IMG/VR virus record: IMGVR_UViG_3300032288_004964 | Coordinates: 310,001 to 374,000 of that record | Length of the DNA stretch: 64,000 nucleotides | Strand: one strand, 5' to 3' | In this document: in pieces, positions 1-64,000 of the stretch | Position numbering within the stretch: the stretch's first letter is position 1 | How the letters are laid out: the number at the start of each line of letters is the position of its first letter | Made by a program: the position numbers and the translations under genes | The notes under the pieces: generated by a model | The model's input: the letters and a program-made list of their open reading frames with translations, nothing else | Told to the model about the DNA's origin: nothing | Databases searched by the model: none

Positions 1-46
1 GAAAAAGTTTTAAGATTTGTTGTGTTATTTAAGAAATAATAGTATA

Positions 47-748
47 TTATAAAAAATAATTAATCATTTCAGATGTTTTACCACCATTATTAAAAATCTT
101 ACAAAGATTCTTATATTCTATATCATTTACTTTATAAAGTTGTAAATCAGCACCATATAAAGTATTAATATCACCTGTATTTTCGTCTAAATAATCTTCT
201 GACCACATTGATGAGGTTGGTCTAAATCCAGTTACTTCATATAATCTTTTTAGACAATCTATAACTACTGGAAATTTATCTGGATTAAAAAGACCTAAAT
301 TTAGATAGATAACTGAGTAACCAGGAATGGTATTATTTAATATATTCTCTTGTAGTCTTTCAAGATAACTCTTACCAGATCTATTTTTTGATTCTTCAAC
401 CTCCGAAAAATAAACATCATTGTAGTTCTTACTAGCCAATTTAATCATATCATTTGATAAAGGTTTAGATAAATCAATAAACATATTTTTCCAAGTATCT
501 TGAGTGGATTCACATTCTTTATTAATCCAATTCTCTTCAAAACTCATATCATAAAATAATTGATGTCTAATAGGTCTTGTTATATTATCAGTTGTAAAAA
601 ATTGATATCCAGACTCATATAATTTACACTTAGATAGAGACTCCTCATCTGTTAAATCATAGAATAGTTCTTGAATATCCAATTCAGTCGGAAATTCAGA
701 TTCGGTAATAACTGATTCAAATAACTTATATGTTTTTAAATATTTCAT
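47..748 (-). CDS. Putative virion internal protein (N-terminal leader family)
   Basis: Starts MKYLKTYKLFES; IQELFYDLTDE motif shared with neighbouring paralogs. Confidence 0.55.
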   Translation of the reverse strand: MKYLKTYKLFESVITESEFPTELDIQELFYDLTDEESLSKCKLYESGYQFFTTDNITRPIRHQLFYDMSFEENWINKECESTQDTWKNMFIDLSKPLSNDMIKLASKNYNDVYFSEVEESKNRSGKSYLERLQENILNNTIPGYSVIYLNLGLFNPDKFPVVIDCLKRLYEVTGFRPTSSMWSEDYLDENTGDINTLYGADLQLYKVNDIEYKNLCKIFNNGGKTSEMINYFL

Positions 749-751
749 AAT

Positions 752-1198
752 TTAATTTTTAAATTCAGCTCCAAATCCACATTCTACTCCAAAAACTCTA
801 ACTTTAATTTCCACATATGATATTTTATAGTCTATCATATTGTATTCATCATCCATTAAATTTTCATTATTTATGACAACTTTTTCTTTTTGATTTACAT
901 GATGTTTTCTTGGAATATAAATCTCCCAACTACATCTACTATCTTTTAAGTAATTATCAACTCTAAGAATAAATTCCTTAATTTCATTTATATCAAAGAG
1001 CTCTTTATATCCTCTAAACTTGTCTATTGTAATTCTAAACTCAGGATAATATCCAAAACTTTTATAATATGTATCTTCGGTATCTTCTACTTTTACTCTG
1101 AATCCAGTATCTTGAAATTCAAGAGACATATCTATAATATCATTTTTAATATTATCTCCTCTAGATTCAAATAACTTATATGTTTTTAAATGTTTCAT
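752..1198 (-). CDS. Putative virion internal protein, leader + LExxDxG paralog family
   Basis: MKHLKTYKLFES; IIDMSLEFQDTGFRVKV. Confidence 0.55.
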   Translation of the reverse strand: MKHLKTYKLFESRGDNIKNDIIDMSLEFQDTGFRVKVEDTEDTYYKSFGYYPEFRITIDKFRGYKELFDINEIKEFILRVDNYLKDSRCSWEIYIPRKHHVNQKEKVVINNENLMDDEYNMIDYKISYVEIKVRVFGVECGFGAEFKN

Positions 1199-1704
1199 AA
1201 TTTTATCATTAATCTAAAGTTTGTAAAAGAAATATAATCACCAATACCATCAAAATCTTCTTCTTTACTACAACCAGTTAAAAACTCTACGCCACTAGCA
1301 AAAAATCTTAAAGGTGATTTATCTTTATCGGTTCTATATTTAGTTTCTTTATCTATTGGGTCATAAATTGAATATGTTGAATAATACCATTCGGTTAAAC
1401 TAATAATACTATCTTTTATTTCATACCAAAAGAAAAGATTACCTGGATAACCACCTTGTGGATTAACAACTCCTGGTATTTCTCTATTTCCAGCACCCCA
1501 AGGTTTACTAATATAAACTTCTAAATAAATATCAGTTCTTGTCTTATTAAAGTATCTTTCTGGGTCAATCTCTACATCCTTTCTAATTCTACTAATGTTA
1601 ACTTGTAGACCGTTATCTTCCAATTCAAGAAGAATATCATTAACATAATTTTCAAGATCATCAATACTAGATTCAAATATTTTATATGTTTTTAAATATC
1701 TCAT
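1195..1704 (-). CDS. Putative virion internal protein, leader + LExxDxG family
   Basis: MRYLKTYKIFES; VNDILLELEDNGLQVNI; 4-nt overlap with next gene. Confidence 0.55.
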   Translation of the reverse strand: MRYLKTYKIFESSIDDLENYVNDILLELEDNGLQVNISRIRKDVEIDPERYFNKTRTDIYLEVYISKPWGAGNREIPGVVNPQGGYPGNLFFWYEIKDSIISLTEWYYSTYSIYDPIDKETKYRTDKDKSPLRFFASGVEFLTGCSKEEDFDGIGDYISFTNFRLMIKL

Positions 1705-1705
1705 T

Positions 1706-2092
1706 TTACATTTTATATATTTTTATCATAATAAGACTAGCTTGTCTACCAATCAATTCTATATCTTTATGATCATCAAGATCAATCCATCTGCCATTCT
1801 CATAGAATAATTCAATGTATTCAGGGCCTGAAAATGATATGCTAATACCATATTCTTTTTCAGATATGTATTCTGATATTCTTTCTAATGTGTTTTTAAT
1901 ATTATCTGTTATATCAAATAAATGTGGCCATTTACCATGATCCGATTCTATATCAAAGTATCCTTCACCCCAATGTTTACAAGTTAGCCCTTCATCTTGG
2001 ATATCTAATAACATATCACTAACATCTTGTTCTATTTCTTTTAGATCAGGTTCGATACTTTCAAATATTTTATATGACTTTATATGTTTCAC
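1706..2092 (-). CDS. Putative virion internal protein, leader + LExxDxG family
   Basis: MKHIKSYKIFES; VSDMLLDIQDEGL. Confidence 0.55.
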   Translation of the reverse strand: MKHIKSYKIFESIEPDLKEIEQDVSDMLLDIQDEGLTCKHWGEGYFDIESDHGKWPHLFDITDNIKNTLERISEYISEKEYGISISFSGPEYIELFYENGRWIDLDDHKDIELIGRQASLIMIKIYKM

Positions 2093-2730
2093 TTTTCTTC
2101 TCTTCTTTTTTTCATTAAATCTTTAATGAATTCTTTTATCTCATCATTACAATCAGGAGTGGGTAAGAAACCATATCCTCTCATTCTTGAGTACCATTTG
2201 ATTTGTCCAATGACATTACCACCTTTACTAACATTATAAGTGTCAGTTTTAGCACCTTTCTTTTTAGGTTGTAAAGTAAACTTTAAGGTTGAAACTTCTT
2301 TTTTAGCCTCAAAAATGTCTTTATCAACCGTATATTTTCTTTGAAATGAAGATATTCTTGGATTATAGTAAATGAAAATATTAATATTGTATAATTCCTC
2401 ACCAGAAAACTCTTTCATAAAGTCATCTATATATAAATAGTCATCAGAATTAGGTATACCAATATCAATTGAATAATCACTATCTTTTAGGTAATCTTTT
2501 ACTCTCAATAAAACATCCATTATATCTTCTAATCTAAAAAATCGGTCTTGATTATCTTTAATATAAACTCTTAAGCAATCTGTAGGATCTATACCATTTT
2601 TATAGTAATTAATATTAGATGTAGTATATTCAATGTCACACAAATCTAATTCTAATAAGATATCTTCAATATCTACTTTTATATCAGAGGATATTGATTC
2701 AAATATTTTATATGTTTTTAAGTATCTCAT
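2089..2730 (-). CDS. Putative virion internal protein, leader family
   Basis: MRYLKTYKIFES; IEDILLELD. Confidence 0.55.
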   Translation of the reverse strand: MRYLKTYKIFESISSDIKVDIEDILLELDLCDIEYTTSNINYYKNGIDPTDCLRVYIKDNQDRFFRLEDIMDVLLRVKDYLKDSDYSIDIGIPNSDDYLYIDDFMKEFSGEELYNINIFIYYNPRISSFQRKYTVDKDIFEAKKEVSTLKFTLQPKKKGAKTDTYNVSKGGNVIGQIKWYSRMRGYGFLPTPDCNDEIKEFIKDLMKKRREEK

Positions 2731-3335
2731 CTGTTTACTATTGTTTCATCCGGGAACATCTCTATCAATTTAGATGATAATTCTCTTGTCATTTCAGGTT
2801 CCCAAGCTTTTATACCCCAGTTTTTAGATTCTCTTTGTGGTTGTATGGTAAACTCATAATTTAAAAATCCGCTTTTAACAATACTCATTTTATTTGGAAA
2901 GTATTTATTCCAAGTTATATTATTTTCTCCATGTGAGAATGTTTCACTGTAAACAAATATTTTATTACCTATCATCAAGTGGGTCTTTATTTCTGTTGCC
3001 ATCACTTTTATTTTCAACTCATTACCTTCATCTAAATAATCAAGTGAAAGGTCTTTAGCCATTTGTATTAGTTTCCAGTTTATCTCATCTTTTTTAATAT
3101 CTTCACAAGACAACCAATACTTATCAACTATCTTTTTTTCTTCATCAGAAATACTTTCTATTCCGTTATCTCCATGTACATCATATGGATTCTCATAATC
3201 ATACCCACCTTTTTTCCAAATAGCATACATAAGACCTGTATCTGGATCTAAAACATGACCAATACTATCTAACCTAATAAAGTTATCAGGTATAGTCATA
3301 GAATCATATTCTTCATATAGTTTTAAGTATTTCAT
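2727..3335 (-). CDS. Hypothetical protein with N-terminal leader
   Basis: MKYLKLYEEY; internal DLSLDYLDEG; TAATATATA just upstream on minus strand. Confidence 0.5.
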   Translation of the reverse strand: MKYLKLYEEYDSMTIPDNFIRLDSIGHVLDPDTGLMYAIWKKGGYDYENPYDVHGDNGIESISDEEKKIVDKYWLSCEDIKKDEINWKLIQMAKDLSLDYLDEGNELKIKVMATEIKTHLMIGNKIFVYSETFSHGENNITWNKYFPNKMSIVKSGFLNYEFTIQPQRESKNWGIKAWEPEMTRELSSKLIEMFPDETIVNR

Positions 3336-3345
3336 TGTCTATATA

Positions 3346-4233
3346 TTAAAAGTTCAGTAAGATTTTAATTGTATAGTCATAAATATCACTATCATCATCA
3401 AATTGTCTATTACCTCTTGAAACATCAAATATAACTTCTTCATAGTCTAAAGTTGGTAAAATAGAAGGTAAAACAGCATCTATATCTGATTCTAACTTTC
3501 TAAGATTCATTTTACCAGTTAAATGAGAATCACTATATCCACCAATATTAATAGTAACACAAGGTTTATACATATCTAATATTTTATCTACTGAATAATC
3601 TTTTTTCTTATTAATATCTGAACTATAGATAGTAACATCTCTTCTTTCATCTCCTTTAAATTTATCACCTAATTTAATACCATAATTATCAATATTAAAG
3701 TTAGCACAATTCCATTTTTTATCAGTTACATAATATTGGTCATCATCTCTTCTAAGAAGAATACTTGGATAACCTCCAATACTTAAAGTTGGATTAACAA
3801 TATCTTTTAATATAGAAATAATAATATTTAATTTATCACTATCTTTTGGTTTTGGAACAGATAGGAGTCCGTTATACTTTCTATTATTTGGTTTATCATG
3901 ATTCTCATAATCACCATAAGCAACACAACACATTGTCCATTTTTTCTTACTCTCAGGTATCTCATCATAGACATCATACATTCTATCATTGATATAATCA
4001 GTATCTACTTTAGACATTGCAATAAACATTCTATCAACTAAATCTTTAATCTTTTCCCAGTATCCTTCGCCAATAAAATGATCTGACCATTTTTTTAATG
4101 ATGATTCACTTACCATTGACTTTTGATTTTGATTCCATTGATATCTTTTTAGATCTTCAAACCAATCATAGATACCATATTTGGAAGATTCTGATTTTTC
4201 TAAAAAAGAATTATATTTTTCTAAATGTTTCAT
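3346..4233 (-). CDS. Hypothetical protein with N-terminal leader
   Basis: MKHLEKYNSFLE; 295-aa ORF in coupled operon. Confidence 0.5.
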   Translation of the reverse strand: MKHLEKYNSFLEKSESSKYGIYDWFEDLKRYQWNQNQKSMVSESSLKKWSDHFIGEGYWEKIKDLVDRMFIAMSKVDTDYINDRMYDVYDEIPESKKKWTMCCVAYGDYENHDKPNNRKYNGLLSVPKPKDSDKLNIIISILKDIVNPTLSIGGYPSILLRRDDDQYYVTDKKWNCANFNIDNYGIKLGDKFKGDERRDVTIYSSDINKKKDYSVDKILDMYKPCVTINIGGYSDSHLTGKMNLRKLESDIDAVLPSILPTLDYEEVIFDVSRGNRQFDDDSDIYDYTIKILLNF

Positions 4234-4646
4234 TTTGGAATTACTTTAATATTTACATTTCTAACATCACCAATCATTTCAGAATTCTCATCTAAGAAAT
4301 GACCATCTTTATAATTTAATATGTAAGCAAAATCTTTTTTCTCACCACCAGATACGGTTGCACTTATTCCCCAATTTAGTGATCTCACATAAGAAACAAT
4401 GTGTAGTATTTCATCTTCTATTTCACTTAACTTAAATGAGTCATTATTTATCTTATTGACATCAAGAATGATTCTTCTATCATCTTTATCATTACTTTTG
4501 AATATTGAAGGAACTCCAGGATCTTGACCTAATAATGTTTTAAATCCTTTTTCTTTGAAGTCAATTATAATATCTTCTATAGTTTGCATAATACCACTTC
4601 TCTCATCAGTAGATTCAAATATGTTATATTTCTTTAAGTATTTCAT
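4230..4646 (-). CDS. Putative virion internal protein, leader + LExxDxG family
   Basis: MKYLKKYNIFES; IEDIIIDFKEKGFK. Confidence 0.55.
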   Translation of the reverse strand: MKYLKKYNIFESTDERSGIMQTIEDIIIDFKEKGFKTLLGQDPGVPSIFKSNDKDDRRIILDVNKINNDSFKLSEIEDEILHIVSYVRSLNWGISATVSGGEKKDFAYILNYKDGHFLDENSEMIGDVRNVNIKVIPK

Positions 4647-5176
4647 ATTTCAAAGATAACTTTTTCACTATTTGGTCTTGAATAAACTATCTTGTTAATA
4701 TTCTTAACTGAGTATTTATAATTAGGATTTACATACTTCTTACCTTCTCCTTTATTTAAATAAGCGATTGTTATATGTGGTTTATAAGTTGGAAACTTAT
4801 CATTATTAGGTAGCTTTGATAACTCATCATGTAATTCTTGTAGACCAGAATCCGAAACAACATTGAATTTCAAAACATCAAATTGTTCATTTTCAAAAAG
4901 ATTTATACCATCTATATCAATATGTAATTCACCATTAAACTTATCTAAAATAGATTTAACTTGATCTTCAGTAACATCTTTTTCAAGTCCATATAACAAT
5001 GTCAGATGTGGATATTCTTGAATACCGTGAGAATCATCACCTCCTGTATAAACATCTTTAGGATCAATAGAATTAGTTAATTCATCCCAATTACTTACAG
5101 GAACTTCAATCATTACACACCCGTATTCATATCCAGATGATTCTTTTATAAATTGTAAATAGTTTTTAATTATCAT
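4643..5176 (-). CDS. 2H phosphoesterase (Acb1/T4 57B-like) with N-terminal leader
   Basis: Two HxT motifs (PHLTLLYG, PHITIAY) about 77 aa apart; leader MIIKNYLQFIKES. Confidence 0.75.
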   Translation of the reverse strand: MIIKNYLQFIKESSGYEYGCVMIEVPVSNWDELTNSIDPKDVYTGGDDSHGIQEYPHLTLLYGLEKDVTEDQVKSILDKFNGELHIDIDGINLFENEQFDVLKFNVVSDSGLQELHDELSKLPNNDKFPTYKPHITIAYLNKGEGKKYVNPNYKYSVKNINKIVYSRPNSEKVIFEI

Positions 5177-5688
5177 ATACTACCTTGTATTATTATTCTT
5201 TTTTCACCACCTCTATTATTATAAGAGAATTTGAATCCAATTCCAATTTCACTTTGTAATCTTTTTACAGCTACTAAGAAATCTTCAGCTTCTTCTCTTT
5301 CCTTGCTACCTTCTTTAAATTCTTCCTTTTCATCAGACATTGACCAATCATTTTTAGAAAATAATAAAGCTCTATTACTTCCTGAAATAGGGTTTAAATT
5401 ATGTCCTTTAAGCTCTTTAGCCTCCCAAGTTATTTCACCATCTGAATTTATTTCACCAGTCCAATCTAATAAATTTCTTCTATCCGATGGTTGATAAACT
5501 TCCTCTCTAGGTACCATTCTACAATTGAATTGTGGATTTTTCCAAATAGATATACCTGGGTAAGAAACATCTGATATCCAATACCAACCATTATCTTCAA
5601 ATTCTAAGAAACAATTTTTAATTGTATCAAGAACTTGATTATAGATTTGCTCTTCAATATTTTCATTAAATTTTCTAAGATATTTCAT
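5173..5688 (-). CDS. Hypothetical protein, leader + LExxDxG family
   Basis: MKYLRKFNEN; IKNCFLEFEDNGW. Confidence 0.5.
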   Translation of the reverse strand: MKYLRKFNENIEEQIYNQVLDTIKNCFLEFEDNGWYWISDVSYPGISIWKNPQFNCRMVPREEVYQPSDRRNLLDWTGEINSDGEITWEAKELKGHNLNPISGSNRALLFSKNDWSMSDEKEEFKEGSKEREEAEDFLVAVKRLQSEIGIGFKFSYNNRGGEKRIIIQGSI

Positions 5689-5764
5689 AATGATATATAT
5701 TTTATTTCTATTTTGGTAAAGTGGAAAAGATTAATTATCTTTGATAAAATTAAAAATAATAGAT

Positions 5765-5938
5765 ATGACAGAAAGATTTTCAATGAGAGAAACGCTTAAG
5801 AGTAAGTTCGGTGAAGCTGAAAAAAGTGTTAAAGGAAGTAGAGCAACAAAAAGAGCAACTGAAAAAGTTAAGTCTTCTGATACTGGAAAGTATAAAGTCA
5901 AAATTGTTGATGGTGTTAAGTATATGGTTTTAAAATAA
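5765..5938 (+). CDS. Small basic hypothetical protein
   Basis: ATG at 5765 (MTERF...) preferred over TTG 5741; followed by bidirectional terminator. Confidence 0.5.
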   Translation: MTERFSMRETLKSKFGEAEKSVKGSRATKRATEKVKSSDTGKYKVKIVDGVKYMVLK

Positions 5939-5965
5939 AAAAGAGGTCTATTGACCTCTTTTTTT
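5937..5965. terminator. Bidirectional intrinsic terminator
   Basis: A-tract GAGGTC-TATT-GACCTC T-tract between convergent genes. Confidence 0.8.
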
Positions 5966-6752
5966 ATAAATTGTATTTAATATCTACCTTTTTAGGATCT
6001 GAATATAAATTCTTATTATAGTATTGGTCAAATACTTCTCTGTATTTTTGTTCCCATTCTTCTATATTAGGAATATTCATATCTTCCATTTTCTTTCCTA
6101 ATCCAGTTGACATATAAGCTTGTAACTCATCTGGTAAAACATGGTCAGCATAGCCATAATCAGTTATACATTTAAACATTGAATCTTTAACAACCCCGTC
6201 ACATTCACTATTTAATTTAGACATAGCTTCTTTATAATCAGTCAAAGTAAACCACATAGCATGAGCAAATTCATGTTCAAGTAATCTATTTGATAATTCA
6301 TCTACACCTAATAAGTAATATTTACTATCTCCCTCAATTTCTTTTATAGTATTAATAATAGATAACATAATTTTATCATAGTTATTAATTTCATCTTCTG
6401 GTATACCAAACATACATTCTTCTAAAATAGTAGATGGTATATTAAATCCTGACCAATCAGCACCATAAGTAAATTCTTGTTTACCATAATGTTGTTTGTA
6501 AAGATCTTGGAATCTTGAAAATTTGAATTGTTTACTGATTATTTCTTCAAATGCACTTTCATAAAATTCTTGTGGTCTTAGAAATAACATAGCTCTTGAA
6601 TGAGAGTCTTCTACTTTAACTGCCCATATGTGTTCACCAACATGATATAATTCAATAGATTGAAGATATAGTTCCATTTGTGGAGCTAGTAATCTATTAG
6701 GGTCAGTTATTAACTTTTCTAAAAATAATTTATAGGATTTAATTAGTTTCAT
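5964..6752 (-). CDS. Putative zincin-like metalloprotein with N-terminal leader
   Basis: HEFAH (HExxH) plus downstream DELQAY; leader MKLIKSYKLFLE. Confidence 0.55.
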   Translation of the reverse strand: MKLIKSYKLFLEKLITDPNRLLAPQMELYLQSIELYHVGEHIWAVKVEDSHSRAMLFLRPQEFYESAFEEIISKQFKFSRFQDLYKQHYGKQEFTYGADWSGFNIPSTILEECMFGIPEDEINNYDKIMLSIINTIKEIEGDSKYYLLGVDELSNRLLEHEFAHAMWFTLTDYKEAMSKLNSECDGVVKDSMFKCITDYGYADHVLPDELQAYMSTGLGKKMEDMNIPNIEEWEQKYREVFDQYYNKNLYSDPKKVDIKYNL

Positions 6753-6767
6753 AGTTATTTATTTTTT

Positions 6768-7017
6768 TTATAATTCTGATTCATCTTTTAATAAATCAAA
6801 AACAGCCTTAGCGCCTTCAATAAAACTTTCCTTAGATATGTTGAATTTTTCATCTGATTCACCTTCTTGTCTATATACCCAAGCCCATTCTGAAGACATA
6901 TCTTCAAATTATTCCTGTTTTAGTATTTTCAATCCAAATATAGTTATAGTTATCTGCCATGATTTTTGATTGATCAGATGATTCTAAGCTCTCATTAAAT
7001 TTCTTTAAGTGTTTCAT
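6768..7017 (-). pseudogene. Leader-bearing gene apparently broken into two short ORFs (7017-6904, 37 aa; 6899-6768, 43 aa)
   Basis: Manual translation: MKHLKKFNESLESS...GII* then, in another frame, MSSEWAWVYRQEG...KDESEL*. Confidence 0.4.
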
Positions 7018-7019
7018 AA

Positions 7020-7325
7020 TTATTCAACTTCATATTTTGTAACTTGTTTCAATTTAACAACATCCTTACCATCAACTAACTGGAATTTAACTTTCTTATC
7101 GTCAAAGTTATACGGATCAGAATTAAATATCTCCATCTGTTCTTCTGTTACTGGATATTCCTCACCCCAAACATCTCTACTATAAACACTCCATTCATAT
7201 CCATCAACACCAAGAGTGCCAACTTTAATTTCGGGATTTTCTGTTTTTATATTCTTCGAAGCGTTCTCTTGTTCATCACGCATTTGTTGGTCATAAAAGT
7301 TTTCAAATATTTTAATGTGTTTCAT
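7020..7325 (-). CDS. Hypothetical protein with N-terminal leader
   Basis: MKHIKIFENF. Confidence 0.5.
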   Translation of the reverse strand: MKHIKIFENFYDQQMRDEQENASKNIKTENPEIKVGTLGVDGYEWSVYSRDVWGEEYPVTEEQMEIFNSDPYNFDDKKVKFQLVDGKDVVKLKQVTKYEVE

Positions 7326-7333
7326 ATATTTAT

Positions 7334-8155
7334 TTATTTTTTAAACTTGTCTAATAATCTTTTGAATTCATATTCAGTTATCTCTTTACTTACAGGTGTG
7401 CCATAAATAGTTGTTGAATATTCAATGAAATTAGCCATTAAATCTTTTATGTTATTACCAAGATTTTTAAGCATACCCTCAAATCCATATTTTTTATAAC
7501 CATTATATGCCATCCAAGCAGACATTACTTCTAATAAAGATAAATCGCTTCCGAATAATCCTTCATTTAAGTGTTTCTTCTTTTTAGATTCTCCTGAGAA
7601 TGGACTCATTAAATGTTTTAAGTTCCAAGAAGGAACAAACCTCTTATTATGTTTCTCAAAGTCTTCATATGATTCAATACCAGAATCAATAGGATTTTGA
7701 ATATATTGAATATTAGCACCTTGCTTATTCATATCAGAGATTCTATTTCCAATATCAGTTTTAGCTGACATCTTCATAACTCTTTTAAGTTGATCTACTG
7801 TGTGTTGTCTTGGTAGTGATTCATTAGTAGGTTCAACATCTGAGAAATCTACCGACCCATCTTCATTAAATATAACAAATCCTATACCATTTTCAATTGG
7901 TAAAGTTCCTAACTCTACTAACTTATTAAAATCCTCAGTTCCAATACTTTCTGGTCCAAATTCCCAAACACGAGAAACACCACCATCTTTTATTACAAAT
8001 TGTATATCAACTTGTCCAGATGATTCAGTTGCCTTATTTTGTCTAATAATTCTTCTAATTCCAGTCTTATTAGAAACATATTCTTTTTCAGCACCGTATT
8101 TAGATCTTGCTCTAACTATTTTCATTATTCTCCAAATTCCTTTTTCTCCATCCAA
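7334..8155 (-). CDS. Hypothetical protein
   Basis: 273-aa ORF in operon; real start may be the second Met (MKIVRAR). Confidence 0.5.
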   Translation of the reverse strand: MDGEKGIWRIMKIVRARSKYGAEKEYVSNKTGIRRIIRQNKATESSGQVDIQFVIKDGGVSRVWEFGPESIGTEDFNKLVELGTLPIENGIGFVIFNEDGSVDFSDVEPTNESLPRQHTVDQLKRVMKMSAKTDIGNRISDMNKQGANIQYIQNPIDSGIESYEDFEKHNKRFVPSWNLKHLMSPFSGESKKKKHLNEGLFGSDLSLLEVMSAWMAYNGYKKYGFEGMLKNLGNNIKDLMANFIEYSTTIYGTPVSKEITEYEFKRLLDKFKK

Positions 8156-8523
8156 TTAGAAAGTTCTTCATCATCCCAAAGTTTTTCTTTTAGATATTTC
8201 ATAACATTTTCTTGTATCATTTCTTCAGCTTTGTAGAAATCTTCAATATCAGATGATTTAATTATTTCTTTAAGAAGTTCATATACTTCATCTAATTTAG
8301 AAAATAATTCGTCATTTTCTTGAAAACTCTCAGCTAAAAACTTCTCACCATCTAATTTATTATTAGAAGGTTTAACAACTCTCATAGAAACATCTGGATC
8401 ACTTAATGATTTATCAGCATCTAATTTCTTATCAGTCTTTGGTTTAACCAATTCCTGCTTCTTCATATCCTTAGAAAGCTTTTGAGCTTTATCATTGATT
8501 GGATGTTTTTTAATATGTTTCAT
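8125..8523 (-). CDS. Hypothetical protein, leader-like start
   Basis: Start moved to MKHIKKH (8523), because the upstream extension crosses the AATATATA motif and the nrdB terminator. Confidence 0.5.
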   Translation of the reverse strand: MKHIKKHPINDKAQKLSKDMKKQELVKPKTDKKLDADKSLSDPDVSMRVVKPSNNKLDGEKFLAESFQENDELFSKLDEVYELLKEIIKSSDIEDFYKAEEMIQENVMKYLKEKLWDDEELSNWMEKKEFGE

Positions 8524-8558
8524 AGTTAATATTATTTTATAAAAGTATATATTAAAAT

Positions 8559-8587
8559 AAAAACCCCAGTTTTTAGACCGGGGTTTA
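8559..8587 (-). terminator. Intrinsic terminator after nrdB
   Basis: AAAACCCCAGT...ACCGGGGTTT inverted repeat. Confidence 0.55.
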
Positions 8588-8608
8588 ACAAAATACAAAA
8601 ATTACCTA

Positions 8609-9574
8609 TTAGAAATCTTCATCTAATTTATCAAAATCAATTTCTTTATCAGAAGTTTTTTGATATTCAGCAACACGCTTCTCAAAGAAGTTACTTTTAT
8701 TTTGTAAAGATAACATCTCCATGAAATCAAATGGATTCTCAGAATTATAAACTTTCTGACAACCTAATTCAACTAACCAAAAGTCAGCAACATATTCAAT
8801 GTATTGTTGCATCAACTTGTCATTCATTCCAATTAATGAAACTGGAAGAGATTCTGTAATAAACTTTCTTTCAATATCAACAGCTGAGCAAATAATTTCT
8901 TTAATTCTATCAGGTGATACCTTATTTTGAATGTGTTTATTGTGTAATAAACAAGCAAACTGACAGTGTAAACCTTCATCTCTTGAAATTAATTCATTAG
9001 AGAAAGCTAACCCTGGCATTAAACCTCTTTTCTTTAACCAGAAGATTGAACAAAATGATCCTGAGAAGAAGATACCTTCAACTGCCGCAAAAGCAATTAA
9101 TCTTTCAGCAAATGAATCAGAACCAATCCATTTCAAAGCCCAATCAGCTTTATTCTTAATAGATTCATAGTTATCAATAGCATGAAATAATTTATCTTTT
9201 TCAGCCGAATCTTTAATGTAAGTATCAATTAATAATGAATAGGTTTCAGAGTGTATATTCTCCATCATTATTTGAAAACCATAAAAAGATTTTGCTTCAG
9301 GGTATTGAACTTCTTTTAGGAAGTTTTCAGCCAGATTCTCATTTACTATACCATCTGATGCAGCAAAGAAAGCTAATATCATTTTAATGAAGTGCTTTTC
9401 ATTATCATTTAATTTTTCATTCCAATCTGTTAAGTCTTGAGCTAAGTCAATTTCTTCCGCAGTCCAAAATGAATGTTGCTGATTTTTGTACATGTCCCAA
9501 ATATCGTGATATTTTAAGGGAAACATTACAAAACGGTCTTTGTTCTCTTGTAATATGTGTTCTGTGTTTTTCAT
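8609..9574 (-). CDS. nrdB: Ribonucleotide reductase class Ia beta subunit
   Basis: [47 protein letters not shown] diiron motifs. Confidence 0.97.
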
Positions 9575-9635
9575 AATTTAGTTTATTTATTATTATTTAT
9601 ATCGATCTATATTTGAATAGTTTAATATCTTTTAG

Positions 9636-9643
9636 TATATTTG
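9636..9643 (+). promoter_or_regulatory. Bacteroidota-type -7 promoter element TAnnTTTG (early/host RNAP)
   Basis: TATATTTG upstream of + strand operon. Same element at 13751, 17276, 18430, 19958, 28662, 44275, 50272, 53852, 60115, 62206, 63936 and on minus strand 39741-39748. Confidence 0.7.
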
Positions 9644-9668
9644 TATTTATTAAAAAAGTTTAAGTCCA

Positions 9669-10223
9669 ATGAATAGTATAAACGCAAATAAAAAAATGAA
9701 ATGGTCTAAAAACCGGAAGAGATTGCGTGATGCTTTGGAGAGTAATGCTTACGGTAACCAACTGGGTAAAATGTTAGAGAATTTTCAATTACTTAAACCA
9801 GAAGAGTTCTTACAATGCAAAAATAATTTACTAAAATTAGCATTGAAAAATGCCTCAAAAGAATGTGCTGTCTTTCTAATAGAAAAAGAAGCTAGAGCAA
9901 ATATTGAGTTCTGTTTGTTAGAAACCGATTATAATAAAATTGATAAAGTTTATAACTTAATATCTGAATTAAATTCAAAATATGATTTCACAGGGCCTTC
10001 TTTGCCTCAAAAGAAAACTTTAATAGCTAGATTAATTAGTCCTGAAAAAGTCTCAGAAAATTCTGATAGAGTTGATTATCTATTCAAAATGATTTGCGAA
10101 GGATTTTTCACATCAGAAGATGTTATGGAACAAATAGAAATATCTTACAAAGATAAACAAGAACAAAAAAGACATTTTACCTCCCTGTTCAGGGATTTAA
10201 AACTAAGAGAATTAGGAATATGA
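9669..10223 (+). CDS. Hypothetical protein with C-terminal tag
   Basis: Ends FRDLKLRELGI. Confidence 0.55.
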   Translation: MNSINANKKMKWSKNRKRLRDALESNAYGNQLGKMLENFQLLKPEEFLQCKNNLLKLALKNASKECAVFLIEKEARANIEFCLLETDYNKIDKVYNLISELNSKYDFTGPSLPQKKTLIARLISPEKVSENSDRVDYLFKMICEGFFTSEDVMEQIEISYKDKQEQKRHFTSLFRDLKLRELGI

Positions 10224-10465
10224 GGAATTTATATAAAATGAAATATGAATACTCACGTCAACCTTGGTATAATGGTGATGATGTATTTGAGCTTGACTTT
10301 ATTCATACAGATAGATATTTTTCACAATTTGGAACAGATTGTTCTTGGACTAATTTTAGAACTAAAGAAACTATTAATATCTGGGATATGTGTATGAGAA
10401 AAATAACTGATGATGAAGCTAAGCAATTAGTAAGAGAGTATAATCTAAATCAATTGGGAATATGA
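10220..10465 (+). CDS. Hypothetical protein with C-terminal tag
   Basis: Ends VREYNLNQLGI. Confidence 0.55.
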   Translation: MRNLYKMKYEYSRQPWYNGDDVFELDFIHTDRYFSQFGTDCSWTNFRTKETINIWDMCMRKITDDEAKQLVREYNLNQLGI

Positions 10466-10881
10466 AATTATATTATGATGGTATAGGATATCCTTGTAAA
10501 TTGAAATCTGAAATGAAAGGTAATAATACTTGGTATAGTATGGAACCAGTAAAAGTTAAAGTAACTTTACCTAAATATATCTATGATAAGATTTTATTAG
10601 ATATCAAATTAGACAATGAGAATGATACTTTAAGGGATATATTTAGATTTAAATTACTACTTCAAAGAGGAGAGTTGTCAAGAAATAAAGATAAGTGGAG
10701 TAGACATTCTCAAGTTGTTCAAAATGAACTTTGGGAATTAGAAACATATTTAGATAGATTAACAATTACTTCTAAATTCAGAAATGGTGATGTTACTGCT
10801 ATATTTGGTTTATCAATATTTTCTGAAATAGAATTAGACAAATCAGATATTAGAGAAATTATATTAAATGAACTTATTTAA
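10462..10881 (+). CDS. Hypothetical protein with C-terminal tag
   Basis: Ends IREIILNELI. Confidence 0.55.
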   Translation: MKLYYDGIGYPCKLKSEMKGNNTWYSMEPVKVKVTLPKYIYDKILLDIKLDNENDTLRDIFRFKLLLQRGELSRNKDKWSRHSQVVQNELWELETYLDRLTITSKFRNGDVTAIFGLSIFSEIELDKSDIREIILNELI

Positions 10882-10883
10882 AA

Positions 10884-10972
10884 GCGAAAACACCGAGGAG
10901 CGAATTCGGTGTTCTCTATAGCCTAAACTATACCGGTCCTAAGCTGGGGGATCGCTCTCCCCTCCGGTTCAT
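10884..10972 (-). ncRNA. Candidate structured small RNA with complementarity to 23S rRNA H69-H71
   Basis: GC-rich island with four stems; G-U pairs favour the minus strand; TATATATA motif upstream (10977-10989); final hairpin followed by U-run. Confidence 0.55.
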
Positions 10973-11055
10973 ACATTATATATAAATAATATAAACTTTC
11001 TTTTTTAAAAATATAAAACATAAGTAAATTAATGTCAAACTAAAAAACAAACAAA

Positions 11056-11367
11056 ATGGTAAAAAATGAAATTAAAGTAGATTTCTCTAACACAGAAGAA
11101 CTAAAAAACATTATTGAGAAAGCTTATTTTACTGAAGGAATGGGTGGAAAAATCCTTGGAAAAAACCACTTCATTAAAATTAATGAATCTGATGATATTC
11201 ATTACACAATCTTCAAAGACATGAATAGTGTGACTGTAAAGTTACACAATCCAGAAATCATTGATGGATCTATGAGATTCATGATTGATGAAACACAAGG
11301 AGAAGTAAGATTGTATCCTATTTCAATCTATTGTATTAAAGAAGAAAACAAGTATATTTTCTACTAA
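11056..11367 (+). CDS. Hypothetical protein
   Basis: 103-aa ORF, A-rich leader. Confidence 0.55.
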   Translation: MVKNEIKVDFSNTEELKNIIEKAYFTEGMGGKILGKNHFIKINESDDIHYTIFKDMNSVTVKLHNPEIIDGSMRFMIDETQGEVRLYPISIYCIKEENKYIFY

Positions 11368-11368
11368 T

Positions 11369-11491
11369 ATGAAAAAACTTTGGAGATACCTATTTGTTGT
11401 TAAACCTGAAACAGGTGAAACACTACCCGTAGGATACTTTATCCTATTCATTATCCTAATAATTGGTGGATATTATATAACTAAAAACTAA
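11369..11491 (+). CDS. Small membrane protein (40 aa, not in ORF track)
   Basis: MKKLWRYLFVVKPETGETLPVGYFILFIILIIGGYYITKN, one TM segment, fills operon gap. Confidence 0.45.
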   Translation: MKKLWRYLFVVKPETGETLPVGYFILFIILIIGGYYITKN

Positions 11492-11502
11492 AACTAAAAA
11501 CT

Positions 11503-12585
11503 ATGATTCATTACGACTTTAATGACATTCTAATTACGCCTGCTGTAACTTCAAGTATTAGATCAAGAAGTGAAATTAACCAACATCAAACTTTAATGGG
11601 TGAAACTAATTGGTTACCAGTTATTGTATCTCCTATGGATACTGTTATTGGTCTAGATAACTGGGAACTTTATTTAGAAAATAAAATGCCTATTTGCTTT
11701 CCAAGAGGTATTTATCCAAGAACATATCCTGTTCAATTTAGTGAAGATGATAGAGCAATGCTACAATGTTTTAAAGATGTAATCTTTTACTCATACTCTT
11801 TAGATGAAGCAAATGAATTAGTTCAATGGTTAATTAACAATCCTGGAAGTGATTTAGATGGTAATGTCCTAATTGATATCGCAAATGGTCATATGCAGCA
11901 TATGGTTGATTTAGTTAAAGAACTCCGCAGTAGAACAAAAATGAAGATTATGGTTGGTAATATTGCTAACCCTGATACTTATAAAGTTCTTTCCGAAGCA
12001 GGTGCTGATTTTATTAGAGTTGGTATTGGATTTGGTGGTGGTTGTTTAACTGCTATGAATACTGGTGTTGGTTACTCTATGGCATCACTTGTTAAAAAGT
12101 GTGCTGATATTAAAGAACAAATGAGTTCAAATGATGAAAGAGTTGCTAGTATTGTAGCTGATGGTGGATTCCGTGAATATTCTGATATTATTAAAGCTCT
12201 GGCTTTAGGTGCGGATTATGTCATGTTGGGATCTATCTTAAACAAATGTTTAGAATCTTCTGGTGATACTTATTGGAAAGGTATAAAGTTATCACCAGAG
12301 ATTGCTAAATTTCTTTGGAAGAGAAAATTCAAACTTGAAAAGAAATTCAGAGGAATGTCTACTAAAGAAGTTCAAAAGAAATGGGGTAAGAAAAAATTAA
12401 CTACATCAGAGGGTGTGGTTAGAATGAGAACTGTAAAATATACACTTTCGGGTTGGAGAGAAAACTTTGAAGATTATTTAAAATCTACTATGTCTTATAC
12501 TAATAGTCGGACATTAAATGACTTTATTGGGAATGTTAAATGGACAATAATCTCTCAAAGCTCATTTAATAGATTTAATAAGTAA
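11503..12585 (+). CDS. guaC: GMP reductase / IMP dehydrogenase family protein
   Basis: DFNDILI, SPMDTV, IDIANGH, RVGIGFGGGCLT (catalytic Cys), ADGG, FRGMS; no CBS domains. Confidence 0.8.
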   Translation: MIHYDFNDILITPAVTSSIRSRSEINQHQTLMGETNWLPVIVSPMDTVIGLDNWELYLENKMPICFPRGIYPRTYPVQFSEDDRAMLQCFKDVIFYSYSLDEANELVQWLINNPGSDLDGNVLIDIANGHMQHMVDLVKELRSRTKMKIMVGNIANPDTYKVLSEAGADFIRVGIGFGGGCLTAMNTGVGYSMASLVKKCADIKEQMSSNDERVASIVADGGFREYSDIIKALALGADYVMLGSILNKCLESSGDTYWKGIKLSPEIAKFLWKRKFKLEKKFRGMSTKEVQKKWGKKKLTTSEGVVRMRTVKYTLSGWRENFEDYLKSTMSYTNSRTLNDFIGNVKWTIISQSSFNRFNK

Positions 12586-12639
12586 ACTTAATATGATTTA
12601 TTCATATAACTCTAAACAAATAAAAACAAATAAAAACAA

Positions 12640-12828
12640 ATGAAAAAAGGAACAGTAAAATTCTTTAACGAGACCAAGGGTTTCGGTTTTATTAAAGAAG
12701 AAAACGGACAGGACATTTTTGTTCATGTAACCGGATTAAAAGAAGATATTCGTGAAAATGACGAAGTTGTCTTTGATGTAGAAGAAGGAAAAAAAGGCTT
12801 AAACGCTATTAATGTAGCTTTAGCTTAA
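12640..12828 (+). CDS. cspA: Cold-shock protein
   Basis: GTVKFFNETKGFGFI, DIFVH RNP motifs. Confidence 0.95.
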   Translation: MKKGTVKFFNETKGFGFIKEENGQDIFVHVTGLKEDIRENDEVVFDVEEGKKGLNAINVALA

Positions 12829-12852
12829 TTAAAATATACTTACAATACAAAC

Positions 12853-12881
12853 AAAAAACCCACCTTATGGTGGGTTTTTTT
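12853..12881. terminator. Bidirectional intrinsic terminator
   Basis: A6 CCCACC-TTAT-GGTGGG T7. Confidence 0.85.
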
Positions 12882-12896
12882 ATTATAATGAGTAAT

Positions 12897-13697
12897 CTAG
12901 CGTTTCACCATAAAGAAGAAACTTGAATTTGACATACCATTAACTGATTCTTCAACTTCTTTAACCTCTGCTTGTCCTTGAGATACTAAATCAGCTGAAT
13001 TGATTTTAACAGAACCTGGTAATGTATAATCATATCTACCAGTTAAGTTACCTAATTGTATCTTACTATATCCAACAACATACTTAAAAAATAAATCATC
13101 TCTAAATAAGTTTTCTTGAGGTATGTTAGCATAAGCCTCCATAATAACATCATATTTAACATTAGTTAAAATATGTAATCTATGATTTAATTGGTTAAAG
13201 TTATATTTAAGTGTATATTTATTTAATTGATTTAACATATCAGACATATTATCTAATATAGTTTTGTAAACACCTAACTCACCAATTGTAGTAACATAAG
13301 ATGATAAATAAGGTTGATTAGTAACACCTAAGTTTACTGATAAATTTGGTTGGTTAATACCTAATTGAAAAAGAGAAGATCCTCTTACTTCATAAAGATA
13401 ACTAACAGATTGAATTTCACAAGGAACATTTACATAGTTATATTTTGTAAATTCTTCAGAAAAGAAAGCTTCTTTAACTATAAGAAAATACATCTTTTGA
13501 ACAGCATATTGATAATTACGGTAGAACCAAGGTAAGGCTCTGGTTTCAATAATTTGTCTAACATTATTATCTGGTAGTGTTCTAGGAAGAGCACAGGATA
13601 TAGTTAATTCATTTTGAACTAAGTCTACTAATTCTTCTATTGTATAACCCCCTTGATAAGGAACATAACTATTACCGTATCCATTAACATCTGACAT
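12897..13697 (-). CDS. T4 gp13-like neck/head-completion protein
   Basis: Size and C-terminal KIQLGNLTGRYDYTLPGSVKINSADLVSQG resemble gp13 (WG.NL.K...LPGG...NG); AATATATA motif upstream. Confidence 0.6.
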   Translation of the reverse strand: MSDVNGYGNSYVPYQGGYTIEELVDLVQNELTISCALPRTLPDNNVRQIIETRALPWFYRNYQYAVQKMYFLIVKEAFFSEEFTKYNYVNVPCEIQSVSYLYEVRGSSLFQLGINQPNLSVNLGVTNQPYLSSYVTTIGELGVYKTILDNMSDMLNQLNKYTLKYNFNQLNHRLHILTNVKYDVIMEAYANIPQENLFRDDLFFKYVVGYSKIQLGNLTGRYDYTLPGSVKINSADLVSQGQAEVKEVEESVNGMSNSSFFFMVKR

Positions 13698-13762
13698 AAA
13701 AATAATTTCTTTTGTTTATATATTAATTTGGCAACCTCACTTATTATTTGTATATTTGAAGT

Positions 13763-13948
13763 ATGAAAACAGGGAAAATAATCATCGGTAAAGTTACATT
13801 TGAGGATATCATGAAAGCTAATAAAAAAGCTTCAAGAGAAATGAATTTAGAGAATTCTACTGGTTGGAACTCTGTTAGAAAAACTCATAAATCTGTTAAA
13901 GATTATACCCGTAAACCTAAGCATAAAAAAAGCTATTCATTTGAATAG
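13763..13948 (+). CDS. Small basic protein, ArfA-like C-terminal motif
   Basis: HKSVKDYTRKPKHKK; promoter element 4 nt before ATG. Confidence 0.45.
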   Translation: MKTGKIIIGKVTFEDIMKANKKASREMNLENSTGWNSVRKTHKSVKDYTRKPKHKKSYSFE

Positions 13949-13956
13949 CCTTCTAT

Positions 13957-15015
13957 TTATACTGTAAAGTTTTTCGATCCTTTTAATTTCTCAAGAGTGT
14001 GTTTCTCATCAAGTTCTATGTTTTTAGGTATTCTAACATATATCTTAACATAAAGATCACCTAATCCATAATGAACATCAGGTATTCCTTTACCATTTAC
14101 TCTATAAATCTTACCGTGTTCTGTTCCAGGTTCAATAGCTATTGTTAAGTCACCATGTGGTGTTTTAACTTTAACATTAGCACCAAGTATAGCATCTAAA
14201 ACCGAAATAGTTTTTTCAATGTTAATATTGTTTCTATCTCTTGTAAAATATGTTTCTTTTATTTCTTCTATTATAATTTGAAGATTTCCAGGTAACCCAT
14301 TTCTAGTGTAGTTACCAAATCCATTCATTGTTAGCTGAATATCATTTGAAACCCCTGCTGGTATTTCTACATCAACTGTTTGTTCTTTTGAAACAGTACC
14401 ATCACCGTGACAATCACCACATTTACTTTTTATTTGCTTACCTGATCCACCACAATCTGGACAAGTTGTAGCTGTTCTAATCTGACCAAATGGTGTGTTT
14501 TGAATAACGGTTCTTTGTCCTACACCATTACAAGGTAAACAATCCTTAACATCTGTTCCTCCTTGACCAGAACATTTTTCGCATCTATCTTGTCTTCTAT
14601 ACTTTAACTTCTTATTAGTACCTTTAAGAATTTCATCTATTGTTAAACTAACTTTAATTCTCAAATCAGAGCCTTTTGTTTGCCTAGGTTGTCTATTATA
14701 TCTTTGACCAAAGATATCACCAAATTGACTAAAAATGTCATCCATGTTGAAACCATGACCTTGTTGACTAAATGGATTTCCTCCACCAAATGGATTACCG
14801 GATGCCGATCCAAATCTATCATAGTTTGATTTTTTTTCAGGATTTGACAATGTGTCATATGCCTCAGCAGCATCTTTGAATTTAGCTTCTGCTTCAGGGT
14901 TATCAGGGTTTTTATCGGGGTGATATTGCATAGCCATCTTTCGATAAGCCTTTTTAATCTCATCATCAGATGCACCCTTATCTACGCCTAGTATGTTATA
15001 ATAATCTTTACTCAT
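13957..15015 (-). CDS. dnaJ: Chaperone DnaJ
   Basis: J domain with HPD, G/F region, four CxxCxGxG repeats. Confidence 0.97.
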
Positions 15016-15036
15016 AATTTTTTCTTATATCAAATT

Positions 15037-15351
15037 TTATGCCAATATTTTGGATAAGACTAATTCTCTTTTAATTGATTTAAGTCCATCATCAAATCTT
15101 ATTTGTGTGTAACTGTTATATTTAATCCAGAAATCATCTGGGTGTGTATAACAATCTTTTTTTGTTTTTAATGTTAAGAATGGTAGTTCTTCAACAATCT
15201 CTTTAAATACTGTTAGAATATCAACATCACTATAGTATTCCATTTCTGATAATCTATTACAAAAATAATCCATACAAGGTTGGACATTTCTTTGAACAAC
15301 CTCTAAGTATTTCTTTTCAGTTTTAGATGAATCTATGTACCAATTTAACAT
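15037..15351 (-). CDS. Hypothetical protein with C-terminal tag
   Basis: Ends KRELVLSKILA. Confidence 0.55.
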   Translation of the reverse strand: MLNWYIDSSKTEKKYLEVVQRNVQPCMDYFCNRLSEMEYYSDVDILTVFKEIVEELPFLTLKTKKDCYTHPDDFWIKYNSYTQIRFDDGLKSIKRELVLSKILA

Positions 15352-15881
15352 CTTATAATATTTTTAATCTTTATATCTCTTTCTCTTTGTAACTTAATAC
15401 TAGCTATTTCTTTTTCAATATCATTACACTCTTTTGTTTTTTCAACTAAATGTGCAATGTAATTATCAACTATTAATGTTAATGTTTCAACTGTTCTATC
15501 TAATTTATCAAAGTGTATTAAAGATGATTTGGTCTTCTTCAACATATCTACTAAGTAATTTAAAAAGTCATCTATATCAAAGTATAACTGAAACAACTCC
15601 AATCTTCTATCTCTTAAAAGAGATGGTGGTGTTATGTAAACTTTTGCCCAAACTCTCCTAATAGAAGGTAGTATTAAATCTAAAGTTTCAGTTTCATCAT
15701 CATTATATAAACAACCCTTAAATTCTTCTGTGTCAAATAAAGTATATTTTTCATTAACAATACTATTTAAAACAGATTCAAATTCATTTACATTTGTAAT
15801 TCCTTCCAAAAGAGTCTTAAAAAGTAGGCTCTTATATTTTGGGTGATTTTTTATCTCTAAAAATGGTATCTTTTCTGACAT
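15345..15881 (-). CDS. Hypothetical protein with capsid-like segment and C-terminal tag
   Basis: LILPSIRRVWAKV; ends ERDIKIKNIIRC. Confidence 0.55.
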   Translation of the reverse strand: MSEKIPFLEIKNHPKYKSLLFKTLLEGITNVNEFESVLNSIVNEKYTLFDTEEFKGCLYNDDETETLDLILPSIRRVWAKVYITPPSLLRDRRLELFQLYFDIDDFLNYLVDMLKKTKSSLIHFDKLDRTVETLTLIVDNYIAHLVEKTKECNDIEKEIASIKLQRERDIKIKNIIRC

Positions 15882-16357
15882 TACTTACCTAAAATAATTT
15901 TTGGAAAACGGAATGGTTTTCCATTTAATGAATAACCTTTACTAACAACATCAATAATTTTTGATTCACCGATTTCCATAACTTGAATTACTTCATGTAT
16001 ATCTTCATCATATTTTTCAGTTTGAATAACTTCAATGTTGTGTGACTTCAAAAATGTTTCTAATTTCTGAGCAATTAATTTAACACCACTTTTTGCTGAT
16101 TCATCTTTGATATTTTTTAGAGCAATAGATAAATCATTATCCATGTCAAGAATAGATGATATCATAGAAACCTTTGTATTGTTTTTGATATCTTCTTTTT
16201 CTTTAGTCATTCTTCTTTTGTAAGTTTCAAAATCAGCATAAAGTCTAACATACTTATCTTCTGATTCTGTTAGTTTTGCTTCTAACTCTTGATACTTCGA
16301 AAGTAACTCATCAAAAGGAGTTACAATTCTTTCCGCGTTTTCTGTATTTTCTTCCAT
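15881..16357 (-). CDS. grpE: Nucleotide exchange factor GrpE
   Basis: YVRLYADFETYKRR, DEDIHEVI, VVSKGYSLNGK. Confidence 0.92.
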   Translation of the reverse strand: MEENTENAERIVTPFDELLSKYQELEAKLTESEDKYVRLYADFETYKRRMTKEKEDIKNNTKVSMISSILDMDNDLSIALKNIKDESAKSGVKLIAQKLETFLKSHNIEVIQTEKYDEDIHEVIQVMEIGESKIIDVVSKGYSLNGKPFRFPKIILGK

Positions 16358-16359
16358 AA

Positions 16360-16650
16360 TTATTGTAATACTTTTTCTAATTTTTCATTTCTTTCCCACC
16401 ATTTAATATTATCATCAACTGTCCTAACAAAAATAGGATCTAATTTTTGAATGTGATGTAACATCTTTGATTTAAATTTTTCCCAATATTCTTTACCAAA
16501 CATTTCTAAGTTGGTAATTAAAATTGAGTATTGAATAATCTCAGAATCAGTTAAGTAAAGTTGAATACTTGTTCCTAATATTAAACAATTGTAATAATCT
16601 TTTCTTTCATTGAAGTTAAGACTTCCTCCAATAATATCTAAATTAGCCAT
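16360..16650 (-). CDS. Hypothetical protein with C-terminal tag
   Basis: Ends ERNEKLEKVLQ. Confidence 0.55.
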   Translation of the reverse strand: MANLDIIGGSLNFNERKDYYNCLILGTSIQLYLTDSEIIQYSILITNLEMFGKEYWEKFKSKMLHHIQKLDPIFVRTVDDNIKWWERNEKLEKVLQ

Positions 16651-17135
16651 TAATAATTGAATTTAAGTAGTTTTTTAACATTGTTTGCTCCATAAAATTC
16701 ATAAGTAACATTCTTATCAACAATTTTATGAATCTCTAATTTCTCAATTTCCAGTTTAATAATATCTATGTATTCAACTAAATCTTTAAGAGCCTTTGTA
16801 TATAATAGATTTGGTTCCCAATAGTCAGGAAATTTATCTACAAATTTATCCACCGCATAATCAAATGTTTTCTTTCTAACAAGTAATAAGTCTTTTTCCT
16901 TAATAGATTTATTTGTCAAGAACTCCATTACATAAGTGTTGAATTTATGAATTAAGTTATCAGTTTCAATTACTTTTAACAAACCAATTACAAGTGCATC
17001 TCTTTCAGATATTTCTAACTCTTTATTTTCTTTAAGAATTTTTTCGGCTTCTTTTTCAGAACCAACAATGTAGTAAACATAATGGTCCCAAACACATCTT
17101 TTTACAATATCTTCAGGGTATATTGATATTTTCAT
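16650..17135 (-). CDS. Hypothetical protein
   Basis: 161-aa ORF, first of grpE-dnaJ operon. Confidence 0.55.
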   Translation of the reverse strand: MKISIYPEDIVKRCVWDHYVYYIVGSEKEAEKILKENKELEISERDALVIGLLKVIETDNLIHKFNTYVMEFLTNKSIKEKDLLLVRKKTFDYAVDKFVDKFPDYWEPNLLYTKALKDLVEYIDIIKLEIEKLEIHKIVDKNVTYEFYGANNVKKLLKFNY

Positions 17136-17307
17136 ATTTAAGTATTATTTTTTTAGTTATAGGTTATAAGACCTATAAAGTTTAGGCAATTTACCTATAC
17201 AGAAATTTATTAAAAATATTTAAAAAGTTGATAAAAAAATAGAATATATAATGCACTTTTATTTAATAAATTTCTTATATTTGTATAAATAAAAACCGAC
17301 AAAAAAA

Positions 17308-17553
17308 ATGTTAAATCAATTGAAAAAACTTGTAAATTCAGAAGTAGATACCCCTGACGGTGAGGCTACTCTTAATGATGTTTATGTAACTGAGCTTGGT
17401 TACATTATGGCTAAAATTTGGTATCCAAAAAAACAATGTTGGATTAACCATAAAATAGGAGACTTAAAAAATTTACTTAATGAAGTAGATGTAAAAATAA
17501 AGTCTGATTTAACAAAAAAGATACAAATAAAATTAAAAAAAGAGTTAGCTTAA
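17308..17553 (+). CDS. Hypothetical protein
   Basis: Behind TATATTTG at 17276. Confidence 0.55.
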   Translation: MLNQLKKLVNSEVDTPDGEATLNDVYVTELGYIMAKIWYPKKQCWINHKIGDLKNLLNEVDVKIKSDLTKKIQIKLKKELA

Positions 17554-17565
17554 GCTAACTCTTTT
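17535..17565. terminator. Bidirectional intrinsic terminator
   Basis: AAAAGAGTTAGC-TTAA-GCTAACTCTTTT. Confidence 0.8.
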
Positions 17566-17998
17566 ATATTGCTTTGAAAGCAAAAGTAATTGAATCTATT
17601 TTAAAGTTGTCTGGTAATACATCAACTGATTTATAATAGGTATAATTTGGTATTTTTACAACATAAATATATTCTAGTTCTAAACCTAATTCATCTTTAG
17701 AATAAGATTCAGCAAATCTTAAAGTTTCTTTTATTTCATCTATGTTAAATTCTTTTAGAGTTGGTCCATTATGAGTCATAACCCTTTTCTCAATTTTAAC
17801 ATCAATAGTTTTAATAGTATAGTTTTTAGTTTCTAAGTTCCAGGAACCAAAAGAATCAGATTTTGAAAAATCCATTTTTTGAGAAGTAGATTCTTTCACA
17901 CTAACTCTAAATCCTTCATCTTGTAACTCTAAGAATAACTCTTTGAACCAATCAAATTGATTAGACTCAAATATCTTATAATTTTTTAAGTATCTCAT
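17564..17998 (-). CDS. Putative virion internal protein, leader + LExxDxG family
   Basis: MRYLKNYKIFES; FKELFLELQDEGFRVSV; TATATATA upstream. Confidence 0.55.
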   Translation of the reverse strand: MRYLKNYKIFESNQFDWFKELFLELQDEGFRVSVKESTSQKMDFSKSDSFGSWNLETKNYTIKTIDVKIEKRVMTHNGPTLKEFNIDEIKETLRFAESYSKDELGLELEYIYVVKIPNYTYYKSVDVLPDNFKIDSITFAFKAI

Positions 17999-18024
17999 TA
18001 AGTATATATAAAATATCTTAAAAT

Positions 18025-18052
18025 AAAAAACCCTACTTAAAGTAGGGTTTTT
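18025..18052 (-). terminator. Intrinsic terminator
   Basis: A6 CCCTACT-TAA-AGTAGGG T5. Confidence 0.8.
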
Positions 18053-18054
18053 AA

Positions 18055-18354
18055 TTAGTCAAAATAAATTTCTGATTGCTCATCTGTGATTTTTTCACGG
18101 ATTACATCTTGTTGATTCAACTCATCATATAAATCAGAATAATACTCATCATTAGTAGGTTTCATATCAGACGCATTTGATAAGATATAATCTTTCATTT
18201 CTTCTTCAGTCATTCCTTCTAATTCTGGATAATCTTCTACATTTAACTCAACAGATTCGTGACTTACAAAAGTAGAGTAAGATTCTGTCATTCGAACAGA
18301 AATTGTTTTTGGAGATTCTACTTTTTTAGATGTTTCTTTTTTAGTTTTTCCCAT
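18055..18354 (-). CDS. Acidic hypothetical protein
   Basis: 99-aa ORF followed by terminator. Confidence 0.55.
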   Translation of the reverse strand: MGKTKKETSKKVESPKTISVRMTESYSTFVSHESVELNVEDYPELEGMTEEEMKDYILSNASDMKPTNDEYYSDLYDELNQQDVIREKITDEQSEIYFD

Positions 18355-18441
18355 AATTAAATTTTTATTAGTTTATAAATATTATATAAATCACTTTAGA
18401 ATTTGTTTTTTTATGATAAGATTTTTTTGTATATTTGTAGT

Positions 18442-18858
18442 ATGATAAACGAAACAAAGATTAACTCTATTCAAGAAAAGCTTAAAAAAGCTATCGCTCT
18501 TATTGAGAAAGAAGAAAATGTTAAGATTGATTTTGGCTCAATCTCATTTAATGTTGCTCAATATAGAGCCTCAATGACTGTATCATCACTTGATAAAAGT
18601 GAAAAGGTTGAGAAAGTTTATGAATCTGTCTGTCGTAGATTAGGTTTCACTCAGAATATTATTGGAATGAAATTTGAATCCAGTGGTATGATTTATGAAA
18701 TAACTGATATAAAAACAAAAAATAGAAAATATCCAGTTATCGCCAAATCACCAAAGGGTAATTCTTATAAATACTCAGTTGATCATATTAAAAGATTAAT
18801 TGGTGGTGATAAGATTATAAATAGAAATAAAAACTTAGATAAATTACTTGGAGACTAA
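18442..18858 (+). CDS. Hypothetical protein with C-terminal tag
   Basis: Start moved to ATG 18442, 4 nt after TATATTTG; ends NRNKNLDKLLGD. Confidence 0.6.
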   Translation: MINETKINSIQEKLKKAIALIEKEENVKIDFGSISFNVAQYRASMTVSSLDKSEKVEKVYESVCRRLGFTQNIIGMKFESSGMIYEITDIKTKNRKYPVIAKSPKGNSYKYSVDHIKRLIGGDKIINRNKNLDKLLGD

Positions 18859-19087
18859 CATATCATATAAGGTAGCAAATACTAAACTTTATAGAGAATC
18901 TAAAGAACTAAAACTTGAATTTCTTTATGAAACAGGAGATGCTGCTTATTTTTGTTTAGATGATGGTGGTTATCTTTATTATCTAATAGAAACATTTACC
19001 AATGGAAAAATTATGGTATTAGATGAGGATAGTCATGTTTATTATGACAATAATAGAATATTAAACCTTTTAAGATTAAAGGTTTAG
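18848..19087 (+). CDS. Hypothetical protein
   Basis: 79-aa ORF overlapping previous stop. Confidence 0.4.
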   Translation: METNISYKVANTKLYRESKELKLEFLYETGDAAYFCLDDGGYLYYLIETFTNGKIMVLDEDSHVYYDNNRILNLLRLKV

Positions 19088-19902
19088 TTAAACTTTTGCA
19101 TATACTTTAACTCATATCTATCTATGAATTTAAGTTTACCACTTTCATGTAGCTCTTTGATTAAATCATCACTTACCCTAACAGGATCAATCATTTCATA
19201 AATATAACCATTTTCTTTACAAAAATCCTCAGCATATTTTCTTTTACATTCAACATTTTTTGAATTAAAAAGATGTTTTGGTTTACATTCTGTTATTTTA
19301 TTCTCTGATGGGATAAAAAAGTCTGGATAGTAATTCCTTGGTTTATTATCCCAATCAATATATTTAATTCTGAATTTTTTACACTCAGCACTTTGAAACT
19401 CTATATTATTCTTTTCAAATGTTATCATACAAGATAATTCTTTAAGACTTTTAAAGAATATATCATTATACCAACCACTCCAACCATTACCACTACCATT
19501 TGGTGATGGTTTACCATACATATTATTTTTAGAACCAGAGTTTCCAATTGAATGTTTCTTTTTATATTCTATCATTTTCTGGTCAGCTGTTTCTTTACCA
19601 TATTTATATACCCATATATCATAAAAACTCTTACCATACATTGGATTATTTTTACCTGATGATATCTTGGACATTTTATCTCTAAACTCTTCTGTTCTAT
19701 ATTTATCTATATTTAGTTTATTAGTTAATACTATTTTATCTATAACCTCTTTACTGTGTGACTTCCTATAGAATGGATTATTCTCACCTTTATTACAACA
19801 TGATCTACAAAGGCTTCTTTTTTCCTTAGCACTAATCATGTTTTTTAAATTTTTATGTTTTACTTCTTTAAAACATTTTGGACACTCTCTAATATATTCC
19901 AT
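19084..19902 (-). mobile_element. Free-standing homing endonuclease-like gene (Zn ribbon, NUMOD3-type repeats, PD-(D/E)xK domain)
   Basis: CxxC pairs, GENNPFY/GKNNPMYGK repeats, YYPDF...ECKP; opposite orientation with own AATATATA motif. Confidence 0.7.
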
Positions 19903-19985
19903 ATAGTATATATTAAAATAATGGGTCCTCTTGGTGTGTTTCTTATTTATTTTTTTGTATATTTGTTAAAAATAAATTATTAATT

Positions 19986-20579
19986 ATGAATATTGTTATA
20001 CTTGGGGGACCAGGGAGTGGAAAAGGAACTATCTGTGAAAAACTTGTAGAAGAGTTTAATTATAAAATGGTTTGTGCTGGTGACTTACTTAGAGAAGAAA
20101 AAGCATCTGGTTCAGAATTAGGAAAGCAAATTGCTAAATTGATTGATGCTGGTAACTTAGTTCCTGATAATGTTATAACTGACATTATCTATAATGAATT
20201 TAGGAAACCTATTAGACTTGGTAAATTCTTTTTAGTAGATGGTTACCCAAGAAGTATAAAACAAGCAATTAGTCTAAGTCAAATGATTAATGTTCAAATT
20301 GTTCTTTGGTTAGAAGTAAGTGATGAAACAACTATTAAAAGAAATTTGAATAGAGGTTTAACATCAGGTAGACCAGATGATGCAAATGAAGAAATCATTA
20401 AAAAGAGACTAGAAAATTATAAAGAAATGTCAGTTCCTATTAAAAGGTATTACAATGACTGTATTGTAGAGATTGATGGTGAGGGAACACCAGATGAAGT
20501 TTATCAAAGGATTATAGACACCTTGTTTGAAAATGTAAGAGAACCAAGAGATGTCACTGATATTTTAGATGAAGAGTAA
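19986..20579 (+). CDS. adk: Adenylate kinase
   Basis: GGPGSGKGT P-loop, GDLLREE, LVDGYPR, GRPDD. Confidence 0.93.
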   Translation: MNIVILGGPGSGKGTICEKLVEEFNYKMVCAGDLLREEKASGSELGKQIAKLIDAGNLVPDNVITDIIYNEFRKPIRLGKFFLVDGYPRSIKQAISLSQMINVQIVLWLEVSDETTIKRNLNRGLTSGRPDDANEEIIKKRLENYKEMSVPIKRYYNDCIVEIDGEGTPDEVYQRIIDTLFENVREPRDVTDILDEE

Positions 20580-20583
20580 AATG

Positions 20584-20609
20584 AAATCCAGATTTAATCT
20601 GGATTTTTT
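20584..20609 (+). terminator. Terminator after adk
   Basis: AAATCCAGAT-TTA-ATCTGGATTTTTT. Confidence 0.65.
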
Positions 20610-20622
20610 AATATATAAAGTA

Positions 20623-21963
20623 ATGAAACTATTTAGATATAAAGAATTTATAAAAGAAGGGTTAGAAGTTAAAAATTCAATTCCTACTTATGAACAAGCA
20701 TTAGAATTATGTTCTATTGAAGAATCTCCATTTTATGAATCAAAAATGGAAGTAGATGAATATAATGTATCTGTTTTTAATTATAGACTTGCTCAATACA
20801 AAGACTTTTCAAATCCTATTCCTGAAAAGCCAGAATTAAAAGGATTTGAAATGAGAGGTTTAACTTTTATATTTAATAAAGATGGTTCTTTATTTAAAAG
20901 ATATGTGTTGCTTGAAAAGTTTTTTAATTTAAATCAAGTACCAGACTCTTTATACTCTGTTGTTAAAAACTACAAAATTAAGTTTGTTAATAATAAAGAA
21001 GATGGTTCAATTGCTTCTTTTGTTAAACTACCAAATGGTAAAGTTGTTGGTAAATCCAAAATGGGATTTGATAATGACCAAGCTAATGGTATAAATAGAA
21101 TTTACAAAACTAATTCAGATATTAAAAAATTTGTTGATTGGGCTTTAGATAATGATATAGTCCCAGTATTCGAATATGTTGCTCCAAACAACCGTATTGT
21201 TCTAAGATATCCAGGTGAAGAATTAATCTTATTAAGATTAAGAGATAATAAAACAGGTAAGCATATTGATATTAGAGACCACTTGGATAAAGTTGGTAAT
21301 ATTAGAATTGCTCCTTTTGAAGATGAAATTAAAGATTTAGATACATTAATTGAATTAAACGCTACTCAAGTTGATAAAGAAGGTTCTATTGTTACTTGTG
21401 AAGATGAGAATGGTCATGACTTTTTCTTTAAGTTAAAAACACCTTGGTACTGTGAAAGACATGGTTTATTAACAAATGATATTTATAGAGAACATATTAT
21501 TATTAATTATATCTTAGATGATAAGATAGATGATATATTAGGTCAAATACCAGAAGAAGAAGTTGAGGCTCATCAAAGAATTAATAAGATTATTTCTATT
21601 GTCAAAAAAGCAATTTCTGACAAAGTGTCTGAAATTGAAAAATCTTATGATGATTTTATTAAATCAGGTATTTCTAAAAAAGATTATGCTATAAAAAATA
21701 GAGTTGGTAACACTAACTTTGGTTTTGTTATGAATATGGTTAAAGCAAATGATTTAAGAAAGATGTCTAAAGAAGAAATATTAGATATCTATGATAATAT
21801 GGAAGAATATGAAAAGGCATTACAAAGATGTCAACCATATGAAATGGCTAAAGAATGGATTAAAGATTTAACTAAGAGATTAAACCTTTCTAGAGAATGG
21901 CTAAAGAAAAAAGATCCAACTCTTTTCTTTCAAGAACCAGAAGAAAGTGATGATGATAATTAA
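20623..21963 (+). CDS. T4 Rnl1-type RNA ligase with N-terminal leader
   Basis: EMRGLTF, KFFNLNQ, KEDGS (adenylation Lys), FEYVAPNNRIV, EG.., KLKTPWY; start moved to MKLFRYKEFIKE after terminator and TAATATATA. Confidence 0.85.
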   Translation: MKLFRYKEFIKEGLEVKNSIPTYEQALELCSIEESPFYESKMEVDEYNVSVFNYRLAQYKDFSNPIPEKPELKGFEMRGLTFIFNKDGSLFKRYVLLEKFFNLNQVPDSLYSVVKNYKIKFVNNKEDGSIASFVKLPNGKVVGKSKMGFDNDQANGINRIYKTNSDIKKFVDWALDNDIVPVFEYVAPNNRIVLRYPGEELILLRLRDNKTGKHIDIRDHLDKVGNIRIAPFEDEIKDLDTLIELNATQVDKEGSIVTCEDENGHDFFFKLKTPWYCERHGLLTNDIYREHIIINYILDDKIDDILGQIPEEEVEAHQRINKIISIVKKAISDKVSEIEKSYDDFIKSGISKKDYAIKNRVGNTNFGFVMNMVKANDLRKMSKEEILDIYDNMEEYEKALQRCQPYEMAKEWIKDLTKRLNLSREWLKKKDPTLFFQEPEESDDDN

Positions 21964-21989
21964 TATATAATAAAAAAATAATAAAATTT

Positions 21990-22208
21990 ATGGCATCACC
22001 GTATACAATAAATCAAACTGACCAAGGAGTTACAATAACTGAATCTACTTCAAAGACTATAAAAGTTGGTAGTTTGACATTGGATGTAGCTAGATTAAAT
22101 AAAGAAAAAACATTACTTCAGCAAAAAATAAATGATATTGATGCTGAAATCTTATTAAAGCAATCAGCAATTGATGAATATAATGCTGCAATAAATCCAA
22201 AAAAGTAA
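21990..22208 (+). CDS. Small coiled-coil protein
   Basis: TAATATATA at 21961; terminator downstream. Confidence 0.55.
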   Translation: MASPYTINQTDQGVTITESTSKTIKVGSLTLDVARLNKEKTLLQQKINDIDAEILLKQSAIDEYNAAINPKK

Positions 22209-22219
22209 CAAAAATAATT

Positions 22220-22246
22220 AAAAGAGAGTTTTTAACTCTCTTTTTT
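22220..22246 (+). terminator. Intrinsic terminator
   Basis: AAAAGAGAGTT-TTT-AACTCTCTTTTTT. Confidence 0.75.
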
Positions 22247-22257
22247 ATATATAGTAT

Positions 22258-22668
22258 ATGAAACATCTAAAGAGATATAAAATATTTGAAAATGCTACTA
22301 GCATAATTGATAATGTAAATGATATGTTATTTGAACTTAATGATGAAGGATTTAAGTGTAGAGTATCTGAGGGGCTAACACCAGATTTATTACCACCAGT
22401 TATTATTAATAATGTTCCAATGGGTTATAAATTAGTTAAAACTCATGATGTAATACTTGTAAATTTTTCTCAAGACAAACCGGGCTTTGATTTTGATGAT
22501 ATTAAAGAAGTATATTGGAGAATAAAATCATATCTTGAAGATAATGGATATATTGAAGATGGTGATAGTCTCCAAGATAGACTCAAAGATAAAGAAGAAG
22601 AAAATAAAAAAATCATGGGTGCCGGTAAACTACTATCAGTTGTAAGCTCATTTACAAAACCTATATAA
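22258..22668 (+). CDS. Putative virion internal protein, leader + LExxDxG family
   Basis: MKHLKRYKIFEN; VNDMLFELNDEGFKCRV. Confidence 0.55.
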   Translation: MKHLKRYKIFENATSIIDNVNDMLFELNDEGFKCRVSEGLTPDLLPPVIINNVPMGYKLVKTHDVILVNFSQDKPGFDFDDIKEVYWRIKSYLEDNGYIEDGDSLQDRLKDKEEENKKIMGAGKLLSVVSSFTKPI

Positions 22669-22669
22669 G

Positions 22670-22813
22670 ATGAAAAAGAAGAAAAGAAGAATTAAGAGAT
22701 TTACAGAATTCACTAAAATAAGTGATAAGCCTTATTCATTTGTTCCTTTAACAAATAGTCAAAGTCCTGCTCCCGCTTCAAATATTAATATTAAAGTTAC
22801 TCAACTTTCTTAA
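22670..22813 (+). CDS. 47-aa peptide with leader-like start (not in ORF track)
   Basis: MKKKKRRIKRFTEFTKISD... Confidence 0.35.
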   Translation: MKKKKRRIKRFTEFTKISDKPYSFVPLTNSQSPAPASNINIKVTQLS

Positions 22814-22912
22814 TTTACATTATACAATGTTTATGTTTAACAAAAACTTTTAAGTGTCAAAAAACTTTGGCACGGTTTTTGATATAATAAAAACTAAAAA
22901 CAAAATTTATAT

Positions 22913-24802
22913 ATGGCAAAAGATGTAATTATTGGAATTGACTTAGGAACTACTAACTCATGTGTGGCAGTAGTTGAAGGTGGTGAACCAATTGTAATCA
23001 CCAACTCAGAAGGTAAAAGAACAACTCCATCAGTTGTTGGGTTTACTGAAAATGACAGAAAGATTGGAGACCCTGCTAAGCGTCAGGCGGTAACTAATCC
23101 AACAAAAACTGTTTATTCTATCAAAAGATTTATCGGGAAAGATTTCTCAAACTGTACTGATGAGGTAACAAGAGTACCTTATCAAGTTGTTAAATCTGGT
23201 AGTAATGTACCAGGTGTTAAGATTGATGATAGAACTTATACACCTCAAGAAATTTCAGCTATGATTCTTCAAAAGATGAAGAAAACTGCTGAAGATTATT
23301 TAGGTTATGAAGTAAAAAGAGCTGTTATTACAGTTCCTGCTTACTTCGGTGACGCTGAAAGAACTGCAACTATTGAAGCTGGTGAAATCGCTGGTTTGAA
23401 AGTTGAGCGTATTATCAATGAACCAACTGCTGCGGCGTTAGCTTATGGTTTAGATAAGAAAAGTTCAGATTCTAAGATTTTAGTATTTGACTGTGGTGGT
23501 GGTACACATGACGTATCAGTTCTTGAAATCGGTGATGGAGTTTTTGAAGTTAAATCTACTGATGGTGATACTCACTTAGGTGGTGATGACTTTGATAATG
23601 AAATCATTAACTGGATGGTAGAAGAATTCAAATCAGAACATGGTATGGATTTATCTAAAGATCCAATGGGTCTACAGCGTCTTAAGGATGCTGCAGAAAA
23701 GGCTAAGATTGAACTTTCATCAACTTCTCAGAGTGAAATCAATCTTCCTTATATCACAGCTAAAGATGGAATGCCTTTACACTTTGTTAAAACCCTAACA
23801 AAAGCTAAATTTGAACAAATGACCTCTAAACTTGTTGATAGAGCTATCGCTTGTGCTAAATCTGCTTTGAAGAGTGCTAAGTTAAAACCATCTGATATTG
23901 ATGAAGTTATTCTTGTTGGTGGTTCTACAAGAATTCCGGCGATTCAAGAAGCTGTTGAAAAATACATTGGTAAGAAACCAAACAAATCAGTTAACCCGGA
24001 TGAAGTTGTTGCCTTAGGTGCGGCTATTCAAGGAGCTGTTTTAACTGGTGGTATTACTGATGTTCTCCTTTTAGATGTTACTCCTCTTTCATTAGGTATT
24101 GAAACTATGGGTGGTGTAATGACAAGATTGATTGAGTCTAATACAACTATTCCGACCCGTAAGTCAGAAACATTCTCAACTGCATCAGACAATCAACCAT
24201 CTGTAGAAATTCATGTTCTACAAGGTGAAAGACCGATGGCTAGAGATAACCGTTCTCTTGGTAGATTCCATTTAGATGGTATCATGCCAGCTCCAAGAGG
24301 AGTACCTCAAGTAGAAGTAACTTTAGATATTGATGCTAATGGTATCTTATCTGTATCTGCTAAAGATAAAGCTACTGGTAAAGAAAACAAAATCCGTATT
24401 GAAGGAGGTTCTCAATTATCTAAAGAAGAAATTGAGAAAATGAAAATGGAAGCTGAAGCTAATGCTGAATCTGACCGTCTTGAAAAAGAAAAGGTGGATA
24501 AAGTTAATATGGCTGATAACTTAATCTTCCAAACTGAAAAACAAATCAAAGAATTCTCTGATAAGTTAACAGAAGAAGATAAATCAAAGCTTAATGCTGA
24601 TTTAGAAGAAGTTAGAAAAGCTCACTCTGATAAAGATGTTGAGAAGATTGATGAATCAACTAAGAAGTTAAATGAGACTTGGTCTCAAATTTCTACAAGA
24701 TTGTATCAACAATCACAAGAAGCTCCACAAGAACCACAATCTAATAGCACCGACACTGGTAATGGCGATGTTGAAGATGTAAACTTTGAAGAAGTTAAGT
24801 AA
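22913..24802 (+). CDS. dnaK: Chaperone DnaK (Hsp70)
   Basis: [38 protein letters not shown]; full length. Confidence 0.98.
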
Positions 24803-24814
24803 TTCAAAGTAATT

Positions 24815-24843
24815 AAAAAACCCAGTCAATGACTGGGTTTTTT
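24815..24843. terminator. Bidirectional intrinsic terminator
   Basis: A6 CCCAGTC-AAT-GACTGGG T6. Confidence 0.85.
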
Positions 24844-24846
24844 ATT

Positions 24847-26080
24847 TTACATACTATCATATCCACCACCGGTGTCTCTTAACATCCTATCACCAACTTC
24901 TCTGTTAGTAAGAGTATCGCTATCCGTATCTAAGTAACACATAGTATCACAATAAGGATAATGATCCCAACTACCATCTTTTAATTGAACTATTATTTTA
25001 GGACTACTTAATAATTCTGAACCATTTGTAATTGTTTCACTTGGTTCCATAGATTGTGATTTCTTATACCACCAACCATTCTTTTCAGCAAATTGTTTAA
25101 ATAAATCAACATCAGAATCAAATCTTGTGTAAACTATCCATAAATTTACCTGCTTTACCATTAATAGTAGCATCCCAAAGAATTGCTCTACCTTTTATCT
25201 TATCAGATGTATATTTCTCACCGTCAATTTTTCCATCATCAGAATATAAAATTACTAATGAAACTTGTGGGTTATAACAATAGATATCAAAATATTCTGA
25301 TGTTTCTACATCAGCCATACAAGAGTTGTTTAATGTCCCACCACCTTTAACATAATTATCAATTTCATACCAATAAGCAATTTTCTTACCTTGAATAATA
25401 TCAAATTGTTTAAGAGCGTCTTTAGCAAAATCATAAGTTGCTTTATAAGTATTTGTAAAATCTTCAATGTCTTTATCAGTAAATGTTACTTTAGCTTTTG
25501 TTAGAATAGCTCTAACTAATCTACCTATTTTAATTGGGTTTCTTGATGTTGACCATATCTTAAAATCTTCAGTATCAGCTTCTTCAACTGCTACTTTATT
25601 AATAACACCAATTCTTGGATTAGTTGTTCCATATTCTTGGAACATAATATAGATATTACCGGATTGTCTACTAACTGTTTCTGCTAAAATAGTTCCAATA
25701 GTCCCTGTTTCAGGTGCCCAACATCCGTATTTTTCTTTATCATATCCAAGCCTTTCAAATATTTTATCATTTCTACTACTAGTTGTTAAATATTTACCTG
25801 ACTCGGTAACTTCCCAAGTTTGTGGTTTATCCTTTGTTAGTTCTTGAACTTTTCTATCAGGAGTAAAACTAACTGAATCTTTCTCATCTGTTATATCAAT
25901 GTAGTTTTGAACAATTCCATCAACATCTTTTGAATAAAGATCAAGTAACTCACTAGCCAATTTATTAGACTTCATTCTAGTTAAAAGGTTAATAAATTTT
26001 TTTGAATAAACTACCTTAGATTCTAAAAGAAGATCATAAACTACTTTTTCAGAAAGGTATTGGTTATATTTTAATATCAT
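24847..26080 (-). pseudogene. Single leader-bearing gene split by a frameshift near 25135 (or assembly error)
   Basis: GRAILW...KFMD ends one frame and VYTRFDSD continues in the other; restoring AG gives FMDRVYT. Confidence 0.65.
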
Positions 26081-26169
26081 AATTAAATTTATTTTATTAA
26101 GGTATATATTAAATTCACAAAATTCAAATATTAGTTTTTAATCTAATATATTTTATTAATATATAAATT

Positions 26170-26430
26170 ATGAAAAAAATTCTTATACGTGTTATGAAAA
26201 ATAAAATAGTTCAATTAATTAAAATACTTGGTGTAGGAATAAATGAATTGGTTATGGAAATCAATTTAGACTGTGGTTCTTTTGAATCTATTGAGTGGAA
26301 TAAAGATGAAGATAAGATATATTTACACATCTTTGAAGATGATGATGTGGATATCACATTTGACTTTGATGAGTTATCAGAGGAAGACCAATTAAAACTT
26401 TATCAAATATTAGCAATTTTTTATAATTAA
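26170..26430 (+). CDS. Acidic hypothetical protein
   Basis: TAATATATA upstream. Confidence 0.5.
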   Translation: MKKILIRVMKNKIVQLIKILGVGINELVMEINLDCGSFESIEWNKDEDKIYLHIFEDDDVDITFDFDELSEEDQLKLYQILAIFYN

Positions 26431-27506
26431 AGATTATTAATCATTTGAATCATTTCCTTTTGAGGAAATAAATTATTATTTAACCCATCTAATTGTATAG
26501 ACCATCTTCTTTTCAAGTAAGTAATTAACTTTCTTAAACTGTCTATTTGTTCATCTGTATATTTCTCCCAGAATTTAGATCCTTCAAATTCGTTATCTAA
26601 TTCAATAACTTCATCTTTAGATATTAATTGATGTGATTGATTATAATAGTTTCCATCTTCTCCAATTACTAATGGTCCAGAATTACAAACTTGAATAGAA
26701 ATAGTTTTTGAGTTTAATTCAATATCTTTGTTATTAAAACAATAAGCCCAATATCTATCATCAAAAGCTTTTAATATAATACCATTACAATCAACCTCAA
26801 TATCAAAAGATTTTCTACCTATCACAAAGTGATTAGCTTCTTTCAGACCGGTATTAAAGTTTTTAATAACTAAATCAGGTCTTGGTCCACTATTTGTATT
26901 GTGTAAGTAAATAGATTCTTTTCTTGTTTCTTCTTTATTATAAGACTCATCTGATAAAATATAATCATATATTCTAAAGTTATCTTCACCAATATAAGAT
27001 GGTATTCTAAATATTTTATCAATAGATTCTTTTTTTAGTCTTGCTTCTTCTTCTAATTGTTGAGCTATTCTTCTTTCCTCGAGAATTTTATTATTTATTT
27101 CTTCAGCTTTTAATCTTTTTTGTTCTAATAAAAGTCTTTTTCTTTCTTCTACTATTTTATTTTTTTCAAGTATCTTGGCTAAGTATTCTTTTTTTCTTTC
27201 CTCAATAATATTAGCTTTCTCTTGTTCAATTAAACTAAGCTCTTCTTGTTCTTTTTTAATTCTTTCTTTTTCGGATTCTTTTACTTTATTATTATAAAAT
27301 ACAATCTTCATCCAAGTCTTTGAATCAATAGTTCCATTAACATCAAGTCCTATCTCTTGTTGGAATTTATTAACAGCATCTAATGTTGTTTGACCAAAAG
27401 AACCAGTAATTCTATCTGTAAAAAATCCAGACTCTTTTAAGTTTACTTGAATAAAACTAACATCAGTTCCTTTCATATTGGGTGATAATACTCTTTTAAA
27501 TTCCAT
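26427..27506 (-). CDS. Peptidoglycan-binding domain + coiled coil + N-acetylmuramoyl-L-alanine amidase-like domain
   Basis: FGQTTLDAVNKFQ..GL.V.G PG-binding motif; IYLHNT, HFVIGR, YTDEQIDSL; catalytic set may be degenerate. Confidence 0.7.
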   Translation of the reverse strand: MEFKRVLSPNMKGTDVSFIQVNLKESGFFTDRITGSFGQTTLDAVNKFQQEIGLDVNGTIDSKTWMKIVFYNNKVKESEKERIKKEQEELSLIEQEKANIIEERKKEYLAKILEKNKIVEERKRLLLEQKRLKAEEINNKILEERRIAQQLEEEARLKKESIDKIFRIPSYIGEDNFRIYDYILSDESYNKEETRKESIYLHNTNSGPRPDLVIKNFNTGLKEANHFVIGRKSFDIEVDCNGIILKAFDDRYWAYCFNNKDIELNSKTISIQVCNSGPLVIGEDGNYYNQSHQLISKDEVIELDNEFEGSKFWEKYTDEQIDSLRKLITYLKRRWSIQLDGLNNNLFPQKEMIQMINNL

Positions 27507-28023
27507 CTTTATTTTCTTTATTTATTGCATATCTCATAGAATTCTGCTTATCTAAATAAGCTTTTATATCAGCATATGTTACTTGTCCTGGGTTATTAGT
27601 AAGCTTATCAGCATTACCAACTGGTTTAGGCTCAGCCTTTTTAATTTCAGCTTCTTTTAATCTCTCTGAGTATTCTGTTTCTATCTTCTTAATAATGTGA
27701 CCAATAAAAAAATCAACTCCTTTTTCTTCAATCATCTTTTTATCAAAGTCAAAAACAAATTCTTCTTCATTGTAATAAACAGCCATAACATCTTCTTTGA
27801 TATAATGGTCTAAATAGAATTTAATATCACCAATATTACCTTGTCCAAAAATAGTTGTTTTGTAAGAAGTGTTGTAGAAGTTGGCAAAACTATCTTTATC
27901 ATTTAATATTCTATTGCCATTTTTATCAACGGTATTTACTATACCAAGATTAATCTTGAAATATCTAGATCTTCTCTTGAATTCGTTAATAATTTTAAAA
28001 TTTGTTACAATGTTATAAGCCAT
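27496..28023 (-). CDS. Hypothetical protein
   Basis: 175-aa ORF. Confidence 0.55.
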   Translation of the reverse strand: MAYNIVTNFKIINEFKRRSRYFKINLGIVNTVDKNGNRILNDKDSFANFYNTSYKTTIFGQGNIGDIKFYLDHYIKEDVMAVYYNEEEFVFDFDKKMIEEKGVDFFIGHIIKKIETEYSERLKEAEIKKAEPKPVGNADKLTNNPGQVTYADIKAYLDKQNSMRYAINKENKDGI

Positions 28024-28053
28024 AAACTATTTATTAAAAAAATAGTTCTTCAT

Positions 28054-28608
28054 TTAGGTTTCTATTTCAAATTCTTCATTATCTTCACCAAGCTCATCAT
28101 CTAATTCAATTTTTAGATTAACTAAAAACTCTTCATTGATATCCTTAATATCAACAGTTTTTCTGATTGGTGGTCCAATGATTTCAACTTTGTCTAAATC
28201 ATACTTTTTGAACTTTATTGTACATTTTTCAATGTCCTTAAATGAAAAATCAACATTTGGATCTTTAGGCATTCCATCTTTAATATCAATTGTAAATATC
28301 AAACAATAAGCTGCCATGTCATCTGTAAACCAAACTGTATAAGAATCATACATTCTAGAGTATTTAGAAATTTCAGAACTTTCTAATCTAACTCCTAAGT
28401 CTCTAAAGCTTACTTTATTTTCTTTAGATTCTTCTTTAGCTTGTTTAATAGACTTTGGTTTAGATTCTTTTGACTCTTCACTCTCTGGTTGATCTTCAAA
28501 CATCTTATCAATCTTTCTCTTAATAAAACCTAAGGCATCTGATATGTATTCTTCAGGAGTGTCATTCAATTCTTCATTGATAAAATCTATAAACTTTCTA
28601 ATTTTCAT
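28054..28608 (-). CDS. Hypothetical protein with N-terminal leader
   Basis: MKIRKFIDFINEE; AATATATA upstream. Confidence 0.55.
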   Translation of the reverse strand: MKIRKFIDFINEELNDTPEEYISDALGFIKRKIDKMFEDQPESEESKESKPKSIKQAKEESKENKVSFRDLGVRLESSEISKYSRMYDSYTVWFTDDMAAYCLIFTIDIKDGMPKDPNVDFSFKDIEKCTIKFKKYDLDKVEIIGPPIRKTVDIKDINEEFLVNLKIELDDELGEDNEEFEIET

Positions 28609-28673
28609 ATTGTATATATTAAATAATTATTCTTATTTATTAATTTGTTGTTAATTTTTAGTATATTTGTAGT

Positions 28674-29600
28674 ATGGGTAATATAGGATATTGTTGTATT
28701 AATATCTCTCTAAATGAGGGTAAGAGTAAGAAAGAACAAATAACTGTCAATAGAGGAATGACTAAGAAAACATTTGAGACCAAAGGTCTTGGATATGTAT
28801 CTGAATTAGCAGTACAGAATATTAATGATCTTGAGAAAATACTTCAATGGAATTTTAGAAACAATATTCTTGTTTATAGAATGTCAAGTGACATGTTCCC
28901 ATGTATTGGCTTCTATAAATTGGAAGATTTGCCAAACTTTAAGCTTATATCTAATAAATTAAAATTAATAGGCGATTACTCAAAATCCAAAGGAATGAGA
29001 CTTTCCTTTCACCCAACTCACTTCTGTATTCCAGCTAGTGAAAACCCAATTGTTGTAAAAAATGCTATTGATGAATTAGATAAACATGCTCAAATAATGG
29101 ATATAATGGGGTTAGACCAGACACATTATTACCCAATTAATATACATGTTAACACAACTAAACCAACAAGAGAAGAAGCCGCTGAGAGATTTTGCCTTCA
29201 ATTTTATAATCTAAGTGAATCTTGTCAAAAAAGATTAGTAGTTGAAAATGATGATGGTCCAAATCAATATTCAACTAAAATTTTATATGATTTGATTTAT
29301 AAAAAAATAGGAATTCCGATTACACATGATTTTCACCATCATAATTACGGACCTCAGGATATCTCACAAGAAGAAGCAATTAGACTTGCTTGTTCTACCT
29401 GGGGTGATATAACACCAATGACTCATATGAGTTCACCAAAAACATTAGAAGATAACTCAGGAAAACAAACAGCACATGCAGATTACATTTATGAGGAAAT
29501 TAAAACATTTGGTCTTGACTTTGATACAGAGATTGAGGCGAAAGCTAAAGACCTCGCAGTTATTAGATACAGAAATCAATTTAAAGTTCTTAAAGGGTGA
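28674..29600 (+). CDS. uvsE: UV-damage endonuclease (UvsE/UvdE)
   Basis: IGYCCIN, YRMSSDMFP, RLSFHP, RLVVENDD, DFHHH, AHAD, EAKAKD. Confidence 0.92.
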   Translation: MGNIGYCCINISLNEGKSKKEQITVNRGMTKKTFETKGLGYVSELAVQNINDLEKILQWNFRNNILVYRMSSDMFPCIGFYKLEDLPNFKLISNKLKLIGDYSKSKGMRLSFHPTHFCIPASENPIVVKNAIDELDKHAQIMDIMGLDQTHYYPINIHVNTTKPTREEAAERFCLQFYNLSESCQKRLVVENDDGPNQYSTKILYDLIYKKIGIPITHDFHHHNYGPQDISQEEAIRLACSTWGDITPMTHMSSPKTLEDNSGKQTAHADYIYEEIKTFGLDFDTEIEAKAKDLAVIRYRNQFKVLKG

Positions 29601-29826
29601 TCATGTCTTAATAAGACACTATACACATAAAAGAATAGAAGGTAAGATTGTTAAGATAACTTATAGTAAATGTAAATCTAATTCTAAATATTTTATACTA
29701 TATAGGGTTGAATTTATAAGTGGTCCACAAGATGAAATTATTAAGTATGACTTTTCTGACTTTGAATTAGAACATATAGATAAAGATAAAGAAAGAGATT
29801 GGAAATTAAATCAAATATTGAAATAA
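29476..29826 (+). CDS. Hypothetical protein with C-terminal tag (start uncertain)
   Basis: FLKGDHV SH3-like segment; ends ERDWKLNQILK. Confidence 0.5.
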   Translation: MQITFMRKLKHLVLTLIQRLRRKLKTSQLLDTEINLKFLKGDHVLIRHYTHKRIEGKIVKITYSKCKSNSKYFILYRVEFISGPQDEIIKYDFSDFELEHIDKDKERDWKLNQILK

Positions 29827-29831
29827 ATTGA

Positions 29832-30473
29832 TTACTGTTTAAGCACACTTAGACCTGGATTTTCTCTCAGAGCATTCTCTACAGCATTGTCTACACTATT
29901 CTGGTCGCGATGTATTACTATATCATATTGTGAGCTTACAAGTTTCTTGGTATCTTCTATAACACTTGATACATTTGTAGCGGGTTCAGAAGATGTGACT
30001 TCATCCTTTCCTGAATATTCTTTAGTAGTCCATCCTTTTCCATCTGCCTTACTCACTAAAATCTTATCTGGTATATTATCATAATCATGTTTTGTAATAT
30101 GTAGGACGCCTTTGTATTTTAAATCCAACTGATTTCCGTACATCTTATCTTCATCATATAAAGCAGTTCCCGATACTGGTCTTCCATCTTTTCCCTTTCT
30201 AGGACACGCCGCATAGAATGCGTTTGGTCTGTGTGGTGTAGCAAAAGCTATTCCTTTCTCGATATCATATATCTCATGTCCTTCAGGGGTAGAGTCTCCG
30301 ACATTTTGACCTGGTCTAAGTGGGGATGTACCTTGGATCTTACCACCCGTTCCTATAAGTGAGTAGTCACTTCTCTTCCATAAGTCGCCTTTCCTATCTA
30401 TAGGATCTATTCTATATACATAATTGGGATAGTTGATACTCTCAAATATTCTGAATGATTTTATATGTTTCAT
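29832..30473 (-). CDS. Hypothetical protein with N-terminal leader
   Basis: MKHIKSFRIFES; AATATATA upstream. Confidence 0.55.
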   Translation of the reverse strand: MKHIKSFRIFESINYPNYVYRIDPIDRKGDLWKRSDYSLIGTGGKIQGTSPLRPGQNVGDSTPEGHEIYDIEKGIAFATPHRPNAFYAACPRKGKDGRPVSGTALYDEDKMYGNQLDLKYKGVLHITKHDYDNIPDKILVSKADGKGWTTKEYSGKDEVTSSEPATNVSSVIEDTKKLVSSQYDIVIHRDQNSVDNAVENALRENPGLSVLKQ

Positions 30474-30518
30474 ATTAGTATATATTAAAAATATAAATTA
30501 AAACTTAATATATACTTT

Positions 30519-30881
30519 ATGAGAAAAATGAGTCAATTAATAAAGGAAAGTGCAGAGTATGTAGGAGTTGGTTGTCAAAGTCTTAACTCTGAGTTAATAT
30601 TCCTAACAGAAGGTGGCCATCAAGTAGGAAGTCTTGTAATTATCTACAATGAAAATACCGCTTCTATTTTTTCAGTAGAAGTTCTAAATAAACATAGAGG
30701 AAAAGGATATGGTAAGAAATTAGTAGTTGAGGCTATTAACAGAGCTAAGTCTAAAGGATCATTGTCATTAGAGTTAAACACTGAAACTGATAACACAGTT
30801 GCTAATAATCTTTATAAATCATTAGGATTTGAACTAAATGGATTAAAAGATGATTTTAATAATTATAGAAAAATATTATAA
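30519..30881 (+). CDS. GNAT acetyltransferase with leader-like start
   Basis: VLNKHRGKGYGKKL motif A; NTVANNLYKSLGF; MRKMSQLIKES. Confidence 0.85.
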   Translation: MRKMSQLIKESAEYVGVGCQSLNSELIFLTEGGHQVGSLVIIYNENTASIFSVEVLNKHRGKGYGKKLVVEAINRAKSKGSLSLELNTETDNTVANNLYKSLGFELNGLKDDFNNYRKIL

Positions 30882-30883
30882 AT

Positions 30884-30913
30884 AAAAAGAGAGTCAAATG
30901 ACTCTCTTTTTTT
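30884..30913. terminator. Bidirectional intrinsic terminator
   Basis: A5 GAGAGTC-AAAT-GACTCTC T7. Confidence 0.85.
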
Positions 30914-31382
30914 ATTTACTTTTAGAAATTTCTTTTTCTTTTCTTTCCTTTTCTAATTCTTCTGGATGAAGTAATCCTCTACCATATATTTTGAATCTTT
31001 CATTATATCTTGTTTTAACTCTATCTGAAATAGGTATTGGAGAACCTTCTTCATCTAGCTTAACAAATACCATTTTTGTTGAGCAAACTATTTCTTGTTT
31101 ACCTGTGTGAACATTATGTTTTCTTGCTTCAAGATTAATAGTTACTGATGTGTTTCCAAATTTCTCAACTGAGGCATAAATCTTAATAAGATTTCCAACC
31201 TTAACGGGATTTTGAAAAACTACTTCTTCAATTTTCTTTGTTACCATTTTAGCTGAATCACATATCTGACAAGAATAAGCTGCTGCTGCCTCATCTAAAA
31301 AGGCCATCATTGATCCACCAAATAAATTTCCATGTACACCTAGGTCTAAGGCCATACATATTTTTGTTGTTACTAATTCCAT
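30912..31382 (-). CDS. Acyl-CoA thioesterase (hotdog fold)
   Basis: DLGVHGNLFGGSMMAFLDEAAA; F.NPVKVG; GNTS. Confidence 0.88.
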   Translation of the reverse strand: MELVTTKICMALDLGVHGNLFGGSMMAFLDEAAAAYSCQICDSAKMVTKKIEEVVFQNPVKVGNLIKIYASVEKFGNTSVTINLEARKHNVHTGKQEIVCSTKMVFVKLDEEGSPIPISDRVKTRYNERFKIYGRGLLHPEELEKERKEKEISKSK

Positions 31383-31384
31383 AA

Positions 31385-31888
31385 TTATTTTAATATTTCT
31401 TCTATTTTCATATCTCTTTCTTCATACTTTTCAGTTATATCTGCTAATCTAACTGTATATTTTGAAGTCATTGTTTCTAAGTTTACAAACTTAGTAATTG
31501 AAAACATTACAAGTTTTCTAAATTTCTTTTCATTGAAAAAATTATCTAATTCATCATCACTATTAAAGTCAAAGTTACTAACCCTATAAGCCTTTGATAC
31601 AAGATTACTACCTTCTATTTTAAAGATATTAAAAGATATTAGTGTTGATATAAATGATATTTTCTGCCAATGTTTATCTAAAAATGTTCCTAACCAAAGA
31701 GTTGGATCAACTGTAGCAACTCTAACATTAGTGTTCTCATGTCCCATTCTTTTGCTATTATCTAAAAGAAGTTTTAGACCTTCCATATTATACTCTGAAA
31801 ATGGATAAATTGATATACTTTTTGGATCAAGACTAATCTGTGGATCACTAGCTGACCAAATATTATGTTTTAATAGTTCCTCAAACAT
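31385..31888 (-). CDS. Hypothetical protein with C-terminal tag
   Basis: Ends ERDMKIEEILK. Confidence 0.55.
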   Translation of the reverse strand: MFEELLKHNIWSASDPQISLDPKSISIYPFSEYNMEGLKLLLDNSKRMGHENTNVRVATVDPTLWLGTFLDKHWQKISFISTLISFNIFKIEGSNLVSKAYRVSNFDFNSDDELDNFFNEKKFRKLVMFSITKFVNLETMTSKYTVRLADITEKYEERDMKIEEILK

Positions 31889-32301
31889 TATAAATCATAT
31901 TTTTTTATTTCTATCCCAGCTTCTTTTAAGAAGTCTAAACCTGATGTATCTTTATAGTTTTCAAGATAAACTAACCTTTTTATTCCAGATTGTAGTATAA
32001 GTTTAGAACATTCTTTACAAGGTGAATGTGTTTGATATAAAGTACCACCTTCACAGGAATGTCCGTGTTTAGCACATTTTAAAATAGCGTTAGCTTCTCC
32101 GTGTATAACATACCAATTAGTATCACCATCACCATTTTCACAAGAGTTATCAAATCCGGTTGGTGTGCCATTATATCCATCGGATATAATCATGCCGTTT
32201 TTAACTATTAAAGCACCTACTTGTTTTCTGGTGCAATGTGATAGTTTAGCCCACTCTGTAGCCATTTTAAGATAAACTATATCATACTTCTCTTGTTTCA
32301 T
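31888..32301 (-). CDS. dCMP deaminase
   Basis: SHCTRKQVGA, GYNGTP, HGEANAI, SPCKEC. Confidence 0.93.
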   Translation of the reverse strand: MKQEKYDIVYLKMATEWAKLSHCTRKQVGALIVKNGMIISDGYNGTPTGFDNSCENGDGDTNWYVIHGEANAILKCAKHGHSCEGGTLYQTHSPCKECSKLILQSGIKRLVYLENYKDTSGLDFLKEAGIEIKKYDL

Positions 32302-32410
32302 CTGGGAACATTTTTTTTATTTTTTCTTTTCTTATATCTTGTTTTTCTAACCCAATCATTTTCATAATCCAATCTGTTGAAAAGTATTTTTTACTGTATA
32401 TACTTAACAT
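32282..32410 (-). CDS. 42-aa protein: portal(gp20)-like fragment + C-terminal tag (not in ORF track)
   Basis: MLSIYSKKYFSTDWIMKMIGLEKQDIRKEKIKKMFPDETREV. Confidence 0.5.
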   Translation of the reverse strand: MLSIYSKKYFSTDWIMKMIGLEKQDIRKEKIKKMFPDETREV

Positions 32411-32429
32411 ATCTTTTATTAAATCTAAT

Positions 32430-32618
32430 CTACTTTTCATCAAATATTCTTTTTATTTTATTCTTTCTAATATTGGTCCTATATTTTCTAATAGCTCCTA
32501 TAAAAGCAGATTGTGGATATATTCTACCATTATTGTGTGTATTATCAAATGTTTGTAGAATACCTTTTAAGACAATTACCTTTTCATTAATATTAACTAA
32601 TTTATCTTCTTCACTCAT
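32430..32618 (-). CDS. 62-aa protein: prohead protease(gp21)-like fragment + C-terminal tag
   Basis: VLKGILQTFDNTHNNGRIYPQSAF...Y then IRKNKIKRIF. Confidence 0.6.
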   Translation of the reverse strand: MSEEDKLVNINEKVIVLKGILQTFDNTHNNGRIYPQSAFIGAIRKYRTNIRKNKIKRIFDEK

Positions 32619-32796
32619 CTGGAAATAATCTTTTTATTTTTTCTTTTCTGATATTAGCTCTTTCATCTTTAAGTAGATTATTGATAACACTACCAACCAT
32701 TGGATTAGTAACAAACCAATCACCGGATCCTCTTCTTGATTTATCAGCAATCATAGATGATGCTTTTAATAATTTATCAAGTAAGTCTTTCTGCAT
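32611..32796 (-). CDS. 61-aa protein: major capsid(gp23)-like fragment + C-terminal tag
   Basis: LLKASSMIADKSRRGSGDWFVTNPMVGSVI then IRKEKIKRLF. Confidence 0.6.
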   Translation of the reverse strand: MQKDLLDKLLKASSMIADKSRRGSGDWFVTNPMVGSVINNLLKDERANIRKEKIKRLFPDE

Positions 32797-33568
32797 GATT
32801 AATTTTAGTTTTTACATTCCAATCTCTTGGTAAATACTGACATTGATTATTTTCTAAAAAGTGACTTCTCCACATTTCCACAAAAGATTGTATATCAGTT
32901 ATTTGACTCATAACAATTTGCCCATGAGTTTTATTCAAAATAGTTGTTCTAACCTCTGAAATCTCATTTAGCTTTTTCTTAGATAGTCTTTTGATAGAGA
33001 ATCTATTTTTTAATTCTGACTTTAAATACTTAATTCTTTTTGTAGGAATTTTACTTAAATCTTCTTTGAGTAAAGTCATTGCCATTTTACTAAACTTAAT
33101 AAATTCTTTATCCTGAGTTGTTTCTCCATTAACTGGAGCATTATACTCATTTGCTAAAAAGTCTTTTAATTTATCCGCTTGTCTTTCATATCTTTCGTGA
33201 CATTGAACACAAAGTGAAAGAACATCATGAAAGTTATGTGATTTAAGACTTATTGGAAAGTATTTGCGATAACAATAAGGAACAACGTGATGTCTAGTTA
33301 AGTATTCTTCAGATCCGCAGCAAACGCACTTGTTGCTCATTTCTGTTAATCCAAATTCTTTATTATGATTACCTAATCCTTGTGGTTGAAACTTTAACTT
33401 AATAGTTAAAGGTTTTTCTTTGATGATATCTGCTAAATTTCTATTAAGATACCAATTAGCTTTTTTATCATCACATCTAAACATAAGAATACCACCAGGT
33501 GAAAACACCTGGCAGTTTCCATAAATCTTTCGGTTTTTAGTTGCTCCGTATGATGATATTAAACTCAC
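32777..33568 (-). CDS. HNH-like protein similar to the EXD2 C-terminal region
   Basis: YGNC...PGG..MFRCD.KKANWYL, CVCCG...LTRHHVVP..YRKYFP...KSHNFHDVLSLC..CH. Confidence 0.7.
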   Translation of the reverse strand: MSLISSYGATKNRKIYGNCQVFSPGGILMFRCDDKKANWYLNRNLADIIKEKPLTIKLKFQPQGLGNHNKEFGLTEMSNKCVCCGSEEYLTRHHVVPYCYRKYFPISLKSHNFHDVLSLCVQCHERYERQADKLKDFLANEYNAPVNGETTQDKEFIKFSKMAMTLLKEDLSKIPTKRIKYLKSELKNRFSIKRLSKKKLNEISEVRTTILNKTHGQIVMSQITDIQSFVEMWRSHFLENNQCQYLPRDWNVKTKINHAERLT

Positions 33569-34122
33569 GACTTTTTGTCAATCTGTAATATGCCTAGTTC
33601 TACTGGTGTTTTTCTACCAAATATTAGAACTGATACTTTAACTTTTTTATCTTTAATTTCTTCAATTGTTCCAAAGAATCCATTGAAAGGTCCATCAAGA
33701 ACTTTTACTTCTTCTCCTACAACAAAAGTAGCTTCTGGTTCTAGTTCTTCTTTTGATTCTTCATGTTTACCTAACATGCTATTTACTTCAGCTTGTGAAA
33801 GAGGTTGAACTCCACCAGCTCTATTAGTTAAGAATCCTTGAGCACCATTAACTCCTTTTAGGAAATATTTCAATTCACCAATTGCGTTGGTTTCAATAAA
33901 AATGTATCCAGGAAAAAGAACTTTTTCTCTCATTACCTTTTTACCATTCTTTAGAAAAAAGCTTTTCTCAATAGGAACAATAACTTGACCTACCTTTCCA
34001 AAAAGATCTCCTTTTTCTGCTTCTTTAATTAATCTCTCAGATACACTTTTTTCTCTGTTAGATTGTGCTCTAACTACATACCATTTCATTGTAGTTTGTT
34101 TTTCCATAGTTGCTGTATTCAT
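33565..34122 (-). CDS. nusG: Transcription elongation factor NusG
   Basis: WYVVRAQSNREK, LFPGYIFI, KOW GPFNGFFG, IFGRKTPVEL. Confidence 0.95.
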   Translation of the reverse strand: MNTATMEKQTTMKWYVVRAQSNREKSVSERLIKEAEKGDLFGKVGQVIVPIEKSFFLKNGKKVMREKVLFPGYIFIETNAIGELKYFLKGVNGAQGFLTNRAGGVQPLSQAEVNSMLGKHEESKEELEPEATFVVGEEVKVLDGPFNGFFGTIEEIKDKKVKVSVLIFGRKTPVELGILQIDKKS

Positions 34123-34133
34123 TTGTTTATATT

Positions 34134-34529
34134 TTATTTGTTATTCTTTTCTAAGTCTTTATACCATTTCAATTCTTCTTTGATAAAATCTGGATGATTT
34201 TCTATTAAATAATCCAAATCAATATCTTTAATCTTTAGTTTCAATAGTAAAAGTTTATAATCCTTTTCAGGAATTTCAGACTTATTAGATTTTTCTGACT
34301 TAGACCAAAACCAATATGGGTAGGGTTTGTCTTTCATAAAATGATACCATAAATCTAAAGAGGATACTTTATCTATTAATTTAAGATTCAAAAGTTGAGC
34401 TCTTTCAGGATATTTCTTTGCAAAATATCTATTAAAGATAAAGAAAAATTTCTCTTTATCCTCATCTTTTATTTTTTCCCAAGGTGCTTTTCTAAACATA
34501 GCATTGGCAACATCTATCAATTCAGCCAT
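34134..34529 (-). CDS. Possible T4 gp62-like clamp loader small subunit
   Basis: FIFNRYFA...AQLLN...W.K pattern and size; adjacent to RNase H; weak by-eye match. Confidence 0.35.
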   Translation of the reverse strand: MAELIDVANAMFRKAPWEKIKDEDKEKFFFIFNRYFAKKYPERAQLLNLKLIDKVSSLDLWYHFMKDKPYPYWFWSKSEKSNKSEIPEKDYKLLLLKLKIKDIDLDYLIENHPDFIKEELKWYKDLEKNNK

Positions 34530-34530
34530 A

Positions 34531-35514
34531 TTATCTTAATAAATTACTACCAGAGTAACCATTTTCCATTTTATCAATAATTTCCTGTGGTAAATTATGT
34601 AATCTCAAATCAATAAGTTTCATATTACCTTTAATATTTTCTACAATAGATTCAATTTGAGTTTTACTTAATTTCTTTTTCTCACAAATTAAATCAGCTA
34701 TATTCTCATATAAATCTGGATCACTTAAATTAAGTTCACCAAACTCTAAAATATAATCATTGTATATTGATTGAGCTCCTTTACCACCAATACCTCTTTT
34801 TCTACCATTCTTAGTTACAGACCAAACAGAACCAATATTATCACTTTGGTCACCAGATATAATCTTAACCATAAGAGATTCTACAGGGTCAATTTCATTA
34901 ACCTCATATTTACTAATAAACTTATCCATTAAGTTTAAAAAGTCAGAGTTATCATTTAAGTTAAATATATCATCACTTGGAAGTTTAGATACTTTATTTA
35001 AGAATATTTGATAATTCTTTGGTAAGAATAGTTTTTCTCGGTTATACATCTCATTAGTCATTATATTGACAAAAAGAGGGTCTAGGCCGTAGTTTACAAT
35101 TTGTTTGATATCATAGTCATTTGATACTATAATAGTTGACCTTCCTTCTTTATTTGCTTTAGTTACTAAAAAAGAAATCCAGTCATCACCTTCAACATGT
35201 GGTGCTTCTAATACTTTTACGAATCCTCTTAAAGATTCTTTAAATTCACCATAAGCACTATAAACAAAGTTCCAATCAATATCAGAATCTTTTTTACGAG
35301 TAGACTTATAGCCAGTTGTATATTGTTTTCTCCAAGATTTCTCTTTAGAGTCAGATACAAAATAAACATTAGTAAATGGATACCATTTTCTATAATTATT
35401 AACAGATGATTCTAATGACTTATGTAGTGCTCCGAAAAGTAAATTATTTTTGTGTAAAGTGAATGCGTTTTTAGATAGTAAAAAATTACCATCAATTATT
35501 AAATCTACTAACAT
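34531..35514 (-). CDS. T4 RNase H-like 5'-3' exonuclease/flap endonuclease
   Basis: LIIDGN, SWRK...YKSTR, VEGDDWI, SNDYDIKQ, GDQSDNI. Confidence 0.85.
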   Translation of the reverse strand: MLVDLIIDGNFLLSKNAFTLHKNNLLFGALHKSLESSVNNYRKWYPFTNVYFVSDSKEKSWRKQYTTGYKSTRKKDSDIDWNFVYSAYGEFKESLRGFVKVLEAPHVEGDDWISFLVTKANKEGRSTIIVSNDYDIKQIVNYGLDPLFVNIMTNEMYNREKLFLPKNYQIFLNKVSKLPSDDIFNLNDNSDFLNLMDKFISKYEVNEIDPVESLMVKIISGDQSDNIGSVWSVTKNGRKRGIGGKGAQSIYNDYILEFGELNLSDPDLYENIADLICEKKKLSKTQIESIVENIKGNMKLIDLRLHNLPQEIIDKMENGYSGSNLLR

Positions 35515-35555
35515 TAGCTATTTTATTTTAATATATATAGAAAAAAATAACAAAT

Positions 35556-36458
35556 ATGTTGTTAACAAAGTTAATTAATATTACAATGAATAGAGGAAAT
35601 TTAGGATACTATAATAAAGTTATGTTGAATAAATATAAAATCGGAGAAATTATTGAAGTACCAATTAATTTAATTCCTAAAAGTTCATATGTTGTGGTGG
35701 ATGTTCTATGTGATATTTGCAAAAAAGAATCAACTACAACATATAGAAACTATAATGATTGTCTTAATTATGGATTCTACTCTTGTGGTAAGTGTAAACA
35801 TATTAAGAGAAAAATGACAAATAAAATAAAACATGGTATTGATAATTATCAAAATGTTGATAAGATAAAAAGTACGATGATTGATAGATATGGCTATTAT
35901 AACAATAATAGAGATAAATCTAAAAAAACTTGCATTGATAAATATGGAGAGGATAATGTTTCTAAAGTTGACTCGGTTAAACTAACAAAATCTAAAACAA
36001 ATATCGATAATTGGGGAGTTAGTAATGTATTTCAATCTAATGAGATAAAGATGAAGTCCAAAAAGACAATGCTTAGTAAGTTTGGAGTTGAACATGCAAA
36101 TCAAGATTTTAATACCTTTAATAAGGCTCAGATATCTGGATATAAAATAAAAAAATATGGTGGTATTTATTATAGAGGTAAAAATGAACTAGATTTTATA
36201 AAATATTGTGAACTTAGAGGTATTAAAGTTGAAAATGGTCCGTCCGTTAAATTTAAGATTGATAATAAGTTAAAAGTATATCACTCTGACTTCTATATTA
36301 GAGATATTAATTTAATATGTGAGATTAAATCAAAATATACATATGATTATAATAAAAGTATAAATGATTTAAAGAGAGATGCTTGTATAGAACAAGGGTA
36401 TAAATTTATATTTATAATTGATATGAATTATACTGAATTTAATAATATTAACCAATAA
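35556..36458 (+). mobile_element. Free-standing homing endonuclease-like gene
   Basis: CDIC/CGKC Zn motifs, KYGxxNV-type repeats, YHSDF...ICEIKS nuclease motif; inverted relative to neighbours. Confidence 0.65.
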
Positions 36459-36873
36459 GTTTTCTTATGTTGCTTTCTCTTTTCAACTTTAAATCCTGAT
36501 ATGAATTATCAATGATTTTATCTAAAGCATCCTTTTGTAATCTTATATTTACATCAGTTATAATCTTTGCATATTTTTTTGCAAATTCAATATTCTCATC
36601 TTTATATTCATTGTAATCATCTCGTGATAAAATCACTAATCCTGTTTCTGGACAAACACAAAAATGAATTCTTTGTGTTAATATTGATAAGCCAAGTGCA
36701 TTGTTTGTTCTGCTTATCATTTTTGTATCTATGTCGATAGAATAATAAAACTCTTTCTTTTTCTTATCAGTATAGATATCTATTTCTATTTCTTCTAATC
36801 TATACTCAATTAAATCATCAATAAATTCTGATAATTTATTTATCATGTAATCAGTCACTAATAATAGAATCAA
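36448..36873 (-). CDS. Hypothetical protein with C-terminal tag
   Basis: Ends KRESNIRKLIG; real start probably MINKL. Confidence 0.55.
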   Translation of the reverse strand: MILLLVTDYMINKLSEFIDDLIEYRLEEIEIDIYTDKKKKEFYYSIDIDTKMISRTNNALGLSILTQRIHFCVCPETGLVILSRDDYNEYKDENIEFAKKYAKIITDVNIRLQKDALDKIIDNSYQDLKLKRESNIRKLIG

Positions 36874-37252
36874 TTTTTCTATCTCTTTCTAAGATTAAAA
36901 ACTTTCTTTCTAAAAAAGTTGATATTTTGTCTGGTAAACTAACACCTTGTTTAAGTAATTCGTCATAATATGGTTTTCCCAAAACATTTATACAAGCTAT
37001 AATCGATACCACATTACTATCTTTATATCCTTCAATTTCAACATCTTCTCCTAAAATATGATATGTGCTTTTTGCTGATATTCCTTGTAAAGTAGTATAG
37101 GTTGATCCTGCTGTAGTTATTGTACCAGAAGTTATTGTAGATGATCCAGATCCATATATTCCATATGCACCATATGCAACACTTGATCCAGTTAGACCAT
37201 ATCCTATAGCTGATGTGTGCACATTATTTCCGTTGATATTTACAAATCCCAT
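36851..37252 (-). CDS. Hypothetical protein (G/S/T-rich N-terminus) with C-terminal tag
   Basis: Ends ERDRKIDSIISD. Confidence 0.55.
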   Translation of the reverse strand: MGFVNINGNNVHTSAIGYGLTGSSVAYGAYGIYGSGSSTITSGTITTAGSTYTTLQGISAKSTYHILGEDVEIEGYKDSNVVSIIACINVLGKPYYDELLKQGVSLPDKISTFLERKFLILERDRKIDSIISD

Positions 37253-37281
37253 ATCAATTATATAATTGAGATTAGAAAAGT

Positions 37282-38865
37282 TTATACCACTCTTAGATAT
37301 CTAGGTGTATCAAACTTATCGGTTTGTATTGAAAGTGCGTATCTTAAAATCTTAGTTACTACATCATTAGATTCTTTGTGACTTATCTCATGTAATTGAA
37401 TTATAGAAAGAACAACTTGTAAAGATTGTACTCTTGAGATTAACTTCTTTTCGCTATTAGAAATATCTTTCCCTCTTGTTATTGGTCTAACAATAATTAA
37501 ATTACCTTCTGTTTGTTTCTTAATCTTATTAATAGTAGATATTAAACTTTTAACTAAAGATTTTAGTTGGTCAATATTTAAAGCTGATAACTCCTGATAG
37601 GTTTGTAATTTTTGAATCTTTAATCCTGATTGTATCTTAGAATCCAATATTCTTTTAATTGCTTTGAATGATACTTTACCATGTCTTGAAGAAGAACCTT
37701 CAACTTCACCATCAATGTTTTGATCTTTGCTAGTATCAGATGAATCAAAATTTATATTTCTGTCTTTAACATCAACATCTTTATCATTTCTGTGTTTCCA
37801 AATTGAAGTAGTTGATATTTTAGAAGATATTCCTCTCATATCAGATCCAACCATAAATGATTTAATGAAAAAGTCCGGTAATTCTTTACCTAATTCAGAA
37901 TTAGTAATAATCTTAAAACTTCCAGATACTTTCTTTAATGAAAGTGGAATTAACATTTTAGAATCAAAGTATTTATTCAATACCATATTGAGTTCATTTA
38001 TTGTTTCAGCAGAATTGATATCAGTTAGAATTCTTTCTTTATCAATAAAACTAATCATATAAACATCAGCTGGACAATATTTAGTTATATTTATATCAGT
38101 AAAATCTTCAATTTTTGATAATTCTTTATACTTATTGTAAATAGCTACATAAGGTGAGTCAGATCCACTATAACCAACATGGTATATAGAGTAAACTTTA
38201 TTAATATCTATAAAATTACCTGTCTTAGACCATAATTTATTAGGTATTCTAAAAAATGTTTCTAACCAGTTAGGATCTTGTAAAAAGTCATCTATTAGAT
38301 TTTCATCTATTTTAAAACCTCTCATATCATCTTCTTTCATCACCGAATCTGGTAAATGAACTAAGTTGGATGGATAATTTACAAACTTATTAAAAAATCT
38401 TAGTAGATTTGATGAACTTAAATAAGATTCAGGAAAAGCTTGCTTTATTGCTAAAAATATACACTGAACTGATTCAAATTGTTTTACCAATCTACCAGCA
38501 CCAGCAGAACCAAACTCTCTTGTTTTCTTAAACTGATTTAATCTAAATTCATCACCATCTTCATCTTTGAAGACTGGTTCATATCTATTACCCTTTGTAA
38601 AGTATTTCTTAGCTTTATCAGTATCATATTTTCCATCAGTAGTTATATTATCAACCACATCAGATGGTTCTACCCAATTACCCTCTTCATCTTTCATTTT
38701 ATCTACTTCAATATTTTTATTATTGTTAGTAGTAAATGAAGGATCTTCTTTTAGTTTTCTAACTAAAACATCACCTCTTTTTTCATCATCTCTTACTTTA
38801 CCTAGTTCAGCAAGATTTAATTCTACTTCTTCTAAGAAGCTTTTATAATTTGGTATTTTTTTCAT
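37282..38865 (-). CDS. Large hypothetical protein with N-terminal leader
   Basis: MKKIPNYKSFLEE; PADVY...PLSLKK could be a restriction-like nuclease motif. Confidence 0.55.
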   Translation of the reverse strand: MKKIPNYKSFLEEVELNLAELGKVRDDEKRGDVLVRKLKEDPSFTTNNNKNIEVDKMKDEEGNWVEPSDVVDNITTDGKYDTDKAKKYFTKGNRYEPVFKDEDGDEFRLNQFKKTREFGSAGAGRLVKQFESVQCIFLAIKQAFPESYLSSSNLLRFFNKFVNYPSNLVHLPDSVMKEDDMRGFKIDENLIDDFLQDPNWLETFFRIPNKLWSKTGNFIDINKVYSIYHVGYSGSDSPYVAIYNKYKELSKIEDFTDINITKYCPADVYMISFIDKERILTDINSAETINELNMVLNKYFDSKMLIPLSLKKVSGSFKIITNSELGKELPDFFIKSFMVGSDMRGISSKISTTSIWKHRNDKDVDVKDRNINFDSSDTSKDQNIDGEVEGSSSRHGKVSFKAIKRILDSKIQSGLKIQKLQTYQELSALNIDQLKSLVKSLISTINKIKKQTEGNLIIVRPITRGKDISNSEKKLISRVQSLQVVLSIIQLHEISHKESNDVVTKILRYALSIQTDKFDTPRYLRVV

Positions 38866-38896
38866 CTAACATATATATTAAATATGTTAGACGGAA

Positions 38897-39421
38897 TTAT
38901 AAAATTTTACTAATTTGTATATCTCTATAAAGACCTGTAAAAGATTCTCTTATATCTTCATCATATTCATAGAAATTTCTATTTCCGTAAAAGTCATAAT
39001 GTTCTCTATTTACTTTTTTCTCAATTTTATCATATGCTTCTTTGACTAAATCAAAACAGTCTTCTTTTTCAGTCCATTTAACCATATTATAAATCAAATC
39101 AAAACCAATGTCATTAAATCCTCTAAAGAAGTATTTATTAGAATAGTTATTAAAATAGTTTTCAATTATTACTTTATTTAAATTTTCAATCCTTTTTGGT
39201 ATTGATAATAAAGGTGTTGTGAAATAAAACTCACAACCTAAACACATTAAATGTTTTGTTAATTTCAAAATAGCATTATGAACTTTAGAATCTAAGAAAA
39301 CATATACAATATCATCTTTAATAAAACATACAGGCACATGTTCATATTTCTTAAACATAAGAAATTTTCCTTTAATAGTCCAGGACTTATTATTATCAGG
39401 TATTAAATCACTTAATTCCAT
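38897..39421 (-). CDS. Hypothetical protein with C-terminal tag
   Basis: Ends YRDIQISKIL. Confidence 0.55.
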   Translation of the reverse strand: MELSDLIPDNNKSWTIKGKFLMFKKYEHVPVCFIKDDIVYVFLDSKVHNAILKLTKHLMCLGCEFYFTTPLLSIPKRIENLNKVIIENYFNNYSNKYFFRGFNDIGFDLIYNMVKWTEKEDCFDLVKEAYDKIEKKVNREHYDFYGNRNFYEYDEDIRESFTGLYRDIQISKIL

Positions 39422-39734
39422 ACTCTTTTATTATTTTCAAAAATAATCTCTTATTATATTCCCTAGTTTCTAACTTTCTACTATCTCTATAAGACTCCTT
39501 TGATCTATTTGGGGAATACTTAATTTTATATTTTGAATCCCATTTAGTTGTAACATGTGTTTTGAATCTATGAGCATCTTTAGATCCTATGTAATCTTTT
39601 ACATTACCAGGATCATGACCATATTCGTTTACATCTTGGAAGTATCTCCAGTAAGAGCGTATTTTAATAGTAGTCTTAATTCTACTAATTACTATTTTTT
39701 CTTCCATATGTCTTCGCCAGGCACGATCTCTCAT
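39408..39734 (-). CDS. Basic hypothetical protein
   Basis: Start MRDRAWRR just after minus-strand TATATTTG (39741-39748). Confidence 0.55.
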   Translation of the reverse strand: MRDRAWRRHMEEKIVISRIKTTIKIRSYWRYFQDVNEYGHDPGNVKDYIGSKDAHRFKTHVTTKWDSKYKIKYSPNRSKESYRDSRKLETREYNKRLFLKIIKEYGIK

Positions 39735-39755
39735 ACCCAACAAATATAAGGAAAA

Positions 39756-41600
39756 TTATTTTAATAGTTCAGTTTTTCTTAGATCGGAGCTTTTACCAAA
39801 CCAAATATCAAGTGATTTATCTGATACTTCATCTTTGGTAATAAGAGTCATTCTTGGTGAGTTAATAATATCTTGATACTCATCATCAACAAGTGCTGCT
39901 AAACCTTTCTTATACTTAATATCAAATTGTTTCAAATCATTCTTTTCAACAAATTCATTATATTCAGTTTGAGTATAAAAAAGAACTTTCTTTTTAGTTT
40001 TTGATTTAGGAATAGCAACTACAATAGGAGTTTCAACTTTATAAATCATTCTTCTATCAAACATATCAGGCCAATACTTATGAAAGAAGTTTAATAATAA
40101 ACTAGCAATAGAGTTACCATCAACATCAGCATCAACATAGAAAAGTATTCTACCATATCTCAAATCTCTTAAATCTACTTTCTGTCCTAACTTTAAACCA
40201 ATAGCTGCCATTAAATTAACAACCTCTTCGTTTAAAACTAGTTTTTGATTAGTCATCTCAGACACATTTACAAATTTACCTTTAAGTGCAAAAGCACCCA
40301 TAGTTTCCGGTGTTCTATATTTTCTAAAAGCAGAGATAGCTGAATCACCTTCAAATAAACCAATAGAACATTTCCAACGGTCTTTACCTTTAGCATCAAT
40401 AAGTTTCTCAACTTTAATCTTACCAAGTTTTTTATTTAAATCTCTTTGGAGTTTTGAATCTTCAGCATTTTTCTTTTGTTGAATCCAATCTAATATTGAA
40501 TTAACAATCTCAGATTTTAAAATTGATTGAATTAACTTTGTTGGTACTTCAAATGTAGAACCAAAATCTTTAACCTCAGTAATTAACTTTTCTTTTGTTT
40601 GAGAAGAGAATGATGGATTAATTACAGTAGAATCTAAAAATAGAAACATATGATTTCTTAATTCACCTGGTTTAACATCTACCTTATGTTTTTTCTGAAA
40701 ATACTCTATTAAAGAAACTTGTATTTGTCTCATAACATATTCAACATGTGTTCCACCATCATAAGTATCAGTAGAGTTAGCAAATGAAACTTGTTGAAAT
40801 CCATTTTCAGAAAGTGCAATACCTACTGACCAAGTTTTATCTTTTTTAGATTCATAAAAGTAAGTAGGAGTATATAATTTAATATAATCTTCAAATGCTT
40901 TGAAGTTAATTAATTTACCATTAAAATAAACTTTAAGATTAGTATTACAGGCTGCAATATCATAAACTCTTTTTTCAAGCATTTTGAAATGATCATCATC
41001 TATTCCTTTAAGTTCAAATTTATCAAAATCTACTAAATAATTAATTTCTGTAAATCCTTTGCTACTTTTTTTAATTTTAGCAGGTGTTCTTTTTCTCATA
41101 TTATTAGAGAAAGTTTGTGTGTAATGATTTAAACCATCACAAGTAGTTACTGTAAACTCCTTTGAATATATGTTTGTAAGAGTAGAACCTACACCATTTG
41201 TACCAGCCCAAGATCTTTCTTCACTATCATCAAAGTTAGAACCTGCTTTAAGATTAGAAAAAATCATTTCGGGAATCCATTCTTTGTGTTGTGTGTGTTT
41301 TACAACAGGAATACCACCGTTATCCCAGATGTTTATATAATTTGTTTCCCTATTAATATCTACTTTAATAGTATTTAATTTAGATTCTTTTCTTTTACTT
41401 TCATCAACTGAGTTAGTAACAATCTCATCAAATATTTTTAATAAACCAGGATTATAGGTTACTTCTTTTTGAATCATCTTATCTTCTTCAATAATCCATT
41501 TATTTGCTTTGTGTGGCTTAATTGAGCCAATATACATACCAGGTCTTAATATAACATGGTCAATGTCATCTAACTTTTGAAACTTTTTATCTACTGACAT
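39756..41600 (-). CDS. Type II DNA topoisomerase, ATPase/TOPRIM subunit (T4 gp39+60-like)
   Basis: RPGMYIGS, EIVTNSVDE, GTNGVG, EGDSA, DADVDG, KKGL. Confidence 0.95.
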   Translation of the reverse strand: MSVDKKFQKLDDIDHVILRPGMYIGSIKPHKANKWIIEEDKMIQKEVTYNPGLLKIFDEIVTNSVDESKRKESKLNTIKVDINRETNYINIWDNGGIPVVKHTQHKEWIPEMIFSNLKAGSNFDDSEERSWAGTNGVGSTLTNIYSKEFTVTTCDGLNHYTQTFSNNMRKRTPAKIKKSSKGFTEINYLVDFDKFELKGIDDDHFKMLEKRVYDIAACNTNLKVYFNGKLINFKAFEDYIKLYTPTYFYESKKDKTWSVGIALSENGFQQVSFANSTDTYDGGTHVEYVMRQIQVSLIEYFQKKHKVDVKPGELRNHMFLFLDSTVINPSFSSQTKEKLITEVKDFGSTFEVPTKLIQSILKSEIVNSILDWIQQKKNAEDSKLQRDLNKKLGKIKVEKLIDAKGKDRWKCSIGLFEGDSAISAFRKYRTPETMGAFALKGKFVNVSEMTNQKLVLNEEVVNLMAAIGLKLGQKVDLRDLRYGRILFYVDADVDGNSIASLLLNFFHKYWPDMFDRRMIYKVETPIVVAIPKSKTKKKVLFYTQTEYNEFVEKNDLKQFDIKYKKGLAALVDDEYQDIINSPRMTLITKDEVSDKSLDIWFGKSSDLRKTELLK

Positions 41601-41656
41601 TAATTTAATTTAAAGATTTTGAGTATATATAGTAAAATTCTGGATTTGTTTTAAAA

Positions 41657-42361
41657 TTACAATTTAGAAATAACAGGATCATTATTATCAACACCTTTAA
41701 TTGGAATTGGTGGATTTACATCAAAATTCTTATTAATAAAAGTCTTTAACTTATTTTCTATAAAGTGGTCAGGAACCTCACCATCTGGATTCATTAATTC
41801 CATTTCTAAACTAAGTTCTGTTGAAAATCTATCTAAAACTTCTGGCTTAATAGCCTCAACTAATCTATCAGAAACAACAAAAGCTCTTGTAAATCTATCT
41901 TTAAGTGGAACTTCTCCTTCTGGTAATTTCATATAAATATCTATCATCTTCTTCAAAAAGTCTGTATATTTTGAATGCGGGTTTATATAATTAAATATTG
42001 GATCAAATACTCTACGAAACATTCTAGATGTACCAAATACAATTCCAACAATTGCTACTATTGGAAAGAATGGAACAAGAGCTAATGGTATAGCAGATGG
42101 TAGAATATTAAATATACCTTTTTTTATGTCTGTTTTTCTTTTAGCATCAATAGCATCTTTAAAGATAGCATTTAACATACCAAATGTAAACTTTTCACCT
42201 TTTTCATTTAAGTAATGGCCAAGATGACCATTTTTTGCTAAGTGAACTTGTTTGTTTAATTCATCTTCATCACTAACTCCCATTTCAATTAACTTAGCTC
42301 TGATATTTCTATCATATCTTTCTAAAATTAAAAAATGGTTATATCTCTTTAATGTGCGCAT
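41657..42361 (-). CDS. Hypothetical protein with N-terminal leader and hydrophobic hairpin
   Basis: MRTLKRYNHFLILE; lies between the topoisomerase genes. Confidence 0.55.
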   Translation of the reverse strand: MRTLKRYNHFLILERYDRNIRAKLIEMGVSDEDELNKQVHLAKNGHLGHYLNEKGEKFTFGMLNAIFKDAIDAKRKTDIKKGIFNILPSAIPLALVPFFPIVAIVGIVFGTSRMFRRVFDPIFNYINPHSKYTDFLKKMIDIYMKLPEGEVPLKDRFTRAFVVSDRLVEAIKPEVLDRFSTELSLEMELMNPDGEVPDHFIENKLKTFINKNFDVNPPIPIKGVDNNDPVISKL

Positions 42362-42397
42362 AAAAAACAAAATAAACTTTTTATTATATATAAAACT

Positions 42398-43741
42398 ATG
42401 GTAACAGAAAAAAGTATTACAGAATTCTTATCCAATGAGTACAAAGAATTTGCGATGTATTCAATTGAAGGCCGTGCTATTCCTTCGGTTATTGATGGTT
42501 TTAAACCAACTCAAAGAAAAATTATACACGGATCATCTCAGATTTGGAAAACAGGAAATGAAAAAACCTTAAAGATATTTCAACTATCTGGATATATTGC
42601 AGCAAATTGTTTTTATCATCACGGTGATGCGTCATTATCAAATGCCATTATTAATATGGCCCAGAGATTTAAGAACAATGCCCCTCTTTTAGAAGAAGAA
42701 GGTCAGTTTGGTTCTTTAAGATCACCACAAGCTGGTGCTCCTCGTTACATAGGTACTAAATTATCTGATAACTTTAGACTAATCTATAAAGACTTTGACC
42801 TATTAGATTATAAAGAAGAAGAAGGTGAGTCAATTGAACCTAAATACTTTTTACCTATTGTTCCAGCTGTTTTATTAAATGGTTCATCAGGTATTGCTGT
42901 AGGATTTGCCTCTAATGTTTTAAATAGAGATATTAAGTCTATTATAGATGCTTGTATTAAAGTTTTAGCTGGTAAAAATCCAGGTGAAGTTAAACCATCT
43001 TTAAATGAGTTTACTGGAGAATTTATACAAGATAAAGAAAATAACAAAAGATGGATTATTAGAGGTAGATTTGAAAGAGCTAATACAACAACTGTTAAAA
43101 TTAGTGAACTTCCTCCTTCAATGACTTATGAGAAGTATGAGGAAATATTAGATAAGTTAGCGGATGATAAACTAATTGTCTCTTATGATGATAATTGCAA
43201 AGATAATATTGATTATGTTATTAAATTCACCAGAGCAGATTTAGAGAAATTAGATGATGAAAAATTAGTTAAGTTATTGAAACTTGAAGAATCATCAACT
43301 GAGATTTTCTCAACACTAGATGAGAATGGTAAATTAAAAATATTTGAAAATACATCTGATATTATTAAATACTTTGTTGATTTTAGATTAACTTATTACC
43401 ATAAAAGAAAACAATTCCTCTTAGACAAAATGAATCGTGACCTTAAAATATTAGGTAACAGAGGTAGATTTATTAAAGCGATTCTTGATGGTAAGTTAAA
43501 AGTAAATAATGTTCCAAAGGTTCAAATTATTGAAGGAATTGAAGCAATGAGTTTAGATAAGATAGATGATTCTTATGACTATCTTTTAAGAATGCCTATC
43601 TACTCTTTAACAAAAGAAGTATTTGATAAATTAAAAGAAGATTTTTCAGCTAAGAAAGAAGAAATAAAAGCTTTAGAAGCAACTGATCCTAAAGATATGT
43701 ATGTTCAGGATTTAACTGAATTAAAAAAGAAATTTAAATGA
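42398..43741 (+). CDS. Type II DNA topoisomerase, breakage-reunion subunit (T4 gp52-like)
   Basis: RAIPSVIDGFKPTQRK, YHHGD, APRYI (catalytic Tyr), NGSSGIAVGF. Confidence 0.95.
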   Translation: MVTEKSITEFLSNEYKEFAMYSIEGRAIPSVIDGFKPTQRKIIHGSSQIWKTGNEKTLKIFQLSGYIAANCFYHHGDASLSNAIINMAQRFKNNAPLLEEEGQFGSLRSPQAGAPRYIGTKLSDNFRLIYKDFDLLDYKEEEGESIEPKYFLPIVPAVLLNGSSGIAVGFASNVLNRDIKSIIDACIKVLAGKNPGEVKPSLNEFTGEFIQDKENNKRWIIRGRFERANTTTVKISELPPSMTYEKYEEILDKLADDKLIVSYDDNCKDNIDYVIKFTRADLEKLDDEKLVKLLKLEESSTEIFSTLDENGKLKIFENTSDIIKYFVDFRLTYYHKRKQFLLDKMNRDLKILGNRGRFIKAILDGKLKVNNVPKVQIIEGIEAMSLDKIDDSYDYLLRMPIYSLTKEVFDKLKEDFSAKKEEIKALEATDPKDMYVQDLTELKKKFK

Positions 43742-43887
43742 GACCACATAGAACTTGGTTTAAAATAATATTTAATCCTATTTTAAGAAAGTTTGGATGG
43801 TCTATTGTTAGTGTATTTGATGGTGATGAATTAAAAGGATATCAATTAAGAAGATACCCAGAAAACTGCGAAGTGTTAAAAAAATAG
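43738..43887 (+). CDS. 49-aa hypothetical protein (not in ORF track)
   Basis: ATGA overlap with topoisomerase stop; MRPHRTWFKIIFNPILRKFGW...; ends TAG TAA. Confidence 0.45.
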   Translation: MRPHRTWFKIIFNPILRKFGWSIVSVFDGDELKGYQLRRYPENCEVLKK

Positions 43888-43898
43888 TAAACTAACTT

Positions 43899-44264
43899 AT
43901 GAATCAAAGATCAATTAATCTTTCACCTTGGAAAGAAATATCTATTACTAGAAGAATGCAACATCATACTATGATTGATGTTGCTACAATCATTATTGGT
44001 TATAATGATTATTACTTTTATATCCAAGATGATATTGAGAAGATAATTGATGTTAGTTGTATGCCTAACTATATTAAAGAAGATTGGGTTAATTATAATA
44101 AAAAAGAATTAACAATTAATATAGTAGAAGACCATATAAAAAAGTATGTTGATTTAAGAGATTCTGAAATTTATTTAGAAGTACCTAATCAAACTTATGA
44201 TGATATTATAAATGAGCTACAATCAATTAAAAGAGATTTAATAATTAAAAAGATTATTATTTAA
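43899..44264 (+). CDS. Hypothetical protein with C-terminal tag
   Basis: Ends KRDLIIKKIII. Confidence 0.55.
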   Translation: MNQRSINLSPWKEISITRRMQHHTMIDVATIIIGYNDYYFYIQDDIEKIIDVSCMPNYIKEDWVNYNKKELTINIVEDHIKKYVDLRDSEIYLEVPNQTYDDIINELQSIKRDLIIKKIII

Positions 44265-44286
44265 TTTATTTCCTTATATTTGTAAT

Positions 44287-44457
44287 ATGGAAAATTTACA
44301 AAGAGAAAGAGTGAGTCTTAATGAGTTTGCTCCGCTTAATACAAAAGACTGCCAAAACATGTGTGAAAGAGATGTACTTATGACTAAACAGGGTCCAGTT
44401 ATTATATGTCACGCCTGTAAAAGAATTGTAATGGATAATAGAAATCAAATTAAATAA
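44287..44457 (+). CDS. 56-aa Cys-containing (possible Zn-binding) protein (not in ORF track)
   Basis: CQNMC...CHAC; ATG 4 nt after TATATTTG. Confidence 0.55.
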   Translation: MENLQRERVSLNEFAPLNTKDCQNMCERDVLMTKQGPVIICHACKRIVMDNRNQIK

Positions 44458-44461
44458 TAAT

Positions 44462-45061
44462 ATGTTCCAATCATCAAAAACCGTTAAACAACTATTTTAT
44501 ATCAACTTTATAGTTTTCATTATTGGAATTCTATTACAATTAGTTGGTTTTCCATTCTATAAGGTATTTGCCTTGTATCCACCCGGCAGTCCAAACTTTG
44601 AAATATATCAGTTTATAACTTATATGTTTTTACACTCTGGTATATTACACATAGTTTTTAATATGTTAGCACTGGCTTCTTTTGGTCATATAACTGAGGA
44701 TTATTTTGGTAGAAACAAATTCATTTTATTTTATTTAACAACTGGTATAGGTGCAACCTTATTACATCTTTTAATGACTAATAGTCAATTACCAATGGTT
44801 GGTGCGTCTGGTGCTATTTATGGTATATTAGTAGTATCAGCTTTAATAAGTCCAAATGAGAAAGTAAGTATATTTCCAATTCCTATTGGAATTAAGTTAA
44901 AGTATTTAATATCTTCTTTATTTGTGATGGAAATACTTTTAGGGTTTCTATCAACAGGTGATGGTGTTGGGCACTTTGCACATGTAGGCGGTGGATTAAC
45001 AGGTATTTTATTTTATTTAATTAGCAGAAAATTTTCACCAAAAAAGAAAAGATGGTCATGA
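44462..45061 (+). CDS. Rhomboid intramembrane serine protease
   Basis: TYMFLH, HIVFNM, GASGA, AHVGG; multiple TM helices. Confidence 0.93.
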   Translation: MFQSSKTVKQLFYINFIVFIIGILLQLVGFPFYKVFALYPPGSPNFEIYQFITYMFLHSGILHIVFNMLALASFGHITEDYFGRNKFILFYLTTGIGATLLHLLMTNSQLPMVGASGAIYGILVVSALISPNEKVSIFPIPIGIKLKYLISSLFVMEILLGFLSTGDGVGHFAHVGGGLTGILFYLISRKFSPKKKRWS

Positions 45062-45636
45062 AAAAATTATTAATATTAGATATGGATGAAACTCTATTAC
45101 ACACAGAGACTTCCAGAGAGATTGATTACTTACCTGAAGGATCATATGATTTTAAGTTTCCTTTAGGAGGAGGTGGTTGGTCAAATGATGAACATTGGTA
45201 CTTCACACTTAAAAGACCTTTTTTAGATGAATTTATGAAATATGCCTTTGATAACTTTAAGGTTGCTATCTGGACAGCAGGTGGATCCGATTATGCTTCA
45301 GAAGCTATTTCAAGAGCTGGAATTGATAAAAGTAAATTAGAATTCTTTTGGACTCGTGAAAGATGTACTATGAAATATGATTTTGAAACAGGATTTAGTT
45401 ATGGTGTTAAGAATTTAGAAAAAGTTCATAAATCACTTGGATGGGATTTGAATAATGTCTTAATTGTTGATGATGTTCAAAAAACAGCAATTAATAATTA
45501 TGGTAACTTAATTCATATTAAAGAGTTCTACAATGATAGAAATGATATTGAGTTAAAAAAACTAATGAACTATTTAGATAGAATTAAAGATTCTCCTAAT
45601 TTTAGGAGTATTGAAAAAAGAGGTTGGTCTAATTAA
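45052..45636 (+). CDS. FCP1/NIF-type HAD phosphatase
   Basis: LILDMDETLLH, KRPFLDEF, WTAG...YA, IVDD. Confidence 0.85.
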   Translation: MVMKKLLILDMDETLLHTETSREIDYLPEGSYDFKFPLGGGGWSNDEHWYFTLKRPFLDEFMKYAFDNFKVAIWTAGGSDYASEAISRAGIDKSKLEFFWTRERCTMKYDFETGFSYGVKNLEKVHKSLGWDLNNVLIVDDVQKTAINNYGNLIHIKEFYNDRNDIELKKLMNYLDRIKDSPNFRSIEKRGWSN

Positions 45637-45751
45637 AAATATATCTAAAATTTTTAGATATATTTTTTTTACATTTTTGATTATTATATATACTATGTAA
45701 TCTCAATCCAGAGTATATAGGGTTAGAGACAAAAAAATCATAATTAAAATT

Positions 45752-47440
45752 ATGAAAAATTTATGTCTTTTATTATTATTTATAATTATTTCACCTAAAA
45801 TTGGTAAATCTCAAATGTGTAATACCACTCCAACAAATATGGGTGGTTTAACACTAACGGGCACTTGGCAAAATGCCGCTGCCGCTTCCGGTGCTAAAAG
45901 ATACTGGACATTTAATGCGACTGCTGGATGTACCTATGACTTTAGTTCTTGTAATAGTATAAATACAAATGATACTTATTTAAGATTATACTCTGGTACA
46001 AATCCACTGACTGCTGTTTTACAAACTTCTAATGATGATAATGGTCCTTGGTGTACTGGTACAAAAGCTTCTATTTCTTGGGTTTGTCCAACAACTGGTG
46101 CTTATTCTATATTATTGACAAATTATTCTTGTGCTAACATATCTTCAAACTCTATTTTAAGTTATAGACAAATATGCGCACCTCCTTATAATCCATGTTT
46201 AACAATACCATCAATTAATTGTGGTGTTTTAACTAATTTATCTGTATCATCTGGTAATGGTATATACAATCCGCCATCAACTACTTGTGGTTTCTCAACA
46301 CCTGGTAAAGAATATATCTACTCATTTACACCAACTGTAACTGGTAACTATCAAATATCACAACCTACAAGTTTTGGATATATTGATTACTTTTATAAGT
46401 TAGCATCTGGTGGTTGTAATGGTACTGGTTGGACTTGTATAGATGATATCTCAAATGCCAATGTTGGTAATGCTAATGTAAATATTGCTTTAACATCTGG
46501 TGTTACATATTATATCTTATTAGATCCAGAATCTACCGCTGGTGGATCAGTTTCTTTTAGTATAACTTGTCCAGCTCCTGTAATACCCCCTGCTAATAAT
46601 GACTGTTCTGGTGCTATATCTATAGCATCCTTACCTTATAGTAGTGGTATTGTTTCAAATAATAATGCAACAGATGATGTGCCAACTTCAACATCTGGTT
46701 GTAGTACACAAGGATCAAATGTTTGGTATACTGTAGTTGGTAATGGTAATAACTTAACAGATACAACTTGTAACGCTTCTACTAATTTTGATACTGAGGT
46801 AAGAGTTTATACTGGAAATTGTTCGTCATTAAATAGTATGGTTGAAGTTACTTGTAATGATGATTATTCATCTTGTGCTAGTAGTGGTCTGCAATCAAGT
46901 GTTAGTTGGTGTTCTCAAGTAGGTATAACTTATTATATTTCGGTTGGGTATTTTGCGTCTGGTGTTGGTTATGGTAATTATGTTTTGAGTGTAACAGATG
47001 GTGTTTCTTGCTCACCATTACCAATAGAATTAATTAGTTTTACTGGAAATTTAACAGAAGATAATAGTGTTTTATTAAAATGGACAACTGAAACAGAAAG
47101 AAATAATAATTACTTTCTTGTTGAAAAATCATTAGATGCTGTTAATTGGTCTAATGTATCAAGAGTACAAGCTGCTGGAAATTCACTGTATAGAATAGAT
47201 TATTCAACTATTGATAATAGTCCTACTATTGGAGTTAATTATTATAAATTAACACAAGTTGATTATGATGGTCAAAGAGAATCTTTTAATATCATAGCGG
47301 TAGAGCTAGTAATAGATATGGAAAAATGTTCAGATACATTTTATGATTTAATGGGTAGAGTAATAGATATTACAATTGCATCACCTGGTGTTTATTTACA
47401 AAAGTGTAATGGTGGGTATAAAAAGATAATTAAAAGATAA
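45752..47440 (+). CDS. Secreted Cys-rich Bacteroidota-type surface protein, probable T9SS substrate
   Basis: Signal peptide; PANNDC..A repeats; PLPIELISFTG...YYKLTQVDYDG Ig-like domain; short CTD-like end YDLMGR...GVY. Confidence 0.75.
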   Translation: MKNLCLLLLFIIISPKIGKSQMCNTTPTNMGGLTLTGTWQNAAAASGAKRYWTFNATAGCTYDFSSCNSINTNDTYLRLYSGTNPLTAVLQTSNDDNGPWCTGTKASISWVCPTTGAYSILLTNYSCANISSNSILSYRQICAPPYNPCLTIPSINCGVLTNLSVSSGNGIYNPPSTTCGFSTPGKEYIYSFTPTVTGNYQISQPTSFGYIDYFYKLASGGCNGTGWTCIDDISNANVGNANVNIALTSGVTYYILLDPESTAGGSVSFSITCPAPVIPPANNDCSGAISIASLPYSSGIVSNNNATDDVPTSTSGCSTQGSNVWYTVVGNGNNLTDTTCNASTNFDTEVRVYTGNCSSLNSMVEVTCNDDYSSCASSGLQSSVSWCSQVGITYYISVGYFASGVGYGNYVLSVTDGVSCSPLPIELISFTGNLTEDNSVLLKWTTETERNNNYFLVEKSLDAVNWSNVSRVQAAGNSLYRIDYSTIDNSPTIGVNYYKLTQVDYDGQRESFNIIAVELVIDMEKCSDTFYDLMGRVIDITIASPGVYLQKCNGGYKKIIKR

Positions 47441-47567
47441 TAATTAAAACAAAAATAAATATTAAAAATATACAAATTATATTATATTAATTTTTCTAGA
47501 TTTAAGATATTATGAGGTATCGAATTTCAATCTATATGATATAATTATATTAAATTAAACCCAAATT

Positions 47568-50264
47568 ATGAAAAAATTGCTTTTAATAGCAACATTCTTG
47601 ATTACAAGCCTGTTGTCTTATTCTCAAGCACCTGCTAATGATAATTGTAGCGGTGCTCAAAGTCTCGGAACACTTCCAACACCAGCCGCCTGTCCAAGTG
47701 GTATTGGTTCATCGGTCAATGTTTCAGGTACAAATATTAATGCGACAGGACCATTGCCATATACAACATTATTAGGATGTCAGACTGGTGGTAATCAGCC
47801 TGGTCCAGCTTTAGATGTATGGTACTCTTTTGTTGCATCAGGTAATCAAGTTAATATAAATATAACACCTGGTTCTGCTCCATTTTTAGCAAGTCCGGCT
47901 ATTACACTTTGGACAGGATCTTGTGGGGCTTTAGTAGGATTTAACTGTGATAATAATGGAACTTTAACTGGTAATAATTCAGTTACATTTCAACCCATGA
48001 CACCTGGTCAAACATATTACATACAAATAAGTGGTATGAATGCTACTAATCAGGGAAATTTCAACTTATCTGTGAATTCTTCTAATGATTGTAATAATTG
48101 TTTACAAGTTGCTAATCTAACAGTTAGTCCTGCTCCCACAAATGGAACTTACCCACCAAATACAACAGTTAATTTTTGCTATAATATTTCTTCTTTTACT
48201 CAAGTAAGTTCCAATTGGTTACATGGAGTAATACCTACTTTTGGGTGTGGGTGGAATTTATCTACACTTACTACAACACCTGCCGCATCTTGTTCTGGTA
48301 GTGGAACTTGGAGTTGGTATCCATCTTGGACCAGTTCAGCAAATGGTTCTACTTGGGGACCTGGATTTGCTTATGATTATAATACATCTCCTGGCAATCC
48401 TGGTAATAACTTTGGTGATAACTGTTCAACTCCTAATTGGAACTTTTGTTGGTCTATTAAAACAAAAGCTGTTTGTAGTCCAACTTGTACAAACTTAAAT
48501 ATTAATATCAATACAACCGGTGATGGTGAGTCTGGATCTTGGACATCAGTAGCTTGTCTAGGTGATCCAAACTATCAATTTGCAGCAGTTATGTCTTGTT
48601 GTAGTTCAACTGCATCCAGTACAAATCCAACTTGTTTTGGTGGTTCTAATGGTTCAGCAACTGCTATTCCTGGTTCAACCGGTGTTCCTCCATTTACATA
48701 TTCTTGGAATACAGTTCCCACACAGACTACACAAACTGCTACTAATTTAAGTGCTGGGGCATATACCTGCACAGTTACTGATTTTAATGGATGTACTTCT
48801 ACTTGTAATGTTACTATTTCAAATCCTCCTCAAATTTTAGTACCAGTAACACAATCAAATGTAACTTGTTTCGGCGGTTCTAATGGATCAGCAACTGCTA
48901 ACCCATCTGGTGGAGTTGGTCCTTATACTTATTCTTGGAATACAGTTCCTACACAAACTACACAAACTGCTACTAATCTAATACCTGGTACATATACTGT
49001 AACTGTGGCAAGCTCAAATGGTTGTATAAAAACAAACACAGTTAGTATTACTCAACCAACGGCAATAGTTGTAACTACTTCAACTACCAGTGCTTCTTGT
49101 GGTAATTCAAATGGTTCAGCAACTGCTAACCCATCTGGTGTTGGTCCTTATACCTATTCTTGGAACACAACACCAGTTCAAACTACACAAACGGCAACAA
49201 ATATACCATTTGGTAGTTATACTGTTACTGTTACAAATAGTAGTGGATGTACTGGGACAACAACTGCTAATGTACCATCAACTGGTAGTGTAAGTGCTAC
49301 TTCAACATCAACACCAACAAGTTGTTTTGGTAGTTCAGATGGTTCTGCCACTGCTAATGGATTTGGAGGTACTTTATATACATATCTTTGGAATACAACA
49401 CCACCTCAAACAAGTCAAACAATTACTGGATTACCAGCGGGCGTTTATACTTGTACTATATCAAGTGCTGCTTGTAATGCAACAACAACTATTATAGTTA
49501 CCGAACCACCTATTATAAATGTAACATACTCAACTACTCCATTATCTGGGTGTGTACCATTAGCAGTAACATATAATAATACAACTCCAGGTATATCAAA
49601 TTGTAGTTGGAATATAAATGGTGTGATTACTAATAGTTGTAATGTTACTCAAGTATTTACATCAGGTGGAACATATAACTCAACACTAACTGTAACTGAT
49701 GCTAATGGTTGTTCAAATTCAACAGGTCCAATAGTTGCTAATGCTTACCCTATTCCATTTGCTTCTTTTTCTCCAAATCCATCAGTAACTAATTTATTAT
49801 CACCAACTATTACATTTGATAATATGAGTTCGGGTGGTAGTTATTTTTGGAATTTTGGTGATGGTAACACATCAAGTAGTCTAAATCCTACAAACACATA
49901 TGCTGATACAGGAACATATGTGATTAATCTAACAGTAACTAGTCAATATGGTTGTTCTGATTCAACCTATTCTACAATACATATAACTGATATTCTCTCT
50001 GTTTATATACCTAATGCTTTTACACCTAATGGTGATGGTAAGAATGATTCATTTTTACCAATTATTTTAGGATTTGATAAATATGAATATTGGATATTTG
50101 ACCGTTGGGGTGAAATGATATTCAATACAAATTCTGGTAGATCTTGGGATGGAACTTATAAAGGTAAATTAGTTCAACAAGATGTTTATATTTGTAAGTT
50201 AGTAGTTTATGATTTAAATAAGAAAAAGTATGAATATACTAATCACATTTCTTTAATTAGATAA
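47568..50264 (+). CDS. Secreted adhesin-like protein with SprB repeats, PKD domains and gliding-motility-associated (type B T9SS) CTD
   Basis: Signal peptide; repeated TCFGGSNGSATA..PYTYSW; WNFGDG; YIPNAFTPNGDGKND...IFDRWG...WDG. Confidence 0.9.
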   Translation: MKKLLLIATFLITSLLSYSQAPANDNCSGAQSLGTLPTPAACPSGIGSSVNVSGTNINATGPLPYTTLLGCQTGGNQPGPALDVWYSFVASGNQVNINITPGSAPFLASPAITLWTGSCGALVGFNCDNNGTLTGNNSVTFQPMTPGQTYYIQISGMNATNQGNFNLSVNSSNDCNNCLQVANLTVSPAPTNGTYPPNTTVNFCYNISSFTQVSSNWLHGVIPTFGCGWNLSTLTTTPAASCSGSGTWSWYPSWTSSANGSTWGPGFAYDYNTSPGNPGNNFGDNCSTPNWNFCWSIKTKAVCSPTCTNLNININTTGDGESGSWTSVACLGDPNYQFAAVMSCCSSTASSTNPTCFGGSNGSATAIPGSTGVPPFTYSWNTVPTQTTQTATNLSAGAYTCTVTDFNGCTSTCNVTISNPPQILVPVTQSNVTCFGGSNGSATANPSGGVGPYTYSWNTVPTQTTQTATNLIPGTYTVTVASSNGCIKTNTVSITQPTAIVVTTSTTSASCGNSNGSATANPSGVGPYTYSWNTTPVQTTQTATNIPFGSYTVTVTNSSGCTGTTTANVPSTGSVSATSTSTPTSCFGSSDGSATANGFGGTLYTYLWNTTPPQTSQTITGLPAGVYTCTISSAACNATTTIIVTEPPIINVTYSTTPLSGCVPLAVTYNNTTPGISNCSWNINGVITNSCNVTQVFTSGGTYNSTLTVTDANGCSNSTGPIVANAYPIPFASFSPNPSVTNLLSPTITFDNMSSGGSYFWNFGDGNTSSSLNPTNTYADTGTYVINLTVTSQYGCSDSTYSTIHITDILSVYIPNAFTPNGDGKNDSFLPIILGFDKYEYWIFDRWGEMIFNTNSGRSWDGTYKGKLVQQDVYICKLVVYDLNKKKYEYTNHISLIR

Positions 50265-50283
50265 TTTTTCTTATATTTGTAAA

Positions 50284-50652
50284 ATGAGAAAAGAGAGTAT
50301 TATTGAAATGATTGATAAAAGAATTGTAGATTCTTATGTTCAAGGTATTGCAACATCTTCTATTATAGAAGATATGAGTACTCGTATTAGAAATATGTCT
50401 ACCGTTGTTAAAATGGAAGGACTTGATTTATCAACTCTTCTTCAAAAAGAATTTGAAGAATTAGATAATGAGGATATTAAAGTAAGAGCAAAATATAGTG
50501 TATTTTATATTAAACACTCTACTCAAAGAATTAAAGATTTAAATTGGTTGGATTCTAAAAAGAAATCTTTTTTTGGATACTCAAATTCACAAATATTTAA
50601 GTTAATAAAACTAAAGGAAAAACTTTTAGTGAAACATAGTATGCCGTTTTAA
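50284..50652 (+). CDS. Hypothetical protein
   Basis: ATG 4 nt after TATATTTG. Confidence 0.55.
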   Translation: MRKESIIEMIDKRIVDSYVQGIATSSIIEDMSTRIRNMSTVVKMEGLDLSTLLQKEFEELDNEDIKVRAKYSVFYIKHSTQRIKDLNWLDSKKKSFFGYSNSQIFKLIKLKEKLLVKHSMPF

Positions 50653-50685
50653 TAAACAAAGTTTCATTTTTTTCATAAAATAAAA

Positions 50686-51252
50686 ATGAAATTCTATTTA
50701 AACAAACCTATTATTTCCGAACAGGAAAAACTATCTTGGGAAAAAGGTGATTTACCTAAAATGACATTATCTCAATATGAAATAATGGAAGGTAGTCTTG
50801 ATGATATTGAACAACATATTATCAACTTTATAAAAAAATCATTTTCTGATATAAAGGAAGCTTTAGAAATAAATGAGTTTGAAGAAGCTTCTATAATAAT
50901 GCCAGCTTTACAAATGTGTTCAGTTGATGAAATAGATGTTATTGATATGAATATAGAAATAACAAATACAGAAGAAGATAGCTTACAATGGGCTCTAAAG
51001 AATTTATCAAATGGTTTAACTGATGAATTAGAAGAAGTTGAAGAAGATGAAGAAGTTGAAGAAGATATAGATGATGTGGGTGAAGTTATAATAGATGATA
51101 CTGAGCAAGAAGAAACAGAAGAATCAGTAGAAGAAGATGCTGTTGAGCATATCTATGAAGAAACTGAGAACCCAACAGATGATGAGATATCTGAAATGGA
51201 AATGGATATAATCAGAAAGAGTCTTTTAGGAGATGAAGATAAAACCATGTAA
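50686..51252 (+). CDS. Highly acidic hypothetical protein
   Basis: D/E-rich C-terminal half. Confidence 0.55.
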   Translation: MKFYLNKPIISEQEKLSWEKGDLPKMTLSQYEIMEGSLDDIEQHIINFIKKSFSDIKEALEINEFEEASIIMPALQMCSVDEIDVIDMNIEITNTEEDSLQWALKNLSNGLTDELEEVEEDEEVEEDIDDVGEVIIDDTEQEETEESVEEDAVEHIYEETENPTDDEISEMEMDIIRKSLLGDEDKTM

Positions 51253-51305
51253 CATCATGATGATATTTCTATAATAAATACTGACGAAAATTGACATCGG
51301 ATTTT

Positions 51306-52034
51306 TTATAGTCTGATCCATTCTCTGAATCTAATTACAGATTCATGTAATGTTTCAACAAAATTAAACTCTTTAAGGAAAGTTGAGTATTCATCTTTAT
51401 ATCCTTTTTTAGTTTCATCAAACTTATCTTTAGTAAATTGCCAATTAAATGATAATTGATTTGGTGTTTTAAATCCAAAGAAACCTAATACTTCTTTTTC
51501 AAGTTTTACAGCTTCTTCACCATTCCAATTGTGACCTACCGCAACTATACCACACTCTTTATCTTTTAATAAATTAGATTCACCTAAAGTAGCATGTCTA
51601 TTTTCTAACCAAGTTAACCTTTCAATTAACTGAGTATAGATAGCATTCATCTTACCCCAACGGATTGAGCCGAAAAAGATAACTATATCAGCATCATAAA
51701 TAGCATTTGCTACTTTGTGCATTTCATCTGATTTATTATTAACAGAAGCCCAACATCTAATAAACTTATTAGGATTATTACTCTTTAAAATAGAATCTTT
51801 GATACCACAAGTATTTCCTTTATGTGTTGATACATTACCCTCACAAGGAAATATTTTAAGCTTACTGACATTTATTATATCAACATTATCTAATCTCTTT
51901 TTAAGTTCATCTGCTATAATAGATGATTTAGGAAGTTCTTTTTCACCTTCCCATCTATTAGATGTGGTTAGAAAAACAATCTTTTTACCTTCTTGTTTCT
52001 TTAAATAATTATATAATCTTTTAAGCTTATCCAT
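51306..52034 (-). CDS. Flavodoxin-like / NADPH-dependent FMN reductase family protein
   Basis: KIVFLTTSNR, IFPCEG, DEM...IYDADIVIFFGSIRWG, LIERL. Confidence 0.75.
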   Translation of the reverse strand: MDKLKRLYNYLKKQEGKKIVFLTTSNRWEGEKELPKSSIIADELKKRLDNVDIINVSKLKIFPCEGNVSTHKGNTCGIKDSILKSNNPNKFIRCWASVNNKSDEMHKVANAIYDADIVIFFGSIRWGKMNAIYTQLIERLTWLENRHATLGESNLLKDKECGIVAVGHNWNGEEAVKLEKEVLGFFGFKTPNQLSFNWQFTKDKFDETKKGYKDEYSTFLKEFNFVETLHESVIRFREWIRL

Positions 52035-52082
52035 TAAAGTATATATAAATTTTTAATATATAAATAAAATCAAAATATTAAG

Positions 52083-52181
52083 ATGAAAAATAGAATAAGA
52101 AAATTTAACGAGTCAGATGAAAACTTTTATAGTATATCTGATGAAAACGGAAATATGTCGTCCGGTAAGTTGATTTTATGA
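52083..52181 (+). CDS. 32-aa peptide with N-terminal leader (not in ORF track)
   Basis: MKNRIRKFNESDENF...; TAATATATA upstream. Confidence 0.35.
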   Translation: MKNRIRKFNESDENFYSISDENGNMSSGKLIL

Positions 52182-52223
52182 AAGATAAATAATTTATACC
52201 TTAAACAATACTAAACAAACTTT

Positions 52224-52790
52224 ATGAAACATTTAAAATATTTTGAAGCTAAAAAGAAAAATTATCAGGAATTACTAGATGAGTATGCTGAAGATATCAT
52301 CAGAGTTTTACCTTTATATTATAATAATTTCTCAACTGATACTTTACATAATTATATTGATGAGTTAATATGGGAATGTAGAGAAGCGGATAGATTAAGA
52401 GGAGATGATGAAGTTTTAAGTGAAGAAGTTGTAAGAGTTTTGATAGATGAAATTAAAGAAGTAGCAGGTAGTTGGTCTTCATCAAAATTACTTGATATTT
52501 ATTATGATTGTTTACCTCATGTTAAACATATAAATAAAGATAAGGTTGAAGTATTAAAAGAGATATTTCTTGACTATTCAGATGAGGGTGGTGAAATATT
52601 AATAAGTAAGACAGCTAAATTCCGTGATGAAAGATATGAAGTGAGATTAGAGTTGGAAAATGTATTTTTAAAAATAAACTTTGAAGAAGTTTTTGGTAGA
52701 GTTAAAGAATTTATGGGAATTGAAAGTTACCATATTACAGGAACAAAAGATTTAATAACAATTGAATTTTGGAAACCTTTACCAAAATAA
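52224..52790 (+). CDS. Hypothetical protein, leader + LExxDxG-like motif
   Basis: MKHLKYFEA; LKEIFLDYSDEGG. Confidence 0.55.
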   Translation: MKHLKYFEAKKKNYQELLDEYAEDIIRVLPLYYNNFSTDTLHNYIDELIWECREADRLRGDDEVLSEEVVRVLIDEIKEVAGSWSSSKLLDIYYDCLPHVKHINKDKVEVLKEIFLDYSDEGGEILISKTAKFRDERYEVRLELENVFLKINFEEVFGRVKEFMGIESYHITGTKDLITIEFWKPLPK

Positions 52791-52816
52791 AAAACCCACT
52801 TTAGAGTGGGTTTTTT
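52789..52816. terminator. Bidirectional intrinsic terminator
   Basis: A6 CCCACT-TTAG-AGTGGG T6. Confidence 0.85.
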
Positions 52817-52817
52817 A

Positions 52818-53792
52818 TTAGTTAATCATATTATTATCTACTCTTTCTTTTAATTTCTGAATTGCTCTTGTTAATTCTCCTCCTACTTGAACAATAACTG
52901 GGTGGTTAAAGTCTGATAGTGAATTTGCTATATTAGCAATATTTCTAACCTCTGCCTCAATTCCTTTTAGTTCAGCTTCTAAATCTGAGTAAATTTTACT
53001 TTTATTAGCTTCAGTAATTTCATTCATTTTAGATTCTAATTTAGATTCTAATTCTTTAACCTTTTTGAATCCAGATTCTAGTTCTTTTTCTCTCTTAGAA
53101 AGGTCAGCTAAATCTGAATCAATCTTAGATTGAAGTTCTGCATATTTAGAATCATATTCTTTAGCTGATGAAAGTGCAGTTCTATCAAGATTTCTTTCTC
53201 TCTCATTTAACTCTTGAGTTTTATCTTGTAAATCTAATTCTTTTTCAGTTATAGTTCTTGTTCTAGATCTTAACTCATCATCTTTCTTTTCAATAACTTT
53301 AAGATCCAATTTATATTCGTCTTCTCTTTTCTCAACTCTTTTAACTCTGATATCAAGTTCATCTTCTTTATCCTTGATTCTTCTTTCTCTTGAGTCTAAA
53401 TCTGTTTCTCTTCTATCAAGGTCTCTTTTAAATGTATTTAATTCAGACTCTCTTTTTTCAACATCCTTCATTAAGGTAGGATCGGTGGATGGTCCACTTG
53501 ATTGTTGAATAGAAGACATAACCATCTCTTCAAAAAATGGAATTAATTTTTTACCAAGTTGAGCTGGTTGAGGCATTTTATTAACTTTCATGAAAGTCAT
53601 TAATTCTGCTTTCCAATCTATGATTTCGAAAAATTCGGGGTTATTATCAATAATTGCTTTATCAATAGGTATTAATTCACTTTTAACTTTATGAATATAC
53701 TCTTCTAAAATAGTTCCAGACTTAAGGATAAATATTTTCTTATCAGGACTTAAATACTGAAAATCATTTATTACTTTATGTTTAATTTTCAT
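52818..53792 (-). CDS. Long coiled-coil protein
   Basis: Heptad-like RExxL repeats. Confidence 0.6.
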   Translation of the reverse strand: MKIKHKVINDFQYLSPDKKIFILKSGTILEEYIHKVKSELIPIDKAIIDNNPEFFEIIDWKAELMTFMKVNKMPQPAQLGKKLIPFFEEMVMSSIQQSSGPSTDPTLMKDVEKRESELNTFKRDLDRRETDLDSRERRIKDKEDELDIRVKRVEKREDEYKLDLKVIEKKDDELRSRTRTITEKELDLQDKTQELNERERNLDRTALSSAKEYDSKYAELQSKIDSDLADLSKREKELESGFKKVKELESKLESKMNEITEANKSKIYSDLEAELKGIEAEVRNIANIANSLSDFNHPVIVQVGGELTRAIQKLKERVDNNMIN

Positions 53793-53863
53793 TTCAAAAA
53801 ATGTATTTTGTTTTATATATTAAAAAATGTTGATTTTGTTTATTTTTTTAGTATATTTGTGTA

Positions 53864-54334
53864 ATGGAAAAAAACCAGTTAAATAACTTAATTAGATTCT
53901 GTTTTAATTTCCATAGAAGTATGGATTGTGACTGGACTATGCAACATCCAAGTTATATTTTAGAGAAGTGGAATAAGTATATTGGTGTTAAACCTAATAA
54001 GTTAGAATTATATCCATCTAATGACCTGACTATCAAGTGGTTAAAAACTTGGAATGTTAGTAATAAAGATTGGGAAGAGTTAAAAGAGATTGTTACTTTT
54101 ATTCAAGTTGTTAATATGAGAGCACTTGTTGTATCTAGTGGAAATAAAGGTAATAGATTTATACAATGGTCACCATCTGAACTATTAGATGAATTTGAAA
54201 GATTGATTGGTGATAAAAATAAAATAAACAAAGATGAATATAAAGGTTTGCATGAACTAGTTGATAGAGAAGTTGAATATTGGCTATGGCAAACAGATAA
54301 CAAAAGAGATTATAATTTAAATTTATTAGTATAA
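53864..54334 (+). CDS. Hypothetical protein with C-terminal tag
   Basis: ATG 4 nt after TATATTTG; ends KRDYNLNLLV. Confidence 0.55.
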   Translation: MEKNQLNNLIRFCFNFHRSMDCDWTMQHPSYILEKWNKYIGVKPNKLELYPSNDLTIKWLKTWNVSNKDWEELKEIVTFIQVVNMRALVVSSGNKGNRFIQWSPSELLDEFERLIGDKNKINKDEYKGLHELVDREVEYWLWQTDNKRDYNLNLLV

Positions 54335-54550
54335 GTAAGAGAACCTATCGCTGGTGAAAACTGGAGGAAGTTCGCGACTACAGAACCTAACACGGGAGAA
54401 TAAGTAGAGAAATTGAAAGTTCGTTTGTACCGAGGAAGTAGCAACACATACAGATCTAGAGTGTCGGTTCCTCTATGATGATCGGGTTGTGGCATAGATA
54501 AATGATAGGATAGAACAGAATCGTGGCTAAGCTCAACTTTACTGATAAAT
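54321..54550 (+). ncRNA. rnpB: Minimal RNase P RNA
   Basis: GAGGAAGTTCGCGAC and AGATAAATGA...ACAGAATCGTGGCTAA conserved regions; P1, P2, P3, P4 (bulged U), P5, P6, P15-P17 all pair. Confidence 0.85.
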
Positions 54551-54590
54551 TTTATAAAACAAAATATAAACAATAAAAAAACAAAACAAA

Positions 54591-54871
54591 ATGAAAACAA
54601 TTAAATTTTTACTATTGGCTCTTGCCATCACATCACTAACTTCTTGTTTGGTTGGAAAGTTAAAATCACTTATCATCAAACATCTGGTTATAACTGGTTT
54701 AATAATAGAGGTGAAACTAATCATTTTGTAACTAGTGTCCAAGTACTAGATAAAAACCCAATCGGTCACGCTTTTGGTAACAACACAGATGATAAAAAAT
54801 CAAATTGTGATTGTAAAGTAAGTGGTAAGGTAATAGATACCATTTATGTAGTGATTGATAAAACTAAATAA
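54591..54871 (+). pseudogene. Lipoprotein gene with a frameshift right after the lipobox (or assembly error)
   Basis: MKTIKFLLLALAITSLTSC at 54591; one extra T near 54646 joins it to FGWKVKITYH... (track ORF 54644-54871). Confidence 0.55.
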
Positions 54872-55632
54872 TGAAAGAAAATAATAATAATTTCAGTAAT
54901 GAAATAAGAGACCTGCGATTAGCAGTTCTAATAGATGCAGACAATGTTCCGTATTCTAATGTAAAACAAATGTTTGAGGAGATTGCAAAATATGGAACTC
55001 CGACATTTAAAAGAATTTATGCAGACTGGACTAAACCAACCGTATCTGGTTGGAAAACCGTTCTGCTTGAAAATGCAATCACACCAATTCAACAATACAG
55101 TTACTCTACTGGTAAAAATTCAAGTGATAGTGCTATGATTATTGATGCGATGGATATACTTTACTCTGGTAAAGTTGATGGATTTTGTATTGTATCAAGT
55201 GATAGTGACTTCACAAGACTTGCTACAAGATTAAGAGAAGCTGGTATGAAAGTAATTGGTATTGGTGAAAAGAAAACACTAAAACCATTTATTGTTAGTT
55301 GTGATAAGTTTATTTACTTTGAAATCTTAAAAGCAAATAAAAATGTAACTGAAGGTGCTGTTGCTGCGGCTACTGAGACAACATCTAAAGTAGATAAAGA
55401 ATTAATTCATTTAATTAATGATAGTATTTCTGACTTAGCTGATGAAACAGGATGGGCCTTCTTAGGTATGTTAGGAACTTTAATCTTAAAAAAGAAACCA
55501 GATTTTGACTCAAGAAACTATGGATTTGAGAAACTACTTCCATTCTTAAAGAGTCTAAAGAAATTTGAGATTGATGAAAGGGAAACTGGTAAAGGTAAAA
55601 CAAAACATGTTTATATAAAAACTATTTCATAA
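54871..55632 (+). CDS. NYN (LabA/DUF88) ribonuclease with C-terminal OST-HTH/LOTUS domain
   Basis: AVLIDADNV, GKNSSDSAMIIDAMD, VSSDSDF, DFDSRNYGF. Confidence 0.92.
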   Translation: MKENNNNFSNEIRDLRLAVLIDADNVPYSNVKQMFEEIAKYGTPTFKRIYADWTKPTVSGWKTVLLENAITPIQQYSYSTGKNSSDSAMIIDAMDILYSGKVDGFCIVSSDSDFTRLATRLREAGMKVIGIGEKKTLKPFIVSCDKFIYFEILKANKNVTEGAVAAATETTSKVDKELIHLINDSISDLADETGWAFLGMLGTLILKKKPDFDSRNYGFEKLLPFLKSLKKFEIDERETGKGKTKHVYIKTIS

Positions 55633-56054
55633 TGTTAAATAATAAAAATAAACAAATAATTGATACACTTATTGAAGTAACTAAAAGTGGTGACTTGGTG
55701 TGGATAGAAACTGATTCTACTTCTGATAAAAGAAAACATCAAAGGGATATGCACGCCTTTGGTGAAGATGGTACTAAATATGAAACTCAAGTTAGATTTC
55801 ATATTGTCAATTCTACTTTCGTGTTAGAATCTAGTCCTTCTTTGTGGATTAAAAATAAAGACTTACCGGGTGGTTCTTATTACATATATGGAGGTAGTAA
55901 TGATCTTACTTCCTTAAGAGATGTTATTAAAGAAAAATATTGCTCAGATATGAATCCTATGATTCAAGATTTAGAAGACCAACTTGAGCAAATATGTAAA
56001 GGTATTTCTATTTCTACTTATAGAGATAATAAGATAAATAAGATAATAGATTAA
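55632..56054 (+). CDS. Hypothetical protein with C-terminal tag
   Basis: Ends YRDNKINKIID. Confidence 0.55.
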   Translation: MLNNKNKQIIDTLIEVTKSGDLVWIETDSTSDKRKHQRDMHAFGEDGTKYETQVRFHIVNSTFVLESSPSLWIKNKDLPGGSYYIYGGSNDLTSLRDVIKEKYCSDMNPMIQDLEDQLEQICKGISISTYRDNKINKIID

Positions 56055-56068
56055 TTGATATATACAAA

Positions 56069-56692
56069 ATGGATTTAAGTATAACAATATTAGTATTATT
56101 TTTAACAATAGTTCCTTTATTTATCGCTTACTTTCTTGGTTCAATACCAACATCGGTTTGGATAAGTAAATGGATATATGGAATTGACATCAGAGAATTT
56201 GGAAGTAAAAATGCAGGTGCTACAAACACTCTTAGAGTATTAGGCAAATGGGCAGCAATTCCTGTTTTAGTCATAGATATTTTAAAAGGATTCTTTGCAG
56301 TTTATATAACACATTATACTATTATGATGGATAATACAGCTGTCATGTGTTTATTAGGACTTTTTGCTATTATTGGTCATATATTTCCAATTTTTGCTAA
56401 ATTTAGAGGTGGTAAAGGAGTTGCTACAACATTAGGTGTTTCAATTGCTTTATTTCCAATAGCTACTTTGATATCTATTTTTGTATTTTTAATATCTGTT
56501 ATTTATTATAGAATTGTATCATTATCATCAATCATCGCTAGTCTTTTACTTCCAATATTTGTTTACTTCTTAACGGATAATCAAACTTTAGTAGACTTTT
56601 CAATGTTTATACCTGTTTTGTTTATAATAACACATCATAAAAATATTAAAAGAATAATTAATAAATCAGAACCTAAATTTACCTTACTATGA
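56069..56692 (+). CDS. plsY: Glycerol-3-phosphate acyltransferase
   Basis: YFLGSIP, GSKNAGATN.LR, DILKG, GHIFP, GGKGVAT, H..NIKR. Confidence 0.95.
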   Translation: MDLSITILVLFLTIVPLFIAYFLGSIPTSVWISKWIYGIDIREFGSKNAGATNTLRVLGKWAAIPVLVIDILKGFFAVYITHYTIMMDNTAVMCLLGLFAIIGHIFPIFAKFRGGKGVATTLGVSIALFPIATLISIFVFLISVIYYRIVSLSSIIASLLLPIFVYFLTDNQTLVDFSMFIPVLFIITHHKNIKRIINKSEPKFTLL

Positions 56693-57021
56693 GTAGTTGG
56701 AGTGAAAGATTCTTAAAGCCTTGTCCTTATTGTAATGGTAAGATTACAGATCACTCTTATGATAGAAGAATAGTTTTCAAGTGTATTCCTTGTAATCTAT
56801 ATAAAGATTATCCAGGTTTACTACAAACTAAAGTAAGTCCTGTTCCTGTTCCTTATGTAGATAAAGATGGTAGTCCAGTAGATCCAAAAGATGTTAAGAA
56901 TCAAGAATATTACCACCAAAATGCTAATGAGGAAGCAATTGATGAATTTAATAAATGGGTAGATAAAGAAAATCTACAAAAAACTAGAGAAGAAAAACTA
57001 ACAAAAATATTTAATACATAA
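56689..57021 (+). CDS. Zn-ribbon protein with C-terminal tag
   Basis: LKPCPYC...CIPC; ends TREEKLTKIFNT. Confidence 0.55.
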   Translation: MSSWSERFLKPCPYCNGKITDHSYDRRIVFKCIPCNLYKDYPGLLQTKVSPVPVPYVDKDGSPVDPKDVKNQEYYHQNANEEAIDEFNKWVDKENLQKTREEKLTKIFNT

Positions 57022-57026
57022 ACCCA

Positions 57027-57260
57027 ATGAAAAAACTAATAATCTTATCACTGTTTTTTGGAGCTTGTAGTAGTCCAAAAATTAAAGAGGTTGTGCCTCA
57101 TGTTGTAACAAGTATTGATACTGATCAGGTATTTGATCCAGTTACTCAACAATATCAAAATATGTATATCATTAAAATAGATGATAGTATTAAAACAAGT
57201 GTTTCAAGAAATCCGTATAAAGTAGGAGATACCGTTAACTTCCTTTATTATGGTTATTAA
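57027..57260 (+). CDS. Putative lipoprotein
   Basis: MKKLIILSLFFGAC lipobox-like signal. Confidence 0.6.
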   Translation: MKKLIILSLFFGACSSPKIKEVVPHVVTSIDTDQVFDPVTQQYQNMYIIKIDDSIKTSVSRNPYKVGDTVNFLYYGY

Positions 57261-57296
57261 TTAAACTTTATTATTATTTTATTCTAAAATGTAATA

Positions 57297-58115
57297 ATGG
57301 AAATTAATAAAATATACCAAGGAAACTCCTTAGACCTACTTAAACAGATGCCTGATAACTCAGTTGATCTTGTTATCACATCACCTCCCTATGCTGACTT
57401 AAAAGTTTACATAGATAATCCAGGAATACTCGCAGATGATTATGTAGAATGGTTTTTACCATTTTGTAATGAGATATGTAGAGTTATAAAACCAACAGGT
57501 TCTTTTATTCTAAATATTAATGATAAAGTAGAAAATGGATTTAGACATCCTTATGTTTATGATCTAATATCAGCAATTCACAAGAAAACAGATTTAAAAA
57601 TGTTTGAAAGATTATTTTGGAATAAAATGAAAGGTCTTCCAAATAGGAGTAGATTTGGTGATAGAGTTGAATATATATTCTGGTTTGCTAAAGAAAAAGG
57701 ATTTCAGTTTTATATAGATGAAATGAGAACCGAGTATGCTCAGAAATCTATTGAGAGAATGAAGAATCCTCTTAAAAAGAGATTTGCTAGAGATAAAGAT
57801 AATCAAGATGCTAATGATTATAAGGATTGGGAACCAAATCCAAAAGGAGCTCTTCCAACTACATTGGTTAGTATATCATCTGAGTCTAAAAGAATTGCTG
57901 ATAATCATGTAGCGGTTTATCCAGTAGAATTAGTTAAATACTTTATAAAAGGAGCAACTAAAGAAGGTGATTTAGTTTTAGATCCGTTTATGGGTACTGG
58001 AACAACTGGACTAGCTGCTAAGTTACTAAATAGAAATTGGATGGGATTTGAAATGCAAAGTGATTATATATCGCTTGCTGAAAAAAGAATAGGTGATTAT
58101 GTGGAGAATATCTAA
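57297..58115 (+). CDS. Beta-class DNA amino-methyltransferase (probably N4-cytosine)
   Basis: TSPPY catalytic motif before LDPFMGTGTT SAM-binding motif. Confidence 0.9.
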   Translation: MEINKIYQGNSLDLLKQMPDNSVDLVITSPPYADLKVYIDNPGILADDYVEWFLPFCNEICRVIKPTGSFILNINDKVENGFRHPYVYDLISAIHKKTDLKMFERLFWNKMKGLPNRSRFGDRVEYIFWFAKEKGFQFYIDEMRTEYAQKSIERMKNPLKKRFARDKDNQDANDYKDWEPNPKGALPTTLVSISSESKRIADNHVAVYPVELVKYFIKGATKEGDLVLDPFMGTGTTGLAAKLLNRNWMGFEMQSDYISLAEKRIGDYVENI

Positions 58116-58365
58116 GGAAACAAGTAAGATTAAATCAATTAAAAGAGGTGACTATGATGTTGATAGTGTAATTGTTATACCTGGTGTATGTTCTTATGAG
58201 AATGTTTATACAAAGCAAAACTTTTTATATTTCTCAAATAGTGATTATAATAAAACAATATCTGTTGAGTTTGTATCAGAGGGTGATCTTGATAGATTCT
58301 TTACTCAGATATTTAGAGATAATAAATTAAATCAAATATTAGGTGATACTAAAGATAAAAAATAA
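58093..58365 (+). CDS. Hypothetical protein with C-terminal tag
   Basis: FRDNKLNQILGD near end. Confidence 0.55.
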   Translation: MIMWRISKETSKIKSIKRGDYDVDSVIVIPGVCSYENVYTKQNFLYFSNSDYNKTISVEFVSEGDLDRFFTQIFRDNKLNQILGDTKDKK

Positions 58366-58373
58366 TTTTATGG

Positions 58374-58667
58374 TTGAAAGTTTATTGTAAAAGAACCTAT
58401 CTCGATACAAATCAAAACTTCTTTAAGATAAGAGGTAAAGGTTATGGTGAAAGTTATGCTAAGTGGGAAAAGAATAAGTATTATTCAATAAGACTACCAC
58501 AAGATATAGAAAGAAAAATGGGCATTTTCTATTATATACAAACCGAAGTAAATGAAGATAGTTATTCACCAATAAAGAAAAAAGAATTTGAAAAGTACTT
58601 TATAGATATAGATGAATTAAGAAATAATAAAATAGAACAAATATTAAATGGAACCTCTGAAATTTAA
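58374..58667 (+). CDS. Hypothetical protein with C-terminal tag (paralog of 61504-61797)
   Basis: VYCKRT...; ELRNNKIEQIL. Confidence 0.55.
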   Translation: MKVYCKRTYLDTNQNFFKIRGKGYGESYAKWEKNKYYSIRLPQDIERKMGIFYYIQTEVNEDSYSPIKKKEFEKYFIDIDELRNNKIEQILNGTSEI

Positions 58668-59169
58668 CATACAAAATGTAATTTGTATACCAATAAAATC
58701 AATGAATGAGCAACAATTGTTTGCTGTTTCTGAAACATATACAATTGCGTTTACCGCCTTAATGTCTTTCAAAAAAGATGGATTTGAAAAAATCTGGCTT
58801 GAGAAAGATGGTGATTATGCTATTGCATTTGAAATTGATGGTGAGTTTTCAATAAATCCTATGTACTGTCCTATTACAAAAAAGAATAGAGATTCTATAC
58901 TTAAGGTTAAACCAATTAAGTCACCTAAGATGCCAAAGGATGAGAGATCGGTTGGAGCTTATAAGTATTATTTATCTAAAGGATTTGATGTTAAAACTAA
59001 GAGTTTAGATAGAAAAGTTGAATACTTAGATAATGTCGAAGATGTTGAAGAAATTAATGAAGAGATAATTTTAGATGTTGATATTATTTTGGATAAGATA
59101 TCTAAATTAGGTGTCGGGTCTTTGAGTAAAGAAGAAAAGGAATTCTTAGATAATAAAAGCAAAAGTTAA
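58648..59169 (+). CDS. Hypothetical protein with DUF6576-like tail
   Basis: DVDIILDKISKLGVGSLSKEEKEFLD. Confidence 0.6.
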   Translation: MEPLKFNIQNVICIPIKSMNEQQLFAVSETYTIAFTALMSFKKDGFEKIWLEKDGDYAIAFEIDGEFSINPMYCPITKKNRDSILKVKPIKSPKMPKDERSVGAYKYYLSKGFDVKTKSLDRKVEYLDNVEDVEEINEEIILDVDIILDKISKLGVGSLSKEEKEFLDNKSKS

Positions 59170-59221
59170 TCAATTAAACTTTTGTAATTAAATAAAATAC
59201 AACTTATTAATATTATTAAAA

Positions 59222-59971
59222 ATGAAATTTAGATATTTATCAGATACCGAAATACTTAGGTGGAATAAGAGATTAGATAATAGTGGATATTCAGTATATC
59301 CGAAACCTAATAATAAATCAGCTGAGCCATATATTTGTTTCAAACAAAAAGTAGGATATCAAAATAATGCTATGGGTAGTCAGTTTGTAATTACTACTGA
59401 TCCTTTTATGAGATATGACTTTGTATTCTCAATATCTAGTAATAGAATTGATAATTTTTTTGAGATTTTTAATAAACTATCTAAAATTCCTTTTGGTAGT
59501 AAATCAATTTATGTAGATTTGAATAATGAAAAAATTACTGATATTAAATTTACCGATGATATTATTGAAAGTAAAGAAGAAACAAAACATAAAGTATCCG
59601 ACAAGGAATATATTAGATATACTTACCACTTTGCTGGTAAGTTATCTAGTATTATGGCTTATGTTATGTATTTAGAAGATGCTATTAATTTCCTAAGTGA
59701 GATATTTGGATATAATGAAGATGGATCAGAAGTTTGTTTGTTAAAATTTCCAATAGGTACACAAGTTTCAACATTGAAAGATAAATCAACAGATTATTTA
59801 GTTTTAGATTATGTTTATAGAAAAATGGATGGTAAGTATTTCATTAGTTATGTTGCTAGTGAAATGATTAAAAGTAATGGTAACTCTATAACATATGGTG
59901 AGGTTTTAAACTTCAATGAGAAGGATTTATGTTATAGTAGAAATAGTAGAATAGATGATATATTAAATTAA
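59222..59971 (+). CDS. Hypothetical protein with C-terminal tag
   Basis: Ends SRNSRIDDILN. Confidence 0.55.
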   Translation: MKFRYLSDTEILRWNKRLDNSGYSVYPKPNNKSAEPYICFKQKVGYQNNAMGSQFVITTDPFMRYDFVFSISSNRIDNFFEIFNKLSKIPFGSKSIYVDLNNEKITDIKFTDDIIESKEETKHKVSDKEYIRYTYHFAGKLSSIMAYVMYLEDAINFLSEIFGYNEDGSEVCLLKFPIGTQVSTLKDKSTDYLVLDYVYRKMDGKYFISYVASEMIKSNGNSITYGEVLNFNEKDLCYSRNSRIDDILN

Positions 59972-60084
59972 TGAAAGAACTAGAAGATATATTTAATACA
60001 GAGGAATTTAAATCACTTCCTTGGATTAAAAGATTTTGGATAAGAGTTAAAGTAGCTTTTATACAAACTATAAATATGATGTAA
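59971..60084 (+). CDS. 37-aa peptide (not in ORF track)
   Basis: TAATG coupling; MKELEDIFNTEEFKSLPWIKRFWIRVKVAFIQTINMM. Confidence 0.4.
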   Translation: MKELEDIFNTEEFKSLPWIKRFWIRVKVAFIQTINMM

Positions 60085-60131
60085 AAAAAATTAGGTTAAT
60101 ACTAATTTTATTTTTACATTTGTAGATAATT

Positions 60132-60203
60132 GCAGGTATAGCTCAGTGGTAGAGCAGGATTCTCTAAAAGTCTTTGTCGTGGGTTCGATCCCCGCTACCC
60201 GCA
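60132..60203 (+). tRNA. tRNA with CUA anticodon (amber suppressor)
   Basis: Acceptor GCAGGTA/TACCCGC (one A-C mismatch), D arm GCTC/GAGC, anticodon stem GGATT/AGTCT with loop CT-CTA-AA, T arm GTGGG-TTCGATC-CCCGC; CCA not encoded. Confidence 0.88.
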
Positions 60204-60219
60204 CTAAAATAAAACAAAC

Positions 60220-60627
60220 ATGAAAAAAATCATAACAATTCTGTTCTTATCATTTACCTCTGTTATTTTTGCAAAGGGTAATGATTCAATCTTTGAAAAA
60301 TCACCAATATTATTTTCAAAGTCAAATTTTAATTACAATACTCAAAAGATTAATCTAAAAATGAGTATGTATAAAGACTATAGTTCATCTGATAAGAGAA
60401 CTGCTGGTTTAGTTTTAATGTTAGCTGGTTTAGCATTCACAACCGCTTCAATACTTGAAAGTGATGCTGCTTATGGTACTTGGACTAACAATCCTCAACC
60501 TGGTAATCCATACAATCAAACTTATACTACAAAACCTTTTATTCAACAATTCCCACGTAATATAATGTTAGTAGTTGGTATTGGATTTACATTCTCTGGT
60601 TTTGGTGTTATGGCTAGTAATAAGTAA
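60220..60627 (+). CDS. Exported/membrane protein
   Basis: Signal peptide plus two hydrophobic segments. Confidence 0.6.
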   Translation: MKKIITILFLSFTSVIFAKGNDSIFEKSPILFSKSNFNYNTQKINLKMSMYKDYSSSDKRTAGLVLMLAGLAFTTASILESDAAYGTWTNNPQPGNPYNQTYTTKPFIQQFPRNIMLVVGIGFTFSGFGVMASNK

Positions 60628-60700
60628 TGAAGAATTTAAATAATTTTTTAATTGAATAGAAATTAGATAAAGGGAGGGAAGGCATAAGAATATATACATT

Positions 60701-61408
60701 ATGGAACATTTTGTATATATTCATAAAAACCCTGTAAATGAAGAGGTATTTTATATTGGTCAAGGAACAAGACATAGAGATAAAAATGAAAGAGCTTATT
60801 CTAAAAGGTCAAGAAGTAAATGGTGGTATAATTATGTTAATAAGTATGGAATGCCTATAGTTGAGATAGTGGCTACCAATCTCAGTAAAGAAGATGCTGA
60901 TAAATTAGAAATAGACTTAATAAAGTCATATGGTAGAAAAGATATAAATGAAGGTACTTTGGTTAACCTAACCGATGGTGGTGATGGTAGTGGGAAAAGA
61001 TCTTTAGAATATTGTGAACAATTATCATTGAGAATGAGAGGAGAGAATCATCCTATGTGGGGTAAAAAACACAATAAAAATTGGGTAGAAAATAACTCTA
61101 AATCGAAAATTGGTAAAAAGTTATCAGAGGAAACTAAAAAGAAAATGTCTGAATCAAGAAAAGGTCAGAAAAGAACAGATGAAACCAAAAGAAAAATGTC
61201 TGAATCATTATCAGGTGATAGAAATCCTATGTATGGAAGAACTGGTGATAGAAATCCAGCTTCTAAATTAACTTGGAATATAGTTAAAGAGATAAGAGAT
61301 TCATATAAAGAAGGTAATACTTCTATAAGAAAACTAGCTAAAAAATATAATGTTTCAAACATAACAATTGAAAATGTTATTAAACATAGAACTTGGAAGG
61401 AATTATAA
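60701..61408 (+). mobile_element. GIY-YIG-like homing endonuclease with NUMOD3 repeats
   Basis: FVYIH...FYIGQG..R, LVNLTDGGDG, SEETKKKMSES repeats, C-terminal HTH. Confidence 0.85.
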
Positions 61409-61426
61409 AAACTAATAGATAAAGAA

Positions 61427-61504
61427 ATGAATCAAGCTTATGAACTTGGATCTGTATCAAAACAAGATTATCGCAACTATAAATTAGAGAAGTTAGGAAT
61501 TTAA
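61427..61504 (+). CDS. 25-aa peptide that is essentially only the C-terminal tag (not in ORF track)
   Basis: MNQAYELGSVSKQDYRNYKLEKLGI; stop overlaps next ATG. Confidence 0.4.
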   Translation: MNQAYELGSVSKQDYRNYKLEKLGI

Positions 61505-61797
61505 TGGCATACGGTGATGGTGATATTATAAAAACTAAATTCCTTTGTAAAACAACATGTAGTGGTGGTTCCTATGGTAATATCAAAGAAAGATTTATTA
61601 AAGGAAAATGGTATGATGGTGAATATGAAACTTGGTGGTTTGAAGGTGGTTATAAAATGAATGGTGGTCACCGAAAATACTGGGCTATAAATGAAGGTGG
61701 TGTTAGAGAAGATATTGGAAAGTCTATGTTCAAAATAATTTTTGAAACAGATACAAATGAATTAAGAGATAATAAAATAGAACAAATATTAAAATAA
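61504..61797 (+). CDS. Hypothetical protein with C-terminal tag
   Basis: Ends ELRDNKIEQILK. Confidence 0.55.
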   Translation: MAYGDGDIIKTKFLCKTTCSGGSYGNIKERFIKGKWYDGEYETWWFEGGYKMNGGHRKYWAINEGGVREDIGKSMFKIIFETDTNELRDNKIEQILK

Positions 61798-62183
61798 TGG
61801 AAGAAAAAGATAATAAAATTGTAGTAAGTAATGAGTTTGTAGATATCTACCGAAACTTCAATATAGGTAATCAAGTTGATAAAATGAAAGCTCTAACTAA
61901 AAGAGAGTTGTATTTACTTTTAACTTTGTGTTTAGATAAACATTCTGATGAAAATCCAACGGTTAATAGTAATTTCAAAGACTTTAAAGAACAATGTCTT
62001 GAGATATTTGATGTTCAAGATGAAAAAACAACTGAGAATCAAATACTTTTAGATTTAATTAAAGAAAGTGGGGACCAATATATTGAAACAGATGATATTG
62101 TAGATTCTAAAGGTGATAAACTACCTGAACCTTATACTAAGGAAGAAATTAGAGATATTAGAATTGGTATCATCGGAAAATAA
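61797..62183 (+). CDS. Hypothetical protein with C-terminal tag variant
   Basis: Ends IRDIRIGIIGK. Confidence 0.55.
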   Translation: MEEKDNKIVVSNEFVDIYRNFNIGNQVDKMKALTKRELYLLLTLCLDKHSDENPTVNSNFKDFKEQCLEIFDVQDEKTTENQILLDLIKESGDQYIETDDIVDSKGDKLPEPYTKEEIRDIRIGIIGK

Positions 62184-62231
62184 TTGTTATTTAAAATAAT
62201 TTTTGTATATTTGTAATTCAAATAAAATAAT

Positions 62232-63440
62232 ATGACTGAACAAGAAACTAAAACTGAAGAAGTAAAAGAACCAATTATCGGAGAATTTAAACCTAAGCGT
62301 AAATTCCTAAACTTTGTATCTGCCGTAAATGGTGCTAAAATCCGTTTTATAAGGGATATTGCCTTCTTAAAGGCTGAAAAACTATCAGGTATTCTTGATG
62401 GTGTAGTATTTAAAATTACAATCTGTGATGAAGGTACAATTAACTTTGAAGAAGTTGATACTAACCGTTGTGATAAAGCAATGATTCAAAGATTTGTTGA
62501 TGAACTTAGTGAAACTCCAACTACTGGATACGCACAAAAATTTGTAGTATCTGGATTTGAGTTCACAGATGTTGATGGTAGTCGTTGCTACTTAGAAGTA
62601 GAAGAAAAGAAACCTATTGATAAATTAAAAGCTTTATTTGATAAGCCAGAAGTATCTGAAAAGGGTTTATCTATTTTAGACCAATTATTTGGATCTGATG
62701 ATTTAGATTTAACTGAAGATGATGTTGAGATTATTGTTGAGGCAAATGAAAACCCACCAGCTCCGAATGAAGAGTTAAAAGGTGCGGCTGAATCATATAT
62801 GGAAGAATCATTCCGTAAGATGAATGAAGGAAAAGTTTTAGAACTTAAATCACGAATTGAAGATAAGCAAAAAGAGATTATTCAATTCAACCGTGAGATT
62901 TCTCAATCTGAGAAGAAATTAAAAGAATCTACTGAACAATTAGGAGTTCTTGAGACTCGTTTAGAAACAATGTCACCTGGTGATGAACCTAATGGTTTTG
63001 TATTCTATGTATCAGAAGAACAAAAGAATGAGTTAGGATTAGATGAAAATACAAAGGCTATTGCTGATAAGATTGCTGATCTAATGAGTCTTAAAAAAGA
63101 TGTTCTTTTTGATTACTTAACAGGTGGTTTTTATAAAATAAAAATCGCTAAGAAAGATGATATTACTAATCAAGATTTTCAATTAGATAAAGATATCTAT
63201 GAGAAGATATCAACTCTTGATGTAACTGGTAAAATGACCGTTGTTGATGGATCATTTGAATACCGTGGAACATTAAATTGGCATCAATTAGTTTCAAAGA
63301 TGTTAAGAAAAGGATTTGAACAAGATCCTGATTTTGATAAACTTTGTCAATCTAATTCATATGAGAGTAAGGAAGAATTAAAAGATGATCATAGCTGTGA
63401 TGATGCTGGTTGTGGTGATGGTGGTTGTTCAATTAAATAA
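62232..63440 (+). CDS. Hypothetical protein with central coiled coil
   Basis: 402-aa ORF behind TATATTTG at 62206. Confidence 0.6.
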   Translation: MTEQETKTEEVKEPIIGEFKPKRKFLNFVSAVNGAKIRFIRDIAFLKAEKLSGILDGVVFKITICDEGTINFEEVDTNRCDKAMIQRFVDELSETPTTGYAQKFVVSGFEFTDVDGSRCYLEVEEKKPIDKLKALFDKPEVSEKGLSILDQLFGSDDLDLTEDDVEIIVEANENPPAPNEELKGAAESYMEESFRKMNEGKVLELKSRIEDKQKEIIQFNREISQSEKKLKESTEQLGVLETRLETMSPGDEPNGFVFYVSEEQKNELGLDENTKAIADKIADLMSLKKDVLFDYLTGGFYKIKIAKKDDITNQDFQLDKDIYEKISTLDVTGKMTVVDGSFEYRGTLNWHQLVSKMLRKGFEQDPDFDKLCQSNSYESKEELKDDHSCDDAGCGDGGCSIK

Positions 63441-63449
63441 ATAAAATAA

Positions 63450-63911
63450 ATGTTAGGATATAATTTAAAATACCGTTATAAAAGAATTCGTGTTTATTGG
63501 AGACAATGGCAAATGTCTATCAATGATACAATGACTGCAGATAAGAGAAAACTAACTCCCTACGAGGAAAAGGCTATTCGCCTTTGGAGATTATGTCTTA
63601 AAGATGAAGATACTCAAATGGCTTATAATACACATGGTGTTAGACAAATTGAGAAAGAACATCTTTTCATTATGTTTCAACCAGGTGGTAATCAAGATTA
63701 TATTATGACTATCATGGATGTAAATAATGATAGTAGAAGTTTATATGAGTTTCACATTCCTCAGAAAGATTCTGATGATGTTTGTGAGTATTTTGACTTA
63801 GAAATGGAAAAGCGAATGAGAAAAGTTGAAAATAATAAAAGAAGTATTATTGAGACTGATATTGATAAGTTGCTAGCACAAGAAGAAAAAAATATCAAAA
63901 AAGTATCATAA
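63450..63911 (+). CDS. Hypothetical protein
   Basis: 153-aa ORF. Confidence 0.55.
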   Translation: MLGYNLKYRYKRIRVYWRQWQMSINDTMTADKRKLTPYEEKAIRLWRLCLKDEDTQMAYNTHGVRQIEKEHLFIMFQPGGNQDYIMTIMDVNNDSRSLYEFHIPQKDSDDVCEYFDLEMEKRMRKVENNKRSIIETDIDKLLAQEEKNIKKVS

Positions 63912-64000
63912 TTTTGATATTTATAAAAATCTCCTTATATTTGTAAAACAAATTAAAATATTAAAATGGTAATAAAAAACATACACGAAAAGCTTTTAGC

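What the first reader, a model, noticed from the sequence alone, without database searches (positions are those of the whole stretch)
47..52790. N-terminal MK(H/Y)LKxYxxFE leader on about 25 proteins: probable capsid-targeting sequence for a large injected cargo
Seen in ORFs 47, 752, 1195, 1706, 2089, 2727, 3346, 4230, 4643, 5173, 5964, 6904, 7020, 17564, 20623, 22258, 22670, 25118, 28054, 29832, 30519, 37282, 41657, 52083 and 52224. The pattern is basic/aromatic and ends in (F/L/I)-x(0-1)-E followed by a small residue. Established: T4 internal proteins carry a 10-aa capsid-targeting sequence (MKTYQEFIAE-like) removed by gp21 after Glu. Seen: most of these genes or operons follow the AATATATA motif. 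Inference: dozens of diverse proteins are packaged and delivered with the DNA, far more than T4's three IPs. This set is mutually exclusive with the C-terminal-tag set, suggesting two address labels tied to two transcription programmes.
Basis: partly seen in the sequence, partly recalled or inferred. Interest (0 to 1): 0.72.

Follow-up and report, generated by a model that had tools for sequence, protein, structure and literature searches.

The report
T4-like capsid-targeting leader, massively expanded
About one in eight proteins of this 385-kb freshwater giant phage starts with the same 8-14-residue peptide, which has the sequence features that phage T4 uses to load a few proteins into its head, so this phage may pack dozens of different proteins with its DNA; packaging itself is untested.

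Summary
The window is bases 310001-374000 of a 385,333-bp phage. Genome-wide, 64 of 494 ORFs (23 in the window) start with a leader in three interchangeable forms: MK[HY]LKxYK[IL]FE-S, M[IK]KK[YF]x[DE]F[IL]xE and MKxLKKFNE. A general pattern hits 47 N-termini, against 5 after shuffling.

The leader is conserved as peptide, not DNA. AlphaFold2 leaves it outside the fold in two proteins. With it removed, the 64 proteins form 56 unrelated BLAST groups.

It carries the mapped determinants of the T4 capsid-targeting sequence MKTYQEFIAE: hydrophobic or aromatic residues at positions 4 and 7, and a closing [L/I/F]-x-Glu (92% of leaders, 22% of other proteins).

The phage has a T4-type portal, major capsid protein and prohead protease. 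The protease is fused to a scaffold with at least nine YSEY[IL]AE repeats. A gp55-like late sigma factor is present. Leader genes share the promoter TTAATATATA with virion genes, usually abutting the ATG.

A 634-kb relative repeats everything (142 of 990 ORFs). Tenacibaculum phage PTm1 lacks leaders and the scaffold repeat.

Best reading (0.55): a T4-style prohead address label removed by the protease. Packaging, cleavage and injection are untested.

The parts
47..748 (-). Leader ORF, 233 aa, MKYLKTYKLFE|S (form A). Operon-internal, no promoter of its own.
   Evidence: no Pfam hit
752..1198 (-). Leader ORF, 148 aa, MKHLKTYKLFE|S (form A). Member of family 1.
   Evidence: only a sub-threshold Pfam hit, 17 bits against a cut-off of 27
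1195..1704 (-). Leader ORF, 169 aa, MRYLKTYKIFE|S (form A). Promoter-like motif at 1714-1721.
1706..2092 (-). Leader ORF, 128 aa, GTG start, MKHIKSYKIFE|S (form A).
2089..2730 (-). Leader ORF, 213 aa, MRYLKTYKIFE|S (form A).
2727..3335 (-). Leader ORF, 202 aa, MKYLKLYEEYD-S. Asp replaces the closing Glu. Promoter motif at 3340-3347, 4 nt from the ATG.
   Evidence: In T4, Asp at CTS position 10 blocks processing but not targeting (PMC9026906).
3346..4233 (-). Leader ORF, 295 aa, MKHLEKYNSFLE|K.
   Evidence: only a sub-threshold Pfam hit, 19 bits against a cut-off of 27
4230..4646 (-). Leader ORF, 138 aa, MKYLKKYNIFE|S (form A).
4643..5176 (-). Leader ORF, 177 aa, MIIKNYLQFIKE|S (form B), on a 2H phosphoesterase (LigT/Acb1-like) domain.
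   Evidence: Pfam PF13563 E 6e-9, PF23474 (Acb1) E 1e-5, PF02834 E 3e-5
5173..5688 (-). Leader ORF, 171 aa, MKYLRKFNE|N (short form). Promoter motif at 5694-5701, 5 nt from the ATG.
5964..6752 (-). Leader ORF, 262 aa, MKLIKSYKLFLE|K.
6904..7017 (-). Short leader ORF, 37 aa, MKHLKKFNE|S. May be the N-terminal part of a gene split from 6768-6899.
   Evidence: a relative (L070) has a 68-aa version
7020..7325 (-). Leader ORF, 101 aa, MKHIKIFE|NFYD.
17564..17998 (-). Leader ORF, 144 aa, MRYLKNYKIFE|S (form A, family 1). Promoter motif at 18003-18010, 4 nt from the ATG.
20623..21963 (+). Leader ORF, 446 aa, MKLFRYKEFIKE|G (form B), on a T4 Rnl1-type RNA ligase. Promoter motif at 20610-20617, 5 nt from this ATG.
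   Evidence: Pfam PF09511 E 1.6e-18, domain starts at residue 76
22258..22668 (+). Leader ORF, 136 aa, MKHLKRYKIFE|N (form A, family 1). Promoter motif at 22246-22253, 4 nt from the ATG. Folded with AlphaFold2.
   Evidence: M1, F10 and E11 are invariant in 24 homologues. Residues 1-13 have pLDDT below 50 and the fold starts at helix 16-29.
22670..22813 (+). Weak case, 47 aa, MKKKKRRIKRFTEF. Not counted among the 64.
   Evidence: does not fit the leader patterns
25118..26080 (-). Leader ORF, 320 aa, MILKYNQYLSE|K (form B, family 2). Promoter motif at 26103-26110, 22 nt from the ATG.
28054..28608 (-). Leader ORF, 184 aa, MKIRKFIDFINE|E (form B). Promoter motif at 28613-28620, 4 nt from the ATG.
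29832..30473 (-). Leader ORF, 213 aa, MKHIKSFRIFE|S (form A). Promoter motif at 30479-30486, 5 nt from the ATG.
30519..30881 (+). Doubtful case, 120 aa, MRKMSQLIKESAEY. No aromatic pair. Not counted.
37282..38865 (-). Leader ORF, 527 aa, MKKIPNYKSFLE|E. Promoter motif at 38872-38879, 6 nt from the ATG.
   Evidence: no Pfam hit
41657..42361 (-). Probable leader ORF, 234 aa from the internal ATG, MRTLKRYNHFLILE|R. Has one transmembrane-like segment.
52083..52181 (+). Short leader ORF, 32 aa, MKNRIRKFNE|S.
52224..52790 (+). Leader ORF, 188 aa, MKHLKYFE|A.

Best explanation
The leader is a T4-type capsid (prohead-core) targeting sequence that this phage clade has expanded to a very large protein set.

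Proposed mechanism:
1. Leader genes are transcribed from the phage's own A/T-only promoter TTAATATATA. This is probably read with a gp55-like late sigma factor, and the same promoter drives the portal, protease-scaffold, capsid, sheath and fibre genes. For leader genes the promoter mostly abuts the ATG, so the mRNAs would be leaderless.
2. The free N-terminal peptide has a hydrophobic or aromatic stripe at positions 4, 7 and often 10. It docks the protein onto the scaffolding core while the prohead assembles.
3. The gp21-type prohead protease, fused here to the scaffold, cuts after the closing Glu of [L/I/F]-x-E. This frees the mature protein inside the head. The scaffold is cut at its own repeated YSEY[IL]AE sites and cleared.
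4. The cargo stays with the DNA and is probably delivered into the next host. It includes a 2H phosphoesterase (Acb1/LigT-like), an Rnl1 RNA ligase, a CCA-adding/poly(A)-polymerase-family enzyme, an NFACT-R RNA-binding protein encoded next to the capsid gene, and about 50 small acidic orphan proteins.

Shown here: the motif anatomy, its peptide-level conservation, its portability, the T4-type head genes and the promoter sharing. Inferred: binding to the core, cleavage, retention and injection.
For: 1. Match to the T4 CTS. The T4 sequence is MKTYQEFIAE (PMC8442874). Residues 4 and 7 carry targeting and residues 8 and 10 carry processing (PMC9026906). Here position 4 is aliphatic or aromatic in 49 of 64 leaders and position 7 is aromatic in 46 of 64. 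Form B, for example MIKKYDEFINE, reads Y-x-E-F-I-x-E like T4.
2. Cleavage motif. [LIVFMY]-x-E with Glu at residue 8-14 occurs in 92% of leaders and 22% of other N-termini. gp21 cuts after L/I-x-E.
3. T4-type head module. Gp23 E 2.7e-28, Portal_T4 E 9e-56, head maturation protease phrog_207 E 3.5e-31, and a weak S77 match. The protease is fused to a scaffold with at least nine YSEY[IL]AE repeats by a strict pattern, roughly a dozen by eye. The capsid propeptide has AEYAE and SINE sites.
4. Co-occurrence. The relatives L088 and LR745206 have both the leaders and the scaffold repeat. PTm1 has neither.
5. Peptide-level selection. Synonymous codons vary freely, including Ser TCN/AGY and Leu TTA/CTN. 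Operon-internal genes without a promoter keep the leader.
6. Detachable label. AlphaFold2 gives pLDDT below 50 for residues 1-13 of the window protein 22258-22668, although M1, F10 and E11 are invariant. In the NFACT-R protein residues 1-20 are low-confidence, and the putative cut E12|S13 lies in a low-confidence stretch at residues 12-17. Orthologues swap form A for form B.
7. Portability. After removing 16 residues, the 64 proteins form 56 BLAST groups. Several unrelated Pfam domains follow the leader.
8. Position. Three leader genes lie in the head module. The order capsid gene, NFACT-R gene, peptidase gene, acidic-protein gene is conserved in relatives.
9. Shared promoter. The extended consensus is the same for leader genes and virion genes. 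A gp55-like late sigma is present (phrog_234, E 4e-7).
10. Replication. LR745206 has 142 leader proteins among 990 ORFs, 86% with the Glu motif, and the same promoter bias.
Against: - There is no direct evidence of packaging or cleavage. No cultured phage with the leader or virion proteome was found.
- The cargo is mostly acidic (median pI 5.15, only 12.5% above pI 8), unlike the highly basic T4 internal proteins.
- 64 to 142 different head-internal proteins would exceed any characterised virion. SPN3US has about 50 head proteins.
- The promoter is the genome's main promoter. It also precedes a topoisomerase gene and homing endonucleases, so timing is not proven late.
- Two or three leader proteins have membrane segments.
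- In form A the aromatic pair and the I-x-E overlap, so the register differs from T4.
- T4 gp61.1, an annotated hypothetical protein encoded beside the primase gene, also starts MKTFKEFIKE. A CTS-like N-terminus therefore need not by itself mean packaging.
Confidence: 0.55

Rival explanations
1. The leader is a peptide address or docking motif for some partner other than the prohead. Examples would be a client tag for the phage's own Hsp70 system (DnaK and DnaJ are encoded in this window), a tag for another late-phase hub, or a stability signal. The resemblance to the T4 CTS would then be convergent, since both are short amphipathic N-terminal peptides.
For: - The leader is a conserved linear motif outside the fold.
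- It is basic and hydrophobic, which resembles Hsp70-binding peptides in general (my own knowledge, not tested here).
- The phage encodes DnaK and a J-domain protein whose HPD signature is visible at 13957-15015.
- The cargo is acidic and includes cytoplasmic enzymes.
- T4 gp61.1 shows a CTS-like N-terminus on an annotated hypothetical protein.
Against: - This does not explain the near-universal closing [L/I/F]-x-Glu (92%).
- It does not explain the matching repeat in the protease-scaffold or its co-occurrence with leaders across phages.
- It does not explain leader genes inside the conserved head module.
- No precedent for such a tag turned up in the literature searches, which were aimed at capsid targeting.
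Confidence: 0.2
2. The leader targets proteins to the prohead core, but they act only in assembly as extra core or scaffold-like components. They are degraded or expelled with the scaffold and are not delivered as cargo.
For: - The acidic 149-aa and the 122-aa leader proteins in the head module resemble T4 core proteins gp67 and gp68 in position and size (T4 gene order from my own knowledge).
- T4 core proteins are cut into fragments and leave the head.
- Acidic proteins fit poorly beside packed DNA.
Against: - 56 unrelated sequence groups, including RNA-repair and phosphoesterase enzymes, make poor scaffold parts.
- The set turns over quickly between relatives, as T-even internal proteins do.
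Confidence: 0.12
3. The conserved N-terminus is a by-product of nucleotide-level constraints. On leaderless late mRNAs the first 30-40 nt of coding sequence would serve as the initially transcribed region or as a ribosome-loading site.
For: - 34 of 64 leader genes have the promoter core 4-9 nt from the ATG.
- The leader codons are A/U-rich.
Against: - Synonymous and conservative codon changes are frequent at conserved positions: TAT/TTT/TTC, TTA/CTA/ATT, TCT/AGT, AAA/AAG.
- 21 of 64 leader genes have no promoter motif within 45 nt, and many of them are operon-internal, yet they keep the leader.
- 46 genes with the same leaderless promoter arrangement lack the leader.
- Orthologues exchange form A and form B while keeping the aromatic pair and the Glu.
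Confidence: 0.06
4. The shared N-terminus only reflects common descent: one expanded family of paralogues.
For: - A subset is paralogous. Family 1 in the window shares a second motif, DILLELxDEGF. Family 2 has 4-5 members.
- Many leader genes lie in tandem arrays.
Against: - After trimming 16 residues the 64 proteins fall into 56 BLAST groups, 53 of them singletons.
- The leader precedes unrelated Pfam domains: 2H phosphoesterase, Rnl1, NFACT-R, PolyA_pol, ankyrin and PQ-loop.
- More distant NFACT-R homologues align only from residue 25 onward.
Confidence: 0.03

Closest known systems
Capsid targeting sequence (CTS) of phage T4 internal proteins IPI-III and Alt (Mullaney and Black 1996, as reviewed in PMC9026906 and PMC3012670)
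   Same: - A roughly 10-residue N-terminal peptide that starts with MK.
- Hydrophobic or aromatic residues at positions 4 and 7.
- Closed by L/I-x-Glu, the gp21 cleavage motif.
- The only feature shared by otherwise unrelated, fast-evolving proteins.
- The phage has gp20, gp21 and gp23 homologues.
- Form B is nearly the T4 sequence (YxEFIxE).
   Different: - Scale: 64 proteins here (13% of ORFs) and 142 in a 634-kb relative, against 2-3 matches among 282 T4 ORFs by the same pattern.
- Three length variants of 8-14 residues.
- The cargo is mostly acidic and includes RNA-repair-type enzymes.
- The protease and scaffold are one polypeptide whose repeats resemble the leader.
- The host is probably a freshwater member of Bacteroidota.
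- Packaging is untested.
N-terminal propeptides of inner-body and ejection proteins in phiKZ, 201phi2-1 and SPN3US (PMC5694885, PMC10052503)
   Same: - Giant phages that load many proteins into the head.
- A gp21-related protease cuts after Glu.
- The propeptides are thought to target proteins to the prohead.
   Different: - Those propeptides are mostly 100 residues or longer and are not one shared short motif.
- Their cleavage motif is A/S/G-x-E rather than a hydrophobic residue followed by x-E.
- Only 8 SPN3US head proteins are processed.
Encapsulin cargo-loading peptides and the P22 scaffold coat-binding helix (my own knowledge, not tested here)
   Same: A short terminal peptide is enough to direct unrelated proteins into an HK97-fold shell.
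   Different: - Those labels are C-terminal and bind the shell protein directly.
- They are not removed by a maturation protease.
- They may be a closer analogy for the separate C-terminal tag seen in this genome.
Repeated promoter cassettes (PeSL) that shuffle genes in hyperplastic regions of T4-type genomes (my own knowledge, not tested here)
   Same: Here a terminator hairpin, the TTAATATATA promoter and the leader coding sequence recur in front of many small novel genes in tandem arrays.
   Different: The conserved element here extends into the protein and is conserved as peptide. Recombination at the leaders was not tested.

Membership tests
T4-type capsid targeting sequence (CTS) | Located at the extreme N-terminus, about 10 residues, beginning with Met-Lys | tested here: met
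   Nearly all high-scoring matches lie at Met1 or at the first ATG after the promoter. The closing Glu lies at residue 8-14.
T4-type capsid targeting sequence (CTS) | Hydrophobic or aromatic residues at positions 4 and 7, the targeting determinants mapped in IPIII | tested here: met
   Position 4 is aliphatic or aromatic in 49 of 64 leaders and position 7 is aromatic in 46 of 64. In other proteins the figures are 192 of 430 and 70 of 430. The T4 mapping is from PMC9026906.
T4-type capsid targeting sequence (CTS) | Ends in the gp21 cleavage motif L/I-x-Glu | tested here: met
   92% of leaders and 22% of other N-termini have [LIVFMY]-x-E in residues 6-16. The figure is 86% against 24% in LR745206. 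Position P3 is often Phe, so the motif is broader than strict L/I.
T4-type capsid targeting sequence (CTS) | The phage encodes a gp21-type prohead protease, a scaffolding core, a gp23-type capsid protein and a gp20-type portal | tested here: met
   phrog_207 E 3.5e-31 and PF03420 E 1.5e-5 (below the Pfam cut-off); PF07068 E 2.7e-28; PF07230 E 9e-56. A scaffold-like repeat region is fused to the protease.
T4-type capsid targeting sequence (CTS) | A portable label: not part of the fold, and shared by otherwise unrelated proteins | tested here: met
   AlphaFold2 gives pLDDT below 50 over the leader in two proteins. The set forms 56 BLAST groups after trimming. Several unrelated Pfam domains follow the leader.
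T4-type capsid targeting sequence (CTS) | Drives physical incorporation into proheads and is removed by the protease | not testable with these tools
   No virion proteome and no cultured relative with the leader were found. The complex prediction gave no verdict.
T4 internal proteins (the cargo class) | Small, highly basic, DNA-associated proteins | tested here: not met
   Median pI is 5.15 and only 12.5% exceed pI 8. The NFACT-R protein (pI 9.4) is one of the few basic members.
phiKZ/SPN3US-type propeptides | Long propeptides (about 100 residues or more) with A/S/G-x-E sites | tested here: not met
   The leader is 8-14 residues and P3 is hydrophobic. The comparison is with PMC5694885.
Sec, Tat or lipoprotein signal peptides | A hydrophobic core of about 10 residues or more after a basic N-region | tested here: not met
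   The leader has no hydrophobic run, as the sequences show. Only 2 of 64 leader proteins have any transmembrane-like segment, against 36 of 430 others.
Single paralogous gene family | Homology that extends beyond the N-terminus | tested here: not met
   53 of the 56 groups are singletons after trimming 16 residues.

The most novel reading that the evidence does not exclude
Huge Bacteroidota phages of this clade sort about a quarter of their proteome with two peptide labels. An N-terminal T4-like leader, on 13-14% of ORFs and expressed from the virion-gene promoter, would load 60-140 different proteins into the head. That would be a pre-packed starter kit, including RNA-repair and Acb1-like enzymes, delivered with the DNA. 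A separate C-terminal tag, on 8-12% of ORFs without that promoter, would mark a different and probably early class. If so, much of the unexplained coding capacity of huge phages would be injected cargo.
Probability: 0.3. Interest if true: 0.88.

Novelty: new variant of a known kind. Interest (0 to 1): 0.72.

Why it matters
Huge phages carry hundreds of orphan genes with no known role. A recognisable address label would assign about one in eight of them to a testable class, candidate virion cargo, from sequence alone. It would extend the T4 capsid-targeting principle from a handful of proteins to 60-140 per phage.

It points to specific functions that may be delivered ahead of gene expression: RNA repair, degradation of cyclic-nucleotide signals, and RNA binding.

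It also suggests that the label copies the scaffold's own repeat, which gives a simple model for how such labels arise.

In practice, a short natural leader with many sequence variants could be used to load proteins into capsids.

Tried and rejected
- **Complex prediction.** Protease domain (residues 1-240) with the first 40 residues of the leader protein at 752-1198: score 0.00, no verdict. This is not evidence either way.
- **Fold search.** Foldseek of the family-1 model against the PDB found no match at E <= 0.001, so the fold remains unassigned.
- **Pfam.** Scans of 40 leader proteins left most of them unannotated.
- **Cultured anchor with proteomics.** The nearest cultured phages by capsid protein are Tenacibaculum PTm1/PTm5, Chryseobacterium MA9V and Sphingomonas PAU, at 24-26% identity. 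PTm1 has 0 strict leader matches and 9 of 339 by the loose pattern, which is near background. It cannot serve as a model.
- **RNA evidence.** Freshwater metatranscriptome contigs cover only the capsid gene of relatives. They give no transcript starts and almost no coverage of the adjacent leader gene. DNA runs show only that the phage occurs in freshwater, lake and groundwater samples.
- **Host-type promoter.** The Bacteroidetes pattern TTTG...TAnnTTTG precedes only 9 genes, none with a leader. This is too few to define an early class.
- **Scaffold-repeat matrix.** Scored against N-termini, leaders score higher than other proteins (Mann-Whitney p = 5e-9). Only form B scores well in absolute terms, so 'the leader equals one scaffold repeat' holds for form B only.
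- **Literature.** Searches found no paper describing such leaders in huge phages.
- **Rivals rejected.** The single paralogous family and the Sec-type signal peptide.

Full report
**Context.** The window is bases 310001-374000 of a 385,333-bp virus record with 28.7% G+C and a CheckV completeness of 95%. Its DnaK gene is 80-81% identical in DNA, and its major capsid protein 70-72% identical in protein, to two uncultured 634-642-kb phage genomes, LR745206 and LR756502. Near-identical DNA occurs in freshwater, lake, plankton and groundwater metagenomes.

**1. The observation.** ORFs 22670 and 30519 are weak. Genome-wide I count 64 leader proteins among 494 ORFs. They come in three forms:
- Form A: MK[HY]LKxYK[IL]FE-S.
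- Form B: M[IK]KK[YF]x[DE]F[IL]xE.
- Short form: MKxLKKFNE.

A general pattern hits 47 N-termini. It hits 0.37% of internal Met positions and a mean of 5.1 in shuffled N-termini. The strict DNA pattern occurs 24 times here and 54 times in LR745206. It does not occur in Tenacibaculum phage PTm1 or for the reversed control pattern. Fifty-five IMG/VR stretches, all but one at 24-32% G+C, hold the exact form A on many different proteins. Applied to T4, the same pattern finds IPII, IPIII and gp61.1 plus three probable false hits among 282 ORFs.

**2. It is a peptide signal, not a DNA signal and not paralogy.**
- At conserved positions the codons vary freely: TAT/TAC/TTT/TTC, TTA/CTA/CTT/ATT/ATA, AAA/AAG, GAA/GAG, and both serine codon families.
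- Genes inside operons that have no promoter of their own keep the leader.
- With the first 16 residues removed, the 64 proteins fall into 56 BLAST groups, 53 of them singletons.
- The leader precedes a 2H phosphoesterase (LigT/Acb1-like), a T4 Rnl1-type RNA ligase, an NFACT-R domain, a PolyA_pol (CCA-adding family) domain, ankyrin repeats, a PQ-loop membrane protein and a weak methyltransferase match.
- Orthologues of the NFACT-R protein carry form A in some phages and form B in others, in front of the same mature sequence. More distant homologues align only from residue 25 onward.
- AlphaFold2 leaves the leader outside the fold in both proteins tested. In the protein at 22258-22668, residues 1-13 have pLDDT below 50, although M1, F10 and E11 are invariant in 24 homologues. 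In the NFACT-R protein residues 1-20 are low-confidence, and the putative cut E12|S13 lies in a low-confidence stretch at residues 12-17.
- Leader proteins are soluble (2 of 64 with a membrane-like segment) and mostly acidic, with a median pI of 5.15.

**3. Comparison with the T4 capsid targeting sequence.** The T4 CTS is MKTYQEFIAE (PMC8442874). Suppressor analysis of IPIII placed targeting at residues 4 and 7 and processing at residues 8 and 10. The protease gp21 cuts after L/I-x-E, and Asp at position 10 blocks processing but not targeting (PMC9026906).
- Here position 4 is aliphatic or aromatic in 49 of 64 leaders and position 7 is aromatic in 46 of 64.
- 92% of leaders close with [LIVFMY]-x-E with the Glu at residue 8-14, against 22% of other proteins.
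- Form B reads Y-x-E-F-I-x-E, as T4 does.
- A few leaders have Asp in place of the Glu, for example the protein at 2727-3335.

**4. The machinery is present.** Outside the window, at genome 28-38 kb, lie several T4-type head genes:
- A T4-type portal (PF07230, E 9e-56).
- A head maturation protease (phrog_207, E 3.5e-31; PF03420 below the Pfam cut-off).
- A Gp23-type major capsid protein (PF07068, E 2.7e-28).
- A T4-type large terminase, encoded further along at about 49-51 kb.

The protease is fused to a 470-residue acidic scaffold-like region. It contains at least nine YSEY[IL]AE repeats by a strict pattern and roughly a dozen by eye. Each repeat is a candidate I/L-x-E site and resembles form B and the T4 CTS. 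The capsid propeptide carries AEYAE and SINE just ahead of the segment that I align from memory, not from a fetched sequence, with the T4 gp23 cleavage region. The protease begins MKPVLIVE, which is comparable to the LIE-9 site noted for gp21.

Three leader genes lie in this module. The order capsid gene, NFACT-R gene, peptidase gene, acidic-protein gene is conserved in relatives. The scaffold repeat is present in the three leader-rich phages examined and absent from the protease-scaffold of leader-free PTm1. That is only four genomes.

**5. Transcription.** One motif dominates upstream regions. ATATATA lies within 60 nt of 128 ORFs, a 14-fold enrichment, and its extended consensus is TTAATATATA[C/G/A]. 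It precedes the capsid, protease-scaffold, portal, terminase, putative sheath and fibre genes with an A-rich 17-30-nt untranslated region. It precedes leader genes mostly 4-5 nt from the ATG, which implies leaderless mRNAs. That arrangement holds for 34 of 64 leader genes and 55 of 430 others (odds ratio 7.7, p = 4e-12). A gp55-like late sigma factor is encoded (phrog_234, E 4e-7). This fits an A/T-only promoter of the T4 late type; the T4 consensus TATAAATA is from my own knowledge. The motif also precedes a topoisomerase gene and homing endonucleases, and a TATATAAA variant precedes the ribonucleotide reductase gene. 'Late only' is therefore not shown.

**6. The second label.** A C-terminal tag, R[DN]xK[IL]xx[IL][LF], ends 39 proteins (7.9%, against 0.3% of internal windows). 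It is conserved as peptide. It never coincides with the leader (p = 0.005), and only 3 of the 39 genes have the promoter motif.

**7. Replication.** In LR745206 the same scripts give the following among 990 ORFs:
- 142 leader proteins.
- 124 C-terminally tagged proteins, with an overlap of 4 (p = 3e-5).
- The Glu motif in 86% of leaders against 24% of others.
- An ATG-abutting promoter in 37% of leader genes, 4% of tagged genes and 10% of other genes.

**8. Interpretation.** The best-supported mechanism is a T4-style prohead-core address label that the prohead protease removes, used here on an unprecedented number of proteins. Shown: the anatomy, the portability, the machinery and the promoter sharing. 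Inferred: binding to the core, cleavage, retention and injection.

Points against:
- The cargo is acidic.
- The number of proteins is very large.
- The promoter is not exclusive to late genes.
- A few leader proteins have membrane segments.
- T4 gp61.1 shows a CTS-like N-terminus on an annotated hypothetical protein.

Rivals and their weights:
- Another docking function, for example with the phage Hsp70 system: 0.2.
- Core components that are not delivered: 0.12.
- A constraint from leaderless mRNAs: 0.06.
- Paralogy: 0.03.

**9. Novelty.** The CTS principle is known, and reviews already suggest that it lets T4-like phages load varied proteins. I found no report of a leader family of this size, of its link to a scaffold repeat, or of a two-label proteome in huge phages. 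I rate it a new variant of a known kind.

**10. What led nowhere.** The complex prediction gave no verdict. Foldseek found no match for family 1. The metatranscriptome contigs were uninformative. No cultured relative carries the leader.

Noticed in passing
window 15345-15881, 16360-16650, 18403-18858, 31385-31888, 32611-32796, 36448-36873, 36851-37252, 55632-56054, 56689-57021, 58093-58365, 58374-58667, 59222-59971, 61504-61797, 61797-62183 and others; 39 genome-wide: A second recurrent label: a C-terminal peptide R[DN]xK[IL]xx[IL][LF], 0-6 residues before the stop. It is on 7.9% of proteins, against 0.3% of internal windows, and is conserved as peptide. It never occurs together with the N-terminal leader and almost never follows the ATATATA promoter. 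124 proteins carry it in LR745206. Its function is unknown.
   Followed up: partly
window 3340-3347, 5694-5701, 18003-18010, 20610-20617, 22246-22253, 28613-28620, 30479-30486, 38872-38879 and about 150 sites genome-wide: The promoter-like motif TTAATATATA[C/G/A] comes in two layouts. In one it lies 4-5 nt from the ATG, which implies leaderless mRNA (78 genes). In the other it is followed by a 17-45-nt A-rich untranslated region (75 genes, including all major virion genes). A gp55-like late sigma factor is encoded at genome 41341-41667 (-).
   Followed up: partly
window 22913-24802 (+), 13957-15015 (-): The phage encodes its own Hsp70 system. DnaK is 81% identical in DNA to that of LR745206. 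A DnaJ with a J-domain HPD signature is also present, and a second DnaJ-like gene lies at genome 196109-196816.
   Followed up: no
window 4643-5176 (-), 20623-21963 (+); genome 382995-384179 (+): Three RNA-end-processing enzymes all carry the leader: a 2H phosphoesterase (LigT/Acb1-like), an Rnl1 RNA ligase and a PolyA_pol/CCA-adding family enzyme. Together they look like an RNA (tRNA) repair set.
   Followed up: partly
window 24847-25173 / 25118-26080 (-) and 6768-6899 / 6904-7017 (-): Two pairs of adjacent ORFs look like one gene split by a frameshift. The 108-aa ORF aligns with the C-terminal part of family-2 paralogues whose N-terminal part is the 320-aa leader ORF. A relative has a 68-aa version of the gene at 6904-7017.
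   Followed up: no
window 19084-19902 (-), 35556-36458 (+), 60701-61408 (+); genome 35051-35446 (+): A seven-member family of homing-endonuclease-like genes. One copy lies between the portal and protease-scaffold genes. Most copies have the ATG-abutting promoter.
   Followed up: no
window 45752-47440 (+), 47568-50264 (+): Two large proteins have classic N-terminal signal-peptide-like hydrophobic segments, and a 1547-aa paralogue lies at genome 216908-221551. They look like secreted or surface proteins, unlike the leader set.
   Followed up: no
genome 29105-30454, 93111-94202, 158544-159728, 268370-269617: Four paralogues of a peptidase (phrog_4191, E 3e-66 for the one tested). One lies in the head module right after the leader-bearing NFACT-R gene, and that position is conserved in relatives.
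   Followed up: no
T4 record NC_000866, 18966-19130 (-): T4 gp61.1 is a 54-aa hypothetical protein encoded next to the primase gene. It starts MKTFKEFIKE, which is very like the T4 CTS. I did not check whether it is packaged.
   Followed up: no
window 9669-10223 (+) and eight other genes genome-wide: A host-type Bacteroidetes promoter pattern (TTTG, a 17-23-nt spacer, then TAnnTTTG) precedes only nine genes. None has a leader, and at least one carries the C-terminal tag. These are candidate early genes.
   Followed up: partly

What the first reader, a model, noticed from the sequence alone, without database searches (positions are those of the whole stretch)
4643..5176. Acb1-like 2H phosphoesterase carrying the packaging leader
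Seen: two HxT motifs and the leader MIIKNYLQFIKES. Established: phage 2H enzymes (Acb1/T4 57B) degrade CBASS cyclic nucleotides. Inference: a virion-delivered anti-CBASS or anti-type III CRISPR nuclease active from the moment of injection.
Basis: partly seen in the sequence, partly recalled or inferred. Interest (0 to 1): 0.6.

Follow-up and report, generated by a model that had tools for sequence, protein, structure and literature searches.

The report
Capsid-tagged 2H phosphoesterase, huge phage
A giant T4-like phage encodes a small RNA/nucleotide-cutting enzyme whose first 12 residues look like the tag that phage T4 uses to load proteins into its head, so it is probably injected with the DNA; its relatives point more to repair of cut tRNA ends than to destruction of bacterial alarm nucleotides.

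Summary
Window 4643-5176 (minus strand) is a 177-aa ORF with HLT (57-59) and HIT (134-136), a confident 2H phosphoesterase fold, and a disordered 14-residue N-terminal extension.

The extension belongs to a genome-wide tag. About 60 of 454 genes (about 75 with weaker variants) in this 385-kb phage start with it.

The genome has a T4-type head module: Gp23 capsid protein, Gp20 portal, and a gp21-like prohead protease. The target's tag (Y6, F9, I10, E12, then S13) repeats the spacing of the T4 capsid-targeting sequence (Y4, F7, I8, E10). These residues are invariant or nearly so in 95 homologues.

Tagged genes share a promoter-like motif with the head genes. The 2H gene carries the tag only in phages whose neighbouring genes carry it too. 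So "packaging leader" is well supported by analogy but not shown.

"Acb1-like" is only loosely true. The Acb1 Pfam score is below cut-off, and LigT-type enzymes are as close or closer.

Leaderless relatives are fused to CCA-adding enzymes and to polyvalent proteins. Tagged relatives are fused to RNase T-like exonucleases. This favours RNA 3'-end healing over CBASS-signal cleavage, which is not excluded.

The parts
4643..5176 (-). CDS, 177 aa: N-terminal tag plus 2H (HxT/HxT) phosphoesterase domain
5138..5176 (-). Codons 1-13, MIIKNYLQFIKES: predicted capsid-targeting propeptide, with predicted cleavage after E12 (I-K-E then S)
   Evidence: Leader HMM 9.8 bits, reached by 1 of 3146 null windows. 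E12 is invariant and K4, Y6, F9 at least 90% conserved in 95 homologues. pLDDT below 50. Same spacing as T4 CTS Y4/F7/I8/E10 (PMC9026906).
5000..5008 (-). First catalytic motif H57-L-T59
   Evidence: Read from the sequence. H57 and T59 are invariant.
4769..4777 (-). Second catalytic motif H134-I-T136, inside F128-x-x-Y131-x-P-H-I-T-I-A-Y, which resembles the T4 Acb1 stretch F107...H113
   Evidence: Read from the sequence. hhalign to T4 57B: E 2.3e-5 over 34 columns.
5173..5688 (-). Upstream gene of the operon, 171 aa, tag MKYLRKFNENIEE; its stop overlaps the target's start codon
   Evidence: No Pfam or PHROG match.
5694..5701 (-). Promoter-like motif AATATATA, 5 nt before the ATG of the first gene of the operon
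   Evidence: Upstream sequence listed. Motif statistics.
4230..4646 (-). Downstream gene, 138 aa, tag MKYLKKYNIFES; 4-nt overlap with the target
3346..4233 (-). Next gene of the operon, 295 aa, tag MKHLEKYNSFLEK
47..3335 (-). Five further tagged genes of the same-strand array (47-748, 752-1198, 1195-1704, 2089-2730, 2727-3335)
5964..7325 (-). Two further tagged genes upstream of the operon (5964-6752, 7020-7325)
20569..21963 (+). T4 Rnl1-type RNA ligase without a tag: a possible cytoplasmic RNA-repair partner
   Evidence: PF09511 at 67.8-69.7 bits.

Best explanation
The gene encodes a two-part protein in a 385-kb T4-like phage.

Residues 1-12 are a T4-type capsid-targeting propeptide. It is a short amphipathic segment with aromatic residues three positions apart (Y6, F9), followed by I10-K11-E12.

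Proposed mechanism, all inferred:
1. The gene is transcribed from a promoter-like motif that also precedes the head genes.
2. The tag docks the protein onto the scaffolding core of the prohead.
3. The gp21-like prohead protease removes the tag after E12.
4. The roughly 19-kDa mature enzyme stays in the head and is ejected into the cell with the DNA.

Residues 15-177 are a 2H phosphoesterase. Its HxT/HxT tetrad cuts or opens a phosphodiester next to a ribose 2'-OH through a 2',3'-cyclic phosphate, without metal.

The most likely substrate is the 2',3'-cyclic-phosphate or damaged 3' end of RNA, above all tRNA. On this reading it works with the phage's tagged CCA-adding enzyme to undo cuts made by host metal-independent defence RNases.

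My estimates for each step: 2H enzyme 0.95; member of a genome-wide N-terminal tag 0.9; tag means capsid targeting plus cleavage 0.55; RNA-end substrate 0.45, against cyclic-oligonucleotide substrate 0.3.
For: Enzyme.
- Pfam and PHROG matches.
- Confident model with the tag left disordered.
- Invariant H57, T59, H134, T136.

Tag as a family.
- 48 strict plus about 12 short-form tagged genes among 454. Scores are bimodal: 18.6 or more, against 9.2 or less.
- Synonymous codon use inside the tag equals the genome's (K AAA 0.79 against 0.78; Y TAT 0.81 against 0.84; F TTT 0.80 against 0.79). Selection is therefore on the peptide.
- No tag on the RNR small subunit, GMP reductase, adenylate kinase, Rnl1 ligase or UvdE, nor on the genes that read as DnaK and DnaJ by their N-termini.

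Tag as a capsid-targeting sequence.
- T4-type head module in the genome: Gp23 at 99.9 bits, Gp20 portal at 189.8 bits.
- A gp21-like protease: BLASTP E 9e-5, with GEFDHP matching T4 GELNH85P and FVSSRA matching T4 GVSS140RG.
- T4 IPII and IPIII start MKTYQEFIAE then A. In T4, residues 4 and 7 target and residues 8 and 10 direct processing (PMC9026906). gp21 cuts after E in I/LxE (PMC12991175).
- A hydrophobic-x-E site with E at position 8-14 occurs in 53 of 60 tags against 113 of 362 other N-termini.
- The AATATATA motif lies within 25 nt upstream of 25 of 60 tagged genes against 48 of 394 others (Fisher 2e-7). In almost all of these it ends 4-7 nt before the ATG. The same motif lies 20-30 nt upstream of the MCP, protease and portal genes, and directly upstream of the gp15-like and tail-fibre genes.
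- The tag is modular. In 27 distinct loci with a tagged 2H, 118 of 628 flanking ORFs are tagged. In 32 loci with an untagged 2H, 2 of 571 are. L075 gained a long-type tag independently.

Injected-effector context. The same 2H clade sits in giant polyvalent proteins with ART-PolyVal (L054, L094). That class is predicted to be packaged and injected (PMC5512222).

RNA-end substrate.
- Leaderless relatives (36-46% identity) are fused to CCA-adding enzyme domains in at least three lineages and in both orders (L071, L074, L098, L054, L066, L095).
- Tagged relatives are fused to an RNase_T exonuclease (L023, L024, L033, L029).
- In this genome a CCA-adding enzyme (105.9 bits) and a NUDIX plus P-loop kinase protein also carry the tag.
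Against: - No virion proteome, no cleavage data and no expression timing exist for this uncultured phage.
- The tag HMM scores the T4 CTS at only 3.7-5.6 bits. The likeness to T4 is one of pattern and spacing, not a significant alignment.
- 13-16% of all genes being head cargo is far more than in T4.
- One tagged protein is a PQ-loop membrane protein, an odd capsid cargo.
- The protease match is below Pfam's cut-off (19.9-22.3 bits).
- The promoter-like motif also precedes a gene read as a topoisomerase subunit from its N-terminus only, so its temporal class is not proven.
- The complex prediction of protease with the 2H protein gave no answer.
- Substrate: fusion partners act on RNA 3' ends, but a 2H plus exonuclease pair would equally suit stepwise destruction of cyclic oligonucleotides.
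- The second-motif region (F-x-x-Y-x-P-H-I-T) is closer to Acb1 than to LigT.
- No Tpt1 or RtcB is present, and the Rnl1 ligase is untagged.
Confidence: 0.4

Rival explanations
1. This is a virion-delivered Acb1-type nuclease that linearises CBASS or type III CRISPR cyclic oligonucleotides (3'3'-cGAMP, cA3) from the moment of injection.
For: - Foldseek ranks Acb1 7T27 first by E-value (7.7e-6), with the highest sequence identity among hits (18-22%).
- 94 of 95 family members hit the Pfam Acb1 model at E of 1e-3 or better (best 2.1e-9).
- The stretch F128-x-x-Y131-x-P-H-I-T aligns to T4 Acb1 F107...H113.
- F94 aligns to Acb1 W74.
- 2H domains of polyvalent proteins were proposed to degrade defence nucleotides (PMC5512222, section 20).
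- The evidence for packaging is the same as in the best explanation.
Against: - The target's Acb1 score (25.6) is below the cut-off of 27, and PF13563 scores higher.
- The PDB profile search puts LigT-type PF0027 and PH0099 at E 1e-5 to 1e-6, against 0.005 for Acb1.
- The C-terminal lid with W147 is missing: the protein ends before it.
- T4 Acb1 is not delivered. Its activity starts about 15 min into infection, matching the late onset of CBASS (PMC9117128), so delivery at time zero has no obvious benefit.
- The fusion partners of the clade are tRNA or RNA 3'-end enzymes.
Confidence: 0.22
2. The tag is not a packaging signal. It could be a handle for the phage's own DnaK/DnaJ, a signal for another cell location or complex, or an expression-related N-terminus. 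On this reading the 2H enzyme is made in the infected cell and works in the cytoplasm. There it would act as a cyclic phosphodiesterase of a Trl1-like heal-and-seal pathway with the phage's Rnl1-type ligase and kinases.
For: - 13-16% of genes carry the tag.
- Tagged proteins include a PQ-loop membrane protein, a NUDIX-kinase and a CCA-adding enzyme, which look like housekeeping or repair enzymes.
- Genes that read as DnaK and DnaJ by their N-termini lie in the window.
- An Rnl1-type ligase lies 15 kb away.
- The tag is only weakly similar to the T4 CTS by score.
Against: - The strong enrichment of hydrophobic-x-E sites at the end of the tag (88% against 31%) is expected for a cleaved propeptide, not for a chaperone or expression tag.
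- The T4-type protease, scaffold and capsid are present.
- Codon usage shows peptide-level, not nucleotide-level, selection.
- The promoter-like motif is shared with head genes.
- The same 2H clade occurs in polyvalent proteins predicted to be injected.
- The ligase itself lacks the tag, and no Tpt1 is present.
Confidence: 0.25
3. The 2H domain acts as a nuclease or 2',5'-phosphodiesterase rather than a healer. It would be either a Usb1-like 3'-5' exoribonuclease that attacks host RNA, or an enzyme that cuts 2'-5'-linked signals such as 3'2'-cGAMP, which Acb1 cannot cleave.
For: - Usb1 and AKAP18 structures tie for the best Z (12.7-12.9).
- 12 of 95 members touch the AKAP7 model and 2 touch coronavirus NS2A.
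- Iyer et al. proposed these two roles for 2H domains of polyvalent proteins (PMC5512222, section 20).
Against: - Identity to Usb1 is only 9-10%.
- Matches to the 2',5'-PDE families are few and weak.
- Fusion to a CCA-adding enzyme fits repair better than attack.
Confidence: 0.1

Closest known systems
Phage T4 internal proteins IPI, IPII, IPIII and their capsid-targeting sequence (CTS)
   Same: - A short N-terminal propeptide on otherwise unrelated small proteins.
- Aromatic residues three positions apart, followed by I/L-x-E.
- T4-type Gp23, Gp20 and a gp21-like protease in the same genome.
- Genes lie in plastic arrays of small ORFs.
   Different: - The tag is 2-3 residues longer at its N-terminus (M-K-[YH]-[LI]-K... 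or M-x-I-K...).
- About 60-75 tagged genes, against a handful in T4.
- The cargo includes recognisable enzymes (2H, CCA-adding, NUDIX-kinase).
- No experimental proof of packaging.
Acb1 (T4 gene 57B; Erwinia phage FBB1, PDB 7T26/7T27), the anti-CBASS 2H nuclease
   Same: - 2H fold and HxT/HxT tetrad.
- Compact, phage-encoded protein.
- The motif F-x-x-Y-x-P-H-I-T around the second histidine.
- An aromatic residue at the W74 position.
   Different: - Below the Pfam Acb1 cut-off.
- The N-terminal half does not align by profile comparison.
- No C-terminal lid tryptophan.
- Carries a cleavable-looking tag.
- Relatives are fused to RNA 3'-end enzymes.
- T4 Acb1 activity appears about 15 min into infection and is not known to be packaged.
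LigT/ThpR-type 2',3'-cyclic phosphodiesterases (P. furiosus PF0027 2FYH, P. horikoshii PH0099 1VDX, E. coli LigT 5LDM)
   Same: - Best sequence-profile hits in the PDB (E 4.5e-6 and 1.1e-5).
- An RNA-end healing chemistry that fits the fusion partners.
   Different: - 14-19% identity.
- A family-specific G-C-V-M first strand and invariant W30 and F-E-N motifs.
- An N-terminal tag.
2H domains of phage polyvalent proteins and MuF or portal fusions (Iyer, Burroughs and Aravind 2017)
   Same: - The same 2H clade (36-46% identity) occurs inside 1500-2700-aa multidomain phage proteins with ART-PolyVal, RES and CCA-adding domains.
- That class is predicted to be packaged and injected.
   Different: Here the domain is a solo protein. 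Its delivery would depend on a short T4-type tag rather than on covalent linkage to a large virion protein.

Membership tests
2H phosphoesterase superfamily | Two H-x-T/S motifs on facing strands | tested here: met
   HLT 57-59 and HIT 134-136, invariant in 95 homologues.
2H phosphoesterase superfamily | Bilobed alpha+beta 2H fold | tested here: met
2H phosphoesterase superfamily | Profile score above the curated cut-off | tested here: met
   PF13563 at 36.5 bits against cut-off 27; PF02834 at 24.4 against 23.3.
Acb1 (PF23474) | Profile score above Pfam's gathering cut-off | tested here: not met
   25.6 bits against cut-off 27, covering residues 90-147 only. T4 57B scores 202.7 bits. 94 of 95 relatives match at E of 1e-3 or better, best 2.1e-9.
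Acb1 (PF23474) | HxT/HxT catalytic tetrad (H44, T46, H113, T115) | tested here: met
   All four residues align.
Acb1 (PF23474) | Aromatic base-stacking residues Y12, W74, F107, W147 and adenine contact E141 (PMC9117128) | tested here: inconclusive
   By MAFFT and hhalign, F94 aligns to W74 and F128 to F107. Y12 has only a nearby Y16 or Y18. The E141 equivalent (E172) is not conserved. W147 has no counterpart.
Acb1 (PF23474) | C-terminal lid (residues 145-152) closing over the ligand | tested here: not met
   The protein ends at the position aligned to T4 D146, so there is no lid tryptophan.
Acb1 (PF23474) | Cleavage of 3'3'-cGAMP, cUA or cA3 3' of adenosine | not testable with these tools
   Needs an enzyme assay.
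T4-type CTS internal proteins | N-terminal propeptide of 10-19 residues with targeting aromatics three positions apart | tested here: met
   Y6 and F9, against T4 Y4 and F7 (PMC9026906). Both are at least 90% conserved in 95 homologues.
T4-type CTS internal proteins | I/L-x-E processing site at the end of the propeptide | tested here: met
   I10-K11-E12 then S13. 53 of 60 tags have a hydrophobic-x-E site with E at position 8-14, against 113 of 362 controls.
T4-type CTS internal proteins | T4-type prohead (Gp23, Gp20) and gp21 protease in the same phage | tested here: met
   Gp23 at 99.9 bits and Gp20 at 189.8 bits. Protease BLASTP E 9e-5 with His and Ser motifs kept, but Pfam S77 at 19.9-22.3 bits is below cut-off 27.
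T4-type CTS internal proteins | Significant sequence similarity of the tag to the T4 CTS | tested here: inconclusive
   The tag HMM scores T4 IPI at 5.6 bits and IPII/IPIII at 3.7-3.8 bits, in the same register K-x-[YF]-x-E-F-[IL]. The segment is too short for significance.
T4-type CTS internal proteins | Presence in the virion with a trimmed N-terminus; ejection into the host | not testable with these tools
   The phage is uncultured and no proteome exists.
Phage RNA-repair or polyvalent 2H domains | Covalent or operonic link to RNA-end enzymes | tested here: met
   Relatives are fused to PolyA_pol/CCA-adding domains, tRNA_lig_CPD, NTP_transf_2 and RNase_T. The target itself is solo. A tagged CCA-adding enzyme lies elsewhere in the genome.

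The most novel reading that the evidence does not exclude
The N-terminal tag is a readable address label for head cargo. This huge T4-like phage and its relatives would load 60-75 different proteins (about 15% of their genes) into the capsid. Among them would be a ready-made tRNA 3'-end repair kit: the 2H phosphodiesterase, a CCA-adding enzyme and a NUDIX-kinase. The kit would be injected with the DNA so that host RNase-based abortive defences are undone before any phage gene is expressed. The tag would then allow the injected-effector repertoire of uncultured T4-like phages to be listed from sequence alone.
Probability: 0.3. Interest if true: 0.8.

Novelty: new variant of a known kind. Interest (0 to 1): 0.62.

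Why it matters
If the tag works as in T4, it marks from sequence alone which proteins an uncultured 385-kb phage carries into the cell.

That would turn a mass of hypothetical small ORFs into a defined list of candidate injected counter-defence and takeover proteins.

It would also be the first case of nucleic-acid repair or nuclease enzymes, such as a 2H phosphoesterase and a CCA-adding enzyme, delivered by a T4-type capsid-targeting sequence rather than as domains of giant polyvalent proteins.

It gives two delivery solutions for the same enzyme clade that can be compared directly: a short tag or a covalent fusion.

For the Acb1 field it is a caution. A phage 2H protein with two HxT motifs is not by that fact an anti-CBASS nuclease.

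Tried and rejected
- Full-text search for the leader strings (MKYLK and similar) returned only unrelated papers.
- Searches for 'capsid targeting' with 'jumbo', and for T4 57B in virion proteomes, found no report of such a tag expansion or of packaged Acb1. In phage G the Acb1 homologue was not among the proteins detected by proteomics.
- Complex prediction of the gp21-like protease region (residues 1-330) with the 2H protein scored 0.00. The verdict was no answer, so it is not evidence either way.
- I considered that the roughly 300-aa homologues (P0020, P0029) are fusions of the 2H with the downstream 138-aa gene. BLASTP shows no similarity.
- I looked in this genome for an RNase T-like counterpart of the fused relatives. 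None was found at E below 1e-3.
- I considered that the tag is a nucleotide-level element such as a translation or RNA signal. This was rejected because synonymous sites follow genome-wide codon usage.
- Structure search could not assign a 2H subfamily. All subfamilies tie.
- A 40-kb stretch of Tenacibaculum phage pT24 shows no clear copy of this tag. Only a loose M-K...Y-[IVL]-x-E pattern was seen.
- No Tpt1 or RtcB was found, so a complete Trl1-like or RtcB pathway is not evident.
- Not used: the large protein search and the sequencing-run tools.
Full report
**What is there**

Window 4643-5176 holds a 177-aa ORF on the minus strand. Its ATG overlaps the stop of the upstream gene as ATGA, and its own stop overlaps the next start. 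It is therefore the second gene of a tightly coupled same-strand operon. HLT (residues 57-59) and HIT (134-136) can be read directly from the sequence.

The window is bases 310001-374000 of a 385,333-bp virus record with 28.7% G+C. Its nearest public relatives are uncultured phages of 634-642 kb.

**The enzyme**

- Pfam gives 2_5_RNA_ligase2 at 36.5 bits (cut-off 27), LigT_PEase at 24.4 (cut-off 23.3) and Acb1 at 25.6 (cut-off 27, not reached). PHROG 755 matches at E 1.2e-10.
- 190 homologues were found. Almost all are 176-183 aa; a minority are longer, up to 309 aa.
- A model built on 95 of them has mean pLDDT 86. Only residues 1-14 fall below 50.
- Foldseek lists Acb1 7T27 first (E 7.7e-6), but Usb1, AKAP18, LigT and CPDase lie within a factor of ten.
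- A profile of the family finds the archaeal LigT-type proteins 2FYH and 1VDX at E 4.5e-6 and 1.1e-5, and Acb1 7T26 at 0.005.
- Against T4 57B, only 34 columns around the second histidine align (E 2.3e-5). There the motif F-x-x-Y-x-P-H-I-T is shared.
- In a multiple alignment, F94 falls on Acb1 W74 and F128 on F107. The protein ends before the lid tryptophan W147 (Acb1 features from PMC9117128).
- Across the family, PF13563 matches 95 of 95 members, Acb1 94 of 95 (best 2.1e-9) and LigT_PEase 88 of 95.

The protein is a sure 2H phosphoesterase of a clade of its own. It is not a member of Acb1 by the curated test.

**The leader is a genome-wide tag**

- I called 454 non-overlapping ORFs in the genome.
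- A gapless matrix seeded on M-[KR]-[YH]-[LI]-K-x-[YF] converges on 48 genes. A clear score gap separates them (18.6 or more, against 9.2 or less).
- An HMM with indels adds a shorter form, M-(K)-I-K-K-[YF]-x-x-F-x-x-E. This form includes the target at 9.8 bits, a score reached by 1 of 3146 internal control windows.
- Weaker variants bring the total to about 75.
- Tagged proteins are mostly small and unannotated, and often lie in arrays. The target sits in a run of eleven tagged genes at window 47-7325.
- Synonymous codon choice inside the tag matches the rest of the genome, so the peptide is what is conserved.
- In the 2H family, E12 is invariant and K4, Y6 and F9 are at least 90% conserved, against a mean column identity of 57%. 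All four are invariant in a 23-sequence alignment.

**Why I read the tag as a capsid-targeting propeptide**

1. The genome has a T4-type head module.
   - A Gp23 major capsid protein (99.9 bits) and a Gp20 portal (189.8 bits).
   - A 712-aa protein whose N-terminus matches T4 gp21 (BLASTP E 9e-5; Pfam S77 at 19.9-22.3 bits, below cut-off).
   - That protein keeps the catalytic His and Ser contexts: GEFDHP against GELNH85P, and FVSSRA against GVSS140RG.
2. T4 IPII and IPIII begin MKTYQEFIAE, then A. IPI begins MKTFKEFTST.
   - In T4 the first ten residues suffice for head loading.
   - Residues 4 and 7 carry targeting, and residues 8 and 10 carry processing (PMC9026906).
   - gp21 cuts after Glu in I/LxE (PMC12991175).
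   - The target has Y6, F9, I10 and E12, followed by S13. That is the same spacing shifted by two.
3. A hydrophobic-x-E site with the Glu at position 8-14 ends 53 of 60 tags, against 113 of 362 other N-termini. The next residue is most often Ser.
4. A promoter-like motif, AATATATA[G/C/A], lies within 25 nt upstream of 25 of 60 tagged genes against 48 of 394 others (Fisher 2e-7).
   - In almost all of these it ends 4-7 nt before the ATG, mostly 4-5 nt.
   - The same motif lies 20-30 nt upstream of the capsid, protease and portal genes, and directly upstream of a gp15-like tail gene and a tail-fibre gene.
   - The target's operon starts with it (window 5694-5701).
5. The tag is modular and depends on the system around it.
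   - Among 59 distinct related viral loci, the 27 with a tagged 2H have 118 tagged ORFs among 628 neighbours. The 32 with an untagged 2H have 2 among 571.
   - Leaderless homologues begin directly at the first strand. Examples are Maribacter phage Colly_1 and LR756508.
   - One locus (L075) carries a long-type tag on a 2H from the other half of the tree.
6. By homology with T4 gp23 (cut after L-T-E65), the capsid protein has I-N-E at the matching place, a tripeptide also used in six tags. This point is weak.

**Caveats**

- The tag HMM gives the T4 sequences only 3.7-5.6 bits.
- The number of tagged genes is very large.
- One tagged protein has a PQ-loop membrane domain.
- The motif's temporal class is inferred, not shown.
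- No protein-level data exist.
- The complex prediction gave no answer.

**What the enzyme most likely does**

Context speaks for RNA 3' ends.
- In related phage contigs the same 2H clade (36-46% identity to the query) is fused to class II CCA-adding enzyme domains (PolyA_pol head, RNA-binding, tRNA_NucTran2_2). This occurs in both orders and in at least three lineages (L071, L074, L098, L054, L066, L095).
- It is also fused to a second, fungal tRNA-ligase-type CPD domain (L095) and to an NTP_transf_2 domain (L096).
- Inside the tagged clade, several members are tag-2H-RNase_T fusions with a DEDD exonuclease motif (L023, L024, L033, L029).
- In this genome a CCA-adding enzyme (105.9 bits) and a NUDIX plus AAA_33 kinase protein also carry the tag.
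- An untagged Rnl1-type RNA ligase lies at window 20569-21963.
- Some of the fused relatives are giant polyvalent proteins with ART-PolyVal and RES domains (L054, L094). That class is predicted to be packaged and injected. Its 2H domains were discussed as RNases or as degraders of defence nucleotides (PMC5512222, section 20).

Two delivery routes for one enzyme clade, a short tag here and a covalent fusion there, agree with an early, injected role. The partners favour healing of 2',3'-cyclic-phosphate RNA ends before trimming or CCA re-addition.

Cyclic-oligonucleotide cleavage remains possible. A 2H plus exonuclease pair could also destroy such signals, and the second-motif region is Acb1-like. 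T4 Acb1 activity begins only about 15 min after infection (PMC9117128). Delivery at time zero is therefore not part of the known Acb1 mechanism.

**Known or new**

T4 capsid-targeting sequences, 2H enzymes, Acb1 and polyvalent proteins are all described. I found no report in the searched library of a huge T4-like phage with 60-75 tagged genes, or of a 2H or CCA-adding enzyme bearing such a tag. That library is limited to open-access papers.

I class the finding as a new variant of a known kind. All steps after 'it is a 2H enzyme with a shared N-terminal tag' are inference.

Noticed in passing
G000 genome-wide; in the window e.g. 5694-5701 (-); upstream of G000 30982-32664, 32744-34882, 35912-37615: A promoter-like motif, (T)AATATATA[G/C/A], lies within 25 nt upstream of 73 of 454 genes. 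In 59 of them it ends 4-5 nt before the ATG, which suggests nearly leaderless mRNAs. The same motif lies 20-30 nt upstream of the capsid, protease and portal genes. It recalls the T4 late promoter TATAAATA.
   Followed up: partly
L003 13592-14411 (T4 ipI and 57B): T4 Acb1 (57B) starts MMEFKDFST, which resembles the neighbouring IPI capsid-targeting sequence MKTFKEFTST. Both have aromatic residues at positions 4 and 7. The Pfam Acb1 domain begins only at T4 residue 9. Whether T4 Acb1 is itself head-targeted is unknown to me.
   Followed up: partly
L005 (LR756508) 2190-11233: A 484-kb relative has a different shared N-terminus, M-[KR]-L-K-K-[VIL]-L-x-E, on the neighbours of its untagged 2H gene. 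Lineage-specific N-terminal tags may be common in huge phages.
   Followed up: no
L054 2595-9791; L066 4883-10798; L067 3614-11680; L095 5798-11230: These are giant proteins of 1810-2688 aa. L054 combines CCA-adding, ART-PolyVal, RES, DUF5661 and 2H domains. L066 and L095 combine CCA-adding and 2H domains. L067 was not scanned against Pfam. L066, L067 and L095 begin MTY-x-[DE]-F or MIYNEY, which looks like the T4 capsid-targeting sequence.
   Followed up: partly
G000 142092-142766 (-): A tagged 224-aa protein has a PQ-loop membrane repeat (48.7 bits). This is an odd cargo for a capsid and a caveat for the packaging reading.
   Followed up: no
G000 383013-384179 (+) and 278396-279478 (+): A tagged CCA-adding/poly(A) polymerase-family protein (105.9 bits) and a tagged NUDIX plus P-loop kinase (AAA_33) fusion. 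With the 2H they form a set of tagged RNA-end enzymes.
   Followed up: partly
window 13957-15015 (-), 22913-24802 (+), 19986-20579 (+), 11503-12585 (+), 28674-29600 (+): Genes that read as DnaJ and DnaK by their N-termini (not scanned against Pfam), plus Pfam-confirmed adenylate kinase, GMP reductase-like and UvdE genes. None carries the tag.
   Followed up: partly
window 45752-50264 (+): Two large ORFs (562 and 898 aa) begin with hydrophobic signal-peptide-like N-termini of the kind common in Bacteroidota. Together with Tenacibaculum and Maribacter phage relatives, this hints at a Flavobacteriia host.
   Followed up: no
G000 30491-30907 (-): A tagged 138-aa gene with the promoter-like motif sits directly downstream of the major capsid gene inside the head module, like an internal-protein gene.
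   Followed up: no
window 19084-19902 (-): A NUMOD3 / TnsA-like endonuclease ORF, probably a homing endonuclease, lies just upstream of the adenylate kinase and RNA ligase genes on the opposite strand.
   Followed up: no

What the first reader, a model, noticed from the sequence alone, without database searches (positions are those of the whole stretch)
9669..62183. A shared C-terminal tag R-x-x-[K/N/I]-[L/I]-x-x-[I/L] on about 25 otherwise unrelated small proteins
Seen at or near the C-termini of ORFs 9669 (RDLKLRELGI), 10220 (REYNLNQLGI), 10462 (REIILNELI), 15037 (RELVLSKIL), 15345 (RDIKIKNII), 16360 (RNEKLEKVL), 18442 (RNKNLDKLL), 29476 (RDWKLNQIL), 31385 (RDMKIEEIL), 32282/32430/32611 (RKxKIKxxF), 36448 (RESNIRKLI), 36851 (RDRKIDSII), 38897 (RDIQISKIL), 43899 (RDLIIKKII), 53864 (RDYNLNLLV), 55632 (RDNKINKII), 56689 (REEKLTKIF), 58093 (RDNKLNQIL), 58374 (RNNKIEQIL), 59222 (RNSRIDDIL), 61427 (RNYKLEKLGI), 61504 (RDNKIEQIL) and 61797 (RDIRIGII). 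It is absent from the recognisable enzymes and from all proteins with the N-terminal leader. DNA is divergent, so conservation is at the protein level. Inference: an amphipathic docking helix linking a library of variable N-terminal binding domains to one common partner (AAA+ protease, chaperone, scaffold or compartment), conceptually like F-box adaptors; alternatively a degron.
Basis: partly seen in the sequence, partly recalled or inferred. Interest (0 to 1): 0.88.

Follow-up and report, generated by a model that had tools for sequence, protein, structure and literature searches.

The report
Shared C-terminal tag on huge-phage proteins
About one in five proteins of this uncultivated huge bacteriophage, otherwise unrelated to one another, end in the same nine-residue helix (R-[D/E/N]-x-K-[I/L]-x-x-[I/L]-[L/I/F]); it is a real, protein-level label carried mainly by early genes, and what reads it is still unknown.

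Summary
In the window, 21 ORFs match R[DEN]..[LI]..[ILV] within 8 residues of the C-terminus and 1 matches internally; shuffled proteins give 0.3. The window is huge-phage DNA from a Bacteroidota host. In its closest complete relative, LR745206 (635 kb), 166 of 995 ORFs carry the tag, and their N-terminal parts form 164 separate BLASTP clusters. Mixed I/L codons, stronger conservation than the rest of each protein, and presence at 24-38% GC show selection on the peptide, not the DNA. The conserved residues lie on one face of a short helix. Copies also occur inside proteins at domain ends. Tagged genes sit preferentially behind host-type TAnnTTTG promoter boxes. They avoid the ATATATA-type motif of a second, mutually exclusive class that has an N-terminal leader. 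The tag is confined to one sub-clade of huge phages. It is absent from T4, PTm1, a Lak phage, LR756501 and sampled cellular DNA. Best reading: a docking or sorting helix that links early accessory proteins to one common receptor. The receptor is unidentified; the clade's own N-domain-less ClpC/ClpP machine is the leading, unproven candidate.

The parts
9669..10223 (+). tagged ORF, 184 aa; tag codons 10191-10217 (RDLKLRELG, then I and stop)
   Evidence: tagged orthologue in LR745206
10220..10465 (+). tagged ORF, 81 aa; tag 10433-10459 (REYNLNQLG, then I)
10462..10881 (+). tagged ORF, 139 aa; tag 10852-10878 (REIILNELI)
   Evidence: followed by a terminator-like hairpin, with no coupled downstream gene
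15037..15351 (-). tagged ORF, 104 aa; tag 15043-15069 (RELVLSKIL)
15345..15881 (-). tagged ORF, 178 aa; tag 15354-15380 (RDIKIKNII)
16360..16650 (-). tagged ORF, 96 aa; tag 16366-16392 (RNEKLEKVL)
   Evidence: orthologues in LR745206 and LR756502 keep the tag
29476..29826 (+). tagged ORF, up to 116 aa (5' end overlaps ORF 28674-29600); tag 29794-29820 (RDWKLNQIL)
31385..31888 (-). tagged ORF, 167 aa; tag 31391-31417 (RDMKIEEIL)
32282..32443 (-). tagged ORF, 53 aa, R-K sub-variant; tag 32306-32332 (RKEKIKKMF plus acidic tail)
32430..32618 (-). tagged ORF, 62 aa, R-K sub-variant; tag 32442-32468 (RKNKIKRIF)
32611..32796 (-). tagged ORF, 61 aa, R-K sub-variant; tag 32623-32649 (RKEKIKRLF)
36448..36873 (-). 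tagged ORF, 141 aa; tag 36454-36480 (RESNIRKLI)
36851..37252 (-). tagged ORF, 133 aa; tag 36860-36886 (RDRKIDSII)
38897..39421 (-). tagged ORF, 174 aa; tag 38900-38926 (RDIQISKIL)
   Evidence: Family of 148 clusters at 50% identity; 15 of 16 distant full-length members read still end in an R-anchored tag-like helix. AlphaFold2 pLDDT 92.8, tag = helix 164-173
43899..44264 (+). tagged ORF, 121 aa; tag 44232-44258 (RDLIIKKII)
53864..54334 (+). tagged ORF, 156 aa; tag 54305-54331 (RDYNLNLLV)
   Evidence: TTTG ... TATATTTG host-type promoter just upstream
55632..56054 (+). tagged ORF, 140 aa; tag 56022-56048 (RDNKINKII)
56689..57021 (+). tagged ORF, 110 aa (Cys-rich N-terminus); tag 56986-57012 (REEKLTKIF)
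58093..58365 (+). tagged ORF, 90 aa; tag 58315-58341 (RDNKLNQIL), then 7 more residues
58374..58667 (+). tagged ORF, 97 aa; tag 58620-58646 (RNNKIEQIL), then 6 more residues
59222..59971 (+). tagged ORF, 249 aa; tag 59939-59965 (RNSRIDDIL)
   Evidence: 210 homologues; the end SRNSRIDDILN is nearly invariant in the 120 listed. AlphaFold2 leaves residues 242-249, most of the tag, unstructured
61427..61504 (+). 25-aa remnant that still encodes the tag (61472-61498, RNYKLEKLG, then I); probably not a functional gene
   Evidence: the intact 190-aa orthologue is LR745206 507338-507910
61504..61797 (+). tagged ORF, 97 aa; tag 61765-61791 (RDNKIEQIL)
61797..62183 (+). tagged ORF, 128 aa; tag 62151-62177 (RDIRIGIIG)

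Best explanation
The tag is a short amphipathic recognition helix: R-[D/E/N]-x-K-[I/L]-x-x-[I/L]-[L/I/F], usually followed by a G/D/N/E/K cap and the stop codon. It is selected at the protein level. It marks a large class of small accessory proteins, made mainly from host-type (early) promoters, for one common receptor. SHOWN: the motif is real. It acts as a peptide, not as DNA. Its carriers are mutually unrelated. It is kept far better than the rest of each protein. It can also sit inside proteins at domain ends. It is confined to one sub-clade of huge Bacteroidota phages. Its genes belong to a different transcription class from the N-leader and structural genes. INFERRED: the conserved face (R1, D2, K4, I5, I8, L9) plugs into a groove of a single partner, so each protein needs the tag to work. 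It is therefore a docking or sorting signal rather than a passive ornament. MOST SPECULATIVE STEP (about 0.25 on its own): the receptor is the clade's own Clp machine, an N-domain-less ClpC-type unfoldase with a UVR/M-domain plus two ClpP. ClpC enzymes are known to depend on adaptor proteins. Tagged proteins would then be either adaptors that hand host targets to the protease or clients handed to it themselves.
For: Enrichment at C-termini: window 21 versus 0.29 expected; whole LR745206 166 of 995 ORFs versus 7.0 in shuffles, with the 132 internal regex hits not noticeably enriched. Peptide rather than DNA: mixed I/L codons. In 14 orthologue pairs the tag is 71% identical against 50% for the rest. 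The tag is nearly invariant across 120 listed homologues of the 249-aa family (of 210 found) and recognisable in members of the 174-aa family down to E about 1e-4. The same tag occurs at 24-38% GC. Unrelated carriers: 164 clusters from 166 proteins. Two AlphaFold2 models have no PDB match, and the one searched against BFVD has none either. Modularity: P0362 joins a different N-terminal domain to the last ~50 tagged residues of the 174-aa family. No free carboxylate is needed: 18 strong internal copies against 1 in shuffles, each followed by a cap residue. Early class: 31% of operons holding tagged genes have TAnnTTTG within 100 nt upstream, versus 13% of operons with neither signal (p = 1e-4), 5% of N-leader operons and 8% of random windows. 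Only 10% have the ATATATA-type motif, versus 73% of N-leader operons and 39% of structural genes. Lineage restriction: present in the window, LR745206, LR756502, LR756504 (R-K variant), a 712-kb JGI contig and many IMG/VR contigs. Absent from LR756501, LR756500, LR756508, Lak-B1, PTm1 and T4 samples, and not dense in 120 cellular loci. Candidate receptor: relatives encode two full-length ClpP and a ~700-aa ClpC without Clp_N. The ClpC is 84-88% identical across more than 120 clusters, higher than the capsid protein's 53-76% among the GenBank relatives.
Against: No partner was identified, and no tool here could test binding. A ClpC homologue (52% identical) is also in LR756508, which lacks the tag. 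Hsp70 is likewise present in tag-less LR756501. So co-occurrence is not specific. I could not show that the window's own genome encodes the ClpC. Only 31% of tag operons show the host-type -7 box, so 'early' is a statistical tendency, and it rests on a promoter consensus recalled from the literature. In the 174-aa family the tag helix is modelled with high confidence (pLDDT about 85-93), so it may pack on its own domain there rather than being free.
Confidence: 0.5

Rival explanations
1. Timer degron. The tag makes early proteins substrates of a protease (the phage ClpC/ClpP or a host protease), so they are cleared when the late programme starts.
For: The class is early-biased. A phage-encoded ClpC-like unfoldase and two ClpP are present. 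The tag lies near the C-terminus, as many bacterial degrons do.
Against: The last 0-8 residues after the tag vary and are often charged, unlike ssrA-type C-degrons (established knowledge). Strong copies occur inside proteins, including a DNA helicase. Near-invariance over hundreds of homologues is more than expected for a signal whose loss would only lengthen a half-life.
Confidence: 0.17
2. Encapsulation or packaging signal. The helix docks cargo onto the inner face of the capsid or of another phage-built protein compartment, as encapsulation peptides do in bacterial microcompartments and encapsulins.
For: It is a short terminal amphipathic helix shared by unrelated cargo. It never coincides with the N-terminal leader, which resembles the T4 capsid targeting sequence in position and role (PMC3012670). 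That would fit two alternative address labels.
Against: Tagged genes avoid the promoter-like motif shared by N-leader and structural genes and favour host-type promoters. The T4-like head module (portal, capsid protein and neighbours, 165-215 kb of LR745206) is nearly free of tags, and no head gene ends in one. About 170 different cargo species would be unprecedented. No shell gene was found; I did not search for one systematically.
Confidence: 0.1
3. Docking onto an abundant host hub (RNA polymerase, ribosome, nucleoid protein, sliding clamp or chaperone), which concentrates host-takeover proteins where they act.
For: The carriers are early, small and orphan, like the T4 early 'monkey-wrench' proteins (established knowledge). 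The h-x-x-h-h spacing with a preceding D/E/N resembles PIP-box-like clamp motifs in form.
Against: Equally close relatives presumed to infect Bacteroidota hosts (LR756501, PTm1, Lak) lack the tag. That argues for a lineage-specific rather than a conserved host receptor. The T4-like polymerase pieces of LR745206, the canonical clamp clients, do not end in the tag, whereas T4 gp43 and gp55 end in their own SLDFL motif. A weak scan found no tag-dense cellular locus, giving no sign that host proteins use the same groove.
Confidence: 0.13
4. Membrane-targeting amphipathic helix, of the MinD or FtsA type.
For: Terminal position, helical periodicity and basic residues beside aliphatic ones.
Against: There are only three aliphatic residues and a conserved acidic or amide residue at position 2. 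The solvent face is often acidic. The invariant Arg sits within the apolar face rather than at its edge (helical-wheel inference). This pattern suits a protein groove better than a lipid surface.
Confidence: 0.04
5. No docking role. The tag is either a nucleic-acid signal or recombination cassette at gene ends, or an intramolecular capping helix inherited from a common 3' module.
For: Codon identity among identical residues is slightly higher in the tag (69% versus 57%). Tagged genes cluster (55 adjacent pairs versus 27.5 expected) and overlap the next gene a little more often (58% versus 43%). A tagged 3' remnant survives at 61427-61504. The tag helix is confidently modelled in one family.
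Against: Synonymous and I/L-exchanging codons are used freely. The tag is always in frame and on both strands. 23% of tagged genes have no same-strand downstream gene. The motif persists across 24-38% GC. Folds of very different size and secondary structure would not share one capping helix, and in the 249-aa family the tag is unstructured.
Confidence: 0.06

Closest known systems
T4 capsid targeting sequence (CTS) of the internal proteins
   Same: A ~10-residue terminal peptide is the only thing shared by a diverse set of small phage proteins, and it sorts them to one destination (PMC3012670). The phage here has T4-like portal, capsid protein and terminase.
   Different: The CTS is N-terminal, late, and removed by the prohead protease. 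The tag here is C-terminal, early-biased, and never coincides with the N-terminal leader, which is the better CTS analogue.
Adaptor docking on AAA+ unfoldases (MecA-ClpC; SspB XB motif-ClpX)
   Same: A variable substrate-binding part is joined to a short conserved C-terminal element that docks on the unfoldase. ClpC-type enzymes need adaptors (established knowledge). Relatives encode ClpC and ClpP.
   Different: There is no sequence similarity to MecA or to XB motifs. The phage ClpC lacks the N-domain that helps bind MecA. A library of about 170 adaptors has no precedent. Binding was not tested.
F-box and poxvirus Ank-PRANC adaptor families
   Same: Many otherwise diverse proteins carry one small docking element (C-terminal in the PRANC proteins) that links them to a single degradation machine.
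   Different: Those are ~40-50-residue domains that bind Skp1 in eukaryotes. This is a 9-residue helix in a bacterial virus. The resemblance is one of logic only.
Encapsulation peptides of bacterial microcompartments and cargo-loading peptides of encapsulins
   Same: Short terminal peptides (amphipathic helices in the microcompartment case), joined to unrelated cargo by variable linkers.
   Different: No shell or encapsulin gene was identified. The consensus sequences differ. The tagged genes look early, not co-expressed with structural genes.
Dockerin-cohesin modules of cellulosomes
   Same: C-terminal docking modules on unrelated enzymes. The only PDB profile hit of the tag is a dockerin helix, L-x-R-D-Y-V-L-G-K-I (4uyp_B).
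   Different: That hit has E about 1 and is not significant. Dockerins are ~70-residue duplicated calcium-binding modules, and no such loops precede the tag.

Membership tests
T4-type capsid targeting sequence | N-terminal position, with a hydrophobic-x-Glu cleavage site for the prohead protease | tested here: not met
   The tag is C-terminal or internal. The separate N-leader class fits this feature instead and shares a gene with the tag in only 1 of 73 cases.
T4-type capsid targeting sequence | Expression together with head genes (late) | tested here: not met
   Tag operons carry the ATATATA-type motif in 10% of cases, versus 73% of N-leader operons and 39% of structural genes. They are enriched for the host-type TAnnTTTG box.
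ssrA-like C-terminal degron | Conserved apolar residues at the extreme C-terminus with a free carboxylate | tested here: not met
   0-8 variable, often charged residues follow the tag. There are 18 strong internal copies.
AAA+ adaptor docking motif (MecA / SspB type) | Physical binding of the conserved element to the unfoldase, which delivers a bound substrate | not testable with these tools
   Only co-occurrence could be examined. ClpC without Clp_N and two ClpP are in LR745206 and its relatives, but a ClpC homologue is also in tag-less LR756508.
Microcompartment encapsulation peptide / encapsulin cargo-loading peptide | A cognate shell protein encoded with the cargo | not tested
   No systematic shell search was possible. 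The Pfam and PHROG scans run here returned no BMC or encapsulin family, but they covered few genes.
Microcompartment encapsulation peptide / encapsulin cargo-loading peptide | A short terminal amphipathic helix on unrelated cargo | tested here: met
   the conserved residues lie on one helical face (inference from the logo).
Clamp-binding (PIP-like / T4 gp45-binding) C-terminal peptide | Presence on the canonical clients (replicative polymerase, late sigma factor) | tested here: not met
   The gp43-like pieces of LR745206 end without the tag. T4 gp43 and gp55 end in SLDFL(F/Y), which is unrelated.
Dockerin | Duplicated ~22-residue calcium-binding loop-helix repeats | tested here: not met
   The tag is a single 9-residue helix with no conserved loop upstream. 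The PDB hit has E about 1.
Membrane-targeting sequence (MinD/FtsA type) | A strongly amphipathic helix with a broad apolar face flanked by basic residues | tested here: inconclusive
   There are only three aliphatic positions, a conserved acidic or amide residue at position 2 and a frequently acidic solvent face. No lipid-binding test was possible.

The most novel reading that the evidence does not exclude
A clade of huge phages carries a library of about 170 small early proteins. Their variable bodies each grip a different host protein, for example defence or housekeeping factors. Their common C-terminal helix plugs them into one phage-encoded machine, the N-domain-less ClpC/ClpP1P2 protease. 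That would be a bacterial-virus counterpart of the F-box and PRANC adaptor families and a programmable targeted-degradation system. An equally novel alternative is that the helix is a simple linear import signal for a phage-built intracellular compartment.
Probability: 0.15. Interest if true: 0.95.

Novelty: new variant of a known kind. Interest (0 to 1): 0.8.

Why it matters
Huge phages are almost entirely genetic dark matter. Here a single nine-residue label organises about 17-20% of the proteome (about 28% of the 60-150-aa proteins) into one functional class. A second, mutually exclusive N-terminal label marks another ~7%. That turns hundreds of orphan genes into two testable groups. It predicts one receptor whose identification would explain how these phages deploy their accessory arsenal. 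If the receptor is a protease or a compartment, it offers a minimal, portable tag for targeted degradation or localisation in Bacteroidota. The tag is also a simple marker for recognising this phage clade in metagenomes.

Tried and rejected
Tries that led nowhere:
- Pfam and PHROG scans of 35 tagged proteins gave no family above its curated cut-off and no named function.
- Foldseek searches of two AlphaFold2 models found no fold match: both against PDB and one against BFVD.
- A PDB profile search with the tag gave only an E~1 dockerin helix.
- Literature searches found no description of the motif.

Ideas rejected or weakened:
- Capsid docking by mimicry of a scaffold. A tagged 210-aa gene sits next to a ClpP, but the neighbours are a helicase, a primase and an RNA ligase, not head genes. 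The true T4-like head module lacks tags.
- Sliding-clamp binding. The polymerase pieces lack the tag.
- Hsp70/DnaJ as the specific receptor. Hsp70 is also present in tag-less LR756501 and LR756508.
- Translational coupling. 23% of tagged genes have no same-strand downstream gene.
- A DNA-level motif.

Underpowered or limited tests:
- Co-evolution of the tag type across orthologues between the R-D and R-K genomes: only two tagged orthologue pairs were found.
All hits looked like chance, so this is only a weak test of absence.

Full report
WHAT THE WINDOW IS. The window is 28% G+C. It encodes Hsp70, DnaJ, both topoisomerase II subunits, an RNA ligase, a GMP-reductase-like enzyme, a cell-wall amidase, and a SprB/PKD protein with a CHU_C type IX secretion signal. 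Its Hsp70 is 87% identical to that of LR745206, a 634,780-bp 'uncultured phage' genome, and 84% identical to that of LR756502. These records have the sizes of the curated 634- to 735-kb huge-phage genomes described in PMC7950403. The database places the window's 249-aa protein on a 385,333-bp contig. LR745206 has T4-like terminase, sheath, portal and major capsid protein, so the phage is a very large, distant T4-type myovirus. The type IX secretion signal points to a Bacteroidota host.

In a greedy set of 105 ORFs, R[DEN]..[LI]..[ILV] occurs 21 times within 8 residues of the C-terminus and once elsewhere. That is a roughly 270-fold difference in rate per position. 500 shuffles of each protein give 0.29 C-terminal hits on average and never more than 2. 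A weight matrix gives 20 C-terminal and 0 internal hits in the window. The logo from 37 copies is as follows:
- R, invariant
- D, E or N
- x
- K (60%)
- I or L (100%)
- polar
- polar
- I, L or V (100%)
- L, I, F or G
- then 0-3 residues and the stop.
Upstream there is only a weak preference: K at -3 and a hydrophobic residue at -8.

- ORF 61427 is a 25-aa relic of a gene that is 190 aa long in LR745206. Here it is interrupted by a tRNA, a membrane ORF and a GIY-YIG endonuclease-like ORF.
- The three ORFs at 32282-32796 carry a sub-variant, R-K-x-K-I-K-x-x-F followed by acidic residues.

IT IS A PEPTIDE SIGNAL, NOT A NUCLEIC-ACID ONE. Positions 5 and 8 are encoded by ATA, ATT, TTA and CTA in any combination. 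The motif is always in frame, on both strands. It is present whether or not a gene follows: 23% of tagged genes have no same-strand downstream gene. In 14 orthologue pairs between the window and LR745206, the tag is 71% identical while the rest of the proteins is 50% identical. Synonymous codon identity is only slightly raised, 69% against 57%. The same tag is found in contigs with 24% to 38% G+C.

GENOME-WIDE SCALE AND UNRELATED CARRIERS. I fetched all of LR745206.
- 166 of 995 ORFs carry the tag, against 7.0 in shuffles (maximum 16).
- The 132 internal regex matches show no marked enrichment.
- Tagged proteins are small (median 110 aa): 27-30% of ORFs of 60-150 aa, but 1-3% of those above 300 aa.
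- With the tag removed, the 166 proteins form 164 BLASTP clusters.
- No Pfam family reached its curated cut-off, and only three weak, unnamed PHROG matches were found, in 35 tagged proteins tested.
- Two families were modelled with AlphaFold2. Neither has a structural neighbour in PDB, and the one also searched against BFVD has none there.

CONSERVATION WITHIN FAMILIES. The 249-aa protein (59222-59971) has 210 homologues; the 120 listed are 63-100% identical. Their C-terminus, SRNSRIDDILN, is almost invariant. The 174-aa protein (38897-39421) belongs to a family of 148 clusters at 50% identity. Of 16 distant members read (15 of the family and the fusion protein described next), 15 end in an R-anchored, tag-like helix, even those at E about 1e-4. 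One protein, P0362, joins a different N-terminal domain to the last ~50 residues of this family, tag included. So the tagged end is portable.

SHAPE. On a helical wheel, R1, D2, K4, I5, I8 and L9 fall within one ~160-degree face, and x3, x6 and x7 fall on the other. This is my inference from the logo. AlphaFold2 models the tag as a terminal helix (residues 164-173, pLDDT about 85-93) in the 174-aa family. In the 249-aa family it leaves most of the tag unstructured (residues 242-249, pLDDT below 50).

INTERNAL COPIES. With the weight matrix at >=14 bits, LR745206 has 144 C-terminal and 18 internal copies, against 0 and 1 in shuffles. The internal copies are followed by G, D, N or E. They sit between what look like domains, or close to the N-terminus. 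One lies inside a DNA helicase. A free C-terminus is therefore not required.

EXPRESSION CLASS. A second label, the N-terminal leader MK[HY][LI]K.[YF]..F[EN][SE], marks 15 ORFs in the window and 73 in LR745206. It coincides with the C-terminal tag in a single gene. The two classes share an operon in only 4 of 161 operons that contain either. The table gives the share of operons (for structural genes, the share of genes) with each upstream motif.

| Class | TAnnTTTG within 100 nt upstream | [TA]ATATATA-type motif within 45 nt of the ATG |
|---|---|---|
| Operons with tagged genes | 31%, mostly within 40 nt | 10% |
| Operons with neither label | 13% (p = 1e-4 versus tagged) | 33% |
| N-leader operons | 5% | 73% |
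| Structural genes | 0% | 39% |
| Random 100-nt windows | 8% | not measured |

TAnnTTTG is the -7 box of Bacteroidota primary-sigma promoters; that is established knowledge recalled from memory. I read these figures as follows: tagged genes are preferentially transcribed by unmodified host polymerase, that is early, and N-leader genes belong with the structural, late-like class. Leader peptides that are the only common feature of diverse packaged proteins are known from T4 (PMC3012670). The N-leader is the natural analogue of that signal. This makes a capsid destination for the C-terminal tag less likely.

DISTRIBUTION. In each sample the shuffle expectation for C-terminal hits is at most 0.1.

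| Sample | C-terminal hits / ORFs |
|---|---|
| Window | 20 / 105 |
| LR756502 | 12 / 73 |
| LR756504 | 8 / 73 by regex, almost all of the R-K type |
| LR756501 (127 kb) | 0 / 166 |
| LR756500 | 0 / 87 |
| LR756508 | 0 / 103 |
| Lak-B1 | 0 / 105 |
| Tenacibaculum phage PTm1 | 0 / 149 |
| T4 | 0 / 63 |

- By capsid-protein identity to LR745206, LR756504 (53%) and LR756501 (52%) are equally distant. The tag system was therefore gained or lost within this group.
- A degenerate DNA pattern scan of IMG/VR returned 117 loci. Sixteen of them carry two or more C-terminal tags, up to 9 of 22 ORFs.
- Most of the dense loci checked share genes with LR745206. One dense locus, from a 344-kb contig at 38% G+C, shares none.
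- A 712-kb JGI contig that holds a distant member of the 174-aa family has at least 8 tagged ORFs among about 26, plus one N-leader ORF.
- The same kind of scan of cellular genomes gave 120 loci, none of them tag-dense.
- No cultured phage carries the 249-aa family.

WHAT READS THE TAG?
- Capsid or scaffold: the head module of LR745206 is nearly free of tags and no head gene ends in one.
- Sliding clamp: the T4-like polymerase pieces lack the tag, while T4 gp43 and gp55 end in their own SLDFL motif.
- Hsp70/DnaJ: Hsp70 is also present in tag-less relatives.
- Clp: LR745206 encodes two full-length ClpP (45% and 37% identical to E. coli ClpP) in a replication and nucleotide-metabolism context. 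It also encodes a 701-aa ClpC-type unfoldase with both AAA modules, the UVR/M-domain and the D2-small domain, but no Clp_N domain.
- This ClpC is one of the most conserved proteins of the clade: 84-88% identical over more than 120 clusters, on contigs up to 591 kb. One of those contigs, of 445 kb, also holds a member of the tagged 174-aa family.
- ClpC enzymes are adaptor-dependent (established knowledge). A library of small proteins with a common docking helix would suit such a machine.
- Against this, a 52%-identical ClpC is present in tag-less LR756508, and nothing here tests binding.

VERDICT. The finding is real, highly significant and, as far as I could find, undescribed. It is best described as a lineage-specific short linear docking or sorting motif on early accessory proteins. 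Because the tag is conserved much more strongly than the proteins that carry it, I favour a role on which each protein's function depends: docking on a common receptor, or localisation. A mere turnover signal fits less well. The specific receptor remains a hypothesis: phage ClpC/ClpP about 0.25, a host hub about 0.13, a compartment or capsid about 0.1. In kind, the tag is a new variant of the terminal address labels known from the T4 CTS, encapsulation peptides, adaptor docking motifs and dockerins. In its sequence, its share of the proteome and its phage context it has no described counterpart.

Noticed in passing
window 47-5688 (- strand, ten consecutive ORFs), 5964-6752, 7020-7325, 17564-17998, 22258-22668, 29832-30473, 52224-52790: A second proteome-wide label: the N-terminal leader MK[HY][LI]K.[YF]..F[EN][SE], on 15 window ORFs and 73 ORFs of LR745206. 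It is mutually exclusive with the C-terminal tag. It is preceded by a [TA]ATATATA(C) motif within 45 nt of the ATG in 73% of its operons. In position and role it resembles the T4 capsid targeting sequence (PMC3012670); cleavage and packaging are untested.
   Followed up: partly
window 60132-60204 (+): A tRNA with anticodon CTA, which would read the amber codon UAG (ARAGORN labels it tRNA-Pyl). This suggests possible stop-codon suppression late in infection. About 13% of small tagged ORFs in LR745206 (18 of 142 of 60-200 aa) end in TAG.
   Followed up: no
window 59971-61504: A gene that is one 190-aa tagged ORF in LR745206 (507338-507910) is broken up here. The intervening DNA holds the tRNA, a membrane ORF (60220-60627) and a GIY-YIG homing-endonuclease-like ORF (60701-61408). 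Only a 25-aa tagged 3' remnant (61427-61504) remains.
   Followed up: partly
window 47568-50264 (+): An 898-aa protein with SprB repeats, PKD domains and a CHU_C type IX secretion signal. It is a phage-encoded substrate of the host's Bacteroidota-specific secretion system and a pointer to the host phylum.
   Followed up: no
LR745206 423224-425329 (L011:23224-25329), 123556-124221, 75119-75859: Relatives encode a ClpC-type unfoldase without the Clp_N domain and two ClpP paralogues in a replication-gene context. The ClpC is 84-88% identical across more than 120 clusters.
   Followed up: partly
LR745206 120830-122440 (DNA helicase, residue 198), and 17 other ORFs: Strong internal copies of the tag, each followed by G, D, N or E. 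Some lie between apparent domains and some near the N-terminus. They may mark gene fusions or internal docking sites.
   Followed up: partly
protein P0362 (168 aa, metagenomic): An unrelated N-terminal domain is fused to the last ~50 residues, tag included, of the 174-aa family of window 38897-39421. This is evidence that the tagged end moves between genes.
   Followed up: no
L269 (JGI contig Ga0497410_0000003, 711,805 bp, range 504963-525535): Another huge-phage contig of 712 kb. At least 8 of about 26 ORFs end in the tag and one ORF has the N-leader.
   Followed up: partly
L017 (LR756504 368826-410676) and L111 (IMG/VR 640-kb contig): In these more distant genomes the tag is almost always R-K-x-[RK]-I-x-x-L-[FLI], often with an acidic tail, the same sub-variant as window ORFs 32282-32796. 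This is possible co-variation with the receptor, but only two tagged orthologue pairs were available.
   Followed up: partly
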